NCBI GenBank assembly: GCA_965200315.1
Contig: OZ241362.1
Coordinates: 1,312,001-1,376,000 of the forward strand
DNA length: 64,000 nucleotides
Reading direction: 5' to 3'
DNA from: Candidatus Latescibacterota bacterium
GTDB taxonomy: Bacteria; Latescibacterota; UBA2968; UBA8231
Shown: positions 1 through 64,000 of the stretch, one piece after another
Position numbering within the stretch: position 1 is the first letter of the stretch
Layout: every line of letters begins with the position of its first letter
Notes under the pieces: generated by a model
The model's input: the letters and a program-made list of their open reading frames with translations, nothing else
What the model was told of the DNA's origin: nothing
Databases searched by the model: none
Program-made: the position numbers and the translations under genes

Positions 1-482
1 CCATGGCCGCCGGCTGGGCCTGTGGCCGGGCCAATGTGCAAGTTCTGCTGCAATTTGAAGGAGGTACTCTAGGCAAGGCTATGGCCATGCACCTGGCCTC
101 GGTGCTGCCGACCCACACCGCCCACTCGATCAACCTCGACGACCAATACGCCGAAGACTACACCACCGAAACCATTCCCGTCGTCGATGGAGCTTCTCCT
201 GTACCCAACGGACCGGGCTTGGGCTTTACAGTCGATGAGAACGCGCTGGAGCGGCTAGCGTCCCAATCGCTAGTCGAGCGTCCAACCCACATCGGCGTCT
301 TGCAGATGCCCGGCGGGCACACGTACTACGGCCCGTCCTACATCTCCCCCACCAGCATTACCGGCCATCAGGAGGGCGTTGACCGCGGCTTCCGCTCCTC
401 GATTTGGGAAGACGACGGATCGGCCGAATTCGCCAAAATCCACGACCGCGTCAAAAAGGAAGGCGTCTTGCGCGCCAACTGA
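1..482 (+). CDS. Mandelate racemase/muconate lactonizing enzyme (enolase superfamily), C-terminal part; 5' end outside the window
   Basis: ORF open at the window edge; 'HLAS...IPVVDG..PVPNGPGLGFTVDENALERL' is the typical enolase-superfamily C-terminus. Confidence 0.75.
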   Translation, partial: MAAGWACGRANVQVLLQFEGGTLGKAMAMHLASVLPTHTAHSINLDDQYAEDYTTETIPVVDGASPVPNGPGLGFTVDENALERLASQSLVERPTHIGVLQMPGGHTYYGPSYISPTSITGHQEGVDRGFRSSIWEDDGSAEFAKIHDRVKKEGVLRAN

Positions 483-637
483 CGCGGAGCATTGCAGACC
501 CCAACCCCAAGATCGCCGCAATAATTTGCGCCTTCTCGGATAGCAATTGAATCGCTAAAAACTAGCAACATTATAAACCGCATAATTATCCTACATAATG
601 GATGGTTATCGTCCGTCTAGTACCCAACGCACCGGAG

Positions 638-1450
638 TTAAACGTCCTGCACCCGCCGCCAGCGGTCATAGTATCCCTGCATCCGCGCGGGTAGCCCGGC
701 CCGCACATTGTCGGCCAATTGCCAGCGGAAGCGCTCGTCGAGGGCTTCGCGCTGGTCTTCCTCGTGTTTGACTAACGCACCCGTCAAGGTCAGCCGCTCG
801 GTCGCGCCAGCGGGCAGGCGGCCCCGGTGAACGGTATTGCCGGTCCAGAAAATGGTCTGCCCCTTTTGCAGCACTATTTGTTGGGCATTGGGCACGTCGC
901 CTTTGCGGTTGTTGATCAACACTTCGCGCTCCTGCTCGGTGCGGTAGCGGCGCTGGCTGCCCGGCACCAGCCACAGACAGGCGTCGTCGGCCAAGGCCAA
1001 GTGCCACTTGACCAGACTCTTGCGGTAGCGGCTCAGAATCTCCAGCTCCACCTCCCGGCTGCCGTCGCGCTCCTCTTGGCCAAAGTCGCGGTGCCAACCC
1101 GTGTCGTAGTCCGTCGGGCCACACAGGACAATCAGCCCCACCCAGCCCAAGCGCAACGGGCCGCCCACCAAGGCATGCACGTAGGTCTCCACCGGCTCGG
1201 ACATGAGGTATTCGGCAAAGATCGGCTCGCCAAACTCGGGGGCGATCAAGCCCAAGATGTGGCGCGGTTCCACGCCCGGGCCGCCGGTGCTGATCCGCTC
1301 GGGCGCAACCACCACTGCGCCGGAGCGCACCTTTTCCACTGCGCGCCGCGCCCCGGCTTCCAAGGCCGCTAGCATGTCCGGGGCGACCGCGTCGTCGGCG
1401 ATGAAATAACCCTGCTCGCGATATTGCTCAACCTGCCCTAGCGTCGCCAT
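638..1450 (-). CDS. Phytanoyl-CoA dioxygenase (PhyH) family Fe(II)/2-OG enzyme
   Basis: 'QVEQYREQGY' N-terminus, WHRD, 'LVPGS', distal His in 'TVHRG'; RBS GGAGG. Confidence 0.85.
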   Translation of the reverse strand: MATLGQVEQYREQGYFIADDAVAPDMLAALEAGARRAVEKVRSGAVVVAPERISTGGPGVEPRHILGLIAPEFGEPIFAEYLMSEPVETYVHALVGGPLRLGWVGLIVLCGPTDYDTGWHRDFGQEERDGSREVELEILSRYRKSLVKWHLALADDACLWLVPGSQRRYRTEQEREVLINNRKGDVPNAQQIVLQKGQTIFWTGNTVHRGRLPAGATERLTLTGALVKHEEDQREALDERFRWQLADNVRAGLPARMQGYYDRWRRVQDV

Positions 1451-1468
1451 GCAACCCTCCCGTCGCTC

Positions 1469-2380
1469 TTAGGGCCGATACGGCTCGCCTGTGCGCCGCA
1501 GTTTCTTGGTCACCGCAATCTGACAGGTCGCGTACCCACCCATATAGCCAGTGGCAAAGCCCGGGCGGGCGTCCCCAATGGTGCCGACGATCATGTTGGC
1601 GTATTCGTACGTGGTGTCGTAGCGGTCGCAAATCAGGGCCACCATTTCGAGCCACGCCGCTTTGAGCGCGTCACCCCACTCTTCCGCACGCGCGCTGGTG
1701 AGATATTCCTCGGCGTCTTCCACAACCCTAGTGGTCTCGACCACCGGGCTGCTGTTGGGGAACCCGGGCGAGCGATCCACCTTGAGCGTGATGGCCGAGT
1801 CAATTTCGACCCCAGCCCCAGTCAACTCGCCGTCGCCCATGCGCGCGTGGACATCGCCCAGCGAGAGCAGCCCCCCGGGCTTTTGTGCGCGGATGTGGAC
1901 GGTGCTGCCGGGCTGGATGGCATTGAAATCCATGTTGCCGCCGTGATCTATGGCGTTGGGTGCCCACGATTCGAGCTGGACGACCCCGATCATGGGCCGC
2001 ACCGGCACCACAAAATCCGGCGGAAAGTGGATCAGCCCGTCGCGCACCGGCGCCACGCAGCGCCAATTGCCCCAATTGGGACCGCCGTTGCGATAGAAGC
2101 CGTAAGGGCCGACCTCGATATCGATGATCTCAATGGCCACCCAATCGTCCGGCTCAATGCCCTCGATGAGAAAGGGGCCGCCGGGGCGGGCGTAGCGGCG
2201 ATGGCTCTCCCCAGAAGTAATCATGCCGGCGCGGGTCTCCCCGGCTGCTTCAAAGTCGTTGTCCGCGCCGCCAATGGTCTCGATGACGACGGTTTCTCCG
2301 AGTGCCAAAGTGCCGCGCACTTGGCCGATTTGCGGGTCGTCCGGCCCGCTGTAATGGGGGGTGCGAGTAAAGCGATTCAT
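1469..2380 (-). CDS. Acetamidase/formamidase family protein
   Basis: Motifs 'GPFLIEGIEPDD', 'PMIGV', 'HGGNMD', 'GDVHARMGDGE'. Confidence 0.85.
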   Translation of the reverse strand: MNRFTRTPHYSGPDDPQIGQVRGTLALGETVVIETIGGADNDFEAAGETRAGMITSGESHRRYARPGGPFLIEGIEPDDWVAIEIIDIEVGPYGFYRNGGPNWGNWRCVAPVRDGLIHFPPDFVVPVRPMIGVVQLESWAPNAIDHGGNMDFNAIQPGSTVHIRAQKPGGLLSLGDVHARMGDGELTGAGVEIDSAITLKVDRSPGFPNSSPVVETTRVVEDAEEYLTSARAEEWGDALKAAWLEMVALICDRYDTTYEYANMIVGTIGDARPGFATGYMGGYATCQIAVTKKLRRTGEPYRP

Positions 2381-2412
2381 AAGCGTTCTCCTTTTCTTGT
2401 GATGTTAAAATC

Positions 2413-3252
2413 CTAGCGTCCTTCGGCAAACGGAAAGGTCCCGTTGTACCCGAGCGCGGCAATGGCCGGCAGCGGCGAGCTGACAAAGGGAATCCCCGGG
2501 AACATGGGCGTCTGCTGGTAGTGCAGCACCACGTTGCAGCGAATGGGCGCGTCGGCATCTTCCTTTAGCTTCGCGCCCTGGTGAGGGATATGACTGAAGA
2601 ACACCACCGCGTCGCCGGTCATGGGGTGCAGATGGATGAGCTCCTGCCGCTCGCACCACTGGTAAAAGGGGTTATCGGAATTGTACCCGCCTAGATGGCG
2701 AATTTCTTCCGGCAGGGCGTTGTGGCAAAAGTTGTTGATGAAGGTCAAGCGCCCGGTCTCCGGCGCGTTGTCCGTCAGGTAAAACGTGGTATTTATGCAG
2801 AGCGGTCGCAGCGCGTGCCGCGCCTCGTCGGGCGCGTCCCAATAATAGCCAAAGTCCTTGTGCCACTCTTGGGTATAAGCGCCCGGATTGATGTGCGCCC
2901 GAAAGCTCCGCAACTGGCATTGCCGGCCGAGCATGGCCTGCAAATACGGCGCGACCGAGGGGTGGCCGACCAAGGGCCGCGCCAGCTCGGATTCCTGCTC
3001 CAACAGGTGGTCAAAAGCCACATTGCCGACCTCGTTGCTAATGTCCCATTCTTCGCGCTCGTACTTCCGCACCAAGCACGCCCGCCACGCCAGCACCGTT
3101 TCCTCGTCCAGTGCATTCCGCACCAAGAGAAAGCCGTGTCGGTCGAGCGCGTCGAGTTGGGCGGCGAAGTCGGGGATTTGGGCGGTATCGGCGATGATTT
3201 CGCTCATCATTCGCTCCTCGTTTGCTGTTTCATAGTGAGTGATTTTCGTCAT
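2413..3252 (-). CDS. PhyH family dioxygenase
   Basis: 'LDRHGFLLVRNAL', WHKD, 'YLTD', 'GDAVVF', 'IPHQG'; the true start may be the downstream MM. Confidence 0.85.
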   Translation of the reverse strand: MTKITHYETANEERMMSEIIADTAQIPDFAAQLDALDRHGFLLVRNALDEETVLAWRACLVRKYEREEWDISNEVGNVAFDHLLEQESELARPLVGHPSVAPYLQAMLGRQCQLRSFRAHINPGAYTQEWHKDFGYYWDAPDEARHALRPLCINTTFYLTDNAPETGRLTFINNFCHNALPEEIRHLGGYNSDNPFYQWCERQELIHLHPMTGDAVVFFSHIPHQGAKLKEDADAPIRCNVVLHYQQTPMFPGIPFVSSPLPAIAALGYNGTFPFAEGR

Positions 3253-3468
3253 AAATTTCCTGTAGCTTCCGCACCGGGCGAACGCCTCGTGGAGGGCCTT
3301 CTCAAACTCGTCGATTCTCTCGTCTTCAACCTCGACTGCGATGTCGCACCTTCGTCTCTATATCCCTTGCGTCTTGCCGATCTTGCCGAGGCCGGGTAAG
3401 GACGTAAATGATGGACATCGCGTCACCGCCATAGTTGTCGTTTGTCGTTCTTGCGCTGCTACCCGACG

Positions 3469-4182
3469 CTAGGTTCTCCGCGCAAAATACCGCTCCCAGC
3501 GCTCGGTCGGCTCAAAGCCCAAGATGCGCCGCGCCTTATCCACATTGTACTTGCCGTGCCCCTCCCAGCTAAGCAAGTTGAATTCCTGAAAGCAGTCCGG
3601 CACCTGTGGAATTTCCAACGCCAGCCGACACGCCTGCTGCAAATCCTCCCACACCACCGTAAACGGCGGAAAGTCGCCCACCTGTTGAGTCGTCGGGCGC
3701 GGCCCCAAGCCATTGAAGACAAAACTGATCGTCTGAATGCGATATGCCCGCGCGTACGCCCGGCAAATCTCGCTCGCCAAGCCCTTGGTCAGGCAGTAAT
3801 AGCCCGTAGTCAAAACCGGCGGCACATCCGCAATGTCAAAGTCGTGGTCATACGTGCGGCGGACGAACTGCGGGCCGGTGTGAATCACCTTTTTGATCTC
3901 GTGCTCAGCCGCGGCCTGCATCACATTGAGCGCCCCGCGCATGTTGACGTGAAAGCTCTGCTCGGGATGATCGCGTACGACCGTGAAATTCATGATCGCA
4001 TCCATGCCCGCAGCCGCGGCCCGCACCTGCTCCCGCGACGACACATCGCAATGCACGATGGGCTTGCCGTCCGGGTGCGGAGTAATATCGGCCAGCGTCA
4101 GATCGTACGTATCTTCGAGACCGGGCAGCAGATTGGGGGCGATCATCCCCGAGGACCCTAACAGCAATACCTTTTTCTTCAC
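3469..4182 (-). CDS. NAD-dependent epimerase/dehydratase (uronate dehydrogenase-like extended SDR)
   Basis: Rossmann 'LLGSSGMIA', YxxxK 'YCLTK'; 4-bp overlap with the upstream gene. Confidence 0.8.
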   Translation of the reverse strand: MKKKVLLLGSSGMIAPNLLPGLEDTYDLTLADITPHPDGKPIVHCDVSSREQVRAAAAGMDAIMNFTVVRDHPEQSFHVNMRGALNVMQAAAEHEIKKVIHTGPQFVRRTYDHDFDIADVPPVLTTGYYCLTKGLASEICRAYARAYRIQTISFVFNGLGPRPTTQQVGDFPPFTVVWEDLQQACRLALEIPQVPDCFQEFNLLSWEGHGKYNVDKARRILGFEPTERWERYFARRT

Positions 4183-4901
4183 GCCTTGGCTCCGCGAAAT
4201 TCGCGCTGCGGCCGATAACCCATGGACTTAGCTTGGTTGAGCAAAAACTTGGGATGGGCAAGAGGCGCGGCAATGTGGTACACGGCCCAGCGCGGCACCC
4301 AATCCAAAGACGCGCTCGCGTCTCGCGCCAACGCCGCGCAAAACGCCTGCGCCGCATCCCGAATATCGACCCACATCAAATCGCGTTCCAGCCCGGCGAC
4401 CTCCTCCTCCCTCACCAGCTTGCCGAGGCGCAACGCCGTAGCTGTGATGGGGTACTCGCGCACAAATTCGCGGCACGTCAGCTCGCCCAAATACCGAGCC
4501 AAAGGCACCAAGTCCGGCGGCGGCAGCGGCTTGTACAGCTCGGTGATATACACTGTGTCGGGGTATGCGCGAAACACTTCCAGCGTACTGCCGTACACAA
4601 ACCGCTTGACGCCGGCCGCCACGGCCGCCTGCAACAGCACGTGCGTACCGCGCGTCGCCCGGTCGAGCAGGACCTCCTCGCTTGCGGCCGGCGGCGGTTC
4701 GCCCGTGTGGACGACGGCATCCACGCCGCGCACGGCCTGCCGCACCGCGTCCGCATCGACCAAGCAGCCCGCCACCCACTCGCCAGCACACCGCTCGGCC
4801 GGGCAGTCGTCGAATAAGCGCAACTCCATATCGGCCGCTGTTAAAGTCGCAGCCACCGCCTGGCCCAATGCACTCGCCGCACCCGTAATCAGTACGCTCA
4901 A
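4179..4901 (-). CDS. NAD-dependent epimerase/dehydratase family protein
   Basis: Protein-like part of the 441-aa ORF starts at 'LSVLITGAASALG' (TTG at 4901, overlapping the upstream TGA); 'VKRFVYGST'. The catalytic YxxxK appears degenerate ('VPLAR'). Confidence 0.75.
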   Translation of the reverse strand: MSVLITGAASALGQAVAATLTAADMELRLFDDCPAERCAGEWVAGCLVDADAVRQAVRGVDAVVHTGEPPPAASEEVLLDRATRGTHVLLQAAVAAGVKRFVYGSTLEVFRAYPDTVYITELYKPLPPPDLVPLARYLGELTCREFVREYPITATALRLGKLVREEEVAGLERDLMWVDIRDAAQAFCAALARDASASLDWVPRWAVYHIAAPLAHPKFLLNQAKSMGYRPQREFRGAKA

Positions 4902-5086
4902 TTCTCGACGCGCTTCCAGCCGCTGGCGTGTTGCAGGGTCAAGATGTGCTGAAAGCCGGGCGGGCTGACGGCGTGTTCGCTGCGGGCCCGGCCGCCTTGG
5001 TAATGCGCCTCGGTGATGCTCCAGCCTTCGGCGAGTAGCGGTCCAGCCGCCAGCAGAAAACATATTCTGGTGCGGGGCTTGGTCAT
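4898..5086 (-). CDS. Small hypothetical protein (62 aa), possibly a gene remnant
   Basis: Strong RBS AAGGAG just upstream of the ATG; its stop overlaps the next start (TTGA). Confidence 0.45.
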   Translation of the reverse strand: MTKPRTRICFLLAAGPLLAEGWSITEAHYQGGRARSEHAVSPPGFQHILTLQHASGWKRVEN

Positions 5087-5221
5087 CGTCTAATCTCCTT
5101 GCGCGGTGGTAGGTTGTGGTCCGTCCGGTTGGGAAGTCAGTCGGTGGGTCCAACGTCCGCTGTTTAGGGAGCGCGCAACGTGTTGCTGATAATCGCCAAC
5201 AGCGGCGGGCCGTATGCAGCT

Positions 5222-6352
5222 TTAGCGGAACCAATCGTACATCAGCGCCAAGCTGCGGTCGGCCAGCGGCAATTCCACGCGCTCGCCGCCCCGCGCTGCC
5301 GACAGCTTCAGCCCCAGCTCCACTTCCAGCGCAACAGCGACCCGCCGCCCGGAATTTTTCGGCTCGTCCAACCGCCCCTCCATGCAGGCGATCAGGTCGT
5401 CGAGGCAGTACACAGTCCGCATACCCGACAAAAACTGCGGCGCGGGCCACGGCATTTCCACCCGCCCGGCCGCCGGCGTCTCCACGTCTTGACAGAGCCG
5501 CCACTGATTGCGATCAAAGACCATCTCCCCCCGGCTCCCCGAAATCCGCACCTCGGGCGCACCAGCGCGGATGTGGACCACCAAGCCATCGCTACACGCG
5601 ATCATTCCCTGCCCCATGAACTCGGTGCTGCCGCGCTCCCGACGCGGCTGATCACCCGTGCCGCACACCCAAACCGGGTCGCCAGGCAAAAAATAGCTCC
5701 AGTCCTGATGCTGAGCGAGAACCGGGACGCGCGCTTCAAGCGACTGCACCTTGCCAATCGCCCCCTTCTGCACCAGCGACTTAGCCCGCGCAAACGACGG
5801 ATGCGAAACGCTCGTCGCCCCGCCCACCAGCGGCACCCCGGCCTCGGCGCACGCGCCGACCATGGAGTCGGCTTCGGCCAGCGAGAACACCATAGGCTTA
5901 TCGACCAACACGCCCCGCACCCCAGCGGCGACCGCCGCCATCGTCAGTGCAGACCGCCCCTTGGTGTTCGTCGCAATCGCCACGATGTCCAGCCGTTCTT
6001 CGTCCAGCATCGCCAGCGCATCCGCGTACAAGGCTTCAATGCCATAGCACTCTCCGAACATGGCCCGCCGCCGCGGATCCCGGTCGGCCCCAGCCACCAA
6101 TTCCACTTCGGGCCGGTCGAAAAAAGCCGCAGCATACGAAGTAGCCAGCCCCTCCCGCCCGGGGTGATCGTAGAGGTGAAACGTCCGCTTGACATCGAGC
6201 CCGTCCGGCAGGGGCCGGTCGGCACTTTCGACATCGTATATCGGTGCCTGATACGACCCGCCAATGCGCTCGTAATCCCGCTTCCCCAAGTCGTAGAGAA
6301 ACCCCATCCACCCCAAGCCGATGATGCCGGCGCGATATTTTTGTCGTTCCAT
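5222..6352 (-). CDS. Gfo/Idh/MocA family oxidoreductase
   Basis: 'YRAGIIGLGWMG', 'LDIVAIAT', 'VLVDKP' (usually EKP). Confidence 0.85.
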   Translation of the reverse strand: MERQKYRAGIIGLGWMGFLYDLGKRDYERIGGSYQAPIYDVESADRPLPDGLDVKRTFHLYDHPGREGLATSYAAAFFDRPEVELVAGADRDPRRRAMFGECYGIEALYADALAMLDEERLDIVAIATNTKGRSALTMAAVAAGVRGVLVDKPMVFSLAEADSMVGACAEAGVPLVGGATSVSHPSFARAKSLVQKGAIGKVQSLEARVPVLAQHQDWSYFLPGDPVWVCGTGDQPRRERGSTEFMGQGMIACSDGLVVHIRAGAPEVRISGSRGEMVFDRNQWRLCQDVETPAAGRVEMPWPAPQFLSGMRTVYCLDDLIACMEGRLDEPKNSGRRVAVALEVELGLKLSAARGGERVELPLADRSLALMYDWFR

Positions 6353-6355
6353 GGT

Positions 6356-7321
6356 CTAACCCCCTCGTCCCGCTCGTCGCCTGCTCGCTACGCGGCGGAT
6401 CAACTCGTCGGCAATCACTCCCGCCAAAATCACCGCGCCGATAATGGCAAACTCGAGTTGGGTGGGAATGCCCGAAACATTGATGGCATTGTAGAGCAAC
6501 CGCATGACGGCTGCGCCAATGACGACCCCCAAAATCGACCCTTCGCCGCCGCGCAGCGAACAGCCCCCCAACACGGCTGCGGCAATAGCGTACAGCTCGT
6601 AGAAATTGCCGTGCGCGGCCGGTTGCACTGAGTTGACATCGAGGGCGAAAAGGATGCCGCCCAAGCCAGCGGTGCCCGAGCATAAGACGTACGCCAGCAC
6701 TTTCATCCGCTCAATTTGGATCCCGCTGTAGCGCGCCGCGGTCTCGTTGCGGCCCAGTGCCAACAGGTAGCGGCCCCATATCGTGCGGTTGAGGAAGAGG
6801 GCGGCGAGGCCCCCGGCAAGCACTAAGAGAAAAAACGGAATCGGCAGCGCAAAACCGCCCAGCGCGACCTTGCCAATCGCCAGTTGACGCAGGCCCTCAT
6901 AGGACGAGCCAAAGCCTTGGACTTGGTCGTGGGTAAGCCAGCGGGCAAAGCCGCGGTAGAACAGCAGCCCACACAGCGTGACGACAAACGGCTGCAGCCC
7001 CAAGCGCGTAATCAGCAAGCCGTGCATCAACCCAATGGCCAGCGACAAAACCACTACGGCCAGCAGCGCAATGACAGGCGGATAGCCAGCGGCCAAGAGC
7101 ATGGGCAGCAGACACCCCACCAAGCCGATCAACGAGCCGATTGACAAGTCAATACCGCCCGTGATGATAACAAAGGCCACGCCAATGGAAATGATGCCAA
7201 ACAGCGAGGTCCAGCGGATGATGTTTTGCAGGTTATAGGCGCTGACGAACTTGGGTTCGACAATCCAAGTGACCACAAAAACCGCCAGCAACAAACCGAG
7301 GATACCCACTATTTTCTTCAT
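6356..7321 (-). CDS. Sugar ABC transporter permease (RbsC family)
   Basis: 'ITGGIDLSIG', 'GRYLLALGRNETAARYSGI', 'ELYAIAAAVLGGCSLRGG'. Confidence 0.92.
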   Translation of the reverse strand: MKKIVGILGLLLAVFVVTWIVEPKFVSAYNLQNIIRWTSLFGIISIGVAFVIITGGIDLSIGSLIGLVGCLLPMLLAAGYPPVIALLAVVVLSLAIGLMHGLLITRLGLQPFVVTLCGLLFYRGFARWLTHDQVQGFGSSYEGLRQLAIGKVALGGFALPIPFFLLVLAGGLAALFLNRTIWGRYLLALGRNETAARYSGIQIERMKVLAYVLCSGTAGLGGILFALDVNSVQPAAHGNFYELYAIAAAVLGGCSLRGGEGSILGVVIGAAVMRLLYNAINVSGIPTQLEFAIIGAVILAGVIADELIRRVASRRRAGRGG

Positions 7322-7324
7322 GCT

Positions 7325-8815
7325 CTAAGCCGCCTTCCCCGTCGCTAAGCTCATAATCGCTTCCTCGCTGAGCGCATCCCTCTGGAGTTGACCAGTAATG
7401 CGGCCCTCGTGCATGACTAACACCGCATCGGCCATCCCCAGAATTTCCTCTAACTCACTCGACGCAAACAGCACGGCCACGCCGCTGGCGGCCAACTCTT
7501 CCATCAGACGGTAAATCGCTTGTTTGGCCCCCACGTCGATGCCGCGGGTTGGTTCGTCGAGCAGCAACACGCGGGGCGCGAGCGCCAGCCACTTGCCCAG
7601 CACCACCTTTTGCTGATTGCCGCCGGATAGGTACTGGACGATTTGGGTCGGGCCGGGTGTGCGGATGGCGAGGCGATCTATCATCTGATCGGCGTCCGCA
7701 GCTTGTCGGGCAAAATTGACCCAACCGGCAACGCGCTGATAGCGCCCCAAGCCGGGCAGGCCGATGTTGTCGCGCAAGGCCATTTCGAGAATCAGGCCCT
7801 GTTGCTTGCGGTCTTCGGGCACGAGGGCCAAGCCAGCGCGAATGGCATCGACCGGCGAGCGAATCACGTGCGGTGCGCCGTTGATGAGGACGCGGCCGGC
7901 GAGCGCAGGGACGAGGCCAAAGAGCACCTGCAACAGCTCGGTGCGCCCTGCGCCGACGAGACCGGCAATGCCGACGAGTTGACCGCGCCGCACCGCGAAG
8001 TTGAGCCGGTGCTCGGGCCAAGCAGGAAGGACCAAATCCTCGGCTTGGAGGGCGATGTCGCCGGCCGGCTGGGGTTGGTGCGCGTAGTATTGGGCCACAT
8101 CGCGGCCGACCATCTTCGCCACCATAGCATCGTGGCTAATCTCCGTGCGGGTCAGCTCACCGGCGTTTTGCCCGTCGCAGAGGACCAAGACGCGGTCCGC
8201 TAGCGCTTCGACCTCGCCGAGGCGGTGGGAGATATAGACGATGGCCACGCCGCGCTCGCGCAGTTCGTTAATAACCGCGAATAGAGCCTCGGCCTCTTGG
8301 TTGGTGAGGCTGGAGGTCGGCTCGTCCATAATCAGCACTCGTGCCTCGGTCGCCAGCGCCTTGGCGATTTCGACGAGCTGCTGATGGCCAATGGGCAAGT
8401 CGCCCATCAGGGCGTCCGGCGATACCTCAAGCTCAAGTTGCGCGAGGGCTTGGACCGCCCCTTCGCGAATGGCGGCGCGGTCGATCAGCCCCCAATTTTG
8501 CGGCTCGCGGCCGAGATAGAGATTGGCAGCGACCGAGAGGTTGGCGCAAAAGTTGAGTTCTTGGTGGATCAGGGCGATGCCGAGCTCAGCGGCGCGGCGC
8601 GGCGAGTCGATAATCACCGCCACTCCATCGCGCACAATCTGGCCGCTGTCTGGGGTCTCAATACCGGCGAGGATTTTCATCAGGGTGGATTTGCCAGCCC
8701 CGTTTTCGCCGATGACGGCGAGGACTTCTCCAGCCTCCACCGCCATATCCACCGCGTCGAGCGCAAGAACCCCCGGAAAACGCTTGCTAATGCCGCGGGC
8801 AGCCAACAGGGCCAT
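7325..8815 (-). CDS. Sugar ABC transporter ATP-binding protein (RbsA family, two NBDs)
   Basis: Walker A GENGAGKST, 'MDEPT', 'LSGGNQQK'; start placed at the TAATG overlap with the upstream stop. Confidence 0.93.
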   Translation of the reverse strand: MALLAARGISKRFPGVLALDAVDMAVEAGEVLAVIGENGAGKSTLMKILAGIETPDSGQIVRDGVAVIIDSPRRAAELGIALIHQELNFCANLSVAANLYLGREPQNWGLIDRAAIREGAVQALAQLELEVSPDALMGDLPIGHQQLVEIAKALATEARVLIMDEPTSSLTNQEAEALFAVINELRERGVAIVYISHRLGEVEALADRVLVLCDGQNAGELTRTEISHDAMVAKMVGRDVAQYYAHQPQPAGDIALQAEDLVLPAWPEHRLNFAVRRGQLVGIAGLVGAGRTELLQVLFGLVPALAGRVLINGAPHVIRSPVDAIRAGLALVPEDRKQQGLILEMALRDNIGLPGLGRYQRVAGWVNFARQAADADQMIDRLAIRTPGPTQIVQYLSGGNQQKVVLGKWLALAPRVLLLDEPTRGIDVGAKQAIYRLMEELAASGVAVLFASSELEEILGMADAVLVMHEGRITGQLQRDALSEEAIMSLATGKAA

Positions 8816-9807
8816 TAGGGAGTGCCGGTCAGGGTTTTCAGTTCGTCCCAAAAGGCTTCGACATTGTCGCGGCGGATGGACCGCGCCGGCACGTCGAGCA
8901 CTCCCCCCTCGGGCAAAACCGAGCGGTCGCCGCGAGCGAGGGCGGCGAGGATGCGCACCGACTCGTACCCGTAGCGGTACGGGTTTTGCACCACCGTGCC
9001 GTAGATGTGGCCGTCGATAATGCCTTGGAGGGTGGGAGCTTCCTCGTCAAAAGCGATGATTTGGATCTGGCCGGTCTTGCCGGCTTCCTTGATCGCTTCG
9101 AGACACATCGGCGGATTGTAGGCAAATAGGCCGACGACGCCGTGGAGGTCCGGGTACTTGGCCATGGCGTCTTCGACTTGGGCCTTGGCTTTAGCGTAAT
9201 CGAACTGGTCGGTGCGGGTGTCGAGAATGGTGTATTGGTCGCCGGTGATCGGGCCGCTGTTGGGGTCGCGGCGCGTCGGGTCAAAGGAGCGGTCGAGCAG
9301 TTCGTCAATGAGGCCCTGGCGGCGCTGGCGGGCGTTGAGCTGTTCGAGGCGGCCGACGAAGATCATGATATTGCCGCCATCGGGCAGGGCTTCTTTGACC
9401 AATGCCCCACAGGCGCGGCCGGCCGAGTAGTTGTCGATGCCAATAAAGCAAAGGCGGTTGCTCTTTGGAGCATCCGAGTCGTGGGTGAGCAGGTGGGTGT
9501 GCGCGGCGGCCTCGTTGAGCAAGTTGGTTTGATTGTCCGGGTCAATAGGGCTTATGGCCATGCCGTCGATGCCACGGGCCAGCAGGGCTTGGACGATGCG
9601 CTTCTGATCGGCGACTCCTTCGCCAGGCATTTGCACCTCCGCGGCGGCGGCAAATTCGGCCGCCGCCGCTTCAACTCCTTTGGCGGCAATGGTCCAAAAG
9701 GGACCAACGCCATTGGTTACAAAGGCGATTTGGGGGTTGGCCGCCGGTTGCGGCGCGTCGCTACAGGCGAACAAAAGCAAGGCGAGGAGCAAAAGGGGCG
9801 TTTTCAT
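8815..9807 (-). CDS. Sugar ABC transporter substrate-binding lipoprotein (RbsB family)
   Basis: Lipobox 'LLLFAC', 'PFWTIA..G', 'FIGIDNY.AG', 'TVVQNPY.YGY'. Confidence 0.9.
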   Translation of the reverse strand: MKTPLLLLALLLFACSDAPQPAANPQIAFVTNGVGPFWTIAAKGVEAAAAEFAAAAEVQMPGEGVADQKRIVQALLARGIDGMAISPIDPDNQTNLLNEAAAHTHLLTHDSDAPKSNRLCFIGIDNYSAGRACGALVKEALPDGGNIMIFVGRLEQLNARQRRQGLIDELLDRSFDPTRRDPNSGPITGDQYTILDTRTDQFDYAKAKAQVEDAMAKYPDLHGVVGLFAYNPPMCLEAIKEAGKTGQIQIIAFDEEAPTLQGIIDGHIYGTVVQNPYRYGYESVRILAALARGDRSVLPEGGVLDVPARSIRRDNVEAFWDELKTLTGTP

Positions 9808-9959
9808 AATGTATCTCGCTAGAGAGTTTAAGGGACGACGCCTTCGACGGGGACAGGATACCCGCAGAAGCAACGCTCGTGGTTGCCCCTGCAACTGCGG
9901 AATGCCTATGTTACGTCCGGCAAAAAGGAAGCGCAAGCACAACAACCCAAGGAGGGGCC

Positions 9960-11054
9960 ATGCAAAAACCCAGTTCAATAGTACTGGCGGTCGCCTTGGC
10001 TGCCACCGCAGGAGAGGCTAACGTGAGCAAAGACCGCTTTGGAACGACCGCGGCGGGACAGCCCGTCGATCGCTATACCCTCACAAACGACCGCGGCACC
10101 ATCGCCCGCGTCATCACCTATGGCGGGATCATCACCGAACTCCTCGTGCGCGATCGCGCCGGAACGCTGGGCGACGTGGTGCTGGGCTTTGACCGCTTGG
10201 AGCAGTACGAGAAGGAGAATCCGTACTTCGGCTGTATCACCGGGCGGGTCGCCAACCGCATCGCCGGCGGCAAATTCTCCCTCGATGGCCAAGAGTACAA
10301 GCTCGCCGTCAACAACGGCCCCAATCACCTGCACGGCGGGCTTGTGGGCTTCGACAAAGTCGTCTGGAACGCCGAGGTCGTGGATGATAAACGCGGACCG
10401 GCCGTGCGCCTACATTACGTGAGTCCAGACGGCGAGGAGGGCTATCCGGGCACCGTGCCGGTGAGCGTGACGTACATCTTGACCCCCGACGACGAACTAG
10501 TCATCGCATACGAGGCGACCACGGACCAGCCCACGCCGATCAACCTGACCAACCACTCCTATTTCAACTTGGCCGGCAGCGGCTCCGTCCTCGGGCACAT
10601 CCTCACGCTCCACGCCCGCTACTACACAGAGCCGGACGCCAACCAAGTCCCCACGGGGCGCATCTTGCCGGTGGCGGGCACCCCCCTCGACTTTGGCAAA
10701 CCATCCGCCATTGGCGGGCGGATCGGGCAGCTTGCCATCGGCGGCTACGACCACAACTACGTGCTCGACAATGGGGGGCGGGCTGAGCCGGGGCTGGCCG
10801 CCGCGGTGTACGAACCGGAGAGCGGGCGGGTGATGGAGCTGTACACCACCGAGCCGGGCGTACAGTTTTACTCGGCCATCCACCTCGACGGCGTACTGGG
10901 CAAGGACGAGACGCGCTACGATCAGTACCACGGCCTGTGCTTAGAGACCCAGCACTATCCCGACTCGATCAACCAGCCGGGCTTCCCGTCGGTGGTGCTG
11001 CGTCCGGGAGAAACCTACCGGACGGTTACCATACACAAGTTTTCGACGCGATAA
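9960..11054 (+). CDS. galM: Aldose 1-epimerase (galactose mutarotase) with signal peptide
   Basis: 'GRVANRI', 'NHLHGG', 'NLTNHSYFNL', 'GYDHN', 'CLETQ'; RBS AGGAGG before ATG 9960. Confidence 0.92.
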   Translation: MQKPSSIVLAVALAATAGEANVSKDRFGTTAAGQPVDRYTLTNDRGTIARVITYGGIITELLVRDRAGTLGDVVLGFDRLEQYEKENPYFGCITGRVANRIAGGKFSLDGQEYKLAVNNGPNHLHGGLVGFDKVVWNAEVVDDKRGPAVRLHYVSPDGEEGYPGTVPVSVTYILTPDDELVIAYEATTDQPTPINLTNHSYFNLAGSGSVLGHILTLHARYYTEPDANQVPTGRILPVAGTPLDFGKPSAIGGRIGQLAIGGYDHNYVLDNGGRAEPGLAAAVYEPESGRVMELYTTEPGVQFYSAIHLDGVLGKDETRYDQYHGLCLETQHYPDSINQPGFPSVVLRPGETYRTVTIHKFSTR

Positions 11055-11063
11055 AGAGCCACC

Positions 11064-11822
11064 TTAGCCCGTCCAAGGCTCGGGATCGGCGAACAGGCAG
11101 CGGGCGGCCGGGCGCAAGCGCCGCTCGGCGGCCGGGCTGAGGGCACTGGAAAAGACCATGTACGGGTCGTCGCGACGGCAGAAAAAACTGGTGAGGCTGA
11201 GGCGACGGCTAGTGCTGCGGTTGCCGGTGGTGCCGTGCCAGACGTGGCTGTTAAAGACAGCAACCGTGCCAGCCGCACCGAGCAACAGCTTTTGCCGCGG
11301 GTGGTCCGCGGCGGCATCCTCCAGCCCCTCTTTGGGCTCTTGACCACTCCGATGAGTGCCGGGAATCACGCGCGTGGCTCCGTTTTCCGGCGTGAATTCC
11401 GTCAGCATCCACAGCGAGTTGCACACGGCGTAGTATTCCGCTTGGGGCGCGGGGCCGTTGTAATCGACGTGTAGGGCCTGCTGTTCACCACCGGGCGGAT
11501 GGGGCCGGCCGTGTACGCCAAAGGACTTAATAGTGCCGTCCAAGACGTGGCAGATGGCGGCCAGAACGCGCGGATGGGTAAAGCAGATGTCGAGACCGGC
11601 GACTTTGTTCTGCATGTAGCTAGATTCGGCCGGGCCATCCTTTTGCCCCGTGCCCTCGGCCGCGTACACCGCGTCCATCGCCCGGCCTATCGCGGTGATC
11701 TGCGCGGCCGAGAGGATATTCGGCAGGAGCACATAGCCCTCGCGATCCAAGTGCGTTTTCTCGGCTTCGGAGAGCGTGTCGTCGCGCACCCCCAACTCGT
11801 ATAAGGCTTCCTGTAGCGTCAT
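11064..11822 (-). CDS. PhyH family dioxygenase
   Basis: LHVD, 'LTEFTPENGATRVIPGTH', 'VWHG'. Confidence 0.88.
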   Translation of the reverse strand: MTLQEALYELGVRDDTLSEAEKTHLDREGYVLLPNILSAAQITAIGRAMDAVYAAEGTGQKDGPAESSYMQNKVAGLDICFTHPRVLAAICHVLDGTIKSFGVHGRPHPPGGEQQALHVDYNGPAPQAEYYAVCNSLWMLTEFTPENGATRVIPGTHRSGQEPKEGLEDAAADHPRQKLLLGAAGTVAVFNSHVWHGTTGNRSTSRRLSLTSFFCRRDDPYMVFSSALSPAAERRLRPAARCLFADPEPWTG

Positions 11823-11956
11823 CCTCGACTCCTTCGTTGCAGGCGGTAGCCTTCTTTAATAGTCCTAAACGGGTGAGACGCCCGCGCACCCCGCCAGCCC
11901 GCGCAGGCTTCCCACTGAGTCCAGCCCCGATGCTAAGGAGACGACGCGGGTCATGG

Positions 11957-12090
11957 CTAGAGCCGCCAAAGCATCAGCACTATTGCGCCGATAAAGGTGA
12001 AATTGGGCAGCGATGTCCGTTTGCCGCGGCTCAAGCAGGCGGCAAAGTCCAAAACGGCGAGGATGTCCTGCGCCTCAAGATCGCCTCGAC
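11957..12090 (-). pseudogene. DUF433-type antitoxin C-terminal remnant
   Basis: 'DLEAQDILAVLDFAA' resembles the DUF433 C-terminal helix; the N-terminus is absent. Confidence 0.45.
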
Positions 12091-12141
12091 GGGAACCGCA
12101 GGCTGCAAATGCCGGGTACGGCGCGATTCGCCGGCAAACCG

Positions 12142-13149
12142 TCAAGCGATTGCGTCCTGTTTCAAACACCCGACCACCTCGTACAGGGTAGTGCAAACGC
12201 GCTCGCCGGCCGCCGTACAAAGCCGCCAAACCGTACCGTCGCTGTCGTGGATGACCTCGACGCACGTCGGCGCGCTGTCCGCCACGCGAAAACCGGCCCG
12301 TGCCAACGCACGCGTCGTCCACAGGACAGGAAGCCCTTCGCCCACTAAGCCGACGGCCCCTTCCGGCTCTTGCGCCAGATGGAAAGAGCCAATGGCCGGG
12401 TCGAATTCCACGTCCGCAAACGTCCGCTGAAAAGCTCCGCTCAACACCAAGTCCTCCGGTGCCCCGGTTTGCAAAGGGCCATCCAGCGGCAGCAGCCAGA
12501 GGCGGTCGGCGCAGCGCAAGGCCAAGTCCAAATCGTGCGTGGAAAGCAAGACGGCACGAGCGCGAGCGCCGGCCAAACGGCGCAACAACTGCACGATTTC
12601 GACGCGCCGCGGCAAATCCAAAAAGGCCGTCGGCTCGTCGAGGAGCAGCACGGCTGGTTCCTGCGCCAAAGCGCGGGCAATCATCACCTTTTGCCGCTCG
12701 CCATCGCTCAGTTCGCCAACGCTGCGCCCGGCCAAGTCCCTAGCCCCCACCGCGTCAATAGCCCAGCGCACCACCTCTTCGTCGGCAGCAGCAAGACGGC
12801 CGTCCCAACCCGTGTACGGATAGCGGCCCAGCGCCACGAGTGCATAGGCCGACAAGTTGCCCACTTCTACCCGCTCGGTCAGGACTAAGCCCAACAGCCG
12901 CGCCCGCTCGCGCTCGCTCAGCCCGTGCAAGTCGCGGCCCTCAAGGAGCACCTCGCCAGCCAGCGGCTTTTGCAGGCCAGCCAAAGTGCGCATGAGCGTG
13001 GATTTGCCCGCCCCATTAGGACCCAACAAGCAGACCAGTTCCCCCTTGAGTAATTCCAAGCCAAGGTTCGCGGCCACGGCGATGCGCGGGCGGCGCTTGG
13101 GCGCGTAGCCAATGCACAGACCGCGCGTTTGTAGAATGGTCGCGGCCAC
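12142..13149 (-). CDS. Cobalamin ABC transporter ATP-binding protein (BtuD/FecE-like)
   Basis: GPNGAGKST, 'LSDGERQK', 'LLDEPT', 'STHDL'; probable GTG start at 13149; inside the riboswitch operon. Confidence 0.85.
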   Translation of the reverse strand: MAATILQTRGLCIGYAPKRRPRIAVAANLGLELLKGELVCLLGPNGAGKSTLMRTLAGLQKPLAGEVLLEGRDLHGLSERERARLLGLVLTERVEVGNLSAYALVALGRYPYTGWDGRLAAADEEVVRWAIDAVGARDLAGRSVGELSDGERQKVMIARALAQEPAVLLLDEPTAFLDLPRRVEIVQLLRRLAGARARAVLLSTHDLDLALRCADRLWLLPLDGPLQTGAPEDLVLSGAFQRTFADVEFDPAIGSFHLAQEPEGAVGLVGEGLPVLWTTRALARAGFRVADSAPTCVEVIHDSDGTVWRLCTAAGERVCTTLYEVVGCLKQDAIA

Positions 13150-13154
13150 GGCAC

Positions 13155-14243
13155 TCAGGCGGCAAAGGCCGGCCGCAAGGTGCGGCGGCGCAGGATGATC
13201 CAAGTGACCACGGGCGCACCGATCAGAGCGGTGACCGCGTTGAGCGGCAGGGTGGCCTCGCTGCCGGGCAAACGGGCCACTAAGTCCGCAGTTAGGGCCA
13301 AAATGCCGCCCAAGAGCACACTGGCCGGCAGCAGTACGCGGTAATCCGAAGTGTTGAAGAGGGCGCGGCACAAATGCGGCACGGCCACACCCAAAAACCC
13401 AATGGGACCGCAATAGGCCGTGACTGCGCCAGCGAGCAACGCGGCGCTCGCAATGATCCACAATCGCGCCCGTCGCGCCCCCAAGCCCATGCTGCGTGCA
13501 TAGGTTTCGCCGAGCAGCAAGGCGTTGAGCGGCTTAACGAGCAGTCCGGCAATCCCTAAACCCACCAGCACCACCGGCGCTAAAAAGGTGAGTTGACCCC
13601 AAGCGACCGCGCCAAAGCTGCCAAAGGTCCACAGGACATAAGTCTGTACCTGTTCGGGGATGCTGAAGTAGAGCAACACGCTGACTATGGCACTGGTCAG
13701 ATAGCCGAACATGAGGCCGAGGATGAGCAAGGTCATGGTATGTTGCACGCGCCGCCCCACGAAAAGCACCAAGCCCAACACCGCCGCGGCCCCGGCCACG
13801 GCGGCGGCCACCACGCCAACTTGGCCCAAAAGCCCCAGACCGGCCAACAACCCAGCCCCACTGACGCCCGTGCCCAAGACGACCAACGCCACACCCAGAC
13901 TGGCGCCGGCGCTAATGCCGAGGATGAAGGGGTCGGCGAGGGGATTGCGGAACAGGGTCTGCATCTGCAAACCACTGGCGCTCAGGGCCGCGCCGGCCAA
14001 CAGCGCGGTCAGCGCACGCGGCAGGCGGATCGCGTAGATGATATGGCTCCAACTCGGCTTTTGGCCGGCTTCACCCCACAGGATGGCGACCACCGCATCG
14101 AGGGGAATGGCCACCGACCCCACGCCCAAACTGATGGCAAAAAAGCCGCACAAGGCCGCGGCCATCCCAAAGAAGAGTCCCCAGCGCGGCCCCAACCGGG
14201 GCCAAGGGGTGCGCTGTGCATCGGTGGTAGAAGCAGGCACCAC
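13155..14243 (-). CDS. Cobalamin ABC transporter permease (BtuC/FecCD family)
   Basis: 'IRLPRALTA', 'QTLFRNPLADPFILGISAGA', 'GPIGFLGVAVPH'. Confidence 0.9.
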   Translation of the reverse strand: MVPASTTDAQRTPWPRLGPRWGLFFGMAAALCGFFAISLGVGSVAIPLDAVVAILWGEAGQKPSWSHIIYAIRLPRALTALLAGAALSASGLQMQTLFRNPLADPFILGISAGASLGVALVVLGTGVSGAGLLAGLGLLGQVGVVAAAVAGAAAVLGLVLFVGRRVQHTMTLLILGLMFGYLTSAIVSVLLYFSIPEQVQTYVLWTFGSFGAVAWGQLTFLAPVVLVGLGIAGLLVKPLNALLLGETYARSMGLGARRARLWIIASAALLAGAVTAYCGPIGFLGVAVPHLCRALFNTSDYRVLLPASVLLGGILALTADLVARLPGSEATLPLNAVTALIGAPVVTWIILRRRTLRPAFAA

Positions 14244-14249
14244 GGCGTC

Positions 14250-15440
14250 TCAGTCTAGCTTTTGATAGAATTTGAGCGCGTGCTCCGGCAGGCGGTCGGG
14301 ATGCAGAATCTTTATCAAATCGGCCAGCACGATATGGGGTTCGATAAGGCCGCTTTCCCAGTAGTCGTTGCCGCCGTGCGCGTTGAGCCGGGCATTGGCA
14401 TTGTACACTCGGCCGCTGTCAAACGCGGCAAACGCCGCGTAGCGCTCGTCCGCGGCCTGCACGTCGGCCAGCGAATGCCATTCGTTGAGCATGGTCAGCC
14501 ACACGTCGGCCGCGTGGGCCTTTTCGTACACGGCCTCAAAGTCCAAAGGCAAGCTCCCGGCGGAACCGTCGTCGGCCCATGGGTACGCACCGCCGGCCGC
14601 GGCGATCAATTGCGCCGCATAGCTCTTGCCGCCGGCGACGTGCCAAGTGTCGCGCCAGAGGGAGCCGCCAAACACCGTGGGGCGTTGGGGCGTTGGCACC
14701 TCCTGCACCAAAGCCGCGTATTGCCGGTACTGAGCCGCAATATCCGCAAAGCGTTTTTCCGCCAAAGCCTCGGCGTTGAAAAAGGCCGCGGTGAACTTGA
14801 GCCATTCCGTGCGGCCCAACAGCGCCGGCTCTGTGTACTCGGCGTTGATGGCCACGGCCACGCCGGCTTGCTGCAAAACCGGGTGGGCGTTGTACTGGGA
14901 TTGGGCCGCGGCCACAGTCATTACTACGTCAATCTCCAATTCCAGCACTAATTCGAGATTGACCCCGGCACCGTGGCCAATTTCGGCGATTTTGCCGGCC
15001 GCAAAGCGCTGGTTGATGTTAGGCGAATGCACCATTCCAACGTCGCTGACTGCCACTAGGTTTTCGAGCGCGTCGAGCAATTCGAGGTGCGGCAATTGGG
15101 TCGTCGATAGGGCCGCGAGGCGACGAATGGGCACGGTGATGCGCTGCACGCCGTCGTATCCGGCGGGTGCGGGAGTGCCGCACTGGACCAATAGGTACTG
15201 GACGGCTTCTTGCGCCCCGGGCCACGGAGTATGCACGGTGACCACTTTGTAGTTGTCGAAGTATTCAATCGCAAAGCTCTCGGCGTATTGCAGTTCGACC
15301 TTGTGGGGAAAATAGTCCTGCGCCGGATCGTAGGTATCGACGCAATCGGCCCCGTTCGCCGCCGCCGCGCCAAAAGCCAGCCACGCCCCAAAACACACGC
15401 CGCCGCGAAAAATCGCCCCGACCAAAATCCACTTACGCAT
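14250..15440 (-). CDS. Cobalamin ABC transporter substrate-binding protein (BtuF-like)
   Basis: 'VPIRRLAALSTT', 'LGRTEWLKF..FFN', 'GGNDYWESG..P..VLADL'; start MRKW overlaps the pduO stop. Confidence 0.82.
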   Translation of the reverse strand: MRKWILVGAIFRGGVCFGAWLAFGAAAANGADCVDTYDPAQDYFPHKVELQYAESFAIEYFDNYKVVTVHTPWPGAQEAVQYLLVQCGTPAPAGYDGVQRITVPIRRLAALSTTQLPHLELLDALENLVAVSDVGMVHSPNINQRFAAGKIAEIGHGAGVNLELVLELEIDVVMTVAAAQSQYNAHPVLQQAGVAVAINAEYTEPALLGRTEWLKFTAAFFNAEALAEKRFADIAAQYRQYAALVQEVPTPQRPTVFGGSLWRDTWHVAGGKSYAAQLIAAAGGAYPWADDGSAGSLPLDFEAVYEKAHAADVWLTMLNEWHSLADVQAADERYAAFAAFDSGRVYNANARLNAHGGNDYWESGLIEPHIVLADLIKILHPDRLPEHALKFYQKLD

Positions 15441-15999
15441 CGTCTGCGCCCTCCCCCGGCTTCCACAACACATCCGCTTCCCCGCCATCGTTGGCGGCCC
15501 GTGCCATCGCGAACAGCAAGTCGGAGAGCCGGTTGAGATACAGCAGAACCGGCTCTCCGACTTGCTCTTGTTCCGCGAGTTGCCAAGCGGCACGCTCAGC
15601 GCGCCGACACACCGTCCGCGCCAAGTGGAGCCAAGCAGCGGGAAGCCGTCCCCCAGGCAAGATAAAGCTCCGCAAAGGGGCCAAATTTCGCGTGAGATCG
15701 TCAATTTGCTGCTCTAGGAAAAGGACTTGCTGCGGCTGTACGCGCAGACGCTCCTCTTCGCCAGCCGCCTGCGGGACGCACAAATCGGCCCCCAAGTCGA
15801 AAAGATCGTTTTGCACCCGAGCGAGCACATCGTCGTGTTTTCCACCGCTGGCCCGGGCCAACCCGATCACCGAGTTCAGCTCATCTACGCACCCATAAGC
15901 GGCGATGCGAGCACTCGTCTTGGGCACTTGCGACATATCGCCCAGCCGCGTCATCCCACCATCGCCCGTCTTGGTGTAGAGCTTAGATAGCGTAACCAT
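15433..15999 (-). CDS. pduO: ATP:cob(I)alamin adenosyltransferase (PduO type)
   Basis: 'LYTKTGDGG.T', 'YG.VDELNS', 'FILPGG', 'ARTVCRRAER', 'YLNRLSDLLF'. Confidence 0.93.
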   Translation of the reverse strand: MVTLSKLYTKTGDGGMTRLGDMSQVPKTSARIAAYGCVDELNSVIGLARASGGKHDDVLARVQNDLFDLGADLCVPQAAGEEERLRVQPQQVLFLEQQIDDLTRNLAPLRSFILPGGRLPAAWLHLARTVCRRAERAAWQLAEQEQVGEPVLLYLNRLSDLLFAMARAANDGGEADVLWKPGEGADDA

Positions 16000-16078
16000 G
16001 CCTGTTGCCTTTCCCTCGTTTATTTATCCTTGTTCAGCTTCGGCCGTCCTAGACACAACCGTCATCGGCGCGACCCGC

Positions 16079-17488
16079 TCATTTAATCAACATCACCTTG
16101 CCCACCGCCCGTTGACTGCCAGCGCGCAACTGCACCAGATACGCGCCATTGCCCACCGGCTCACCTGCGGCATTGCGACCGTCCCAGTGGAGAAGGTGTC
16201 TCCCGGCGTTCATCGGGCCGGAAGTCAGGGTGCGGACGGTGCGGCCCAAGACATCGTGGACTGTTAATTCGACCGGGGTATTGGTCCGCCAGACCGCAAA
16301 GGGAATCTGCACCGAAGCATTGAAGGGATTGGGATAGGCCGCTTCCAAGGCGAACTCCCGCGGCAAGCCATCGGCAGCGGTCTCCTCCACAGCCGTGGGA
16401 ACGGCCGCATCTCCCAAGACCACAATATCCTGCGGCGGCAAGCCGGTATCGATGGGGCCGCGCAGAAACGCGCCGGTAGCCGCGTCGTAGAATTTGAGCC
16501 CGGCCGCATCCGGGGCGGCAAAACTGCCGCGATCGGCGACTATCAGGCGATCGCCATCTACGGCCAAGCTGGAGATAAAACCGCCGCTAATATGTTCCAA
16601 CGGTGCCCCCACAGTGCCACTAGAGAGTTCAAAAGGCCGGACGCTGTTGGCGAAATTCTCGTCCGCGACTATGGCATAGCCCCGGTTTTGCGCGACGAGC
16701 ACCATGGACGTAATATCGCCGCCCAAGTCCTCTTCACTGACGGCCAATCCAAGGCTGCGGTTGGTGGCCGTATCGACGATTTCCACGCCGCCAGCGCGGT
16801 CGCCAAAACCGGCCACTGCGCCCACGACAATCCGCTCGCCGGCGACGGCCATGCTGTTAGGATTGGCAACACTCAGCGCGATGCCTTGCACTCCCTCGGC
16901 GTCGAGGTCCACATCAACCAAAGTATCCGTCGCTATATCGACGACGATCAAGTAGCTGACGTCAGCCGGTCCCCAGCCACCGTTGCGGTCGAGGCGCTGG
17001 CAGCTCAGGTAGAGCCGCTCGCCCACGCGGACGATTTGCGACACTTCGGGCAGGCCATCCGCGTCGGCGAAAGCACTCAGATCAATCTCGCCCAATTCCG
17101 CGCCGTCTTGGGGATTGACGATCAGCAGGGACGCCGTGTCGTAGCGCGTCACATACGCTTTGTCGGGTGCGACGATCTCTATGTCGTGCGGATTGGCACC
17201 ATTGCCCACCGAAAACTGAGTCAGCGGAGTGTGCAAATCCATCGCGTCCAAGACCAAGATATTGTCCTGCCCGAAGCGGTTGACGATATAGACGCGGCCG
17301 TTGTGGTAGTGCCCCACTGCGTCCGAGTGGATGCCCAACAGATTCACTTCGGCCTCGGCCGCATTCGCGGCCAAAAAAGCCGTGCTGCCGGTGGAAAAGT
17401 CCGTAGTGATGACGAAGAGGTCGCTCTGCGCCGACGACGAGTTCGCCAGCAGCAAGACAGAGACAGCCAAAATGTAAATGCGATACAC
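16079..17488 (-). CDS. Secreted beta-propeller (YncE/BtuG-like) protein with FlgD-Ig/T9SS-like C-terminal domain
   Basis: Signal peptide without lipobox; 'NPHDI.....KAYVTRY' blades; C-terminal 'YPNPFN...DVLGRTVRTL...WDGRN..G..VGNGAY...KVMLIK'. Confidence 0.7.
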   Translation of the reverse strand: MYRIYILAVSVLLLANSSSAQSDLFVITTDFSTGSTAFLAANAAEAEVNLLGIHSDAVGHYHNGRVYIVNRFGQDNILVLDAMDLHTPLTQFSVGNGANPHDIEIVAPDKAYVTRYDTASLLIVNPQDGAELGEIDLSAFADADGLPEVSQIVRVGERLYLSCQRLDRNGGWGPADVSYLIVVDIATDTLVDVDLDAEGVQGIALSVANPNSMAVAGERIVVGAVAGFGDRAGGVEIVDTATNRSLGLAVSEEDLGGDITSMVLVAQNRGYAIVADENFANSVRPFELSSGTVGAPLEHISGGFISSLAVDGDRLIVADRGSFAAPDAAGLKFYDAATGAFLRGPIDTGLPPQDIVVLGDAAVPTAVEETAADGLPREFALEAAYPNPFNASVQIPFAVWRTNTPVELTVHDVLGRTVRTLTSGPMNAGRHLLHWDGRNAAGEPVGNGAYLVQLRAGSQRAVGKVMLIK

Positions 17489-17539
17489 GAAAATTCTCCT
17501 CAGTTAGTGGTTAGTAGAAGCGTCCCACGAGGGTTGCCC

Positions 17540-19804
17540 CTACGGGTGTGCAGCATAGTGAATGGAAAGCCCATACGAGCGCCCCGGTAGCGGGTAGCCC
17601 CACAGATCGGCTACTTGATTGTCGGTCAGGTTGTGCAACTCCCAAGACAAGGAGACGTCCGCGACTAACGGCACAGTGCCACCGAGATTGTACAGGGCGC
17701 GGACAGGCACGGTGCGCAGATTGGCCCGGTCGAGAAAATGCCGGCTTTCGCGGCTGAATTCTCCGTAGAGCTCCGCACGGCCCGAGTCGAGAGAGACACG
17801 CACATTGAGCCGATGGCGCGGCGCATTGGGCAGGTCATTGCCCCGTTCAAAAGAGAACGGAGTGCGGTTTTTGGTGCGCTGGTACGCGTAATTGCCGCCG
17901 AGCACCAGCCTTGGCAACAACCGCGCCTCGGCCCGCGTTTCCACGCCGCGCAGCAAGGCCCGGCCCATATTGTGGGGCCGCGACACCCGCTGCGAGTTTT
18001 GTATAAAGCGAATGAGGTCTTCGACGCGATTGCGGTAGTACACGACCTCGGCCAAGGCCAGACCCGCGCCATCGGCGGGCCTACGGAAGACCAAGCCCAA
18101 ATCCCAGTTGTTCCCTTCTTCGCAGACGAGGTTGGTATTGCCAATTACCGCGCCTCGATCGCCGAAGAGTTCAAAGAAATTGGGTGCGCGCTGATAGCGG
18201 CCATTGTGGGCCTTGAGGGCCAAGCCAGCACCTAAGTCCAAGGCCGCACCCATGCGATAGCCCCACAGGATTTCGCCGTTATCGCGGCTCGGCAACACCT
18301 CGCTAGGCGCGAAGTTCTTCCGGTCAAAAAAGTGGTCGTCGAGCCCTTCTGCCTGCGTACCGGCATGGAAAATCAAGCGCGGCCCCAACGGCACCTCCAC
18401 CTCGGTGCCGACGGCCAAGGCCCGGCGGCGACTGCGCAAAAACCGGCTGTCGGGCCGCAGCAAATCCTCGGGCGCAAAGGTCTCGCGCCGAGCCGCGACA
18501 AAAGCAGTCAGCAGGGGCTGGCCGGGCAACAGGGCATTCACCTCGCCGCGCAGGCCCAAGCGCTGGGTGATATTGCGGTCGTGCTGGCGGCCTAAGCCCA
18601 CTTCGCCGTGCCGATCCTGGTACTCGCCTTTTTCGCGGGCGTGATGGGCTTTGAGCCGGTATCCGGCGCGGCCGTGCCCCAGCGGACCGAAAAGCACCGC
18701 TTCGGCGATGTGACGCCACGTATCGTAGCGAGTGTGCAGAGACTGGTTGTTACCAAGGCCGGGAATGCCTTTGTAGCTCAAATCAAAGGTATTGTGAATC
18801 TGCAAGCGGCTAGCACCCAAGCTGCGCCCGATTTTGGCCAAACCGCGCAAGCCGCGAAAATCGCTGTTGAGCCGCCGCGCCCAGCCGTCGTCTTGGGCGT
18901 TGTACTCGGTGCCGTTGTCGTCCCAAAAGCGGAAGTCGTTGCGGCTGGCTTGGTAGTTGACCAACCCCAAGTACTCCCAGCCCTTATAGGGGCCGCTGAG
19001 CGAGGCACCCAGTCGGCGGGTACCGTGCGAACCAGAAGCCGTGTGTAAGCGCGTGCGGACTTTGCCGCCGAGCGGCTGCGTGCGAATGTGGACCACGCCC
19101 CCGAGGCTGTTGCCACCAAAGCGCGCTGGCGCCGCGCCCCGATAGACATCGACGCTTTCGACGCCGCCGATGGGCAAGCCGCCTAGATCCACACCGCCGC
19201 CAACAGCCGAGTTGAGCGGCACTCCATCGAGGAAAACTTGGACCTGTTCGGCGGTGGACCCGCGAATGGAAAGGGTGCTAAAACTGCCCAACCCACCGTA
19301 GCGGCGGATGTTGACGCCGGTAGCGCGGTCGAGCGTCTGGGCTAAGTCCGCGCTGGGAGCGCGCTGGTTGCCCAAGACAATGGTTTCGACGAAAGAGGCA
19401 ACGTGCTTGCCCTCGGGGTGGCGGCGGGCGCGGACCACCAACTCGTCCATGAGCATGGGCAGAGATTGCAGGTGCAACTCGACTGCGGTGAGGGTTGCGC
19501 CGATCTGGACGTGGCCGTGCAGGGGCCGGTAGCCCAGCCGTTCCACGCGCAAATCCCAAGTGCCTGTTGATAGATTTTCGAGGCGGAAGGAGCCGCTCGT
19601 ATCGCTGCGAACGGAATGGATTGAGCCGGATGGGGCACTCAGCGTCAATACGGCACCGGACACGGGGCGTCCCGCATCCTGATCGAGCAGCCGGCCCTGC
19701 AGCACCCCGGCCAAGAGAGCTTCGGGATGCAGGGCCAGCAAGAAGAAAACAATAAAAAAGCCCGCCCTCGAATGAGTGCGGGTCTGGGTGCTTGTACTAG
19801 GCAC
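17540..19804 (-). CDS. TonB-dependent receptor, BtuB-like
   Basis: Carboxypeptidase-regulatory-like N-domain, plug 'GVNIRRYGG.G..STLSIRGS...QVQVFLDGVPLN', C-terminal 'NLTD....DLWGYPLPGRSY'; first gene after the B12 riboswitch. Confidence 0.88.
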   Translation of the reverse strand: MPSTSTQTRTHSRAGFFIVFFLLALHPEALLAGVLQGRLLDQDAGRPVSGAVLTLSAPSGSIHSVRSDTSGSFRLENLSTGTWDLRVERLGYRPLHGHVQIGATLTAVELHLQSLPMLMDELVVRARRHPEGKHVASFVETIVLGNQRAPSADLAQTLDRATGVNIRRYGGLGSFSTLSIRGSTAEQVQVFLDGVPLNSAVGGGVDLGGLPIGGVESVDVYRGAAPARFGGNSLGGVVHIRTQPLGGKVRTRLHTASGSHGTRRLGASLSGPYKGWEYLGLVNYQASRNDFRFWDDNGTEYNAQDDGWARRLNSDFRGLRGLAKIGRSLGASRLQIHNTFDLSYKGIPGLGNNQSLHTRYDTWRHIAEAVLFGPLGHGRAGYRLKAHHAREKGEYQDRHGEVGLGRQHDRNITQRLGLRGEVNALLPGQPLLTAFVAARRETFAPEDLLRPDSRFLRSRRRALAVGTEVEVPLGPRLIFHAGTQAEGLDDHFFDRKNFAPSEVLPSRDNGEILWGYRMGAALDLGAGLALKAHNGRYQRAPNFFELFGDRGAVIGNTNLVCEEGNNWDLGLVFRRPADGAGLALAEVVYYRNRVEDLIRFIQNSQRVSRPHNMGRALLRGVETRAEARLLPRLVLGGNYAYQRTKNRTPFSFERGNDLPNAPRHRLNVRVSLDSGRAELYGEFSRESRHFLDRANLRTVPVRALYNLGGTVPLVADVSLSWELHNLTDNQVADLWGYPLPGRSYGLSIHYAAHP
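19752..19783 (-). terminator. Intrinsic terminator-like hairpin within the 5' end of the receptor ORF
   Basis: Minus strand ACCCGC-A-CTC-ATTC-GAG-G-GCGGGC followed by TTTTTTATT. Confidence 0.5.
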
Positions 19805-19845
19805 CGGTGGACCAACCTTTCTACCGAAGGGTGTCGTTGACCTCG

Positions 19846-20035
19846 GTCGCAGGCAGGTCTCCTGACTTCCGGTTATGTGCCGCCCGACTCCTTCCCGATC
19901 CTCTTGGGAATCAGTGGCTGACGTCGGGGACGCGACGGCTGGTGGGCCGCCAACCGGTCACAGTGGCGGGACCGCGGCAGATTTGCACTGCCTTCCCTAT
20001 TCTTCCGCTGCGTCTAACAGCGGACACCTGCGCCG
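19846..20035 (-). ncRNA. Cobalamin riboswitch
   Basis: Minus strand: CAGGT...AATAGGGAA-GGCAGTGCAAATCTGCC-GCGGTCCCGCCACTGTGA...GCCACTG...GGGAAGG...AAGTCAGGAGACCTGCC (B12 box), upstream of a B12 uptake operon. Confidence 0.95.
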
Positions 20036-20050
20036 TTATTTGATGGGGCT

Positions 20051-20079
20051 ATTAAAAGGGCCGCGTTGAGAGCTGTCAA
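20051..20079 (-). promoter_or_regulatory. Sigma70-type promoter of the B12 operon
   Basis: TTGACA-17 nt-TTTAAT just upstream of the riboswitch. Confidence 0.6.
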
Positions 20080-20113
20080 GAGTGCGCCGTTCCAAGAGGA
20101 GTTTAGCCAGCAC

Positions 20114-20296
20114 TTATTTCTCTTGCGAAGTCTGTTTTCTGCGGAGTACTCTGGCCCAATACTTCTCGTCCAACTCCCGATAATGGCGGACGAGTTCCTT
20201 CGGATCGTTCCCAACTTCCTCGGATATCTTCCGGCGGATGGCTCGAACTCGATCTATCACATCTTTAGAGTGCTCAGACATCATCCTCACCGCCAA
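20114..20296 (-). CDS. Small helical hypothetical protein (putative solitary antitoxin)
   Basis: 'DVIDRVRAIRRKISEEVGNDPKELVRHY' resembles small proteins found next to PIN toxins; GAGG RBS. Confidence 0.55.
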   Translation of the reverse strand: MAVRMMSEHSKDVIDRVRAIRRKISEEVGNDPKELVRHYRELDEKYWARVLRRKQTSQEK

Positions 20297-20311
20297 GGAG
20301 TTCCAAAGGGG

Positions 20312-22270
20312 TCACAAGATTTGTTGGCGTTCGCCAGATGCCGGATTCCCCACATCCTCCACCCCAGCCCGCAACAGTTCGGCCACGCTCCACGCCTGGG
20401 CGATGCAGCCACGCGGCGCAAAAGGCGGCTCGGCGTCAAATATCTCCGAGACCGTGCCCAAGCCCGCCTCGTTCAGGTGCGCGGCAAAGCCGTCGAGGAG
20501 GGCGCGGCCGCGCTGGCGACCCACGCGACCGTGACAACGACAGAGGGCGGTGATGTACGGGCCGATGAGCCAGCCCCACACCGTGCCTTGGTGATACGCG
20601 CTGTCGCGCTCCCAAGGGCCGCCCGCATACCGGGGGCAATACGCCGGGTCGCTCGGAGAGAGGCTGCGCAGGCCGCGCGGGGTCAGCAAGTGTTCGTCAA
20701 TCACGGATAAAATTCGCCGCGCCCGCTCGCCTTCGACGAGCGGAAAGGGCAGCGAGAGCGCGAAAACTTGATTGGGGCGGATCGCCCAATCCGGCCCCTC
20801 GGGCGCAACCACGTCACACAAGTACCCCCGCTCTTCACACCAAAACAGGCGCTCAAAAGACGCCTGCACCTCAGCGGCGCGCTGGCCGTAATCGGCGCGT
20901 TGACCTAATGCTTCGGCCAAGTGCTGCAAAATTTTGAGCGCATTGTACCAAAGGGCATTGACCTCCACCGGCTTGCCCGTGCGCGGCGTGACCACCCAAT
21001 CGCCGATCTTGGCGTCCATCCACGTTAGTTGCACCCCCGGCTCGCCAGCCGTGAGCAGACCGTCGGCATCAACCCGGATCTGATAGCGCGTACCGCGTAC
21101 ATGCCAAGCCGCGATGTCCTCTAGCGTTGGCCATAGCTCGTCGGCCAACTCGTAGTCTTGGGTGTATTGCAAATACTGGTAGAGCGCGACAAAAAACCAC
21201 AAGGTCGCGTCAACAGCGCGGTATTCTAAAACCTCTCCCGCGTCGGGAAAACGGTTGGGGATCATGCCCTCGCTGACGTGCTCGGCAAACGCCGCAAAGA
21301 TGCTCCGCGCCTCGGCAAAGCGCCCGGTGACTAAGCACAGGCCGGGCAGGGCGATCATGGTGTCGCGGCCCCAATCCGTGAACCAGTGATAGCCAGCGAC
21401 AAGGGTGTGCAGGCCGTTGCCGCGCCGCACCAGAAACATATTGGCCGCCCTCGCCAGTGACCGCAGCAAAGGATCGGCGCACCAAGGGGCACGCACCGCC
21501 ACCTGCTGGCGGCGCTCGATCTCGCCGGCGAGAAGCGCGAGGGGGTCGCGGAGGGCGGGAAGCTCAGTGGCCGCCAGTACGCCAACGGTGGCTCCGGGGG
21601 AGAGCCGCAGGCGCAGGCGGCCGGGCGTGAACAGGTCTTCGCTGTGGTCGAGGCCGCGCTCTTGTTCGTGCGGATACTGGAAGTTGTAGTACCAGTCCGG
21701 GGCGGCCTCCCAGCACGCGCCCGGGGCGAGGAGGTAGGCGGTGGGCTGCTCCCGATAGGGGCGATAGGCCAGCGTGTCCCCAGCCCAATGGGCCGTTGGC
21801 TCCACTTGATCGTTGGCCTGCACCAAGTGGTGATAGTCCCGGCCGGCGAACAAGGGGCGCAATTCCAAATAAAGCGGACCGGGTGCCTGCACGAGTTCGT
21901 ACGCGACGACTAAGGCCTGCTCACCCGCGAGCAAAGCCAACCGCTTGCGCAACACCCACCCATCCCCCGCGTACGTCCACGTCGGCACCGGCTCAAGCGC
22001 GAAGGCCGTCAGCCATTGGTCGCCCCGTGGGTGAATGACTCCGGGGAAAATACTGCAACTCAGCTCGACGCGGCCAGTGGGCAGGGCCAAGGTCTCGTCG
22101 AGCCGCGAGAGCAACACCACGCGGCCAACCGGCGGACAGGTCGCCACGACCAGCAGGCCGTGGTAGCGCCGGGTGTGCGCACCGCTGACCGTGGAGGAGG
22201 CCCAGCCGCCCAAGCCGTTGGTCTCCAGCCACTCGCTGCCTTGAGGCAGGGCAAAGGCATCGGCCGGCAC
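20312..22270 (-). CDS. Glycogen debranching enzyme / amylo-alpha-1,6-glucosidase
   Basis: 'EWLETNGLGGWAS', 'TRRYHGLL', 'AGYHWFTDWGRDTMIALPG', 'LTWMDA', 'YHQGTVW', 'AQAWSVAE'. Confidence 0.92.
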   Translation of the reverse strand: MPADAFALPQGSEWLETNGLGGWASSTVSGAHTRRYHGLLVVATCPPVGRVVLLSRLDETLALPTGRVELSCSIFPGVIHPRGDQWLTAFALEPVPTWTYAGDGWVLRKRLALLAGEQALVVAYELVQAPGPLYLELRPLFAGRDYHHLVQANDQVEPTAHWAGDTLAYRPYREQPTAYLLAPGACWEAAPDWYYNFQYPHEQERGLDHSEDLFTPGRLRLRLSPGATVGVLAATELPALRDPLALLAGEIERRQQVAVRAPWCADPLLRSLARAANMFLVRRGNGLHTLVAGYHWFTDWGRDTMIALPGLCLVTGRFAEARSIFAAFAEHVSEGMIPNRFPDAGEVLEYRAVDATLWFFVALYQYLQYTQDYELADELWPTLEDIAAWHVRGTRYQIRVDADGLLTAGEPGVQLTWMDAKIGDWVVTPRTGKPVEVNALWYNALKILQHLAEALGQRADYGQRAAEVQASFERLFWCEERGYLCDVVAPEGPDWAIRPNQVFALSLPFPLVEGERARRILSVIDEHLLTPRGLRSLSPSDPAYCPRYAGGPWERDSAYHQGTVWGWLIGPYITALCRCHGRVGRQRGRALLDGFAAHLNEAGLGTVSEIFDAEPPFAPRGCIAQAWSVAELLRAGVEDVGNPASGERQQIL

Positions 22271-22305
22271 TTATCGTTCAGTCTCTTTGCATTGAATTCG
22301 GAGAT

Positions 22306-22374
22306 TAGTGGCCAGTGATCAGTAAGTAGTCCACCCCGCCGGTAGGGGACGAGCGCGGACCAATCACTAACCAC
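22306..22374. repeat. Intergenic imperfect inverted repeat built from TAGTGGC/CAGTGAT-like heptamers
   Basis: Left arm TAGTGGCCAGTGATCAGT, right arm GGACCAATCACTAACCAC; similar element at 39780-39869. Confidence 0.4.
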
Positions 22375-24330
22375 CTACTTATTAGCAATAAGCGAGTCCA
22401 CGACCGCTGGGTCGGCCAGCGTCGAGGTGTCGCCGATGGAGTCGGTCTCGTCGGTGGCTATCTTGCGCAGGATGCGGCGCATGATCTTACCCGAGCGCGT
22501 CTTGGGCAGGCCCGGCGCCCAGTGAATGACGTCCGGGGTGGCGATCGGGCCGATGGCCGTCCGCACCTGTTGCTTGAGCTCGTCTTTGAGTGCGTTGGTG
22601 TACTCCTCGCCGGCGTTGAGCGTCACGTAGGCGTAAATGCCCTCGCCCTTGATGTCGTGCGGGAAGCCAACGACGGCAGCCTCGGCCACCTTGGCGTGTA
22701 GCACCAACGCGCTTTCGACCTCGGCCGTGCCCATGCGGTGCCCGGAGACATTGATCACGTCATCAACGCGGCCGGTGATCCAGTAGTATCCATCCTCGTC
22801 GCGCCGACAGCCATCGCCCGTAAAGTAGTAGCCCTTGTACTGCTGGAAATAGGTCTGCTCAAAGCGCTCGTGGTCGCCGTACACGGTGCGCATCTGTCCC
22901 GGCCAAGGAGTGCGCATCGCCAACACGCCGACGACCCCATTCCCTTCCAACTCCGTCCCTTTCTCCGGGTCGAGCACGACCGGCTCAATGCCGAAGAAGG
23001 GGAAGGTGGCCGAGCCGGGCTTGGTGGGGGTCGCCCCAGGCAGCGGCGTGATGAGGACGCCGCCAGTCTCGGTCTGCCACCACGTATCGACGATGGGGCA
23101 GCGGCCCTTGCCGGCGTTTTTGTGATACCAGCGCCAAGCTTCGGGGTTGATCGGCTCGCCGACCGTCCCTAGCAGGCGCAGGGAAGGCATCTCGTATTGG
23201 GCGGGCCACTCCTCGCCGGCTGCGGCAATGGCGCGGATGGCAGTGGGGGCTGTGTAGAACTGATTGACGTTCCACTTCTCAATGGTCTGCCAGTAGCGGT
23301 CCGGGTTGGGATAGGTGGGAATGGCTTCAAACATCACGGTGGTCGCGCCGTTGGCCAGCGGGCCGTATATGATGTACGAGTGGCCAGTGATCCAGCCAAT
23401 GTCGGCCGCGCAAAAGTAGATGTCGCCATCTTGGTAATCGAACACGTACCTGTGAGTGGTGCCCGTATAGACCATGTACCCGCCCACTGTGTGCTGCACG
23501 CCCTTGGGCTTGCCGGTGGAGCCGGAGGTATAGAGGATGAAGAGCGGATCCTCGGCGTCCATGACCTCGCAAGCGCAGTCGGCGTCCGCGTTGGCCATCA
23601 GCTCGTGCCACCAGACATCGCGGCCGGCCTGCATATCCACGGCAAAATCCGCGCGATCGACCACGATGCAGGTCGCGACCTCGGCGTCCATGCGCGCATC
23701 CGCATCGGCCATGGCTTGGTCGGCCACAGGCTTCATCAGGATCGGCTTGTCGCCGCGATGGGTGCCGTTGCAGGTGATGACGGTGGTGCAAGTGGAATCC
23801 ACAATGCGGTCGGCGAGCGCGTCCGCGGAAAAGCCGCCGAACACAATCGAATGGATCGCGCCAATACGGGCGCAGGCCAGCATGGCAATGGCCAGCTCGG
23901 GCACCATCGGCAGGTAGATGGAGACGCGGTCGCCCTTGCTGACGCCGCGCGCCTTGAGCACGTTGGCGAATTTGCCGACCTGTTCGTGCAGCTCTTTATA
24001 GGTCAGCGTGGCATCTTCCCCCGGCTCGTTGCCCTCCCAGATGATGGCGACCTGATCGCCTTTCGCATCGAGGTGCCGGTCGAGGCAATTGTAGGTGATA
24101 TTGGTCTGGCCGCCGGCAAACCACTCAATCGCAATCGGCCCGGCGTCCATGTCGTAGTTGTAAGACCGCACGGTGTCCCACTTCTTGAACCAGTGGAACT
24201 GGGCGGCCTTTGCGGCCCAAAACGCCTCTGGATCGGCGATGGAGCGCGCGTACTCTGACCGATACTCGTCCATGCTTTTGACGTGAGCGCGGTCGCGTAA
24301 ATCAGCATTGGGTGCATAGACTTCAGACAT
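22375..24330 (-). CDS. acs: Acetyl-CoA synthetase
   Basis: '[11 protein letters not shown]', '[11 protein letters not shown]', '[11 protein letters not shown]'; RBS GAGGAG. Confidence 0.97.
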
Positions 24331-24442
24331 GCGAACTAACTCCTCATTAGGGTGTAAATAGCCATCAATAGCGCAAACTAAAACGACCCTCGCCTACAAG
24401 GGTTTAAGATCAACATCGCATAGCGCGATAGGAAAATAACCC

Positions 24443-24683
24443 TTGCTTCGCCTAAAGGCGAGTGGTTTAGAAGCCGTCGAGAAGGCAGCCGTCGCCGACA
24501 TCAGCAAAGCCGACGGCACGAGCATCAATCAGTTCGCAACCACGGCAATCGCCGAAAAGATCGCCGCCATGAAGACCGCCGAGTTTTTACCGAACGCGGC
24601 ACCGAAGCCGATGTTGAAGCGGCTCGCCGCCTGCTTCGACGCGACGGAGGCCAACCGCCGGAACCCGAGGATCGCCGGCCGTA
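24443..24683 (+). pseudogene. Frameshifted ribbon-helix-helix (HicB-like) antitoxin remnant
   Basis: 'DGTSINQFATTAIAEKIAAMKTAEF'; after a T5 run (~24584-24588) another frame continues 'TERGTEADVEAARRLLRRDGGQPPEPEDR*'. Confidence 0.6.
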
Positions 24684-24686
24684 ACA

Positions 24687-25472
24687 CTACTTGCCACCAG
24701 CCACCGGCGGCAAGGGCCACTCGTCGCCGGCCATGAAGCCGCCATCGACGTAAATGCACTGCCCGGTGACGTAATCCGAGGCGGGCGCGGCGAGAAAGAC
24801 AGCCGTGCCGACCATGTCTTCGGGCATCCCCAAGCGGTTGAGCGCAACCCGCCCCTCACCCCAAGTACGCATGGTGTCGTCGGCCCACAGCTTCTCACTG
24901 AGCGAGGTAATCACAAAGCCCGGGCAGATGGCGTTGACCTGAATGTTGTGCGGCCCAAACTCAATGGCTTGGCCCTTGGTGAGCTGGCCGACGGCTCCCT
25001 TGGTCGCGGTGTACACCGACACTTTGGCAAGGGCGTAGCCCGTGGTCAGCGAGCCGATGTTGATGATCTTGCCGCCTTGGCCGCGCTCGATCATCTGGCG
25101 GCCGACCTTCTGGCTGAGGAAGTACAGGCCCTTGAGATTGACGGCCATGATCTGGTCGTAGCTTTCCTCCGAGACCTCGACGATGGGCTGGCGGATGTTC
25201 ATGCCGGCATTGTTGAACAGGATGTCTATAGGCCCGCATTGCTCCAAGGCCGCGTCCATGCCCTCTAAGTCGGCCATGTCCAACTCGACCGCGCGGGCCT
25301 TGCCACCGGCAGCTTCAATGGCGGCGACGGCTTCGTCGAGTTGGCTGCGGGTGCGGGCGGCGCAGATAACCGTAGCTCCGGCCTCAGCCATGCCCGCAGC
25401 TACGCCGCGGCCAATGCCGCGACTGGCACCGGTGACGAGGGCGACTTTTCCCGCTAGCGAAAATAGATTCAC
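24687..25472 (-). CDS. Short-chain dehydrogenase (gluconate 5-dehydrogenase/KduD-like)
   Basis: TGASRGIG, NNAG, YTATK, 'VNAICPG'. Confidence 0.88.
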   Translation of the reverse strand: MNLFSLAGKVALVTGASRGIGRGVAAGMAEAGATVICAARTRSQLDEAVAAIEAAGGKARAVELDMADLEGMDAALEQCGPIDILFNNAGMNIRQPIVEVSEESYDQIMAVNLKGLYFLSQKVGRQMIERGQGGKIINIGSLTTGYALAKVSVYTATKGAVGQLTKGQAIEFGPHNIQVNAICPGFVITSLSEKLWADDTMRTWGEGRVALNRLGMPEDMVGTAVFLAAPASDYVTGQCIYVDGGFMAGDEWPLPPVAGGK

Positions 25473-25532
25473 AATACACTCCTTTGTTGTTTGTCGTTGC
25501 GTTGATTAATGCTGGCGTTCCAGCAAGGCTTT

Positions 25533-26471
25533 TCAGGTGGGTACGGAAGCGATTAGGTACTCCAGTTTTTCGCCTCCTAACGGCGCGACGTTGCAAGCGC
25601 GGCCGGCCGGTACTAGCGCAGTCGCACCCATGTCCAAGGCGCACTCCCCCACGCGCGCCCGGCCGCGGACGACCGTCAGCGACAGAAACGACTCTTCAGC
25701 CTGATGCTCGGCTTGGCCGCCGTCTAAGCCGCAACCGCGCAGCACAAAGTGCTCGGACTCTACCAGCACTTGGCCCTGCAGCACGGGATGCGGCACCGGG
25801 CCGGGCCGGTGTTGGGCAAAGTCGATGACCTCAAGGGCCTGCTCCCAGTGCAGCTCGCGCGGCCGGCCGTAGTCGTAGATGCGGAAGGTCAGGTCGCTCG
25901 TTTGCTGCACCTCGTACAGGACTACCCCTTGGCACAGGGCGTGTACCGTACCCGGCGGCAAAAAGAGCACGTCCCCTTGTGCAACCCGGTAAAAGCGGAC
26001 GACCTCAGCGACGCGGTTGGCCGCGTGGGCGGCGACGAACTCCGCGCGGCCCACGCCTTCGGCTAGCCCGCAAGCCACGCGGCCGCCATCTGATTGCAGC
26101 ACGTACCAAGCCTCCATCTTGCCGCTATCAACCAACCCCTTGCGCCGGGCGTACTCGTCGTCGGGATGCACTTGGATCGACAAGTCTTGCTGGGCGTCGA
26201 GGATCTTAATAAGCAGGGGAAAGCACCCACCGTAGCGCACCCATACCGCATCGCCCACTAGGTCGGCGCGATGCACGTCCAGCAGCTCGCCCAGCGAGCG
26301 ACCGTCCGCCGCTCGGCTCTCGCGGCCCTCGTACGCCGACAGCTCAAAAGACTCGCCAATGAGCGCGTCGCTTGGCAGGGCTTTGCCGTAGAGCGCAGCT
26401 AAGCGGCGTCCGCCCCACACCATCTCGCGGTAATAGGGCGTCAAGGGAATGACATCCGGCAATCTATCCAT
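25533..26471 (-). CDS. manA: Mannose-6-phosphate isomerase, class I
   Basis: 'VWGG', 'FPLLIKILDA..DLSIQVHPDD', 'GKMEAWY', 'GTVHA', 'EVQQTSD.TFRIYDY'. Confidence 0.88.
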   Translation of the reverse strand: MDRLPDVIPLTPYYREMVWGGRRLAALYGKALPSDALIGESFELSAYEGRESRAADGRSLGELLDVHRADLVGDAVWVRYGGCFPLLIKILDAQQDLSIQVHPDDEYARRKGLVDSGKMEAWYVLQSDGGRVACGLAEGVGRAEFVAAHAANRVAEVVRFYRVAQGDVLFLPPGTVHALCQGVVLYEVQQTSDLTFRIYDYGRPRELHWEQALEVIDFAQHRPGPVPHPVLQGQVLVESEHFVLRGCGLDGGQAEHQAEESFLSLTVVRGRARVGECALDMGATALVPAGRACNVAPLGGEKLEYLIASVPT

Positions 26472-26692
26472 ATATCTATCGCGTTCGTCTTTTTGCTTGC
26501 CATTTGAAAGTATAGGACAACGGGGGCGAGACAATACTTAGGGACGGGATGCCACTTGCTAGCGCACACTCTAATAGGCTTAACGCCCCTATAAGCTTGA
26601 CAGCAAGCGGGCAAACCCTATCAATTGAGACAGTCTCATCGCGCAACGCGGGTCAATTCCACAACCAAGCTGCACCGGCAACCTCAAAATCT

Positions 26693-27220
26693 ATGACACC
26701 TGCTGACCTTGATATTCTCATTCAGCAAGGCGAAGGCACCACGTTTGAGTTCAAAGAGAGCCTCTCGGCGTCGTTCTCACGAGAGCTCGTGGCCATGGCC
26801 AACACAGTCGGAGGCAAGCTCCTGCTCGGGGTGCGCGATGACGGCACTGTGACCGGTGTCAAAGACTCCAATGCCCTGCGAGCTCGCGTCCAAGACATCG
26901 CCCGCAACTGCGACCCTCCGGTGAAGGTGCTGGTGGAGCCGGTAGATGACATATTAGCAGTGCATGTACGGGAGAGCGACGCCAAGCCAGTGCAGTGTAG
27001 CGAGGGCTTCTTCTGGCGTCAGGGTGCGGTGCCCCAGAAGCTCAGCCGCAGCGAAATCCGCGATTTTTTCCGCAGCGAGGGCGTAATTCGGTTCGATCTC
27101 TCGCCCTGCCCCCGTTTCCACTACCCAGAGGACTTTAACCGCGAGAAGTACGAGGCTTGGCTCAAGCTGTCCGGCATCAGTGGACAACCGCCGGTTGAAG
27201 ACGTGCTGGTCAACATCTAA
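26693..27220 (+). pseudogene. AlbA_2 (Schlafen-like) domain protein, C-terminally truncated
   Basis: 'QGEGTTFEFKES...ELVAMANT.GG.LLLGVRDDG.VTG'; ends abruptly where a HATPase/wHTH region normally follows. Confidence 0.65.
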
Positions 27221-27612
27221 GGTTTCCTCAAGAGCGGCTTTGCAGGATTCGCCAAGCACGAGGTCATTGAGTTGCTGTTGACCTTGGCCATCCCCGTCCG
27301 GGACGTGAAGCCACAAGCCAAGGCACTGCTCGAGCACTTCGGTAGTCTGCGAGGAATTTTGGATGCAACACATCAAGAATTGCAAACCGTAGAAGGCATT
27401 GGCGAGGTCACCGCGACCGCCCTACACATCATTCGGGAAGCGGCGACGCTCTACTTGCAGGAAGCATCGGAGGGAGCGGAAGTGCTGCGCGACCCGGAGC
27501 GGCTCAGCGACTTCTGGCGCATGCTGCTGAGACCGTTGACCTTCAGGTTGTCGACCACCTGATTGTGTCAGCGTCGGAGACTTTCAGCTTCAGGGAGGCA
27601 GGGCTTTTATGA
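27221..27612 (+). pseudogene. radC: radC (JAB family) remnant with internal deletion
   Basis: N-terminal helical part 'FLKSGFAGFAKHEVIELLL...AKALLEHFGSL..' joined out of frame to the RadC C-terminus 'AETVDLQVVDHLIV...FSFREAGLL*'; HNHPSG core and start codon missing. Confidence 0.75.
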
Positions 27613-27714
27613 GCATCCATCCTTTTTATATTTTTTTGCTGGCAAGGCCAAGATAAAGGAAATTGGGCTTTGCACCTTTACCGATAAAGTAGCATCTAAT
27701 CTAAGGAACAGATA

Positions 27715-29598
27715 ATGGCAAAAATCGACATCACTAAGACAGAACTAGTGTGGCCCGGCAAGTACGACGAGGACGGGACACTCAGGGAGGTTCCGCGAGT
27801 TAATTTGCCTTTTCAAGTGATTGAGACGGTCAATGAAAGCCGCGCCACGCACGAAGTGCAAAAAACCAAAGGATTGTCGCTGTTCGATATTTACGAAGGC
27901 AATGAAGGCGACACCTTTGAGGACGGATGGAAGAACAAGCTTATCTGGGGCGACAACCTGTTAGTGATGGGTTCGTTGCTGGAAAAATTTGCTGGGAAGA
28001 TTGACCTGATCTACATCGACCCGCCGTTTGCGACGGGGGCGGATTTTTCATTCATGGCGCAGATTGGAGAGTCGGATAAAAAAATTACAAAGGAGCAATC
28101 CATAATTGAAGAAAAGGCGTATAGAGATACATGGGGAAAAGGTACCGATTCTTTCGTTTCCATGATCTATGAACGATTGGTTTTGATGCGGAATATGCTA
28201 TCTAAAGATGGAAGTATTTATATACATTGTGACTGGCATAAAAGTCACCACTTGCGGCTTATATTAGATGAGATTTTCGGAATAGATAATTTTCTGAACG
28301 AGATAATATGGTATTACACCAATAAAATCCCTGATAAAAGAAAAAGGAAATTTACAAACTCTTCAGATACAATTTTTTCTTATAAAAAAACAGAAGAAAA
28401 CATTTTTACTCATCAATATGAAAAAAGAGATAAACCGATCAAGGTTTCAAAAATGAAAAAGATTGATGGAAAAAAAGTTTACTTAAAAGATGAGAGTGGC
28501 AAAGGATTGTACGATGAACGTACAGAAAGAACCGTTGATAATGTGTGGAATATTCCGCTATTACATGCTCAGCCTGAGATCTTGAATTACCCCACCCAAA
28601 AACCCGAAAAACTACTCGAACGCATCGTCAAAGCCTCTTCCAACGAAAGTAGTCTTGTCGCCGATTTCTTTTGCGGCTCTGGTACCACTCTCGCAGTCGC
28701 CGAAAAACTCGGCCGCCGCTGGATCGGCTGTGATTTAGGCCGCTGGGGCATCCACGTCACCCGCAAGCGCATGCTCGGTATTGAAAACTGTAAGCCATTC
28801 GAGATTCTCAACCTCGGGAAGTACGAACGCCAGTACTGGCAAGGGGTAACGTTTGGCGACGCAAAAAACCAGTCATCGACCGAGCAAGCACTCTACGAAT
28901 ACTTCGCCTTCATTCTCAAGCTATACGGCGCACAGCCACTATCGGGCCTAGCGCATCTGCACGGCAAAAAAGGCCGCGCCATGGTTCACATCGGCGCAGT
29001 AGATGCGCCTGTGACCTTCGACGAAATCGACGACGCTGTAGAAGAATGCGCCAAGCTCAAGCAGAATCAACTGCACATCCTTGGTTGGGAGTGGGAAATG
29101 GGCCTTCAGAATCTCGTGGTTCCAGTAGCGCAGAATAAGGGAGTCAAACTTTCGCTATTACAAATCCCCCGCGAGGTTATGGAAGAGCAGGCAACGGATA
29201 AAGGCGATATCCGTTTCTTTGAGCTAGCCTATCTAAAGGCGACGGTCAAAAAACCAAAGAAACTCACCGTGCAAGTGCAGCTTCAAAATTTCGTCATTCC
29301 CAACTCAGAACTCATCCCGGACGAAGTGCGAGACAAGGTCGCGAAATGGTCGGACTACATCGACTACTGGGCGGTGGATTGGGACTTCCAGAACGACACC
29401 TTCATGCAGGGATGGGTTGCCTATCGAACCCGCAAGGATCGGACGCTCTCGCTCACTTCCGATTCCCACACTTACGAGCAGCCCGGTAAGTACCGAGTGC
29501 TGGTCAAAGTAATCGACATCTTCGGTAACGACACTTCGCAAGCTCTTGATGTTGAGGTGAATCAGTCTGAAGATGCAATTCACAACCACAGACACTGA
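27715..29598 (+). CDS. mod: Type III restriction-modification DNA methyltransferase (Mod)
   Basis: Catalytic 'IYIDPPF', 'YPTQKPE.LL.R', SAM-binding 'DFFCGSGTT'; AT-rich central target-recognition segment. Confidence 0.88.
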   Translation: MAKIDITKTELVWPGKYDEDGTLREVPRVNLPFQVIETVNESRATHEVQKTKGLSLFDIYEGNEGDTFEDGWKNKLIWGDNLLVMGSLLEKFAGKIDLIYIDPPFATGADFSFMAQIGESDKKITKEQSIIEEKAYRDTWGKGTDSFVSMIYERLVLMRNMLSKDGSIYIHCDWHKSHHLRLILDEIFGIDNFLNEIIWYYTNKIPDKRKRKFTNSSDTIFSYKKTEENIFTHQYEKRDKPIKVSKMKKIDGKKVYLKDESGKGLYDERTERTVDNVWNIPLLHAQPEILNYPTQKPEKLLERIVKASSNESSLVADFFCGSGTTLAVAEKLGRRWIGCDLGRWGIHVTRKRMLGIENCKPFEILNLGKYERQYWQGVTFGDAKNQSSTEQALYEYFAFILKLYGAQPLSGLAHLHGKKGRAMVHIGAVDAPVTFDEIDDAVEECAKLKQNQLHILGWEWEMGLQNLVVPVAQNKGVKLSLLQIPREVMEEQATDKGDIRFFELAYLKATVKKPKKLTVQVQLQNFVIPNSELIPDEVRDKVAKWSDYIDYWAVDWDFQNDTFMQGWVAYRTRKDRTLSLTSDSHTYEQPGKYRVLVKVIDIFGNDTSQALDVEVNQSEDAIHNHRH

Positions 29599-30120
29599 GG
29601 TCATTGCTGTGGAGCCGCGGCCCGCGCAAGAACTGCTGGCGAGCATTGCCAACAAGGCCGCTAATCATGCCAAGCTAACCAACTGCTTTGCAGAGATATA
29701 CCCGATTGTACAGGACTACGTCATAAACCGCTGTTTCGGGCGAAAAATCGAACTGGTCGATAAAAACGTCCGCTCTCGTCTCGAGCAACCAAATTTGCAG
29801 GAGGGCATTGCCAAATACATGGCCCGTGAGATCGCTGCACTTATCATTGAGCGGCGCACTGTCGAGTTTGAGCAAGAGAATGCTCGTCTATCTCTGACAA
29901 ACCCCTTTAGCTGGCGGCGCAACTTGCCACCATTGGAGGCGAAGAAGACCATCTTCAACTTTGTGGCCACCTACAACGACTTTGAGCGCAGCTTTGCCGA
30001 ATTCCTCGACAAAGCCCAAGACATCCTTCGCTTTGCGGCACTTGGAACGACAGAACAGGGCGCATCTGGAACCGTGTTCCGCATCGACTATCTAAAGCCT
30101 AGCGGGGCCATCGGCTTCTA
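29573..30120 (+). pseudogene. Type III restriction endonuclease (Res) internal/C-terminal fragment
   Basis: 'KKTIFN...NDFERSFAEFLD.A.D...F...FRIDYL...G....Y'; lacks the helicase domains and breaks just before the expected PD-(D/E)xK motif. Confidence 0.65.
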
Positions 30121-30340
30121 TTGGCATTTTGACGCCTGTCTGATTCAGCTTGCAGACGAGTTTTCATTGTCCGAGGACACCGAACGCGACGAAGTGGCGG
30201 TACTGGACCTTGCACAACGCCACAACCTGACGATATATGACGCCAGCTATTTGGAAACAGCTATCCGCCGCAAGGCCAAGCTGGCGACCTTCGACCAAAA
30301 ACTCGCCGCTGGGGAAAACATCGGTAACCCGGCGGCGTGA
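30121..30340 (+). pseudogene. VapC/PIN toxin C-terminal fragment fused in frame to the Res remnant
   Basis: 'LDLAQRHNLTIYDASYLETAIRR...LATFDQKL'. Confidence 0.7.
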
Positions 30341-30385
30341 TTGGATTTCGCAACGTAAAAGTGGGATGGCACCTCTCCCGCTGGG

Positions 30386-33300
30386 TCAGCTAACCCCCAC
30401 CTCCGTCCCCTGTGCCAACTTCTCGCCCTCGAGCAAGTACTCCTCCCGCACCTCGGGCGCAATCGTCCGCCAGACCAAAAACCGCTTGCGCAGCACGTTG
30501 AGGAAGCTGGTGTTGAGCCGCTGCCAGCTCACCACATCGCCGCTTATGCGCTGCAAGTGCATCTCGATGCGGTAAATGCCTGGGATGTCGTCGGTCGGCA
30601 AAGTGCGCAGGAAAACTCGCTGGCTCACTCCCAAGTCGTAGGGCGCGAGCCACACCATCAGTTCCAGCAAATAGACCGGCTGCGCACCGCCCTTCTCCAA
30701 GTGGAAATCCACGCCCTCGGTCATAAAGTCGCCCACCGATCCCTCGCCATACGACGAGAAGACCCGGTGCAGGTACGCGCACGAGCCTAAAGCATCGCCC
30801 TTGCCCAGCGTAAAGGGAAAGTCAAAACGCCAATCGTCGCCATCGGGCGGGGGGAACTCCCAGCGCCGCGTCACGTCGGGCACGGCCATGGCCGCGGCCT
30901 TGCGCGCCGGATACAGGGTCGAGAGCACCACCACCACCATCACCACCAAGGTCGAGAAAATCGCCGACAGCGACGAGTAGTTGAGGAACATCCCGCCCAA
31001 CAGCGCGTAGTGCGCCAAAAGCAGCGTCGTCGTCTGCCCTACCAAATAGCCCAGCACCGCGCCGACGATGGCAAACACGAGGGCCTCGGCGATGAAGAGC
31101 GCGGCAATGTGGCTCGGTGCCAGCCCCACCGACGAATACACCCCGATCTCGCCGGAGCGCTCGTACACGGCCCCGAGCATGGTGTTGAGCACAATAAGTG
31201 AGGCGATCAACAAGGGCACGAAGAGATTGCCAATCCCGGCCAAGGAAGCCGATCCCATAGACGTGTACACCCGCACGCGGTCGCCGGCCCCGACAAAGAG
31301 CGGCACGGCCACCCGCGACACGAACTCCTCCACCTCGGCTAGCAAGGTCTCCCGGTCGGCGAATCCAGCGATGGCAACCGAGCGCAGCGTACCGCCCAAA
31401 TCGACGACCTGCTGGTAGGGCAAGAACGCCACGTTGTTGGCCATCAGATGGGTAAAGGTCTCAATCGCGGCCGTGTCCATCAGGCGCGGGTCCAAGTCGG
31501 CCATTTGCTCCATCTTCTTGGCCTCGGCGACCGTGTCCACCGGCATCGGACTCTCGTTGTCCAAGTCGCGCAGTCCGTCGATTACCTCGCCGTCGATTAG
31601 GCCAATGACCCGATAGGAACGCCCCATCAGCCATATCCGGGCCGCGCCCACATCCGCCGGGCCAATGCCCAAAATCTCCGCCATGGCCGCCGGCAGGATG
31701 CACACATCGCGCTCGCCGTCCGCAAACCAGCGGCTCTCCGGCCCCACCAACAGCTCTTCTAATCCCATCAGCGCACCCTCGCCCGCGGTCACCCCGAGGA
31801 GGGCTGAGGCAAAGCTCTTCTTCTGCGCCGGCTTGTGCTCAATGTCGATATAGGCCCGCTCGCCAATGACCTTGGACGTAATCCACGATCTCGGCAGTAC
31901 CTGCGCTTGGTCGCCAAACGCGCTTTTTGCATAGTCGAGCACGGATAGCTGCAAGCCCTTCCAGCCGCGATCGCGCAGCAGCGCACCCTCGTAGCTGGGC
32001 GCATTCGGGCGGGGAATCTGATAGAACTTGAGATAGCTCTGCACCGAGGTGAAGGCCTGGGCCGTAAAGGTCAAAAGCGTCAGGGTGACGACCGTTAGCG
32101 CGGTGCGCAACTTGCGCTTGCGGAGGTTGGAAATCCCCAGCGACGCGGCCGCGGCCGTGGCGCTGAGGCGACCGATGTCTGCTTCGTGGACACCGGCGGC
32201 GGCTCGCTTGCGCTGGCCGACGGCGCGGGTGAAGCGGCCTAAGATCATCAGCAGGGCCGTGCCGCCAATGGCGAAGATGACGAAGGCCAAAAAGATGATG
32301 TACGGCGACGAACTCAGCTTAAAGGCCGGGTGGATAAAGCGCATGATGAGGAAGATCGCCAAGAAGAAAAACGCCGCGCCCGCCACCTGGCGGCGGATGT
32401 CGGCAAAGCCAAAAAACAGCCGCTCGCAGCAAAACGAAAACGGCAGCAACAGCGCGAAGTAGAAGATGACCCCATATACCGTGTCGTCCGCAGTCGATTT
32501 GATGTCTGGGTAGCCCCGCCCTTCGAGGCCCCACGCCTTGCGCGTGGCCCGCTTAAACTCGCTGTAGCGCCGCGCCTGCAAGTGCTCTTCGGCCTCCAAC
32601 AGGGCCAAGCGCGCCTCTTCGTGCAGGTGCATAAACTTGTCGTTGCGCACCCCGTAGCGCGCCAACTGCTTGATCCGCACATCGTCGAGCACCCACATGT
32701 CGCGCGCGGCCGCGTACCCAGGATGCAGCACCACACCTTGATCCACGAGATAGCCGCGCCCGAGCGCCTGCTTCATCGCCGCCTCATCCACGTCGGCCGG
32801 GCGCACCGGCTCGGCCACCCATCCGGCCGGTGCGCCGCTCAGCAGGTAGCGTACGCCGAACAGGCTGGTGCTCATCAGAGCTTTGATCCGAGTGCCGGGC
32901 TGGGCGTACACTACTGAGGCGAGCGTTACCTTGCCCTCCTCATTGCTCTGCCTTTCGACAAAGTCGGCCCCCCACGACTGGGGTACGCCGTCGCGCTCGT
33001 CGAGTACGGTCACGTGGTCCAAAACCGACAAGTAGCGCGAGTCAACGGTCTCGAACAAACTCAGCGCCCGGCACTTGAAGAGCACTTGCAGCATCTCGTT
33101 TTCCCACCAGCCCCACGGATGCTCGGTCGGGTAGGTCTCGTCGCCCTCTTGGCCCATATCCGGTGCCGAGACAATCGCGCCGTAGGGATCGAGTTCGTAC
33201 GCGCGGATCGCGTTGCTCAGCCGGTTGCGCATGATGTCGAAGCGGAAGCGGCCCGCGTCGTCGGCTTCTTGGGCGATCAAGGTGCGGACCCCGCCGACCG

Positions 33301-34975
33301 AGTTCGGCCCGAGCTGCTGATAGGTCACCAGTGCTTGCGGCACCGGCTTTTTGGGCACGGCAAAATTGACGTCGCGGTCGAACCAATAAACTGCACCCGC
33401 CAAGCTGTGGCCGTAATCTTCCAACTCCAACTTGGTCGGCTTGAGCAGCTCGGCGTCGCGGCCCGCCCACGCCAACATGGCCGCGAGCGTCTGGATCTGC
33501 CGCGTGAGGTTTTGCACGTCCACAGCCTCTGGCAGGTCGAGCGGCGTGTCGATCCGCTCGCGCGCGTCGTTGGCCGTCGCCAAAGCCAACGCCTTCTGAC
33601 CGACGAAGGCCGCAGCCTCGCTGGCAAAGGCGAGCGGGATGGACATGAAGTTTTTCCACGTCCGTTTAGGTGGGGCAATGCCCTCGTAGTGGCGCGTGGT
33701 GTCGCCAAAGGTCTCTTCGACCGCCAGACTCAGCCGCTTGGAATAGGGGGTCAACATGTATTTGACGTAGTTGTCGGTGCGCCACTTGGGATTGTAGAAG
33801 GTGCCCATGCCAAAGCTCGCCGTGCGGTCGGCGTGGCTCGACAAGTCCAGCGATAGCATCAGGTCGAAGTCGATGCGCTCGGCTTCGCTCATGCGCTCGC
33901 GGAAATAGTCGCTGCGGCGACTGTGCCGGTAGAGGAAATCATTGATCCCGGACAGGCCCTCAAAGTGCCCAGAGGTCGCCAAAAAGAGCACCGAGTAGTG
34001 AGGGCGATGTTCTTTGAGCAGCTCCACTAGCTGGAGCAGGGCGACGATCCCGGCCGCGTTTTCCGCTCCGGGGGCGAGGGCTGGTACGACCGAGATAGCG
34101 TCGTAATAGGCTTGGATGACGATGGTTTGGTCCTGCCACGCCTGCGGCTTTTCGCGGCTTTTGGCCGGCAGCATCTCAGGCGATCCGGGCAGGTAGCCAT
34201 ACACGTTGTGCGCTTCCACGCCCTCCCAATCCATCCGTGCATTCAAGTGGACGGCGACCGGCCCGTCTTGCAGGCGCACCAACAGGTCGAACGCGTCTTG
34301 CCGCTCAAGCCAAAATCGCGGGATGTCAACCGGCACCTTGAGAAACTTGTCGGCGGCCTGCTCGCGGTTGACGCCGCCGTTGTCAAAAAAAACGATGGCC
34401 CTAGCCCCCAGCGAGGCGGCGTGGAGGTAGTTTTGGCCGCAGGCAAAGTCCAAGAGCACGACGCTGCCTTGCACGGGCTGGCCGTCCAATGCTTCGAGCT
34501 CGCCTTGGCCTCCGTAGATCAGCGGGCCGCGCACGCCATCCGGCCCCAGCGAGGATGTGCGCACGCCATTGGGCCACAAGCTGTAAAGCCTCTTGCTCTC
34601 GCCTTGCACCACCAACTCGCCGCCGCGATCTATGGGCACGGCCACCTTGAACGCCTCGCTCTGCACGTCCTCCAGCCCCAGTGCCTCAAACCGCTGGCGC
34701 ACAAAGTCGCGGGCCTGCCGCTCCCCGGCATAACCCGGCACCCGCGAACCAAAAGCAGCAAAGCGCGCGATCTCCGCGGCAATGTCCGCCTCGTCAATGC
34801 CGGCGACTAGGGCGCGAAGCTGGGCGGCTTGTGCGGGGTCTACCATCCGCGCTTCTACGGGCGGGTTGGGTGCCCAGCCGAAGAACCTGTTTACCGCTCG
34901 ATTGACTGCACCCGGATCGCCGAAACCGACGATCGCAATCATGGCGGCCGCGAACACCAAGAATAGTTTGGCCAT
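30386..34975 (-). CDS. M28 peptidase-like domain fused to an FtsX/MacB-like permease (1529 aa)
   Basis: N-terminal anchor, 'SRVPGY.G...A', PA-like insert, M28-like 'AYYD...APGA', multi-TM region, 'NLRKRKLRTALT', FtsX-type 'VYERSGEIGVYSSVGL.P..IA.LF..EA', 'YPARKAA'. Confidence 0.75.
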   Translation of the reverse strand: MAKLFLVFAAAMIAIVGFGDPGAVNRAVNRFFGWAPNPPVEARMVDPAQAAQLRALVAGIDEADIAAEIARFAAFGSRVPGYAGERQARDFVRQRFEALGLEDVQSEAFKVAVPIDRGGELVVQGESKRLYSLWPNGVRTSSLGPDGVRGPLIYGGQGELEALDGQPVQGSVVLLDFACGQNYLHAASLGARAIVFFDNGGVNREQAADKFLKVPVDIPRFWLERQDAFDLLVRLQDGPVAVHLNARMDWEGVEAHNVYGYLPGSPEMLPAKSREKPQAWQDQTIVIQAYYDAISVVPALAPGAENAAGIVALLQLVELLKEHRPHYSVLFLATSGHFEGLSGINDFLYRHSRRSDYFRERMSEAERIDFDLMLSLDLSSHADRTASFGMGTFYNPKWRTDNYVKYMLTPYSKRLSLAVEETFGDTTRHYEGIAPPKRTWKNFMSIPLAFASEAAAFVGQKALALATANDARERIDTPLDLPEAVDVQNLTRQIQTLAAMLAWAGRDAELLKPTKLELEDYGHSLAGAVYWFDRDVNFAVPKKPVPQALVTYQQLGPNSVGGVRTLIAQEADDAGRFRFDIMRNRLSNAIRAYELDPYGAIVSAPDMGQEGDETYPTEHPWGWWENEMLQVLFKCRALSLFETVDSRYLSVLDHVTVLDERDGVPQSWGADFVERQSNEEGKVTLASVVYAQPGTRIKALMSTSLFGVRYLLSGAPAGWVAEPVRPADVDEAAMKQALGRGYLVDQGVVLHPGYAAARDMWVLDDVRIKQLARYGVRNDKFMHLHEEARLALLEAEEHLQARRYSEFKRATRKAWGLEGRGYPDIKSTADDTVYGVIFYFALLLPFSFCCERLFFGFADIRRQVAGAAFFFLAIFLIMRFIHPAFKLSSSPYIIFLAFVIFAIGGTALLMILGRFTRAVGQRKRAAAGVHEADIGRLSATAAAASLGISNLRKRKLRTALTVVTLTLLTFTAQAFTSVQSYLKFYQIPRPNAPSYEGALLRDRGWKGLQLSVLDYAKSAFGDQAQVLPRSWITSKVIGERAYIDIEHKPAQKKSFASALLGVTAGEGALMGLEELLVGPESRWFADGERDVCILPAAMAEILGIGPADVGAARIWLMGRSYRVIGLIDGEVIDGLRDLDNESPMPVDTVAEAKKMEQMADLDPRLMDTAAIETFTHLMANNVAFLPYQQVVDLGGTLRSVAIAGFADRETLLAEVEEFVSRVAVPLFVGAGDRVRVYTSMGSASLAGIGNLFVPLLIASLIVLNTMLGAVYERSGEIGVYSSVGLAPSHIAALFIAEALVFAIVGAVLGYLVGQTTTLLLAHYALLGGMFLNYSSLSAIFSTLVVMVVVVLSTLYPARKAAAMAVPDVTRRWEFPPPDGDDWRFDFPFTLGKGDALGSCAYLHRVFSSYGEGSVGDFMTEGVDFHLEKGGAQPVYLLELMVWLAPYDLGVSQRVFLRTLPTDDIPGIYRIEMHLQRISGDVVSWQRLNTSFLNVLRKRFLVWRTIAPEVREEYLLEGEKLAQGTEVGVS

Positions 34976-35052
34976 GAAATTCGCTTTGTCTTTTAAGTGG
35001 GACGAGCGGCTGTCAAGGTAGGGCGGATCAACTCGTACCCTGCTCGAGATTC

Positions 35053-35301
35053 TCAGTCATCTATGAGAAGCATATCCGCGAGTGGTAGGTCTGTAGCGTA
35101 CTTTCTGGAGTCTGAAGAGCACGGCTGTACTAGAAAAGTGCCAAGCGCATGTTTCTTTGTTGTCTGTCGGATCGCCTCTATCTCGCTGGAGTACGCCCCG
35201 ATGACGCGGTGATCTTTGATGACAATCACCTTGCCCTCGTAGTGAGCGGCTAGCTCTGCTTGGTGGTCTAGGTAGTATTGAAACTCATCTCTTAGTGCCA
35301 T
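35053..35301 (-). CDS. DUF5678-like small protein
   Basis: 'EFQYYLDHQAEL...YEGKVIVIK...VIGAY....EA...GTFLVQ'; lower GC than neighbours. Confidence 0.6.
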   Translation of the reverse strand: MALRDEFQYYLDHQAELAAHYEGKVIVIKDHRVIGAYSSEIEAIRQTTKKHALGTFLVQPCSSDSRKYATDLPLADMLLIDD

Positions 35302-35367
35302 GGGTATTTCCTTTGGCTACTTTAGCGAGCAAAGAACCGTTCTGCTTCTATACTCTCAGCTTACCTG

Positions 35368-35396
35368 TTTATAGCGACAGCACAAGCGGCTGTCAA
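35368..35396 (-). promoter_or_regulatory. Sigma70-type promoter
   Basis: TTGACA-17 nt-TATAAA. Confidence 0.55.
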
Positions 35397-35414
35397 GATA
35401 CACCATCGCGCCAC

Positions 35415-37319
35415 TCACCCGTGAAAATAGGCGTGCCCCTCGCCCATAAACCAGAAAATATCCGCCAAATACGACAATCCAATCCCCAAGAAATACCCAG
35501 CGATCAATCCCATAAAAAACGGCCGCGCCTGACGGTACGCCGCAATGCCGCCATAGCGCATGATCGCACTCTTGGCCACCCACGCCAGCAAGACCGAAAA
35601 CGCAATGAGTCGGGTCATCCACAGCGGGGCTACTGCAATGCCCACCGGATGCAGCGGCCACCAGTGCAAGCGGTACTGGAGGAAGGCCAAAATGGAGTAC
35701 GCCACCATGCCGATCCCAAAGTACGACAGCTTGTTCCAATCGGTCGGCCACGGATCGTTGAAGTGGCGAATCACCCCGTTGTACGCCATGCCGCCGGCAC
35801 CGCCACCAGCGATAAAGTACCAAGAGCCGAAATTGCCCGCACCGTATTTGTAGCACAGCGAGAGGACAAAGTACAGACAAGCAGTAAAGCCTACGACCGC
35901 AGCAATACCCAGCGCCAAGGCCATGGACCGGCGAATCCGGTACAGTTCGCCGAGCCGGGCGCCGTGTGCGGCCGCTGGCATAAAAAGCGATTGCACATCC
36001 CCGAACCAAGTATAGGAAACCCCCAGCGCCACCAAATTGTGCCCACCGATACCCGTGCCGGTTATCGCCAGCGCAAAAGCCTGCGCTCCCACCGGCGGCG
36101 TCAAAAAATAGACCCCGGCCTGCACCACCAGCCGCGTGATGCCGTAGTACGCGACCAACACGCCAAAGACAAAAAGCGCGGCAATGTGCAGATCCATCCC
36201 AGACCGCCACAGCCAGCCGAGGATATAGGCCAACGCGGCCATGAATCCGCAGACCGCCGTGCGATAGGAAACCATTTCCTCGCGGTCGTCTATCGTCCGC
36301 CGTCCCCCCAAGGCTTGACGCACGACCGCCACTAGATGGCCCCGCGCCATCCACAAGCTCAACAGCACCATGGCCGTAAATCCGCCCCACGCCTGCCAAG
36401 AAAGCGACTGCATCCCCCAGACAAAAGCGTCGGGCCGCGTCACATCGTAGCCGATGCGGTTGGTAATGCCCTCTTGTACCACAGCCACCAAATAAAAGAA
36501 CACGATGCTGAACGAGACGCTGGTGCTGACCAAGTACATAAAGCCGACCACCGGGAAGTAGAGCATCAGGCTGATGGTGGGAAACTCCCGGCTCAGTTGC
36601 AGATGGACGGCGTGGTTGAAGTTGATTTTGGGAAAGCCGATGTAGAACGAGCCAATGATGTTGAACAGGATCATCCCCAGTGGAACCGCCGCGCCGATCC
36701 AAAAGCCCTTAGAGCGCACAATCGCCCGCCCGTCGTCGTCGATCAACAACCGCGGCATCTCCATCAGGGGGAAAACCAGCCGCTCGTGCTCGACCCATTG
36801 GCGGCGGAAGATCACCACCAAGCAAAAGCAGGCGAAATACACGGTCAGGATCAGGCTCAACAGCCAAAATAGCGGTCCGATCCAGACCTCAAACGGCAGG
36901 GCTTGGCCCTTGGGCAGCCCTTCGTAGAACCAGCGCATGGCGTCGCCGTCGGCGCGGGGCACGACCCAATCGGGCAGGTAGGGATGGATGTTGCCGGCCC
37001 AATCGTTTTCCGGGGTGGCTCCGTAGTACGGCGATGAAATGATCGCCAGCAAGGTGCCGACGATAAAGGTCGGAATCCCGGTCGCCGCCAAGCCCATAAT
37101 CACGATGACAGCGAGTTCGGCGGGCCGCAACGCCCAAGTGGGCCGCACCCACCTCACCAGCCCATTCGCCAGCAAAATCACCACAAAGCAAAAGCCGGCG
37201 CTAGTCGGAAAATACGACCACGTAATCTCCGAAGAGCGCACCATCCAAATCGAATAGGGCGCTCCCATGACGATGGCCATTACGACCACAATCCCCAACA
37301 CGGCCGCACGCAAAGTCAC
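35415..37319 (-). CDS. Polytopic membrane protein, DUF6785/DUF6784-like (OPT-related)
   Basis: Many hydrophobic segments; 'RRQW.EHERL.FPL', 'WWPLHP.G', 'RYGG...YR.ARPFF.GLI.G'. Confidence 0.7.
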   Translation of the reverse strand: MTLRAAVLGIVVVMAIVMGAPYSIWMVRSSEITWSYFPTSAGFCFVVILLANGLVRWVRPTWALRPAELAVIVIMGLAATGIPTFIVGTLLAIISSPYYGATPENDWAGNIHPYLPDWVVPRADGDAMRWFYEGLPKGQALPFEVWIGPLFWLLSLILTVYFACFCLVVIFRRQWVEHERLVFPLMEMPRLLIDDDGRAIVRSKGFWIGAAVPLGMILFNIIGSFYIGFPKINFNHAVHLQLSREFPTISLMLYFPVVGFMYLVSTSVSFSIVFFYLVAVVQEGITNRIGYDVTRPDAFVWGMQSLSWQAWGGFTAMVLLSLWMARGHLVAVVRQALGGRRTIDDREEMVSYRTAVCGFMAALAYILGWLWRSGMDLHIAALFVFGVLVAYYGITRLVVQAGVYFLTPPVGAQAFALAITGTGIGGHNLVALGVSYTWFGDVQSLFMPAAAHGARLGELYRIRRSMALALGIAAVVGFTACLYFVLSLCYKYGAGNFGSWYFIAGGGAGGMAYNGVIRHFNDPWPTDWNKLSYFGIGMVAYSILAFLQYRLHWWPLHPVGIAVAPLWMTRLIAFSVLLAWVAKSAIMRYGGIAAYRQARPFFMGLIAGYFLGIGLSYLADIFWFMGEGHAYFHG

Positions 37320-37401
37320 TTTGTACCGCCCCGATGCAAGCGATGATTTACAGCGTTCATTTTTTTGTATATTTAATGTTTCGCATCAATAGTACTGAAC
37401 C

Positions 37402-38574
37402 ATGTCCACTAACCGCTTCATATCTCTTATCCTCGCACTGCTGCTGACGGCTTGTTCCAAAAGCACCGGCCCGGATAGCAGCCCGCAATCCCTCTGCCCG
37501 GATGTGCCCGGCACCATCTGCACTTGGGCCGGCACGGGCGAAGCAGGTTTCAACGGCGACGGCCAGCCGCTGCTAGCTTCGTCTCTGTACTGGCCCGTCG
37601 ATCTCACCTTCGCCCCCTCGGGTCAGACCTACCTCCTCGACTGGAACAACCACCGCGTGCGCCGCGTGACCCCGGAGGGCACGCTTGTCACCGTCATGGG
37701 CACGGACTTCGTCGGCGATGGTCCTTACGACGAATCCGACCAAGTGCCTCCCGGTGCGCCCGGCACTGAGGTCCACCTCAACCACCCGACCCACCTCCTG
37801 CCGCTGACCGACGGCAGCCTGCTGCTGACGGCTTGGCACAATCACAAGCTGCGCCTCTACGACCCGCAGACCGGACTCGTCCAAGTCATCTGCGGCGCAG
37901 GTCCGGGATTTGCCGGCGACGGCGGTCCGGCCCGCGACGCATTGCTGAGCCAACCGCCGCAGACGGTCTTAGGCCCCGACGGCGGACTATACATCCTCGA
38001 CCAGCGCAATCAGCGAGTGCGCAAAATAGACCCCGACGGCATCATCACCACCGTCGTAGGGACCGGCGTGGCCGGGTTTGCCGGCGATGGCGGCAGCCCG
38101 CGCGACGCCCAGTTGCAATTTCCGGCCGGAGCCAATCCGCCGCCAGCCGGGGCCTTGGCTTTTGATCCGCAGGGCCGACTCTATATCGCCGACGCCCTCA
38201 ACCACCGCATCCGCCGCGTTGACTTCGACCTAGACCTGATCGAAACGGTGGCTGGCACCGGCGCGACCAATGGTGGCGGCGATGGCGGACCGGCCCCCAG
38301 CGCAGCCCTCAACAACCCGCGTGACTTGGCCTTTGGTCCCGACGGGCGGCTCTACATTGCCGACGAATTTAACCACCGCATCCGCGCCCTCAATCTAGCG
38401 ACCAGCACCATGGAGACCGTTGCCGGCAGCGGCGACGCGGGCTTTTCCGGCGATGGCGGACCGGCCCGCAGCGCAGCCCTCAACCGGCCTGCCGGGCTCG
38501 ATTTTGACTCGCAGGGTCAGCTCTATATCGCCGACACGTACAACCACCGCATCCGCCGCGTCGTCTTGCCATGA
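37402..38574 (+). CDS. NHL-repeat beta-propeller lipoprotein
   Basis: Lipobox 'LLTAC'; repeated 'GF.GDGGPA..A.L..P', 'LYIAD..NHRIR'. Confidence 0.88.
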   Translation: MSTNRFISLILALLLTACSKSTGPDSSPQSLCPDVPGTICTWAGTGEAGFNGDGQPLLASSLYWPVDLTFAPSGQTYLLDWNNHRVRRVTPEGTLVTVMGTDFVGDGPYDESDQVPPGAPGTEVHLNHPTHLLPLTDGSLLLTAWHNHKLRLYDPQTGLVQVICGAGPGFAGDGGPARDALLSQPPQTVLGPDGGLYILDQRNQRVRKIDPDGIITTVVGTGVAGFAGDGGSPRDAQLQFPAGANPPPAGALAFDPQGRLYIADALNHRIRRVDFDLDLIETVAGTGATNGGGDGGPAPSAALNNPRDLAFGPDGRLYIADEFNHRIRALNLATSTMETVAGSGDAGFSGDGGPARSAALNRPAGLDFDSQGQLYIADTYNHRIRRVVLP

Positions 38575-39782
38575 TCTACCTAACCTTCTTGCTCATCGCC
38601 CTATCCGCCTGCGGGGATCCGCCCACTGGCCCTAGCATCCCCTACGGACGCATCGAAACCTTTGCCGGCAGCGGCGACGCTGGCAAAGGCCCCGAAGAAG
38701 CGGAACTGAGTCAAGCGCTCTTCTACCTGCCGCAAGATCTGACCTACGGCCCCGACGGGCGGCTCTATATCCTCGACTGGAACAACCACCGCGTCCGCGT
38801 CACCACCGAGGCTAGCGTCCTCACCCAGACGCGACAGCGGCACCCGCGATACCGAGGCGGCGGTGCCGAGAACAGCGTCACCACCCTGATCGGCACCGGC
38901 GAACTCGGCGACGCACCGGCCGGCCGGGCGCGCGAGGTCGGCCTCAACCATCCCACTCACATCTCTTTTGACCCACTTGGACGTCTGATCCTCTCGGCTT
39001 GGCACAACTCGATGATCCTGCGCTACGACTTTGCCACCGACTATATCGAGCCAATCTGCGGCACGGGCGAGCGCACCTACAGCGGCGACGGAGGCCCCGC
39101 GGCCCAAGCGACCGTCAACCTGCCAAGCGCTACCGCCTTTGACCCACTCGGACGCATGTACATCTCCGACCAAGAAAACCAGTGCATCCGCATGGTCGAT
39201 ACAGACGGCACCATACGCACGGTCGTCGGCACCGGCGAACCGGGTTTTTCCGGCGATGGAGGGCCTGCCGACCAAGCCCAGATCTACGCTCCGATCGGCC
39301 AAGCAGCCCCGCCCACCAGCCGCATCGCCACCGACGAATTCGGCAACCTCTACATCGCCGACACCTTCAACAACCGCATCCGCAAGGTTGACTACGCGAC
39401 CGGAATCATCTCCACCATCGCCGGCAACGCAGCGCGGAACATCGGCTCCATAGCTGACTACACCTCTCCACCCGAATTAGGGGACAGCGAAGAAGGGGCC
39501 GACGCACTCGCGGTTTCCCTGTACTGGCCCTGCGACGTGGCCATCGACTCCGAGGGCCGGGTCTTTTTCGCCGACACCTTTAACCACTGCGTACGCTACA
39601 TTGATCTCGACGGCACCATATACACCGTAGCCGGCCAGTGCGGCAAATCCGGCGATACGGGCGACGGCGGCCATCCACAATCCGCCCTGCTCAACCGCCC
39701 CTACGGCATCGAACTCGACCCAGACGACAACCTCTACATCGCCGATACGCGCAACCACCGCATCCGCCTAGTAAGGTATTAG
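38571..39782 (+). CDS. NHL-repeat beta-propeller lipoprotein (paralog of the upstream gene)
   Basis: Lipobox 'ALSAC'; NHL repeats; ATGA overlap with the upstream gene. Confidence 0.88.
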   Translation: MIYLTFLLIALSACGDPPTGPSIPYGRIETFAGSGDAGKGPEEAELSQALFYLPQDLTYGPDGRLYILDWNNHRVRVTTEASVLTQTRQRHPRYRGGGAENSVTTLIGTGELGDAPAGRAREVGLNHPTHISFDPLGRLILSAWHNSMILRYDFATDYIEPICGTGERTYSGDGGPAAQATVNLPSATAFDPLGRMYISDQENQCIRMVDTDGTIRTVVGTGEPGFSGDGGPADQAQIYAPIGQAAPPTSRIATDEFGNLYIADTFNNRIRKVDYATGIISTIAGNAARNIGSIADYTSPPELGDSEEGADALAVSLYWPCDVAIDSEGRVFFADTFNHCVRYIDLDGTIYTVAGQCGKSGDTGDGGHPQSALLNRPYGIELDPDDNLYIADTRNHRIRLVRY

Positions 39783-39869
39783 TAGCCGGTGGCCAGAGAT
39801 CGGCGATCCGTCCCAACCCTCTTCCTCGACCCGGCGGTGCGGAGACTGACCACCGACCACCGGCCACTA
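39780..39869. repeat. Heptamer-based imperfect inverted repeat between convergent genes
   Basis: TAGTAGCCGGTGGCCAG ... CTGACCACCGACCACGGCCACTA. Confidence 0.4.
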
Positions 39870-40655
39870 ATCGTCCAGATTGCCTTGGACTATCACCGCC
39901 CCGGAAAATCCTGCGGCGACCATCCGCTCGGTAAAGTCCGACACCTCGGCTTGGGGCAGCAGCGCGTTGTTGCTGATGATCAAATCCGCCCCCACGTGGC
40001 TGATGCCGCGCAGTCCGTCTATACTTTTCAGTGCGCCGTTGCCGCTGACTTCCAAAAAGTCCCGCACTCTGGCCAAGTGGTGCAGCCCCTCTAGGCTTTG
40101 CAGCGCGTCGTTGAACCAGATGTCCACGCTGCCTTTGATCTCCACGAGGTGCGGCATGTCCGTCAGGGACGCAAGTGCCTCATTGCGGACGAGCGCCAAG
40201 CCTCCACTAACAGAGGCCAAGTTCGCTAGCCCTTTGAGCGAGCGCAGAGCCTTGTTTTCAAAGATCAATAGGCCTTCCACCACGTGAGCGGCTTTGCCGG
40301 CCGCGGGCGTGGGTAAGGGCGGCGATGCATCCGCCGGACCTAGCCCCGCTCCCACGCTTTCAAGCCCTTCGAGTCCCGCTAGGCTTTCCAAGCGGTCGTT
40401 AAACCAAATCTCGACGCTGCCCTCGACGCGCCGCAGCCCTTCCAAACCCGTCAGCGCGACTAAGCTACTCCCCGCGATCTGCAAGTCGCCATCGATGATG
40501 TAAGCATCTCCCCCTCTTGCCCTAAGGGCCGCGATGTCGGCCGATGACGCAATGACAACGCCCTCTTCCAAAACGACCGGCGCAATTAGGGCTTTGCCAC
40601 AGCCTGCCAGCGCGACGAGCAACGGCCAGATCGCCCGCTCAAAAATCCCGCGCAC
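39867..40655 (-). CDS. Receptor L-domain (leucine-rich beta-helix) lipoprotein
   Basis: Lipobox 'LAGC'; repeats 'I..N..L.SL.GL..L..V.G'. Confidence 0.75.
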   Translation of the reverse strand: MRGIFERAIWPLLVALAGCGKALIAPVVLEEGVVIASSADIAALRARGGDAYIIDGDLQIAGSSLVALTGLEGLRRVEGSVEIWFNDRLESLAGLEGLESVGAGLGPADASPPLPTPAAGKAAHVVEGLLIFENKALRSLKGLANLASVSGGLALVRNEALASLTDMPHLVEIKGSVDIWFNDALQSLEGLHHLARVRDFLEVSGNGALKSIDGLRGISHVGADLIISNNALLPQAEVSDFTERMVAAGFSGAVIVQGNLDD

Positions 40656-41469
40656 ACCGGATCCCAATATCTATATCGGTCAACAGCGGATGATAGGCTT
40701 CTCGATTCGCCGCGGGCAGGGACTCCTTCTCAAACCACCACGACCCTCCCCTCAGCACCCCAAATTCTCCGCGCAACGGCCCCTGAGGATTGTCTCGTGG
40801 ACTCTCGGCATAGTACGTGTCCCCGTACCAATCGGACACCCACTCCCACACGTTGCCCGCCATGTCGTGTGCTCCGTACGGCGACACACCAGCGGGACGG
40901 CTGCCCACCGGCTCGGTCGCGCCGGCGATAAAGCGAAAGTTGGCCTCGTCTCCTGCCAACTCGTATCCCCAAGGATATATGCGCCCATCGGTTCCGCGTG
41001 CGGCCTTCTCCCACTCGGCTTCGGTCGGCAGCCGCAAGCCCGCCCACGCGCAATAGTCGAGCGCACTTTGGCGGTTGACGCAGTTGATGGGATGCGTGTC
41101 GTCAATGTCTTTGTCCCAGCTACAGTTAGGAGCATAGGCCGGCTCTGCACAGGCGTCGTCTTCTACGCAGCTCCGATACCGTCCTATGGTGACCTCGAAC
41201 TCATCGATGTAGTAAGCCGAAAGAAAGACTTGGTGCGGCGGCTGCTCGTCCGGGTCGCCCGCGTCCCAACCCATCACAAAGAGACCTTCGGGCACGAGGA
41301 CCATGGCGTGATCGGCTATGTTGACCTCAGTAACTAGAACAGAATCCTCGGTGGGTGGAGCCTCGCCGGGCCAAGTGGGCGCAATCACGCGCTCCTCACG
41401 CACTTGTCCTGAGTCCTTTTGACCGCAACCAAGCGCCAACAGGGCCATGCACACCAGTGCGCGACTCAC
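40639..41469 (-). CDS. FGE-sulfatase/SUMF1-domain lipoprotein (probably non-catalytic)
   Basis: 'RLPTEAEWEKAARG', 'DMAGNVWEW', 'RGGSW', 'GIRCA'; the FGE catalytic Cys pair is absent; GTG start with GAGG RBS, lipobox 'ALGC'. Confidence 0.85.
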   Translation of the reverse strand: MSRALVCMALLALGCGQKDSGQVREERVIAPTWPGEAPPTEDSVLVTEVNIADHAMVLVPEGLFVMGWDAGDPDEQPPHQVFLSAYYIDEFEVTIGRYRSCVEDDACAEPAYAPNCSWDKDIDDTHPINCVNRQSALDYCAWAGLRLPTEAEWEKAARGTDGRIYPWGYELAGDEANFRFIAGATEPVGSRPAGVSPYGAHDMAGNVWEWVSDWYGDTYYAESPRDNPQGPLRGEFGVLRGGSWWFEKESLPAANREAYHPLLTDIDIGIRCARDF

Positions 41470-41480
41470 CGTGCGCCCCC

Positions 41481-43460
41481 TCAGAACACGACCTGCGATA
41501 CGGCCTTGGAAATCAGCGCAATGGCAATCGACGTCATGCCAATCAGACCCACGCCGCACGAGTATCCGGCCAGCACAATGGGTGCGTACGCGTACCAGCG
41601 CTCGGGGCCAAAGCGCTTTTGCAAGTAGAAGCGGCCCAACAGGGCACCGACGAAGTTGAGGATGGCAAAGTGCGGCCAGCCGCCGAGGCCAGCGACAAAA
41701 CCATAGAAAATCCCCAGCGGTGCGCTGAATGCGCTCAGCAGCGCGTACAATGCGCCGCTAAAGACCAGCCCAACCCCGATATAATCCCAGCGAATAATTT
41801 GCGTCACCAAGCTCTGGCCCGCGCCCGGCAGCGTTGACTTAGCCCAGAACGCCTGCATGGTAGCGTGGAAGGGCCACATCTTTTGTACGAACGGGTACGC
41901 CGAGGAGGGTATCGGCCCTAACTTCCATATCAGCGACCAGAACAGGAAGCTACACACGAACATGACAGCCAAAGTCAGGGCCGTCAGCTTGACGATGCTG
42001 CCAAAGCGGGTGCGCGTCAGCTCTAGCTGCTTGAACACTTGCGCCTCGTAGCCCCACTGGAAGATCGGCACCGGTGCGAACCAGATCCCGGCCCCTTGGT
42101 AGCCGGACAAATAGAAACTGGCCTCGCGCAGATAGGGAAAAGTTACCCCCTGCGGCGACCCGGTCAGGCCGATCATCCGCGTACCGATGTACGAGTAGAT
42201 CGGCGTCCACACAAAGCCGAAGAGCGCGGTGATCCACCAGGGAAAATCGGGCACCAAATAGTACACCATCAGTACGAAGCACAGCGTGCTCACCGCCCAG
42301 ATCCCCAAGGCCACGACAATGCGGATGTCGCCGCGCTCGGGATGGATTGCCCGGACCGACGTACGCTCTTTGCCAGCGGCGAGCAAGACTTTGCCTGCTG
42401 TATAGAAGCCCACTGCCGCGACTACGATGGCCCCACCCAGCGAAAAGCTCAGCCAGAAGTCAAAGGTATTGGCGATTTGGGTGGGAATCGACGACATGCC
42501 CGGCTCCCAAGTGTGCAGGATACCGTAGGCATAGAGGATGGGATTGGCGACCAAGTTGACCGCGATCGACGAGGCAAATACCCCTACCACGACCCAGAAC
42601 GGCAGCACAAGGCCGAACAGCACGTGGATCAAATCCGTGGCCAAGCCGATGACCGCGGCCGGCAAAACCGCCTTTAGCGGCACGGTGAAATCGATGAAGG
42701 GGATCGGCAAAATGGACACGGTTTCGGTCAAAAAAACCGACGATAGCGTGGGCACCACCACGTAGAATACGCCCCACACCGCCCCGATAAAGGCACCCGT
42801 GCTGAATACGTGCCAGCGCCAGCCCTCCTGCTTGGCCGAGGTCTCGGCGAGGGCGGTCGCCCCACCGGCCTGCACATAGGCCATGGGAAAGGGCAGGCGC
42901 TCAATGTCGTGGGTGATGCGAAAGAGCACATAGCCCAACGACAGGGCGTTGACCCGCTGCAATGCAACGGCGCAGAGGAGGATGACGATGGGCTTGAGCC
43001 ACGCGCCGTCGAGGAAGCTGCGTTCTAAGAGGGCCGCCGAACCACGCGGGGGCACGACCCAAGTTGGAATGTGTTCGGCCAGTCCGTCGGCTTGGGGCGA
43101 TTGGATCAGATATTGATCCCAAATCAATACGCCGAATGGGCCGCCGAACAGGTCGGCCCCGGTGCCCAGCTTGCCGCCCATCATCACCAAGCCACCAGCC
43201 ACCCAGTAGAGGATGATGATTTCCTGAGTCCGCAGGGACACGAAGGTGCGCTTGGCCATTTCGATGAAGAGAATGAGCGTCACCCACTCGGCACCCCCGG
43301 CCATGCTCATTCCGGTCACCAGCCCGAGGTAAATCGCGCCGGGCAGCATCACGAAGCCGACGAAGAGCGCGGCCCACAGGGTCTTTGCATTAAAGCCCGG
43401 TTCAAAAGAAGCGTCGGCGGGCATGACCGCGAAGCGCTCTTGGGCGTTGGCTTGTGACAA
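41481..43460 (-). CDS. OPT/YSL-like oligopeptide transporter family membrane protein
   Basis: Many TM segments; 'IYLGLVTG', 'W..LILF.E', 'QE', 'D.ERLPFP.A'. Confidence 0.7.
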   Translation of the reverse strand: MSQANAQERFAVMPADASFEPGFNAKTLWAALFVGFVMLPGAIYLGLVTGMSMAGGAEWVTLILFIEMAKRTFVSLRTQEIIILYWVAGGLVMMGGKLGTGADLFGGPFGVLIWDQYLIQSPQADGLAEHIPTWVVPPRGSAALLERSFLDGAWLKPIVILLCAVALQRVNALSLGYVLFRITHDIERLPFPMAYVQAGGATALAETSAKQEGWRWHVFSTGAFIGAVWGVFYVVVPTLSSVFLTETVSILPIPFIDFTVPLKAVLPAAVIGLATDLIHVLFGLVLPFWVVVGVFASSIAVNLVANPILYAYGILHTWEPGMSSIPTQIANTFDFWLSFSLGGAIVVAAVGFYTAGKVLLAAGKERTSVRAIHPERGDIRIVVALGIWAVSTLCFVLMVYYLVPDFPWWITALFGFVWTPIYSYIGTRMIGLTGSPQGVTFPYLREASFYLSGYQGAGIWFAPVPIFQWGYEAQVFKQLELTRTRFGSIVKLTALTLAVMFVCSFLFWSLIWKLGPIPSSAYPFVQKMWPFHATMQAFWAKSTLPGAGQSLVTQIIRWDYIGVGLVFSGALYALLSAFSAPLGIFYGFVAGLGGWPHFAILNFVGALLGRFYLQKRFGPERWYAYAPIVLAGYSCGVGLIGMTSIAIALISKAVSQVVF

Positions 43461-43480
43461 AAATCGCTCCCCTCGTTTGC

Positions 43481-45133
43481 TCAGTTCTGCACCAACTCGT
43501 CGTCCAAATACCGCAGGTGCTCTTCGTACACGTCAATCTGCTCGGCGTATTTTTGGCGCAAATCCCGCAGATAGCTGTTGAAGAACTCCCGCTCGGCGCG
43601 CTGCCGCACCTCCCGCTCCACCGCATTCCGCACCCGTTCTAACTCTAGGCCGTGATAAATCTCTGGGTGCCTTTCGATAACCCGGAAAATCGAATAGCCT
43701 CCCCTCGTTTGGATCGGCCCTTGGAGTTGGTTCAGTTCGGCGTTCATCACCGCATTCATCCAAGCCTCCCCCAAGAAGGGGGCCTGTGATTGGGAGACGT
43801 ACAGGAGACCATCTTCGGCGTTGCGACGCTCGCTGTGGGCGCGAGCCAGCGCCGACCACTCGGCACCCGCCGCAATCTGAGCCGCAATTTGGCGCGCTTC
43901 ACTTGGGGTCTCTAACAAAATTTCCTCTAATTGCGCGTGGGGCGGGCTGCGAAAGCGATGCTTGTGCTCCTCGTAGAAGGCCCGTAGGTCGTCCTCCGTC
44001 GGCGCGGGAGCCCCCGCCAAGATTTGCTCGCGCAGTTTTATCAGCATCAGATTGCCCAACGCCAGCGCCTGCGACCGCGCGAAAGCCTCGGTTTTATCGA
44101 GGCCCTTGCGCCGGGCGTCGTGGGCCATGAGGCGCGTGGGAAAATGACTCTCAGACAGTTTCTCGTTGACCGAGTCGGCTGTGGCTTCCGGCCACCGTTG
44201 GCCCGATGGCCGTACGGCCTCTAAGACCTCTGCCACATCCATCTGCAGCCCCTCGAAAGCATAGACTGGATGCTGGCGCTGGGCCTCGTCCAAATCCGCA
44301 TAGCGGATCGCGCCCTGTAAGACGCTGACCACTAGATCCATACCCTCGGCGTCAAAAACCGTGTCCAGATCCCACTTGAGGTGCCGCAGGTACGATTCGC
44401 GCAGTTGCTTTTTCTGCTCGTCGCCGAGTGCCTCGCGGATGCCATCCTCGACCTCGATCAATTCAGCGCGGCGACGCTCCGCCACTTTGGCGATGACGAA
44501 TCCTCCGTGCAAGGGGAGCGGCTCGGTCACGCCGCCCACGGGCAGGGCGAAGACCGCTTGTGCTAGGTCGCGGGGACTATCGAAGGGCGAATAGGCCACC
44601 TGCCGAATCTCACCGGTATGCACGCCGTAATAGAGATCAGCGGCGAATTGACGGCCTACTTCCGCAAAGTCCTCACCCTGTGCCAAAAGCGCCTGCACTT
44701 GACTCGCCTGTTCCCGGCTGGGCACAAAAATCTCCCTCGTGGTGACCTTTTCTCCCCACCCGGGCCGTGCGTAGGCTTTTTCGATGTTGGCCTCAGCCAC
44801 CGCGATCTTAGCCTCGACATTGCGCCGCAACATTGCGTCGGCGAGGGCCTTGGTTTCGCGCTTGGCTAGTTTGGCTAAGACCTCTTCGTTGCGCTGCAAA
44901 CCCTGCTCGTTGGCCGCCAAAAGCAATACCTCGCGGTCAATTAGCGTCTGTAAGTTGTCCCGATGCTGCGCGCGCCTAGCAGCCGTTTTGAGATTGGTCT
45001 CAAAGGTACGCAGATCGGCTGCGGTAATCTCGACTTCGCCGACCTTGGCCAGTAGATAGGCGTTGTCCGGCCGCTCATCGCCGCAGCTAATACAGGACCC
45101 GATTAGCAGCCCGGCCAACAGCGGTTTTTGCAT
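43481..45133 (-). CDS. PpiC-type peptidyl-prolyl isomerase lipoprotein (PrsA/SurA-like, two rotamase domains)
   Basis: Lipobox 'CISC'; 'LAKVG..EIT..D', 'L..LIDREVL', 'GEDFAE', 'AEWSALARAHS', 'GPIQT.GGYSIFRV'. Confidence 0.8.
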   Translation of the reverse strand: MQKPLLAGLLIGSCISCGDERPDNAYLLAKVGEVEITAADLRTFETNLKTAARRAQHRDNLQTLIDREVLLLAANEQGLQRNEEVLAKLAKRETKALADAMLRRNVEAKIAVAEANIEKAYARPGWGEKVTTREIFVPSREQASQVQALLAQGEDFAEVGRQFAADLYYGVHTGEIRQVAYSPFDSPRDLAQAVFALPVGGVTEPLPLHGGFVIAKVAERRRAELIEVEDGIREALGDEQKKQLRESYLRHLKWDLDTVFDAEGMDLVVSVLQGAIRYADLDEAQRQHPVYAFEGLQMDVAEVLEAVRPSGQRWPEATADSVNEKLSESHFPTRLMAHDARRKGLDKTEAFARSQALALGNLMLIKLREQILAGAPAPTEDDLRAFYEEHKHRFRSPPHAQLEEILLETPSEARQIAAQIAAGAEWSALARAHSERRNAEDGLLYVSQSQAPFLGEAWMNAVMNAELNQLQGPIQTRGGYSIFRVIERHPEIYHGLELERVRNAVEREVRQRAEREFFNSYLRDLRQKYAEQIDVYEEHLRYLDDELVQN

Positions 45134-45212
45134 AAAAAGAGGAGCTAGACGGAAGGTCCAGCTCCTCGCAATGAGATGTCCTGCCATACGTCGTGATATC
45201 CAGTCCGGCGAC

Positions 45213-45980
45213 TCAACCAGCGCCGCCTGCGCTGGCCTTTTCCCTCGTTCCTTGGTCCACCGCAAAGCGGAACTCGACGTCGATGGTCTCTTCGGGATTG
45301 CCGCTGGCGTCAAACGACAGCACGAATTCGTGGAAGGTTAGCAGCAGTGCGTCGTTTTCTGGCAGCAGCGGGTCGAAGACCAACATGCCTTTTTGGCTGC
45401 TATCGCGGAAGATCGGTCGATGGCGATGAAAGACCGTCTTGTAGATAATGCCCATGCGCTCCAAGTTGATTTCGCGCTCGTTGCCCGAAGTGCCCAGCTC
45501 CATTTTGTAGTACTTGGTGAAGCTGTTGCCCCCCAACACGACGGCCCCCTCGCGCCCGGGATCGTAGTAGCGATAGGTCTCGCCGCCCGATTCCATGGTC
45601 GCCTTGGCCGGATCGAATTCGATCTTCGCATAGGTCTTGTTTATGACCTCGATTTCAAAGACGGTGAAACGCGGGGGGGTATAGCCCTTTTCGGGATCAA
45701 TGCCGTCTCGGGTGTAGGGGTTGACGTGGCGACCATCGTACAGGGGGGGGAAGCGCTCGTTGAGCTCGGGGTCGCTCAGGTGCCGCACCCGGATTAAAAG
45801 CCCCTCTTTGCTAAAGACCATCGAGCTGTCGTCCGGGTCGATGGTGTAGTCGCCGCGGCCCTCGGGCAGGACGGGCATCACGTGCAGGTCATACGCAAGT
45901 TGGGGCGGCACCAGCCCCCCGCAGCTCCAGCCTATCCCAAGCGCCACTAAGCCGACGAGCACCATGTACCTCGTTCTCAT
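45213..45980 (-). CDS. Uncharacterised lipoprotein (paralog of 57021-57800)
   Basis: Lipobox-like 'GWSC'; shares 'IDP.DSS.V.S..G', 'PYT', 'YTPP..TVFE..VIN.T', 'GNP.E' with its paralog. Confidence 0.7.
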   Translation of the reverse strand: MRTRYMVLVGLVALGIGWSCGGLVPPQLAYDLHVMPVLPEGRGDYTIDPDDSSMVFSKEGLLIRVRHLSDPELNERFPPLYDGRHVNPYTRDGIDPEKGYTPPRFTVFEIEVINKTYAKIEFDPAKATMESGGETYRYYDPGREGAVVLGGNSFTKYYKMELGTSGNEREINLERMGIIYKTVFHRHRPIFRDSSQKGMLVFDPLLPENDALLLTFHEFVLSFDASGNPEETIDVEFRFAVDQGTREKASAGGAG

Positions 45981-46011
45981 AAAATTGTAACTCCCTTTTT
46001 GCTAGCTGCCG

Positions 46012-46431
46012 TCAATTGGTTGGTTCCTCGGTTTCAATATCGATTTTTTCTACACCCGCCATAGTGGCCGTTTCCATCGCGTCGATGATATGGCCGTGCG
46101 CAGCACCCGCGTCCGCGGTGATAATCAGCGTCGATGAGCCGGTGCGGACCTTCTCGCGCTCTAGCCAACTGGCTAGCTGCCCCATGGCCACGAGCTGCCC
46201 GTTGATCTCAAACTGACCCTCGCTTGAGATGCGCAGATTCAGCTTCTTTTCGGACTTGAGCTGGTCGTAGTGAACCGAGTCGGGCAACTCGATCTTGAGC
46301 TGAGTGGCCTTGACAAAGACCGTAGTGGTCATAAAGAAGATCAACAGCAGGAACACCGCGTCTATCATCGGCGTCAGATTCAGTTCAAATTCGCCGGCTT
46401 TTTCGGCCAGCGACTGTCTCCGTTTAGCCAT
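46012..46431 (-). CDS. exbD: ExbD/TolR family protein
   Basis: 'LNLTPMIDAVFLLLIFFM', conserved Asp present. Confidence 0.9.
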   Translation of the reverse strand: MAKRRQSLAEKAGEFELNLTPMIDAVFLLLIFFMTTTVFVKATQLKIELPDSVHYDQLKSEKKLNLRISSEGQFEINGQLVAMGQLASWLEREKVRTGSSTLIITADAGAAHGHIIDAMETATMAGVEKIDIETEEPTN

Positions 46432-46435
46432 GCCG

Positions 46436-46855
46436 CTATCCTTCTCCGCTCTTGGCGAAAGCGATGGCCTCAATGCCCTCGCCGCGGGCGATGTCCATCA
46501 CCTGCACCACATAGGAGTGCGGTATTGAGCGTGCAGACTCCAAGATCACGTTCTTGGTGTTGTCGGCCTCAATAACTTGACGGATCTTTTCCGCCAATCT
46601 CGCCTTATCCGTAACCTCGCCGTTGACTTGGATCGTCTGATCCGGGTCAATCACGATGTTCATGTCCTTGGTCGCCCTCGACTCGCCTTCGCCACCTGGC
46701 AGATCTACGCTCAGGCCCTTGGGGTTGACGAAGGTGGTCGCCACCATAAAGAAAACCAACAGCAAAAACATGCAGTTGATCAGCGGAGTCAGATCTGGGT
46801 TTTCCGAGGTCTTAAAGGCTCTTTTGCCGAATCCGCTCTTTCGTCTCTGCCGCAT
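46436..46855 (-). CDS. exbD: ExbD/TolR family protein (Asn at the essential Asp position)
   Basis: 'PDLTPLINCMFLLLVFFM', 'VV.VMDIAR..GI'. Confidence 0.88.
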   Translation of the reverse strand: MRQRRKSGFGKRAFKTSENPDLTPLINCMFLLLVFFMVATTFVNPKGLSVDLPGGEGESRATKDMNIVIDPDQTIQVNGEVTDKARLAEKIRQVIEADNTKNVILESARSIPHSYVVQVMDIARGEGIEAIAFAKSGEG

Positions 46856-46873
46856 CGCCGCGTCTCTTTCTGC

Positions 46874-47548
46874 CTAGCTGGCCCTCTGCTGACTGGCTTG
46901 GAAGCGCACCAGCAGAGTATTGGCGAAGGCGTGGCAGTACAGCTCCACGCTCTTGAAGACCTTTTCCGCGCGGCCGGAGAGGTAGCGGTGGAAGATGATG
47001 GTCGGAATGGCGACGATGAGGCCACTCGCCGTCGTGATCAGGGCCTCGGAGATGCCGCTGGCGACAGCCGCCGGATCGCCGGCCCCGGCGCGGGCAATCG
47101 CGTCAAAGGCGTTAATCATACCCATGATCGTGCCCAACAACCCCATCAGCGGGGAGAGGACACCAATGGTTCCGAGCGCGTTGAGGAGGCGGCCTAAGTA
47201 CATTTCGCCGGCCTCTTCAGTAGCCAAGATCAACTCTTGGCGCATGTCCTCCAGATCCGTGCGATTTTCCAGCACCAAGGTATCGTAGCGCTTCACCAAG
47301 GCGGCGAAAATGAAGTTGAGCACACCGCTGCCTTGTCGGAACAGCTCAATGGCCCCGCCTTCGCCTTGACTTCTGAGCACTTCCTCTGCTTCGTTGAGCT
47401 GCTGTTCGGCTTCCTCTTCGCCCGGGACCGCCAGCAGACGCCACAGCCGTTCTATGATGATGGCTAGGGCAATAAGCAAGCAGAGCAACATGGGCCACAT
47501 CATCGGGCCGCCTTTGAAAAACTGGTCAACTAAAAAATTCTGCTCCAT
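46874..47548 (-). CDS. exbB: MotA/TolQ/ExbB proton channel protein
   Basis: 'GGPMMWP', 'PLMGLLGTI.GMI.AF', 'GISEALITTA.GL.VAIP'. Confidence 0.92.
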   Translation of the reverse strand: MEQNFLVDQFFKGGPMMWPMLLCLLIALAIIIERLWRLLAVPGEEEAEQQLNEAEEVLRSQGEGGAIELFRQGSGVLNFIFAALVKRYDTLVLENRTDLEDMRQELILATEEAGEMYLGRLLNALGTIGVLSPLMGLLGTIMGMINAFDAIARAGAGDPAAVASGISEALITTASGLIVAIPTIIFHRYLSGRAEKVFKSVELYCHAFANTLLVRFQASQQRAS

Positions 47549-47596
47549 TACAACCTCCCGGTATTGTATCCTGCTTTGCGTTGCGTTAAAAGCTCG

Positions 47597-50500
47597 CTAG
47601 AGCCGGTTTTCTACGATCCACTCTCGGTGTAGCTTGGCAAAATTGACCACGTCGGCGTTTTCCACCTTGTCCCCGCCCTTTTCTTCCACTACTTGATAGT
47701 TTTCTACGGCCTGCGACCACTGGCGCGTGATTTCATAGACCAGCCCCAAGTTGCAGTACGCGGCCAATTCGGTATAAGTGCCGGGGTACTCGCGGATAAT
47801 CTCCTGTAGGGCTGGCACGGCCCGGTCGTAGTCTTTGGCCTCAAAGAGCTTCATGGCCTCGTTGTAGCTAAAGCTGGCCTGAATTTCGCTCAGCTCTTCC
47901 ACTAGAGCTGTGGATCTCGACGCCTCCTCGGAGTCGGGATATAGCTTGATTACTTTCTTATAGGCTGCCATGGCCTCGTCATAAGACTGGATATTGTAGT
48001 AGTAGTCGCCGATGGTAAACTGCGCTTTGGGGGCGAATTCGCTCTTAGGATAATTGGCAACGAGGCCTTGCATCGCGCCTACGGCTTGCTCCATCTCCTC
48101 TTGTTCGACAAAGGACCAAGCCAACGCGTATTGCGCCGACCCGCCGTATCGGCCTTGGGGATATTGGGCCAAGAGTGCTTGATATGCCGTCGCAGCCTCG
48201 GCAAAGGCCTGCTCGTTGTAGTGGTTTTCGCCAATGAGGAAAAGCGCTTCTTCCTCGTATTGGGACTGGAGATAGCGCTCGACTAGTTCGCTAAAAGCGG
48301 CCGCAGCCTCCTTGAACTGAGTCAGCGCCTGGAGGCTGTGCGCCAGATAGTACTGACCGTGAATGTGGTTGGCATTGCGCGGATATTTTTTGACAAAGGA
48401 CTTGAAGCTCTCGGCGGCTGCGGCGTAGTCGCCGTAGCTGATTTCGGCAAAGCCCTTGGAAAAGGCCAAGTTGCCGCTCTCGCCCGAACTCGGATAGCGC
48501 TTGAGACCTTGGGCAAAGACGCGGGCGGCTTCCTCGTACTGCTTCTGCTGTAGCAGCGCGTTGCCGATGATGGAATAGGCGCGTTCCTTGCGGTAGTAAC
48601 CCGCTTGATTGTCGTCTTCAAACTGCATGTCGAGGAGCTGGCGGGCGAATTTCTCGGCTTGGACGAAATCCTGCTGATCGTAGTACAGCTCGGTCAGGAG
48701 CATGCTAAAGGTCGCCTGCTCCTGAGGATCGTCCGACGCAGCGATGAGCTCTTGGTAGTAGCGGGCCGCCTCTTCTTGCCGCCCCAAGCGGATCATGCCC
48801 GCCCCCAGCGTACGGAAGGCACTGTCCTTTATCTGGGGAGCGGGATCGCTTTCGAGCAGGGCCTTCATATCATCCAGCGACGCCTCATAGCTCACGCGGG
48901 CTTGGGCCGTGTCGCCGACCGCGTCTTGCTGTTTGGCGACCTCGTAGTACGCGCCGCCGCGGGCCAGCAGCGAATTTTGCAGGATGTGCGTGGGCGGATT
49001 CAGCGCAATGGCCTGCCCCCAAAAGTCAATCGCACCGGCGAAATTGTCCTCGGCGAAATGCACCCGGGCCAAGGTGTAGTGCATCTGGCCTTTTAGGGTA
49101 TCGTCGCCGGCCCTATCCAAGGCACCCGCTAGGGCATGGCGCGCCTTTTCGTACTCTTGTTTGCCCATGTACAGCTCGGCCAACTCGACCTGCACGGTAG
49201 GCCACTTGTCCCACCCCTCTTCCACCGTCTCATAGGCGGCGATGGCGCTATCTTGATCCTCGAGGCGCTTGTAGGTAAGACCCAACTCCATCCGCGTCGT
49301 ATTGCGCAGTTCCGAATCCGGGAAACGGCCGAGGAAGGACGCATATATCTCCTCGGCCCGTTTGAGTTCGGATGCAGCATAGGCGATGCGGGCCAACTGC
49401 AAAAGGCCGTTGGGAGCCGCCGGATGGTCCGCATACTCATCGACCAACCGCTGGTACAACGGCTGCGCTGCTTCGTCTTTCTCTATGAGTTGGTTGGCAA
49501 AGCCGGCATTAAAAAGCACGTCCGGTATCAGGGCATTGTCTTCGCGCTGGTTCAAAAGCTGGTCGTAGCTTTCGAGCGCCTTGGCGATTTCCGCGTCTGC
49601 TCTAGCCGGGTCTTCGCCGCGAATCTGCCGCCCGTATTCTTGGTGGCACTGGGCGATGCGAAAGAGAACCTTGTAGCGGTCAAAGCCGATGCGCTGGGCC
49701 ACATCGCCGTAGGCCTTGAGATATATCTCGTATTCTTGGGCCGACTTGAGGTACTCGTCTTGGTCGAAAAGCATCAAGGCAACCGTTAGCTGCGTGCGGG
49801 CCTGAAAGAGCTTGTCCTCGACCTTTTCGATGGCGTCCTTGTACGCGGCGATGGCCGCTGTCGTGCCCTGTTCCTTCTGCACCAACTCGGCGATGCGGAT
49901 ATAGCTATTTTGTACCAAGACCGGCTCAGCCGCATATTCGGCCGGGAGCACAGCATAAGAGGTGAGAGCCTTTTCGACCTCGCCGTTGCGCGCGTAGATA
50001 TCGCCCTTTTTCAGGTGGGCCTTGGCAACGAGCTCGCGTGCGGTCTCCTTGACCAACCCCTTAAGCTTGAGGGTAGTCATCTCGATGATTTCTTCCTCGG
50101 TCATCTGCGCGAAGTCGTAGCGGGCGATGAGGCGATCGAGGTATTCCAGCGCATCTTCGTACTGCCCGAGTTGGTCGTAGCTCTCGGCGATCTGGAAGAG
50201 CGAGCGATCAGCGTTAGAGCCTCTAGGGGCTAAGACCAATACCTGCTTGAAGCTGGCAATGGCCTCCTCGTAGCGCTCCAATTCAAAATAGGACCACGCT
50301 CGGTCGTAGTGAACGGATGCCTCGTAGAGGCTGTGGGGAAAGCTGTGCAGCAGCGCGTCCCCTTCCTCAATGACCTGCTCGTACTCCTTGAGCTGGTAAC
50401 TCGTCTGGATCATCTGGTACTGGGCCATCACTCGGGTGCGATCATCGACGCGCTCGTCTGCGGCTAGCGTGCGGAAGTGGTCGCGGCTCTTGTTGAGATC

Positions 50501-50869
50501 TTGCAGCGCCTCCGCGTAGCGAGCGTCGGCTTCGGCCTCCTTTTGCTCCGAGCGCAAAAACTGCGAGCGCTGCAACTTTTCGAGCCCCAGCTTGTTGTAG
50601 GTATTGCCTAGCTGGTAGGTAGCACCCACGCGCACCGGCAGAATGAACTCGTCAACCGCTATGGTTACATCCTCCACGTTGATCATGGCGTTACTTTCAG
50701 TGGAGAGAATGACCTCATAGCGCTCAATGGCTCTATCGTAGTCCCCCAGCGCATAGAGCTTTTGGCCTTCCTCAAAGCGGTCTTGCAATTCCACCGGCGA
50801 GAAAAAGCGCGTACTCAGGCTGGCAGCCGCGCCGACCGCTGCGATTAGCAGCAGATTTACCAGAATCAT
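47597..50869 (-). CDS. Large periplasmic TPR protein (BamD/CpoB-like repeats)
   Basis: Signal-peptide-like N-terminus; TPR-like helical repeats with 'YP.S' turns over the whole length. Confidence 0.85.
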   Translation of the reverse strand: MILVNLLLIAAVGAAASLSTRFFSPVELQDRFEEGQKLYALGDYDRAIERYEVILSTESNAMINVEDVTIAVDEFILPVRVGATYQLGNTYNKLGLEKLQRSQFLRSEQKEAEADARYAEALQDLNKSRDHFRTLAADERVDDRTRVMAQYQMIQTSYQLKEYEQVIEEGDALLHSFPHSLYEASVHYDRAWSYFELERYEEAIASFKQVLVLAPRGSNADRSLFQIAESYDQLGQYEDALEYLDRLIARYDFAQMTEEEIIEMTTLKLKGLVKETARELVAKAHLKKGDIYARNGEVEKALTSYAVLPAEYAAEPVLVQNSYIRIAELVQKEQGTTAAIAAYKDAIEKVEDKLFQARTQLTVALMLFDQDEYLKSAQEYEIYLKAYGDVAQRIGFDRYKVLFRIAQCHQEYGRQIRGEDPARADAEIAKALESYDQLLNQREDNALIPDVLFNAGFANQLIEKDEAAQPLYQRLVDEYADHPAAPNGLLQLARIAYAASELKRAEEIYASFLGRFPDSELRNTTRMELGLTYKRLEDQDSAIAAYETVEEGWDKWPTVQVELAELYMGKQEYEKARHALAGALDRAGDDTLKGQMHYTLARVHFAEDNFAGAIDFWGQAIALNPPTHILQNSLLARGGAYYEVAKQQDAVGDTAQARVSYEASLDDMKALLESDPAPQIKDSAFRTLGAGMIRLGRQEEAARYYQELIAASDDPQEQATFSMLLTELYYDQQDFVQAEKFARQLLDMQFEDDNQAGYYRKERAYSIIGNALLQQKQYEEAARVFAQGLKRYPSSGESGNLAFSKGFAEISYGDYAAAAESFKSFVKKYPRNANHIHGQYYLAHSLQALTQFKEAAAAFSELVERYLQSQYEEEALFLIGENHYNEQAFAEAATAYQALLAQYPQGRYGGSAQYALAWSFVEQEEMEQAVGAMQGLVANYPKSEFAPKAQFTIGDYYYNIQSYDEAMAAYKKVIKLYPDSEEASRSTALVEELSEIQASFSYNEAMKLFEAKDYDRAVPALQEIIREYPGTYTELAAYCNLGLVYEITRQWSQAVENYQVVEEKGGDKVENADVVNFAKLHREWIVENRL

Positions 50870-50886
50870 GGTGTCAATCTCCTAGC

Positions 50887-53808
50887 CTAGAATCCGGCCA
50901 CAATATCAAAGAACAGGCGCGAGTTGTCGAAGCTATCGGAAGCGCGCGTGGCATCGTCGTACTCCCGGCTGGTTTTGATAAAGCCGAACTGGGAGGCAAG
51001 AGCATAGCCGTAGTGATCCGAGCGGTTGCTCATCATCAGCACCAGCGTCCATTCCTTAAAATCGTTGCTATCATCCACCCGGTCCAAGCTAGTGTGCCGC
51101 CAGAAAGGGAAGCCCTGAAATCCGAGTTGCAGATTGGACTTGGGCGTCAGGTCGAAGCGAGTCCTGACGATCGGCGCATAAATCGAGAACGAGCGAATAC
51201 TGCCGTCGCCCGTGGCGTCTTCGAGGATGCTAGAATGATCGCGCAAAAACAGGTGCTTGAACATCGGGCGGATGTTCAGATTACCGGCGCTGATCGTATA
51301 ATCGAGCCGGTTGACCATCGTAAAGGTCGAGAGCACTCCGGCTTCCTGTTGAGTGCCGTCGTCGAACTCGTCCTCGGCTTGGCTGTTGCGAATCCACTGG
51401 ACGCTGTTGATGACGTTGAGATTGGAAAGCTGCTGAAAGGCCGAGCTGATGAACAAGGTATTGACCAAGCTATTGCGCATGTTCAGCGGATCGACATCTG
51501 GCGGGAAAATCTGGGAATTGAGATCCTTCGCCTCAATCATCGGGCCTTTCAAATGTGGGAAGGGGCTGGGTATCCGCTGGGTAAAACCCACGTCTTCCCA
51601 GACGTACACGTCGTCGCGAATGTCGTCTTGGACCTGCTTGATGTCCTCGTTGATGCGAATTTTGCCCAAATAGGGCGAGGTGAAATTGTGCTCGTAGCGG
51701 GCGTAGATGGCCTTGGCCTTGCCGCCGCCGGCCGGCTCCTCCATGGTGTAATAGCCGACAGAGGCCCATTTGCCAAAGCGCCCCAAGCCTTTCTTCGTGG
51801 CCACCAAGTGAGCCCCTCGGCGGTCCCGTGGATAGGGATAGTCGGGCAGGGCGTCGTTTTCGCGGTAATCGACTACGCCGTTGTTGTTGAAGTCGATGCC
51901 GTAGATGAAATCCGGCGGATCGGCGTCGTAAAATAGGATCGGCTCGGTCCAGTCGGGAATGCCGTTGAAATTCTGGTCGCTGTCTGGGATTAGGTCGTTG
52001 TTTTCGTCCAACCCGGGGAAAATGCCCGAATCCGACTTCTCCGCACTGGGCAGCTCGTTGATCATCTCGTCTGGCCACTGGTCGTTGTCGTCATTATCGG
52101 TCATGACAAACATTTCCTGCATTTGTGGACATACAAAGCAATCGTCGCTAAAGAAGGCTACGCCGCCCCGGATGCTGTCGTAGTTGCCGCTGTAGTCTGG
52201 ATCTAGGTTGAAAAATTCGCCGCCTATCTCTATCGGGCCTACTTCCTTTTGGGCCGTGAGGAAATAGCCGAGAGCCTGCTTGTCAAAGCGCTTGCCAGCA
52301 TTGCTGCCCACCGGAAAGAGGAAGTACTGGGGATTGGCGACCAACTCACCCTTTACTTTTAGTCCTTTGAGGTTCAGATCCCAGTCCAACCCATAGAGCG
52401 CCTGACCCGTGGGGATGCCGTAGTCGAACTCGACCACTTTGCGGCCTGAATCGCTGCCGTCAGAGCGCAAAACCGTATAGCCTACCCGAGCCGGATCAAA
52501 TAGATCCCACTTGTATTGCAAAAACGGCTGCGCCTGAGTGAATGTCGGATCCGGCACCACCGGCCACTGATTGAAGGCGTCGGGATTTTCTACTAGCACA
52601 TCTTCGAGGGGTTTGATTGCGTCGTCGCCTTTCAGCCCGGTAAAGGGATTGACGTAGCTCCTGCCGCCTGGAGCGTATCTGTCGTCCCCTTCGGCCACTT
52701 TGTCCACGTTCTTTTGGTGGGCCCGCTGGTCGAAAAATAAGTGCTGTTGGCGCACCAAAATGCGATAGTCGCCCTCGACATCGGCTAAGAAACGCACGGA
52801 TTTCATCGTCAGCCCCGGAGCGAATCCGTCGGGATCAGCCGAATAATCCGAGGCATCCGGCAGGTTGAATTGCGGCATTTGGAAGCGGAAGACCACTTGG
52901 TCGCCGCCAGCTACGATCAGCCCGCCCTCGGCGCCACCGATGGGATCGATCATCTTCAAGCTCGAGTCGTACTCGGGATCGCCTTCAATGCTGGTCAGAC
53001 GCACCCGCTGCCCCTGCGACTCGCCGATGATCACTACATCCACGTCATAGACGGTGGCCGCCCGGGCTATATCGTCGGGCGAGTCATCTTCGATAATGAC
53101 TTCGATGAAAGAGGGCGGCAGCATGCTGTAGGGAGTATCGCCCTTGAGAAAAGAACCGTTCTCGTCGGCCGTATTGGCCATGTGCTGGTTGAAGTACGTG
53201 GCACCCATGCGCAGCACATTGCCCAGCTTGGTCTCCCAGTGGCCGCCAAAGATCAACACCGGCGAGGTCTCCCTAGTCGCCTTAAAGGTCGAAAACTTGG
53301 CAGCATTCAACAGGTCGCCGCCTTGGCTCAGCATCAGGGTGAACCTGTTGTCCGAGGACGCGCCGTCGAGCAGGATGCCAAAGAAACGCGGGTCGCTAAA
53401 GGTCAGATCTGAAAACTTGGCGCGTATGTCCTCGCCCAAGGTCACTCGGTAGTTCCAGCCCTTGTACGAGTCGTTGAGCATCACCAAGTTGGCGAACCAC
53501 CCCAAGTACTGGGCCGTGCGGGTGTTGATGTTACTTTCCCCAGGGCGGGAAAATTCCCAAGTGAAGACATTGAAACCGCGCGACAGGTAATTGCCTAGGC
53601 GGTCGTAGCGATTGCGTGCGTTGATCACCGAAGGATAGGGATCGTACTCCTTGCGCCCGTAGTTCAAATACGGTTCGGGATGGCCGAGGTTGAGGAAATC
53701 CCGGTTGCGCAGAAAGGTCTGCGCTTCGGCTTCGGCACCCAGCATTCCCAACACAACAGACGCTAGTAGCGCGGTCCTTACCAGGCTTTTTCTCGCATTA
53801 CTACTCAT
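50887..53808 (-). CDS. Uncharacterised ~975-aa predicted outer-membrane protein with Asp-rich repeats (paralog A)
   Basis: Signal peptide ending AEA; beta-strand-like segments; DxDxN/DND cluster; C-terminal 'LFFDIVAGF'; GAGGA RBS favours ATG 53808 over 53823. Confidence 0.7.
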   Translation of the reverse strand: MSSNARKSLVRTALLASVVLGMLGAEAEAQTFLRNRDFLNLGHPEPYLNYGRKEYDPYPSVINARNRYDRLGNYLSRGFNVFTWEFSRPGESNINTRTAQYLGWFANLVMLNDSYKGWNYRVTLGEDIRAKFSDLTFSDPRFFGILLDGASSDNRFTLMLSQGGDLLNAAKFSTFKATRETSPVLIFGGHWETKLGNVLRMGATYFNQHMANTADENGSFLKGDTPYSMLPPSFIEVIIEDDSPDDIARAATVYDVDVVIIGESQGQRVRLTSIEGDPEYDSSLKMIDPIGGAEGGLIVAGGDQVVFRFQMPQFNLPDASDYSADPDGFAPGLTMKSVRFLADVEGDYRILVRQQHLFFDQRAHQKNVDKVAEGDDRYAPGGRSYVNPFTGLKGDDAIKPLEDVLVENPDAFNQWPVVPDPTFTQAQPFLQYKWDLFDPARVGYTVLRSDGSDSGRKVVEFDYGIPTGQALYGLDWDLNLKGLKVKGELVANPQYFLFPVGSNAGKRFDKQALGYFLTAQKEVGPIEIGGEFFNLDPDYSGNYDSIRGGVAFFSDDCFVCPQMQEMFVMTDNDDNDQWPDEMINELPSAEKSDSGIFPGLDENNDLIPDSDQNFNGIPDWTEPILFYDADPPDFIYGIDFNNNGVVDYRENDALPDYPYPRDRRGAHLVATKKGLGRFGKWASVGYYTMEEPAGGGKAKAIYARYEHNFTSPYLGKIRINEDIKQVQDDIRDDVYVWEDVGFTQRIPSPFPHLKGPMIEAKDLNSQIFPPDVDPLNMRNSLVNTLFISSAFQQLSNLNVINSVQWIRNSQAEDEFDDGTQQEAGVLSTFTMVNRLDYTISAGNLNIRPMFKHLFLRDHSSILEDATGDGSIRSFSIYAPIVRTRFDLTPKSNLQLGFQGFPFWRHTSLDRVDDSNDFKEWTLVLMMSNRSDHYGYALASQFGFIKTSREYDDATRASDSFDNSRLFFDIVAGF

Positions 53809-53859
53809 GGCAGCTATCCTCATTCAGTGTAGAGATTCTGTCTTCAGTCGCATTCCAAC

Positions 53860-54720
53860 TCAGTGCTGGCGATAACCAACGCTGAACCGATGCACACCTC
53901 CGTAGCCGGAGAGTTGCATCGGGTATGAGTAAGCATAATCGAAATGCCATTGCTTATAGTTGTGCCCAAGCCCCACGTTGATCTCTCTCTCGTCAAAACC
54001 TGAACCCACCGCGGCTCCCCCCATGCGAAACCGAGCGCCGTTGAGGCTCACCGTCCGCGTCTCGTACCCCACCTTGAACTCCGTTCGCCCATCGCGGCGC
54101 TCAATGTCGAGCAGGACTTCCTGCCCCGCCAAATTGAGCAAGGCCGCTGCAACTACGGCCGGCTTTTCTTTGCCTGCGGCTTGGCCACCCGCGGCGATGT
54201 TCGCGCCGTTTAAGTCTTTGGCGACCAACGCCAAGCGCAGGTACGCCCTCGGGTGTATGAAACCCACTTCCCAAGTGGCACCTACATCGAGGCGCCAAGC
54301 CCGATGCGACAGGTCGCCGGCTTTCCAAGCGCTGGTGCGCAAGCCACCACCCAAGGCGAAGCGCTCGTGCAACGGCTTCCCATAGCCTAGGGCAACCACT
54401 TCTTCGCGCCAGCCGTCAGCCCCTAAAAACGAGACGCCGAGTTGGAAGCCGCCGCCCCGCAAAGGCCCGGTTACTGACAAGCCGTTTAGGGCTGGGCTTT
54501 GGTCTAACCCGGGATAGAGCAGCGCGTGCGTCGTACCAGCCTGCCACTTTTGCTGCTGGGCGTTACCGGCCGGATTGTACCAAACGGCCTCAGCCGTCCG
54601 AATGCTGGCGGCGAAAGCCCCACCCAATGCCGTGCTCTGGGCCCCGTGTGCCGCAAATTCAAAAGCAGCGCCAACCGGGGAGACGAGGGCCAGCAATAGG
54701 GCACTAGTACGCCACCACAA
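53860..54720 (-). CDS. PorV/PorQ-like (FadL-related) outer-membrane beta-barrel
   Basis: N-terminal hatch motif 'GAQSTALGGAFAA....EAVWYNPAG'; C-terminal 'FDYAY...G.VHRFSVGY'. Confidence 0.7.
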   Translation of the reverse strand: MWWRTSALLLALVSPVGAAFEFAAHGAQSTALGGAFAASIRTAEAVWYNPAGNAQQQKWQAGTTHALLYPGLDQSPALNGLSVTGPLRGGGFQLGVSFLGADGWREEVVALGYGKPLHERFALGGGLRTSAWKAGDLSHRAWRLDVGATWEVGFIHPRAYLRLALVAKDLNGANIAAGGQAAGKEKPAVVAAALLNLAGQEVLLDIERRDGRTEFKVGYETRTVSLNGARFRMGGAAVGSGFDEREINVGLGHNYKQWHFDYAYSYPMQLSGYGGVHRFSVGYRQH

Positions 54721-56362
54721 AAGTGCCTCGGCGCGCCTTATCGCTTCCTTCTATCCCAACCTCGTACAGATAGAGCCCCGGCTCGACAACCTGACCGCTA
54801 CCATCGCGGCCGTCCCATTCAAACTGATAGGTCCGGGCGCTTCCAGTCTGCGCCAACTGGCGAACTGGCCGACCGGTCAAGTCGTAAATTTTTAGCACGA
54901 CCTCCCGGCCCGCTTCAATGTTGCCGACTACAAAAGCAAAGCGCACATACTCATCAGCAAACGGAGAGAACGGACGCGGCTCCACCTGCACTGCGCCCAA
55001 AAGCTGCAACGGCGTTCCCGCAGCCAGCACCGTCCAAGTGGCACCCGGCATTTCCTGCCCCTGCTGCCAGTTCACGTAGCCGTCTCTGTCGCCTTGGGCT
55101 TTGTTGCCAGCCTCAAAGCGCATGGTGGTCTTGTCGCGCACAAAGAGCGCTTGCCCCTCCATTTCGACAGTCGCCATCGCGTTGATTCGCTCGCTAGGTG
55201 TAAGCTCTATCAGTATCCCCTCCCGGTCCGATGTCGATCCCCAAGTGTAATCCTCTGTAGGCACGAGTTCTCTACCATCGACGCGCACGGCTTCTACGCC
55301 GAGCAAGGGACCTTGTACTCGCAAGAGATCGATCCCGTAATCATCGACGCCAGCCGCGATCTCCACTCGGTAGCTCAGCATCGTTTCCTCGCCCTTGCGC
55401 AGCGAATCGGATACGACCACCGCCGCCAAGAGCTGTTGGGCTACCAAGACGGAATCGTAGTCAATGGCAATGCGCTTGAGCGCCGGGCTGACAAAGGGGG
55501 CCGAGTTCGTCAGGTGGGCCCGGTATGCCAACCTCACGACCGGCTCGTCTCCGCTGTAGAAAAATTCCCCGTCCGTGTGCGCCGCAACGCTTCCCCAAGG
55601 CTTTTCTGCACTCTCTGCGGTAGTTCCGCGCACCTGCAACTCAATGCCCGTGCGCTCCGGGTGCTCTGTTTGCCAGCGGATCTGCCCTACGTTGACCGGG
55701 GTAGGCGGGGCGAAGCTATCCTCTATGAAGCCTTCGCTAACGTAACCCACGCCGAACACCTCAATTTCGCCGATGGCGACCCAGTTGCTGCGGTCTTGGC
55801 GGATTATTGTCAACCGTACGAAGCGACCCGCGCGCGGGATTGCCTCTCCGCGCTCGTTGGTCGCGGCCCAAGTAGAATCTGCACTCGTATCTACATTGAG
55901 GACGAAATTGTCCGGCTGTTCCGCCAAAAGGTGCCAGACTTGCGGTGCCACCTGAGCGGCTGTTTCGAGCCTGTATCCACGCACGAAATACTCGGGCTGG
56001 TTCAGCGCCGTCTCGCCAGCTAGCAATCGCACGCGCTTGATCGCCCGGTCCAAGCCGAGATCGATGGTAAACTGCTTGTCGAACACGTGATTAGTGCCCG
56101 AGATCCACTCGCTCCTCACGAGGTCAATCGCGCCGTCGGTTAGCGGCACAGGCTTGTCAAAATCGTCTATCACTGATCGTCCTAAAGCTACATTTATATT
56201 CTCGTCCAAATGCGCCAAGATGACGAGGCTATCTGGATGCACCTGTACGCCTTGGGTCGTTCCCAAGGCAAATGTATCGACCGCGTCCACTACCCAAGTC
56301 CTTAATTCGGCACGGCACGGACTGAATTCGAGCAAGAGCAAGAGGACAACTAGCCTCAGCAC
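54704..56362 (-). CDS. Secreted discoidin/F5-8-type domain protein with FlgD-Ig C-terminal domain
   Basis: 'FTIDLG..R.I.RVRL', 'GRFVRL', 'IGEIEVFG'; C-terminal 'PFSP...IYDLTGR.VR.L...WDGRD..G..V.PGLYLY'. Confidence 0.7.
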   Translation of the reverse strand: MLRLVVLLLLLEFSPCRAELRTWVVDAVDTFALGTTQGVQVHPDSLVILAHLDENINVALGRSVIDDFDKPVPLTDGAIDLVRSEWISGTNHVFDKQFTIDLGLDRAIKRVRLLAGETALNQPEYFVRGYRLETAAQVAPQVWHLLAEQPDNFVLNVDTSADSTWAATNERGEAIPRAGRFVRLTIIRQDRSNWVAIGEIEVFGVGYVSEGFIEDSFAPPTPVNVGQIRWQTEHPERTGIELQVRGTTAESAEKPWGSVAAHTDGEFFYSGDEPVVRLAYRAHLTNSAPFVSPALKRIAIDYDSVLVAQQLLAAVVVSDSLRKGEETMLSYRVEIAAGVDDYGIDLLRVQGPLLGVEAVRVDGRELVPTEDYTWGSTSDREGILIELTPSERINAMATVEMEGQALFVRDKTTMRFEAGNKAQGDRDGYVNWQQGQEMPGATWTVLAAGTPLQLLGAVQVEPRPFSPFADEYVRFAFVVGNIEAGREVVLKIYDLTGRPVRQLAQTGSARTYQFEWDGRDGSGQVVEPGLYLYEVGIEGSDKARRGTFVVAY

Positions 56363-56363
56363 T

Positions 56364-57020
56364 TCAGAATAGCAGTTTCTGGGTCAGGCTGGTCACCACG
56401 GCGATGGCAAGGGCTTCCTCCAACTCCTTAGAGTTGAAAATCATGACAATGCCGGCATCAACCGGGCTTTTCGTGCTCACTTTGCCGGTTTTGAGATCCT
56501 TAACCAAGACCTCGACCTGCACTCTTTGCGTCTGCGGGGAGAATACTTTGCGTACCCGCTGACTGGTAATCAGCGCCGTGCCGCTAATTTCCAAGTCGGC
56601 CTCGTCCGAGTCCTCCGACACTAGCGTAAAAGGATTGTTCACTTGCCGTACGCTGTCTTCGTCTAGCACTTCGACCCGATCCGTCTGCGTGAGGATTCGC
56701 ACCTTGTCCTTGCGGAGTTCGCGCAACAAGGCCCCAGACAAGTCCTCGATGCGCGAAGGCCGAGTAATCTGCACCAAGCGATTTCCCTGACTAGCGAGGG
56801 CGTTAGTAATGTACTGAGTGTCTTGGCTACCGGCCGAATTGGCGGTCCTCGGATCGACCACGTTGGCCTTGCTCTCGACCGGGAATTCCTTGACGTATAT
56901 TTTGACCGGCATCGACGGCGGGTTGGGCAAACTGGTGTCCTTGAGTGTCTCGTATTTCAAAGTACAGGCCGTTAAGCCGAGAAGCAGCGTCATTCCCAAG
57001 TATTGCGCCATCTTTTTCAT
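56364..57020 (-). CDS. Uncharacterised lipoprotein (possible CsgG/LpoB-like alpha/beta fold)
   Basis: Lipobox 'LTAC'; 'ADLEISGT...V.VLVKDLKTGKV'. Confidence 0.6.
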   Translation of the reverse strand: MKKMAQYLGMTLLLGLTACTLKYETLKDTSLPNPPSMPVKIYVKEFPVESKANVVDPRTANSAGSQDTQYITNALASQGNRLVQITRPSRIEDLSGALLRELRKDKVRILTQTDRVEVLDEDSVRQVNNPFTLVSEDSDEADLEISGTALITSQRVRKVFSPQTQRVQVEVLVKDLKTGKVSTKSPVDAGIVMIFNSKELEEALAIAVVTSLTQKLLF

Positions 57021-57800
57021 CTACTTGTTCTCCACCCAACGCACTCCGTGATCGACCTTGAAGTCGAATTTCAGATCGGTAAATTCCACTGGATTGCCGT
57101 ATCCTACTTGAAAGCGATCAAAGGCCAGAATGAAGTCGTTTACTTCGAGAGTGAATGACTTGGTTTCCGCAGGCAGCGGTGGAAAAGTCAGCTTGCCGAC
57201 ATACCTAGAGCCTTTGCGCACGGGCTTTTCTCGGTGGTACGCGCTTTTAGTCCAGATTGGTCCACGATCCAAGCTGGCGTGATAGCGCACATTGCCTTCT
57301 TGCCCCCCCCACTTCAAATAGGAATAGTCGTAGTACTCGTCCTTGGCGTACCAATTCCCCGCCCCTTGGCCACAGAGCAGTCGGCTGCCGTCGTCCAAGC
57401 GAAGAACGGTCTGCGTGGGGTCTAGCTCTACCCGCTCCCGAGTGCGGTTGATCACCGTCATTTCAAAAACGGTCCACAGAGGCGGCGTATAGTCCAAGCC
57501 GGGGATTTTGACTCCCGTGAGTGTATAGGGCGTGAAGCGGACGTCGTATTCAGCGTCGAGCATGGCATCGTCGTAGAACTTGACCTTGACTTGCACCCCT
57601 TGCTCGCTCCACACGACCGAGCTGTCGATTGGATCGATGTAATAGGTTTCTCCATCGGGCAGGACCGGCTCTAGCTCGATGAAGTACTCCTGCTGCGAAT
57701 GCGATTCGAGGGATCTGAGGGTAGCGCACCCTCCGGCGGCCAGCGCCAAGCATAGGAGGATGTGGATGTATTTTGTGATGGCTCTCATGTGCATTCGCAT
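57021..57800 (-). CDS. Uncharacterised lipoprotein (paralog of 45213-45980)
   Basis: Lipobox 'AGGC'; shared motifs with its paralog. Confidence 0.7.
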   Translation of the reverse strand: MRMHMRAITKYIHILLCLALAAGGCATLRSLESHSQQEYFIELEPVLPDGETYYIDPIDSSVVWSEQGVQVKVKFYDDAMLDAEYDVRFTPYTLTGVKIPGLDYTPPLWTVFEMTVINRTRERVELDPTQTVLRLDDGSRLLCGQGAGNWYAKDEYYDYSYLKWGGQEGNVRYHASLDRGPIWTKSAYHREKPVRKGSRYVGKLTFPPLPAETKSFTLEVNDFILAFDRFQVGYGNPVEFTDLKFDFKVDHGVRWVENK

Positions 57801-57801
57801 C

Positions 57802-60800
57802 CTAAAAGGGTGATATCAACTCTACGAAGAGGATGCCCTGCTTGGAGTCGGGCCGTCCTGCATGGCTATAGTCCCGCCGTGTGCGCTGATAGCCGAAGAA
57901 TATCGAATTGTCGCGGATGCCAAAGTAGTCTGCGGTGATGCTCAGCATGGCCAGATAATCGGTCTGGCTATACGTCCCGGTCTGGCTGTACGCCCCGATT
58001 TGGCTGTACGTCCCGTCCTCCGAGGCGCGATCCCAGTGCTTAAACGGCAGCAAGGGTAGCCCTTGTATGCCTAGCTGAAAGCTAGTCTTGGGCGTGAGCT
58101 TGTACTCTCCCATTACTATGGGGATGAAGTCGCTATACGATTTCCTCGGCGCATCTTCGCTGTCAACCTGCTCAAAGATCGTCCGATGCTTCAACTTAGG
58201 CGTGACGCTGAAGGCACCCCAGCTACGGGTGTAGTCGATCTTGTTGACAATAGAAAAACGCGAGCGCACGTCTTCGGGCTGCAATAGTCCGCTGCCGTCC
58301 TCAAGCTCTATTTCGGCTTGGCTGTTACGCTGCCACAGGAAACCGTTTTCAATGTTGAAGCCGCTAAAACCTTTATAGGTGCTGTCTAAAAAGAGGAGTT
58401 GCACAAAACTGTCGCGCATCAACAACTCGTCCGGCGTCGCCGGTCGCCAAAAACCCGCGCGTTCGGGCGGACCGTCGGGCTCGTTAAACCAGTTGATGAC
58501 CTCGACATCGTCAATGGGCACTCGGTACACGTAGGTGTGATCCGGGATGTCGTCTTTGACCTGCTTGGCGTCGTAGTTAATTTTCAGTTGGCCGACGCCG
58601 CGCTTCTCCACCGAGTATGCGTAGCGGAAGTACAGCGCCTCGGATTTACCGGGGCCGGCGATCTGACTGTTGTCGTAGCGGCCTAGAGTGATGAACTTGC
58701 CCAAGCGCCCCAAGCGGTCGTAGCGAATGAAGATGTGCTGGCCCTTTTGGTCGCGCGGGTAGGGGTAGTCCGGCTTATCGTCGTTCTCGCGAAAGTCGGG
58801 TACATTGTTGTTGTTAAAGTCGATGCCATAAGCAAATTCGGGTGGCTCCGAATCGTAGGTCAGAAAAGCCTCTTCCCAGTCCACAATGAAGTTCTCATTG
58901 CGATCCATATCGGGGATGTTATCGACGTTCTCGTCGAGGCCCGGATACACTTGAGCACCGGGATTACCTGGATAAAGCGAACGCGGCTCGGCAGTCGCCG
59001 TATCGTCGCTGTGGCTGTCGGGTAAGGTGTCGTGATCGTCGTTGTCTTCGTGGATGGGGAACTCCTCGGTGACCGTAGTGATTCTCTCGCCAGGCGCAGG
59101 CTGGCCGTCGTAGTGAAAGGCCATGCCGCCGCGATAGCTATCGTACCCGCCGCCGTAGTCGGGCTCCATGCGGTATATCTCCCCACCCAGTGACAGGCCG
59201 GCGGCTAGGTCCTTGACGCCCTTGACCCACCACGCAAAAGCGCGTTCACTGCTGCGTTGGCCTTCGTTATTGCCGATTGGGAACATGAAGTTTTGCAGAT
59301 TGTGCGCCACTTCGCCGCTGAGATCGAGCCCTACCAAATCGACCTGATAGTTGATCGAGGCCAAGCTCTGTCCGGTGGGAATGCCGTAGTCAAAAGAAAT
59401 TAGCTGCCGATTGGCACCCGTGCCGTCGCTGCCATCAGAGCGGACCACAGTATAATAGAGATCCTCGTCTTCGTCTGTGTACCACTTAAATGGACGCCGG
59501 ATGGCCCGCTCACCAGCACTGGCGATGGGAGCGGGCCAAGCCGACTCGGTGATAGCCGCATTGCCTCGGCGATCGATATTGAAGAAGTCGTGAGTTTGGC
59601 TAACGCCGACCCGGTAGTCGCCAGCCACATCGGCGACAAAACGCGCCGAACGCACCGTCACGTCCGGCGGGAGAACGAAGGTGTAAACCACCGGCACCTT
59701 GCCCTCGGCCTCGCGCCCACCGCCAGTGTGAACGGCACCGCCTTCGGGCGGCCCGGCTTCTAACAGCGGATCGTAGTCCGGGTCGTCGTCGAGGCTGGTC
59801 AGGCGCACCGGCTCTGTGTTGCGCTCGCCCTCAAGGACGATGTCCACACCATAGACAATGGCATTGGCCTGGGCATCCTCGGGCGAGTCGTCGGCCACAA
59901 AGACGCGGATGGTCTTGGGGCCGAGCATCTCATAGGGCAAATCGCCGCGCCAAGCACTGGAGCGCGACAGGGCCGGCGCAGCCATGATCTGGTTGATTAG
60001 CGTCCCGCCAATACTGGCGAAGCGACCTACTTCGTGCTGATAGTGGCCGCCAAAGAGCAGCACCGGTGAATTATCCCAAGCGTCATCGCCCTCTTGACCA
60101 AACGCCCATTTGGAAAACAACTGGGTACCAGAGTGATCGCCACCGCGCGAGTACAACAGAGTTGCCCGGTCGCGCTCCTTGTAGTTTATATCCATGCGCA
60201 GCACATTCAGCTTGCTGTTGACCAGCGTAAGTGGTGTGAAAATGGTGCGCACATCCGTACCACCGCCCGGTGATCCCACGTTGCCCAACGTGGCAATCCA
60301 GTGCAAATCCTTGTGAGTATAGTGGCCGACCCGGAACGACCGATACTTGTGGTCGATATAACTAGCCCCACTAAAGTCATTACCACTGCGCGACTCTTCT
60401 ATCGTCAGGAGTCGCCGATAGCCGCCGCCCATGTAGTTGCCTATCCGGTCCCAACCCACATTACGGGTCCTTAGCGTCCGGCCCGACGGGGTGGCCCAAG
60501 CAACCGTCTCTCGGTAGTACGAAATGTACTTTTCGGCGGCGTAGTTGAGATAGGGGACGCTAACGGCGGTGTTGAGGAAGGCCCTCCCTAATCCTCGATC
60601 ATAGCGGTCTTGGGGACCGCGCAGGAAAGGGGGGCGCTTTTTCCACGGGGGATCTTGCGGCGTACCAGGTGCGGGGTTGTAATAGGGCAGCGGACCGCCG
60701 GATTCGGGGTGGCGCTGCGCATCCGCCGGCGCGGATAGGCCAGCGCAAACCAGCGCGGACAAAACCACCCAGCGCTCGACGACACGGCATTTTAGAAAAC

Positions 60801-60807
60801 ACAGCAT
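57802..60807 (-). CDS. Uncharacterised ~1000-aa predicted outer-membrane protein with Asp-rich repeats (paralog B)
   Basis: Signal peptide ending ADA; collinear with paralog A; C-terminal 'LFVELISPF'. Confidence 0.7.
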   Translation of the reverse strand: MLCFLKCRVVERWVVLSALVCAGLSAPADAQRHPESGGPLPYYNPAPGTPQDPPWKKRPPFLRGPQDRYDRGLGRAFLNTAVSVPYLNYAAEKYISYYRETVAWATPSGRTLRTRNVGWDRIGNYMGGGYRRLLTIEESRSGNDFSGASYIDHKYRSFRVGHYTHKDLHWIATLGNVGSPGGGTDVRTIFTPLTLVNSKLNVLRMDINYKERDRATLLYSRGGDHSGTQLFSKWAFGQEGDDAWDNSPVLLFGGHYQHEVGRFASIGGTLINQIMAAPALSRSSAWRGDLPYEMLGPKTIRVFVADDSPEDAQANAIVYGVDIVLEGERNTEPVRLTSLDDDPDYDPLLEAGPPEGGAVHTGGGREAEGKVPVVYTFVLPPDVTVRSARFVADVAGDYRVGVSQTHDFFNIDRRGNAAITESAWPAPIASAGERAIRRPFKWYTDEDEDLYYTVVRSDGSDGTGANRQLISFDYGIPTGQSLASINYQVDLVGLDLSGEVAHNLQNFMFPIGNNEGQRSSERAFAWWVKGVKDLAAGLSLGGEIYRMEPDYGGGYDSYRGGMAFHYDGQPAPGERITTVTEEFPIHEDNDDHDTLPDSHSDDTATAEPRSLYPGNPGAQVYPGLDENVDNIPDMDRNENFIVDWEEAFLTYDSEPPEFAYGIDFNNNNVPDFRENDDKPDYPYPRDQKGQHIFIRYDRLGRLGKFITLGRYDNSQIAGPGKSEALYFRYAYSVEKRGVGQLKINYDAKQVKDDIPDHTYVYRVPIDDVEVINWFNEPDGPPERAGFWRPATPDELLMRDSFVQLLFLDSTYKGFSGFNIENGFLWQRNSQAEIELEDGSGLLQPEDVRSRFSIVNKIDYTRSWGAFSVTPKLKHRTIFEQVDSEDAPRKSYSDFIPIVMGEYKLTPKTSFQLGIQGLPLLPFKHWDRASEDGTYSQIGAYSQTGTYSQTDYLAMLSITADYFGIRDNSIFFGYQRTRRDYSHAGRPDSKQGILFVELISPF
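57961..58014. repeat. 3 x 18-bp in-frame tandem repeat (GTYSQI/GAYSQT/GTYSQT)
   Basis: ggtctggctatacgtccc / ggtctggctgtacgcccc / gatttggctgtacgtccc. Confidence 0.8.
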
Positions 60808-60885
60808 GAAAACCCCTCGCGGGTCATATTAAAGCGGGCGAAAAACATATATTTGCCAAAGCTCGCGCTCGCGGGTCGGGTCAAG

Positions 60886-60928
60886 AAAAAAAAACGGGAA
60901 GCAGGCGTCAAGCCCACTTCCCGTTTTT
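60886..60928 (-). terminator. Intrinsic terminator after the CBM9-like gene
   Basis: Minus strand CGGGAAG-TGGGC-TTGAC-GCCTG-CTTCCCG followed by T9. Confidence 0.85.
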
Positions 60929-60953
60929 GTATAACCTATCCAAAAGTCATTGA

Positions 60954-61901
60954 CTATTGGACGAAGGTCTCCTTTACGCGGCCCCAAGAATCTTCTTCGA
61001 CCGCGGTCCCTGACGGACCAGCCGGCGTATCCACAAAGACATAGTTGGCGAACTCGGACATGTTGCCGCCCGCCCAGGCCACGCATTGAATCTGACCACC
61101 GTAGGCATCTTCGCCATCGGGATCAATCGGCAACCAAGCAAAGCCCATCTCAGAGCCAGTCGTAGGGGCTTCAAAGAGGTTACCGTTGCGCAGGAAGGTC
61201 TCCCACGGCAACTTGCCTTCAATCACGTAGTCCGCATCCCCCTCGTCGCCAAACTCGTCGCCGGCGTCGCGGAAGCCGTACTCAAACCCCTCAAGCGCAT
61301 CGGGATCGTGAACATCCACGCGCGCCATATCCACGGTGGTGATTAAGCAGACAGACCACTCGTGAGAACCAAAAGGCAGGGCCATGAAGTTGACGACATT
61401 TAGGTTGACGAACTCTTGGGTTGGGTCGCCTCCTGGGTGATCGTCATTGTTCAGGTCGAGGTAAAGAGACACGGAGTCGCGTTCCCACCAAGCCCGAGCC
61501 TCACCACCCCCCTCGGTGTCGCGGATGTTATCGCTGATCTCGGCGATGTAGTACAGGGCTTCGTCATCCCAAGCCTGCAAGATCGTCGATTCAAAATCGG
61601 CGTTAGTGCGCCCCTCGCCCGCGACTTCGGTCTCGCCGTTTTCGCTGAGCTGGTTAGCGCTTACTTCGCTGGACCCCTGCTCTTGATTCCGCCAGCCAAA
61701 CTCTTGGCCATCGAGCTGGATTTGGTCTGGCGAGCAGGGAAATTCCAGCGCACCAGCCCACTCGTCAGCAACGGTTGCGCGGTCGCCGTCAAGCGTGGGG
61801 GCTTGAGTAAATTTGGGCAAGTCAAAGTAGCGCACGGGTGGCTGGGCATTGGCCAGCGTGGTAAAGCAAAAGGCCGCGGCCAAAAGGGTCAACTTCTTCA
61901 T
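60954..61901 (-). CDS. Secreted CBM9/DOMON-like sugar-binding protein with C-terminal 'TAVEEDSWGRVK' tail
   Basis: Signal peptide ending ANA; 'APTLDGD..EW', 'AWDDEALY....I.D', 'W..DSV.LYLD', 'YVIE..LPW'; RBS AAGGAG. Confidence 0.75.
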   Translation of the reverse strand: MKKLTLLAAAFCFTTLANAQPPVRYFDLPKFTQAPTLDGDRATVADEWAGALEFPCSPDQIQLDGQEFGWRNQEQGSSEVSANQLSENGETEVAGEGRTNADFESTILQAWDDEALYYIAEISDNIRDTEGGGEARAWWERDSVSLYLDLNNDDHPGGDPTQEFVNLNVVNFMALPFGSHEWSVCLITTVDMARVDVHDPDALEGFEYGFRDAGDEFGDEGDADYVIEGKLPWETFLRNGNLFEAPTTGSEMGFAWLPIDPDGEDAYGGQIQCVAWAGGNMSEFANYVFVDTPAGPSGTAVEEDSWGRVKETFVQ

Positions 61902-61955
61902 TACTGCATCTCCTTAGCTGTGAGAAGTGGACGAAAGACTTTGAATGAAGGATTC

Positions 61956-61984
61956 ATAATAAATGCCCGCCAAAAGGTTGTCAA
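61956..61984 (-). promoter_or_regulatory. Near-consensus sigma70 promoter at the head of the envelope operon
   Basis: TTGACA-17 nt-TATTAT. Confidence 0.7.
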
Positions 61985-62074
61985 GAAAAAGTTGCCCTAC
62001 GAGATCATTCAAATTATATCATTAGCTCAATGTAAAAACAGGTCTTCCACCGCGAGCGCACATCCTTAAATTCC

Positions 62075-63103
62075 GTGAAATATCTCTTCCTCATTGGATT
62101 GGCCGCCATCCTCTTTGGCAGCCAGTCGGCCAACGCCCAGCCGCATATCTACACTATCGGCTTGGTCTTTACCGATCTCGTTGATCAAGAAGTACTACCC
62201 GTCCACCTCGCCGAGCAACATCCCCGCCTGATGCGAGCAATCGAGCGAGCGATCAGAGACATCTTTGCCGACTTGGGCCGCTTTCGCGCCGTGCGCTTGC
62301 GGAGCATCCGCGAGGCCCGCGATCTCACAGGGCAAGAATCCATCGACTACATCGCCCACTTAATCCTCAATAAAGCCCATAAAACATATCACAACCAAGT
62401 TATTCATTACTACGAGAATTCGGGTCTATTCGACGACGGAGGGCCTAGCGGAGACCAGTCTTACGAGGTGATTTCACTGCCTTCTATCGTCGGTCAACTC
62501 GAAGTCAAGCTAGTGGATCCGCGCCGAGACAAAATTTTCTGGTCGGACTTGCGCGACTCCTCAGCCGTGATACCTTATGACCAACAGCTATTCCTTTATA
62601 ATACTTGGAAGTATCCAGGCGCGTCACATCCCGGTTTGGTGCGCGCTTTTTTAGCCGATCTTCTCCGTTTGCAAATGGCCGATCCTGCTACAGAACGCGT
62701 ACTGAACGTCGCCGAGCGCTGGTTCGTCTCCAAGCCCAGCAGCGACCTCGCCGTTGCCCAAGGGGTGTTAAAGGGGCTGGCGGACAATCTAGCACCCGAC
62801 TTAGACGCAAATTTGCCCCTAGAGGGACGTATCGCAGCTCTTTTGCCCGAACGGAAGGGCAAACCCCACGTCCAGCTAAACATCGGTGTTCGGCACGGCT
62901 TGACGAAACGAATGCGGTTCGATGTGTGGCGGCCTAGGCCATCGCAGCAGAAAGTGGGGCAAATAGAAGTGGTTGACGTGGATTCCACCACGGCCATCGC
63001 TCGGCTGCGAAAACTCGACAAGAAGCTCAAAAAACGCGGAGATGGCCTACAGCTCCAAGACCGGGTCATCTCCCCCAAACGCCCTTCGAGGAGGTCACTA
63101 TGA
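62075..63103 (+). CDS. Secreted hypothetical protein, FlgT C-terminal-like domain
   Basis: Signal peptide ending ANA; C-terminal 'V.LNIG...GL....RFDV.R....VGQIEV..V....AIA'. Confidence 0.55.
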   Translation: MKYLFLIGLAAILFGSQSANAQPHIYTIGLVFTDLVDQEVLPVHLAEQHPRLMRAIERAIRDIFADLGRFRAVRLRSIREARDLTGQESIDYIAHLILNKAHKTYHNQVIHYYENSGLFDDGGPSGDQSYEVISLPSIVGQLEVKLVDPRRDKIFWSDLRDSSAVIPYDQQLFLYNTWKYPGASHPGLVRAFLADLLRLQMADPATERVLNVAERWFVSKPSSDLAVAQGVLKGLADNLAPDLDANLPLEGRIAALLPERKGKPHVQLNIGVRHGLTKRMRFDVWRPRPSQQKVGQIEVVDVDSTTAIARLRKLDKKLKKRGDGLQLQDRVISPKRPSRRSL

Positions 63104-64000
63104 GTGAGAAATGGGTCTCCACACGCTTTGCTTCACCCACTCAGGATTTCGATCTCGACAGTCTGGTCCGTCGCCTGCGCCGGGGCTTTTTTATAGCCCT
63201 AGGCTCTGCGGTGGCCCTCCTGCTTGTCGTCGTTGCGATCAATCCCTTTCAGGAAGCCGAGAAGAAGGCACCACGCCCCCTGACGACCAAGTTCATCAAG
63301 CGCGAGCCACGCCTGACCAAACCGCTGGAGCTGCGCAAAATTCCCCAGCCCAAGCGCCAGCTCGCACGCCGCGAAGTCCAGCTAGCGCAAGCGCGCATGG
63401 ACCAAGTACAGGCCACGGCCTCGTTCAACACCCGCAGCCTCATCGCCGGTGTCAGCGGCTCGGGAATTCACCTGTCCGGCCAGTCTGCTTTCAGCCCGAC
63501 GAGCACGATGACCATAGAGCCTAAGCTGACGGCAGCGGCCGTGACCAGCACCCGCACCTCCGAGCACAAAATCGACATGGGGCTGGAGATGCTCGACGTC
63601 AACAACATGGACACCGGTCGCTACCGCGCCATTATCGTCCAAGATGCCACGGACAAGCAGGCCATCAAGGGCTTTGTCAAGCTGGCCTCAGTCGTGTCCG
63701 GGCGGGCATTAGCCGGTAACGCTGGGCTCAATGTCAAAACCCTTGATCGGCTGCGCGATGTGATCAACGAATACACCGGCCTCAAGGCCGAATTCCTCGG
63801 CCGCGTCACGTTCGACGACCCGCGTCTGATGGAAATACCCATCATCCTACCGTACGGCTCGCCCAACGAGACCGAAATGGCCAACTACGCCCAGTACCTA
63901 ATCTCGGGTGGCTTTACGTTTAGCGGGCTCCACGGCGAAGCACTGGAAAAGTACGGCGGGCTAGTCCGCGGCAAGGACTTCTGGTCCGAGCGGCTGCCGG
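63100..64000 (+). CDS. Membrane-anchored protein, DUF4159-like (3' end outside the window; not in the ORF track)
   Basis: ATGA overlap and GGAGG RBS; open to the window end: MSEKWVSTRF...TM helix...'KPLELRKIP.PKR'...'DTGRYRAIIVQD..DKQ.IKGF'...'L...INEYTGLKA...TFDDPRL.E.P'...'YL.SGGF'. Confidence 0.65.
   Translation, partial: MSEKWVSTRFASPTQDFDLDSLVRRLRRGFFIALGSAVALLLVVVAINPFQEAEKKAPRPLTTKFIKREPRLTKPLELRKIPQPKRQLARREVQLAQARMDQVQATASFNTRSLIAGVSGSGIHLSGQSAFSPTSTMTIEPKLTAAAVTSTRTSEHKIDMGLEMLDVNNMDTGRYRAIIVQDATDKQAIKGFVKLASVVSGRALAGNAGLNVKTLDRLRDVINEYTGLKAEFLGRVTFDDPRLMEIPIILPYGSPNETEMANYAQYLISGGFTFSGLHGEALEKYGGLVRGKDFWSERLP

Follow-up and report, generated by a model that had tools for sequence, protein, structure and literature searches.

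The window analysed here is a stretch of 64,000 nucleotides from contig OZ241362.1 of a Candidatus Latescibacterota bacterium (assembly GCA_965200315.1). Its minus strand carries, at 45.2-60.8 kb, a core unit that is smaller and less singular than first claimed, and that encodes two paralogous ~1000-aa plug-less outer-membrane (OM) barrels, two paralogous beta-sandwich lipoproteins, a protein with a C-terminal domain (CTD) of type IX secretion system (T9SS) type, a PorV-like barrel, a 1090-aa TPR protein, an ExbB and two ExbD. A TonB-shaped protein with a DUF4159 head is encoded just outside the region that the first-pass annotation had delimited. The features are as follows.

63100-64000 (running past the window to 64296), plus strand: TonB-shaped candidate force transducer, 398 aa (PF13709, DUF4159, E 1.1e-8)
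62075-63103, plus strand: divergent exported protein, 342 aa, without a family match in profile scans; kept beside the cluster in orthologous loci
61956-61984, minus strand: sigma-70-like promoter match upstream of the CBM9-like gene (TTGACA, 17 nt, TATTAT)
60954-61901, minus strand: CBM9-like secreted protein, 315 aa, signal peptide (PF06452, CBM9_1, E 1.8e-10)
60890-60928, minus strand: terminator-like hairpin and T-run between the CBM9-like and barrel B genes (17 pairs, 8 G-C)
57802-60807, minus strand: giant OM beta-barrel B, 1001 aa, signal peptide, C-terminal Phe (family profile, 1191 bits)
57021-57800, minus strand: beta-sandwich lipoprotein B, 259 aa, lipobox Cys; its start overlaps the barrel B stop
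56364-57020, minus strand: second lipoprotein, 218 aa, lipobox Cys; found only in orthologous loci
54704-56362, minus strand: surface-protein candidate with a T9SS-type CTD, 552 aa (FlgD_ig, 32 bits, cut-off 27)
53860-54720, minus strand: PorV/PorQ/PorP-like small OM barrel, 286 aa (NF033709, E 2.4e-11)
50887-53823, minus strand: giant OM beta-barrel A, 978 aa (AF2 model, Foldseek and VIA)
47597-50869, minus strand: exported TPR protein, 1090 aa, YbgF/CpoB-like units (TPR_6, 157 bits)
46874-47548, minus strand: ExbB/TolQ-type proton channel (PF01618, E 6.4e-29), one of four in the genome
46436-46855, minus strand: ExbD/TolR-type protein 1 (PF02472, E 2e-25)
46012-46473, minus strand: ExbD/TolR-type protein 2 (PF02472, E 2.6e-29; probable start 46431)
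45213-45980, minus strand: beta-sandwich lipoprotein A, 255 aa, in the position where TonB usually stands
45139-45167, minus strand: hairpin and T-run (12 pairs) after the last lipoprotein, at the end of the core unit
43481-45133 (ORF to 45313), minus strand: SurA/PpiD-like double-parvulin lipoprotein, a PPIase (Rotamase_2, E 1e-25)
41481-43460, minus strand: membrane protein, 659 aa, no Pfam family at E<=5
within 30.4-43.5 kb, minus strand: FGE-sulfatase (SUMF1) lipoprotein (family scan)
within 30.4-43.5 kb, minus strand: Recep_L_domain lipoprotein (family scan)
within 30.4-43.5 kb, plus strand: two NHL proteins (family scan)
35415-37319: DUF6785/DUF6784 protein (342 and 77 bits)
within 30.4-43.5 kb: M28+PA+FtsX fusion, 1529 aa (family scan)

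The gene content and order first read for the minus-strand array were confirmed by Pfam and NCBIfam scans and by the ORF coordinates, and at several gene junctions start and stop codons overlap or abut. The proposal that 61.9-39.9 kb forms a single tight operon did not hold: the two longest hairpin-plus-T sites break the array at 60928-60890 and 45167-45139 (the terminator scan as a whole was not above its shuffles; 20 found vs. a mean of 20.5). RNA contig ends carrying adapter letters fall at 60912 and 60968, by the first of these sites; the second reaches into the likely ATG of the PPIase gene at 45133, and RNA contigs end at 45093-45162 in three of four runs. Four RNA libraries, all from one study, yielded contigs of 12.9-14 kb that span barrel B to the TPR gene, with DNA carry-over possible. 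The CBM9-like gene lies on separate RNA contigs (word depth 310-639 vs. 21-35 for downstream genes, a weak measure from one study), and these high-depth contigs terminate at 61895-61938, near the promoter match, which agrees at 11 of 12 positions and was the top site of a scan that overall was not above its shuffles. The CBM9-like gene upstream of the core is transcribed separately, and the PPIase is a linked accessory gene of the core.

Giant barrels A and B form a paralogous pair (35% identical, E 5e-160), as do lipoproteins A and B (35%, E 1e-38), two points missing from the first-pass annotation. Neither barrel matched a Pfam or NCBIfam family. The AF2 model of barrel A, of moderate confidence (mean pLDDT 68.7), is a large barrel without a plug, with ~26-30 long strands counted from the DSSP list, an inserted beta-sandwich and Asp/Asn-rich loops; its N-terminal segment is conserved, with Y52 and N54 invariant, yet disordered in the model. 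Its best fold matches are SlpA, MtrB and LptD (Foldseek E 1.1e-10 to 8e-6), led by SlpA 8ae1 (E 1.1e-10, TM 0.17; VIA Z 13.7, 408 aligned, rmsd 8.0), and VIA also matched the alginate exporter AlgE (Z 13.0) and the PgaA barrel (Z 11.5); TM-scores against known barrels are only 0.13-0.24. SlpA_C (PF21620) reached 22.7 and 25.1 bits (cut-off 35) in two of six barrel homologues scanned, and did not match the window barrels themselves. No Plug domain (PF07715) was found in either barrel at E<=0.01 (Pfam) or E<=0.1 (NCBIfam), and the same model returned 15 Plug domains elsewhere in the genome. We rejected an assignment to TonB-dependent receptors on the lack of Plug and TonB_dep_Rec matches, with TBDT barrels reaching only TM 0.18-0.22, and an assignment to SprA on size (978 and 1001 aa, SprA having ~2000-2400 aa) and on the lack of SprA_N (PF14349) or TIGR04189 matches; the genome's true SprA is a 2130-aa ORF at 3.73 Mb (621 bits). 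The view that the barrels are neither classical receptors nor SprA was therefore borne out by profile scans, Foldseek and the separate SprA, and we conclude that they are a new family of plug-less OM beta-barrels of ~900-1000 aa. As to the lipoproteins, lipoprotein A was modelled at a pLDDT of 89.7 with YcdA as top fold match (4r4g, Z 8.8), and the 218-aa lipoprotein matched no known family in profile scans, a custom profile giving 19 matches, one of them in its own genome.

The motor genes exceed the PF01618 and PF02472 cut-offs (100.7, 89.7 and 102.3 bits for ExbB and the two ExbD), and by sequence reading ExbD copy 1 has Asn at the transmembrane (TM) position where copy 2 keeps Asp. The TPR protein matches TIGR02795 (215 bits over 7 stretches), weakly resembles PorW/SprE (118.6 bits, cut-off 250) and GltC (NF033756, E 0.0013; 17.5 bits, cut-off 450), and is collinear with the 1081-aa TPR protein of a second motor locus (E 2e-76). 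A system devoid of TonB had been described, which is right for the TonB_C domain and misses the protein encoded at 63100, whose N-terminal TM helix is followed by a Pro/Lys/Arg-rich linker and by DUF4159 alone, with neither a TonB_C/TolA C-terminal domain nor a vWA match (Pfam, E<=5). A TM helix is found in 31 of 37 DUF4159 homologues, with at least five Pro in the next 80 residues in 30 of the 31; in 21 of the 31 a His lies within or close to the helix, a residue that the window copy lacks. An atlas search with this protein led to DUF4159 clusters, the nearest solved relative being the uncharacterised PDB 4i66 (E 2.7e-18). Of the genome's four ExbB loci, three adjoin DUF4159 and lipoprotein genes and just one adjoins TonB_C, in an ordinary ExbB-ExbD-ExbD-TonB_C set at 1.70 Mb; TonB_C occurs at four other genome places. 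Three loci of other phyla and one of this genome (L089, a motor locus without a giant barrel) have the DUF4159 gene after ExbD, where TonB usually stands.

The 552-aa CTD protein belongs to a discoidin-CTD family of ~105 genes in the genome. It has weak matches to CHU_C, Por_Secre_tail and the PorU C-terminus, below cut-off in the window copy (CHU_C 19.1 bits, cut-off 27; TIGR04183 17.2, cut-off 23); paralogues reach 36.1 bits for CHU_C and 25.7 for TIGR04131 (cut-off 35), and CTD scores stay under both the type A (TIGR04183) and type B (TIGR04131) cut-offs. The discoidin label given to the window protein applies to its paralogues (F5_F8_type_C, E 1.8e-8) and not to the protein itself (none at E<=0.01). 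The 286-aa barrel scores 43.8 bits for NF033709 (cut-off 90) and 16 bits for PorP_SprF (cut-off 22.3). A predicted complex of the CTD with this barrel scored 0.85 vs. 0.08 for the best control, above a mark that 58 of the 80 solved complexes and 2 of the 110 mismatched pairs attained, with at least 82% contact agreement across runs and a partner pLDDT of at least 79. The model supports, without demonstrating, that the CTD binds the PorV-like barrel; because T9SS substrate-carrier structures have already been solved (PMC10994853), the pass may mirror likeness to such structures. The earlier statement that a T9SS core is missing is correct for the cluster, though two of its parts, the CTD and the PorV-like barrel, appear to be members of T9SS families, and SprA is encoded elsewhere in the genome.

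The genes at 30.4-43.5 kb (M28-FtsX, DUF6785, NHL pair, SUMF1, L-domain and 659-aa protein) are other modules. A single system of ~20 genes had been proposed, and only 1 of 7 M28-FtsX, 2 of 5 659-aa-type and 4 of 10 SUMF1 genes lie near barrels, which is no linkage beyond chance. Five of the seven large M28-FtsX genes have a DUF6785 gene as their neighbour, and one forms a fusion with such a gene; they therefore form a module of their own. The name 'OPT-like' for the two membrane proteins found no support: one contains DUF6785 and DUF6784 and the 659-aa protein has no Pfam match; no relative with a solved structure was found for either.

We found 39 giant-barrel genes in 28 loci of this genome and only three motor loci, and the family spans several FCB phyla, a picture that replaces the lineage-specific single machine of the first-pass annotation: the region 45.2-61.9 kb and, at 63.1 kb, the divergent DUF4159 gene make up one motor locus, of three in all, in a modular, multi-copy envelope system. 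Barrel genes are regularly preceded by one to three genes for discoidin-family proteins with a T9SS-type CTD, and barrel loci also hold a CBM9-like exported protein (usually the opening gene), a beta-sandwich lipoprotein and a SurA-like PPIase. In the three motor loci this set is extended by a TPR protein of ~1090 aa, by ExbB/ExbD and by a TonB-shaped DUF4159 protein. A giant-barrel gene lies no more than 15 kb away from 13 of the 15 lipoprotein genes, 24 of the 28 CBM9-like genes, 25 of the 31 PPIase genes and 82 of the 105 CTD-family genes, linkage that random placement matched in 0 of 1000 trials; for DUF6785 genes (16 of 35) it was equalled in 1 of 1000. No significant barrel linkage was seen within the genome for DUF4159 (3 of 8), ExbB (2 of 4) or PorV-like genes (1 of 12).

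The order CTD protein, PorV-like barrel, giant barrel, TPR, ExbB, ExbD, (DUF4159), lipoprotein is conserved in L039, L044, L046, L048, L049 and L057, loci with differing phylum labels (L044 Zixibacteria, L046 Zhuqueibacterota, L057 KSB1, L039 and L048 Latescibacterota), and the proposed set of ExbB, two ExbD, long TPR, OM barrel, PorV-like barrel and CTD protein has proved to be a conserved unit. Once close kin of the window are set aside, 17 loci have full flanks; the CTD gene lies upstream in 14 of them, the TPR gene downstream in 15, and the lipoprotein gene is present in 13. In five orthologous loci (L007, L008, L010, L011 and L013; 53-64% identity) lipoprotein and PPIase genes are followed by a gene for a DUF6785-type or 659-aa membrane protein. 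The barrel family was found in 71 and the lipoprotein in 69 of 121 sampled genomes of the phylum, and their presence or absence is concordant in 14 of 14 families. Another 57 neighbour ORFs from 23 loci, which carry no other label, include five ABC sugar-type permeases and three binding proteins, and their 25 commonest Pfam families contain no glycoside hydrolase, lyase or peptidase and one sulfatase.

We are therefore confident that this is a real, conserved, motor-linked giant-barrel machine. Its function is a more tentative matter, and the reading we favour, while holding it with less than even conviction, is proton motive force (PMF)-gated uptake through the giant barrels, supplied by surface-displayed lectins. 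CTD proteins would be exported via the genome's ordinary SprA translocon and held on the surface by the PorV/PorP-like barrel or the giant barrel, as lectin-like capture subunits; the giant barrel would be the conduit and the lipoprotein its gate or plug on the periplasmic side, opened by the ExbB-ExbD motor via the DUF4159 transducer, with the long TPR protein as scaffold. Many barrels might be served by few motors, as many receptors are by one TonB, and the net direction, a pure inference, would most likely be inward, passing glycans or glycoconjugates to polytopic DUF6785-type inner-membrane proteins. Consistent with uptake, barrels outnumber TonB-dependent receptors (39 vs. 15 Plug domains), the loci encode lectin-type domains (F5/8 type C and CBM9), and polytopic membrane protein genes follow the PPIase gene in orthologous loci, with ABC sugar-type genes among the neighbours. 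Against it, the loci lack the enzyme sets typical of polysaccharide utilisation loci; a universal plug role is doubtful because there are 15 lipoprotein genes for 28 loci; one motor locus has no barrel (L089) and the window DUF4159 protein no TM His; the confidence of the barrel model is moderate; and DUF4159, ExbB and PorV-like genes show no significant linkage to barrels within the genome. The conserved set joins a proton-driven motor, very large OM pores and sugar-binding surface proteins, and a pore module at about 28 genome places is probably a major, so far unstudied, route across the cell envelope. No account of the barrels, or of the system as a whole, turned up in literature searches, in keeping with the claim that it is undescribed, although its motor part resembles published operons.

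The main rival, which we regard as unlikely but deserving serious attention, is a T9SS accessory machine, in which each giant barrel would anchor its own CTD cargo, encoded nearby, much as PorP/SprF-like barrels do for type B CTD cargo, or act as a secondary translocon for it, and the ExbBD-TPR-DUF4159 motor releases, positions or propels adhesins, for SprB/Agl-Glt-type adhesion or gliding and without import. It would account for the CTD-family genes near barrels, usually directly upstream of them, for the resemblance of the CTD to T9SS sorting domains and the PorU C-terminus, for the modelled complex between the CTD and the PorV-like barrel, and for the scarcity of enzymes in the loci. Counterparts exist for every T9SS class, namely a giant barrel, a PorV-like barrel, a PPIase, a TPR protein (PorW/SprE-like, weak) and a 5:2-type motor (PMC10994853, PMC9143113), and GldM_1st was found in 0 of 121 phylum genomes while SprA is present in 113 (the GldKLM searches having no positive control). 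However, two families that keep SprA (28 of 29 genomes in f2 and 13 of 13 in f3) have barrels and lipoprotein in 0 of 29 and 0 of 13, and T9SS therefore does not require them; a barrel of ~26-30 strands is too large for an anchor; and the polytopic inner-membrane genes conserved next to orthologous loci would not be needed for Sec/T9SS export.

A Tol-Pal-like role in envelope maintenance, with the motor, a TolA-like DUF4159 protein and a CpoB-like TPR protein tethering or remodelling the OM and barrels and lipoproteins as anchor points, seems to us improbable. The YbgF/CpoB-type units of the TPR protein, the TolQR-like motor and the OM lipoprotein gene after it fit such a role, and varied Tol-like operons, as well as operons with new transducers, have been reported (PMC12204202). 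The Pfam scan of 20 cluster proteins, however, found no TolB or OmpA/Pal-type domain, three motor copies, 39 barrels and a patchy distribution (71 of 121 genomes) are unlike housekeeping, and the close linkage with lectin-like CTD proteins is not what this role predicts. Export of a polysaccharide or other polymer through a TPR scaffold and OM barrel, the product being organised on the surface by CBM9/discoidin proteins, strikes us as very improbable. BcsC, PgaA and AlgK/AlgE are cases in which a periplasmic TPR scaffold and an OM barrel act in polymer export; here too a TPR protein is paired with a barrel that has AlgE and PgaA among its fold matches, and the loci hold carbohydrate-binding modules. 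Those matches reflect generic barrel similarity, though, no synthase, glycosyltransferase or Wzx/Wzy recurs (one GT2 among the 57 neighbour ORFs), and TPR-and-barrel polymer exporters are not known to use ExbBD motors. That there is no joint function, unrelated envelope genes being packed together as neighbours by descent only, is hardly credible: the lower third of the range first claimed does consist of unrelated modules and hairpins divide the array, but this reading is already contradicted for the core by an order kept across several phylum labels, the barrel/lipoprotein concordance in 14 families, linkage above 1000 of 1000 random placements and the overlapping or abutting codons, and identities of 24-64% speak against an artefact of close kinship.

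We also compared the system with known ones. The SusC/SusD loci of Bacteroidota are many paralogous loci in which OM transporter and surface glycan-binding genes are served by few shared motors. Multiple paralogous loci, the pairing of barrel with surface protein and few motors for many transporters recur here; SusC, SusD, glycoside hydrolases and regulators do not, and the surface proteins have T9SS-type CTDs instead of lipid anchors. SlpA (Deinococcus), MtrB and LptD provide the best fold matches of barrel A, although the low TM-scores and the lack of an SLH domain or a cytochrome partner set it apart. In LptD and MtrB a partner protein sits inside the barrel, the arrangement on which the proposed lipoprotein role is modelled. 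With the Ton system our loci share ExbB and ExbD family members (two ExbD here), a protein with one membrane pass and a Pro-rich linker, whose gene accompanies those of the motor in related loci, and many barrels per few motors; unlike it, they have barrels that lack Plug or TonB_dep_Rec and are larger than TBDTs (22-strand TonB_dep_Rec barrel), a DUF4159 instead of a TonB_C head, and a 1090-aa TPR protein and beta-sandwich lipoprotein as integral parts.

In type IX secretion, SprA is an extended translocon with PorV as carrier, and PorP-like proteins anchor type B CTD proteins (PMC10994853, PMC9143113). The likenesses are CTD proteins encoded beside a PorV/PorP-like barrel, with predicted CTD-barrel binding, and also a giant barrel, a PPIase, a PMF motor and a TPR protein that weakly resembles PorW/SprE; the differences are giant barrels that are not SprA, a motor that is ExbBD and not GldLM, CTDs under the type A and B cut-offs, and absence of the system where SprA is kept. 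The Agl-Glt core complex of Myxococcus and others consists of AglR/Q/S, GltD, GltE, GltG and GltC (Luciano et al. 2011, PMC3169522). As described there, it resembles our system in one TolQ-like and two TolR-like proteins, a Pro-rich TonB-like transducer, an exported TPR protein of ~1100-1200 aa (GltD, 1191 aa) and multi-copy clusters that also occur outside gliders, and differs in that GltG bears TonB_C and FHA rather than DUF4159, and in that the Glt OM proteins are small barrels with no CTD or PorV-like part (PMC3169522).

The operons of PMC12204202 differ in some having vWA-headed transducers, where ours has DUF4159 and, by sequence, no vWA Pfam match (E<=5), and in that the window transducer gene is divergent and 14 kb off and a lipoprotein follows ExbD. 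The abstract of that paper and its section on these operons make no mention of giant barrels, CTD proteins or PorV-like barrels; its supplements may list such loci. As described there, those operons share the order TPR, TolQ-like, two unlike TolR-like proteins, and a protein with a TM helix, disordered Pro-rich linker and globular head, and their TM-helix His (SHLS motif) has a counterpart in or near the helix in many DUF4159 homologues (21 of 31), the window copy not among them. The motor part of the machine resembles the published TPR-TolQ-TolR-TolR-transducer operons (PMC12204202) and the Agl-Glt core.

The minus-strand genes between 61.9 and 39.9 kb are present in the order that the first-pass annotation had read (a CBM9-like protein, an outer-membrane (OM) protein, two lipoproteins, a discoidin-FlgD protein, a PorV-like barrel, a second OM protein, a long TPR protein, ExbB, two ExbD, a lipoprotein, a PPIase, an 'OPT-like' transporter and SUMF1 and L-domain lipoproteins), and the names of near-identical proteins and loci place the window's genome in Latescibacterota. 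Within this row, the genes around two giant barrels and an ExbBD motor very probably constitute a genuine envelope system, conserved and tied to a PMF motor. Its genes and nearest neighbours are:

60954-61901, minus strand, CBM9-like protein
57802-60807, minus strand, giant barrel B
57021-57800, minus strand, lipoprotein B
54704-56362, minus strand, 552-aa discoidin-family protein with a T9SS-type C-terminal domain (CTD protein)
53860-54720, minus strand, PorV-like barrel (286 aa)
50887-53823, minus strand, giant barrel A
47597-50869, minus strand, long TPR protein, followed by ExbB
46436-46855, minus strand, ExbD copy 1
46012-46473, minus strand, ExbD copy 2
45213-45980, minus strand, lipoprotein A
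43481-45133, minus strand, double-parvulin PPIase

The two ~1000-aa OM proteins are paralogues over their whole length (35% identity, E 5e-160), as are the lipoproteins encoded after barrel B and after the second ExbD (35%, E 1e-38). Junctions are tight, with starts and stops overlapping or abutting at several of them. Among the region's hairpin-plus-T sites, the longest two follow the CBM9-like gene (60928-60890) and lipoprotein A (45167-45139), the latter extending into the probable PPIase ATG at 45133; the mature PPIase starts with a lipobox. Because the terminator scan overall was not above its shuffles, the two hairpins count only jointly with RNA data. In four metatranscriptome libraries from one study, 95-98% of the words sampled from a 9.9-kb stretch were present, and RNA contigs of 12.9-14.0 kb (2-30 differences) span barrel B to the TPR gene. 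The CBM9-like gene appears on separate short contigs (word depth 310-639 vs. 21-35 for the long pieces) ending at 60912-61079 and 61604-61938, some with adapter letters, near the hairpin and a promoter-like site. Contigs halt at the second hairpin (45093-45162) in three of four runs, and in run X1 a long contig passes the first, up to 61034. These contigs, which cannot prove transcripts, strands or levels and may include DNA carry-over, give a weak hint that the CBM9-like message is strong and monocistronic, that the genes from barrel B through lipoprotein A form one long unit, and that the level drops further on. Parts below 45.1 kb where cover is low or broken were not taken as evidence of silence.

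The same gene order recurs elsewhere. The series CTD protein, PorV-like barrel, giant barrel, long TPR, ExbB, ExbD, (DUF4159), lipoprotein is found at barrel/motor loci L039, L044, L046, L048, L049 and L057 of the genome scan, and a shorter form without ExbBD (DUF4159, CTD protein, barrel, TPR, lipoprotein) at L035-L040, L055 and L070. Of the 79 loci, 17 combined complete flanks with no close kinship to the window; among them, a CTD gene lay upstream in 14 and a TPR gene downstream in 15, the lipoprotein was found in 13 and ExbB in 5, and a DUF4159 gene lay on either side in 12 (hand count from printed rows). A profile from the barrel alignment retrieved 1090 cluster representatives at E<=0.001 (351 of them at E<=1e-30) from a set of 1.84 billion, and a scan of species-representative genomes gave at least 517 confirmed barrel stretches. 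The homologues carry Latescibacterota, Gemmatimonadota, Handelsmanbacteria, Zixibacteria, KSB1 and Ignavibacteriales MAG labels (Ignavibacteria-labelled proteins being ~35% identical to the barrels), and every source name shown for them is 'hypothetical protein'. In the sample of 121 phylum genomes, the barrel family occurs in 71 (40/40 of the window's own family, 0/29 and 0/13 of two others) and the lipoprotein in 69, their presence and absence agreeing in 14/14 families.

It had been proposed that these OM proteins are neither TonB-dependent receptors (TBDRs) nor SprA, and Pfam/NCBIfam, Foldseek and SprA profile searches bear this out; neither barrel matches a Pfam or NCBIfam family, and both have a signal peptide and a terminal Phe. 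An AlphaFold2 model of barrel A built with 26 homologues (mean pLDDT 68.7, pTM 0.67) predicts a very large beta-barrel with roughly 26-30 long strands (counted in the DSSP list), a beta-sandwich insert at residues ~239-362 and long Asp/Asn-rich loops; a plug is absent from the giant barrels. The segment before the first strand (~36-80), disordered in the model, contains invariant Y52, N54 and G77, and one possible reading is that it forms a partner-binding box. Deinococcus SlpA was the best Foldseek match (E 1.1e-10), with MtrB, LptD and TBDT barrels also found, all at TM 0.13-0.24, and VIA-align against SlpA gave Z 13.7 (408 aligned, rmsd 8.0), which ordinary porins tie; as modelled, the fold shows generic barrel likeness, with the largest known barrels giving the best coverage. 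Homology between the PorV-like and giant barrels was rejected (hhalign probability 1.1%). As a separate observation, the loops D576-D585, D606-D624 and D644-D661 (window 50887-53823, residues ~576-663) are Asp/Asn-rich and invariant, with low confidence in the model, and resemble calcium-binding thrombospondin-type repeats.

Three of the four ExbB genes in the genome accompany a ~1080-1090-aa TPR protein, a lipoprotein and a DUF4159 protein, at the following motor loci:

Locus 1, the window
Locus 2, 3.93-3.95 Mb, three barrels, TPR, DUF4159, lipoprotein, ExbB, two ExbD
Locus 3, 1.50 Mb, CBM9-like, lipoprotein, PorV-like, TPR, ExbB, ExbD, DUF4159, without a giant barrel

The long TPR proteins of two motor loci are collinear end to end (E 2e-76), and the fourth ExbB is ordinary, with two ExbD and then a TonB_C protein downstream. 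The window's ExbD copies are unlike, with a transmembrane (TM) Asp, which we take to be the proton-binding residue, kept in copy 2 and Asn in copy 1. Transcribed divergently from the cluster, the window's DUF4159 gene begins at 63100, beyond the 30386-61984 range first assigned to the cluster. Its product has a single TM helix after a short cytoplasmic tail, then a Pro/Lys/Arg-rich stretch and a DUF4159 head, whose sole solved relative, 4i66, is uncharacterised. Among 37 non-identical homologues, 31 have the N-terminal helix, 30 of these 31 have at least 5 Pro in the next 80 residues, and 21 of the 31 have a histidine in or near the helix, which is absent from the window's copy. At Zixibacteria-, Zhuqueibacterota- and KSB1-labelled loci the DUF4159 gene follows ExbD, in TonB's place. 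The earlier remark that the cluster lacks TonB thus holds for the domain, whereas a TonB-like architecture is present in the DUF4159 protein.

Barrels are abundant in the window's own genome (5.36 Mb, single contig), where 43 ORFs match the barrel profile, 39 of them at least 600 aa, in 28 loci. The recurrent locus comprises a CBM9-like gene, a lipoprotein, one to three CTD proteins and one to three barrels, and closes with a PPIase, a mid-sized TPR protein or both. Iterating profiles built on the remaining proteins of the window and filtering the hits by length gave 105-110 CTD-protein paralogues by the N-terminal part (145-151 CTDs), 28 CBM9-like proteins, 31-33 SurA-like PPIases, 35-41 DUF6785 proteins, 15 A/B-type lipoproteins, 12 PorV-like barrels and 8-9 DUF4159 proteins, and only 4 ExbB and 7 ExbD. 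The CTD-protein paralogues bear F5/8 type C (discoidin) domains and CHU_C/FlgD_ig C-termini.

Family members within 15 kb of a barrel gene in the window's own genome, compared with 1000 random placements
Lipoprotein, 13/15 near a barrel, 0/1000 random placements
CBM9-like, 24/28, 0/1000
PPIase, 25/31, 0/1000
CTD protein, 82/105, 0/1000
DUF6785, 16/35, 1/1000
M28-FtsX, 1/7, not above chance
659-aa protein, 2/5, not above chance
SUMF1, 4/10, not above chance
PorV-like, 1/12, not above chance
DUF4159, 3/8, not above chance
ExbB, 2/4, not above chance

The first-pass annotation had drawn a system of ~20 genes; that extent does not hold, with M28-FtsX, SUMF1 and the 659-aa protein not linked to barrels beyond chance and these three, together with the L-domain and NHL proteins, rejected as parts on that ground. 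Its lower third (30.4-43.5 kb) is a different module plus unrelated genes, as the M28-FtsX/DUF6785 pairing indicates: an M28 + PA + FtsX fusion of ~1500 aa recurs with a DUF6785/DUF6784 membrane protein, often with a 659-aa-type membrane protein; of seven large M28-FtsX genes, five have a DUF6785 gene as immediate neighbour and one is a 2128-aa fusion of both. These proteins make up a separate, uncharacterised inner-membrane module, found at:

30386-37319 and 41481-43460 of the window
0.368-0.378 Mb of the genome
1.296-1.302 Mb
1.810-1.817 Mb
4.024-4.033 Mb
4.687-4.697 Mb

Nor did the label 'OPT-like' stand, as neither membrane protein so named matches the OPT family or has a solved relative; the two are faintly alike (E 0.003 over 95 residues). 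Beside the window's M28-FtsX gene, a low-GC stretch (26549-30340; 0.47 at 28-30 kb vs. ~0.6 elsewhere) encodes a Schlafen/AlbA_2 protein, a 627-aa N6_N4 DNA methylase with a PKD domain and a PIN-domain protein, and resembles an acquired island of the defence or mobile kind. Among the other recurrent neighbours of the barrels, the most numerous group is an FG-GAP/UnbV_ASPIC (CRTAC1-like) family, at L088:3282-4961 just right of the window and at 11 other barrel loci (12 of 163 unlabelled ORFs in 28 regions; 7 of 57 ORFs in a Pfam scan). At another barrel locus (L085:4504-6060; genome 5.2825-5.2841 Mb), an opposite-strand PcfJ-like gene, which may be a mobile insertion, splits a row of three CTD-protein genes.

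The genome has its own SprA (a 2130-aa ORF at 621 bits on TIGR04189) among housekeeping genes, and SprA_N occurs in 113/121 phylum genomes, including families without giant barrels; the barrels are therefore an accessory system, not part of the T9SS translocon. In its C-terminal domain, the 552-aa protein has a match to FlgD_ig above cut-off and matches to CHU_C, Por_Secre_tail and the PorU C-terminus below it, and the small barrel is a PorV/PorQ/PorP relative scoring below cut-off. Complex prediction for the PorV-like barrel and the 91-residue CTD, each with its own alignment (15 and 14 rows), scored 0.85 vs. 0.08 for the best control, a mark reached by 58 of 80 solved complexes and 2 of 110 mismatched pairs. 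Runs agreed in at least 82% of contacts (partner pLDDT at least 79), and predicted contacts include invariant barrel E106 and W132 and CTD P67-G68-Y70. The prediction supports, but does not show, that the CTD binds the PorV-like barrel. PMC10994853 describes solved T9SS substrate-carrier complexes and PMC9143113 places type B CTD proteins on PorP-like barrels, so the passing score may reflect likeness to solved carrier complexes rather than anything new.

We infer the function of the barrel-motor system as follows. A removable lipoprotein would gate the giant barrel, which has no plug. ExbBD would supply the energy, passed on by a transducer with a DUF4159 head and a TPR scaffold spanning the periplasm, and lectins that T9SS-type domains bring to the surface and keep there would load the barrels. 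Net transport is most likely inward, because the barrel is large and lacks a plug, its family has more members than the TBDRs in the window's own genome (39 barrels vs. 15 Plug domains), the partners look lectin-like, polytopic DUF6785-type proteins follow orthologous loci and are enriched near barrels, and sugar-type ABC components are among the other neighbours. An ordinary TBDR (CarboxypepD_reg + Plug), one of those 15 Plug domains, lies in the window at 17540-19804, 10 kb from the barrel cluster. The lipoprotein is predicted to be a beta-sandwich with a helical insert (a confident model, pLDDT 89.7), for which Foldseek returned nothing at E<=0.001 and VIA generic beta-sandwich matches only (best YcdA, Z 8.8). 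By analogy it is a candidate gate or plug worked by the DUF4159 transducer, since its co-variation with the barrel is perfect and its gene lies at the motor's end; comparable partners of other barrels are LptE, which sits in LptD, and SprA's Plug protein.

The main rival to import is that the barrels anchor or handle the neighbouring T9SS cargo, which the motor would move or release; this matches gene adjacency and parallels T9SS part for part, but fits neither the barrel size nor the inner-membrane proteins linked to the loci. Less weight falls on two further rivals, Tol-like maintenance and polymer export. That ExbBD-TPR-DUF4159 might be the missing T9SS motor of the phylum was considered because GldM (TIGR03517, PF12081), GldL (TIGR03513) and, above cut-off, GldK were not detected in the window's own genome, nor in four genomes reached via loci of other phylum labels, in searches in which no positive control rang; GldM_1st (PF12081) was found in 0/121 phylum genomes vs. 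SprA_N in 113/121, and an attempted control, the phylum of genome G004, gave 0/26. This reading is weakened, as two families of the phylum (f2, f3) keep SprA without barrels or lipoprotein and the Gld searches had no ringing control. A PUL-like reading has against it that almost no enzymes are present (no glycoside hydrolase, lyase or peptidase in the 25 commonest families among 57 unlabelled neighbour ORFs of 23 loci) and that the lipoprotein is found in about half of loci (15 genes, 28 loci).

Few systems are known by which energy from the inner membrane reaches the outer one, and Ton, Tol-Pal, Agl-Glt and T9SS each gave rise to a research field. In the present case, gene order shared across phyla links a motor of this kind to an OM barrel family without a Pfam or NCBIfam model, a transducer head and T9SS cargo-handling parts. 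We tentatively propose, while thinking it rather doubtful, that several FCB phyla have a fifth proton-motor envelope machine beside Ton, Tol, Agl-Glt and T9SS, with lipoprotein-gated, plug-less, lectin-loaded barrels energised by ExbBD-DUF4159-TPR, serving, rather than the TBDR, as the main high-capacity import route in Latescibacterota; its phyla may be Latescibacterota, Zixibacteria, KSB1 and Zhuqueibacterota, plus Ignavibacteria-labelled MAGs by protein names. The ~39 barrels and ~105 partner surface proteins fill a sizeable share of a 5.4-Mb genome, and the cargo is therefore probably central to the feeding or attachment of these uncultured bacteria. The system also offers a test bed for force-gating of plug-less barrels and for the use of T9SS-type domains outside Bacteroidota.

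Literature searches, supplements aside, returned nothing on DUF6785, DUF4159 solely in the Pfam paper, nothing on Latescibacter with type IX secretion, and no such system for Latescibacter/T9SS/TonB/sulfatase/sponge or Latescibacterota/ExbB/outer membrane. In main-text passages of PMC12204202 and PMC3169522, giant barrels, the lipoprotein, CTD proteins and DUF4159 were not found. The motor part has published counterparts. Passages of PMC12204202 describe a 2025 class of force transducers with vWA heads (TPR, a tolQ-like gene, two unlike tolR-like genes and a TM-linker-globular head); the window's motor part shares the gene grammar of these operons, its unlike ExbD pair corresponding to their TolR-like pairs, and it also resembles the Agl-Glt core complex as set out in passages of PMC3169522, with its 1191-aa TPR protein GltD and TonB-like GltG.
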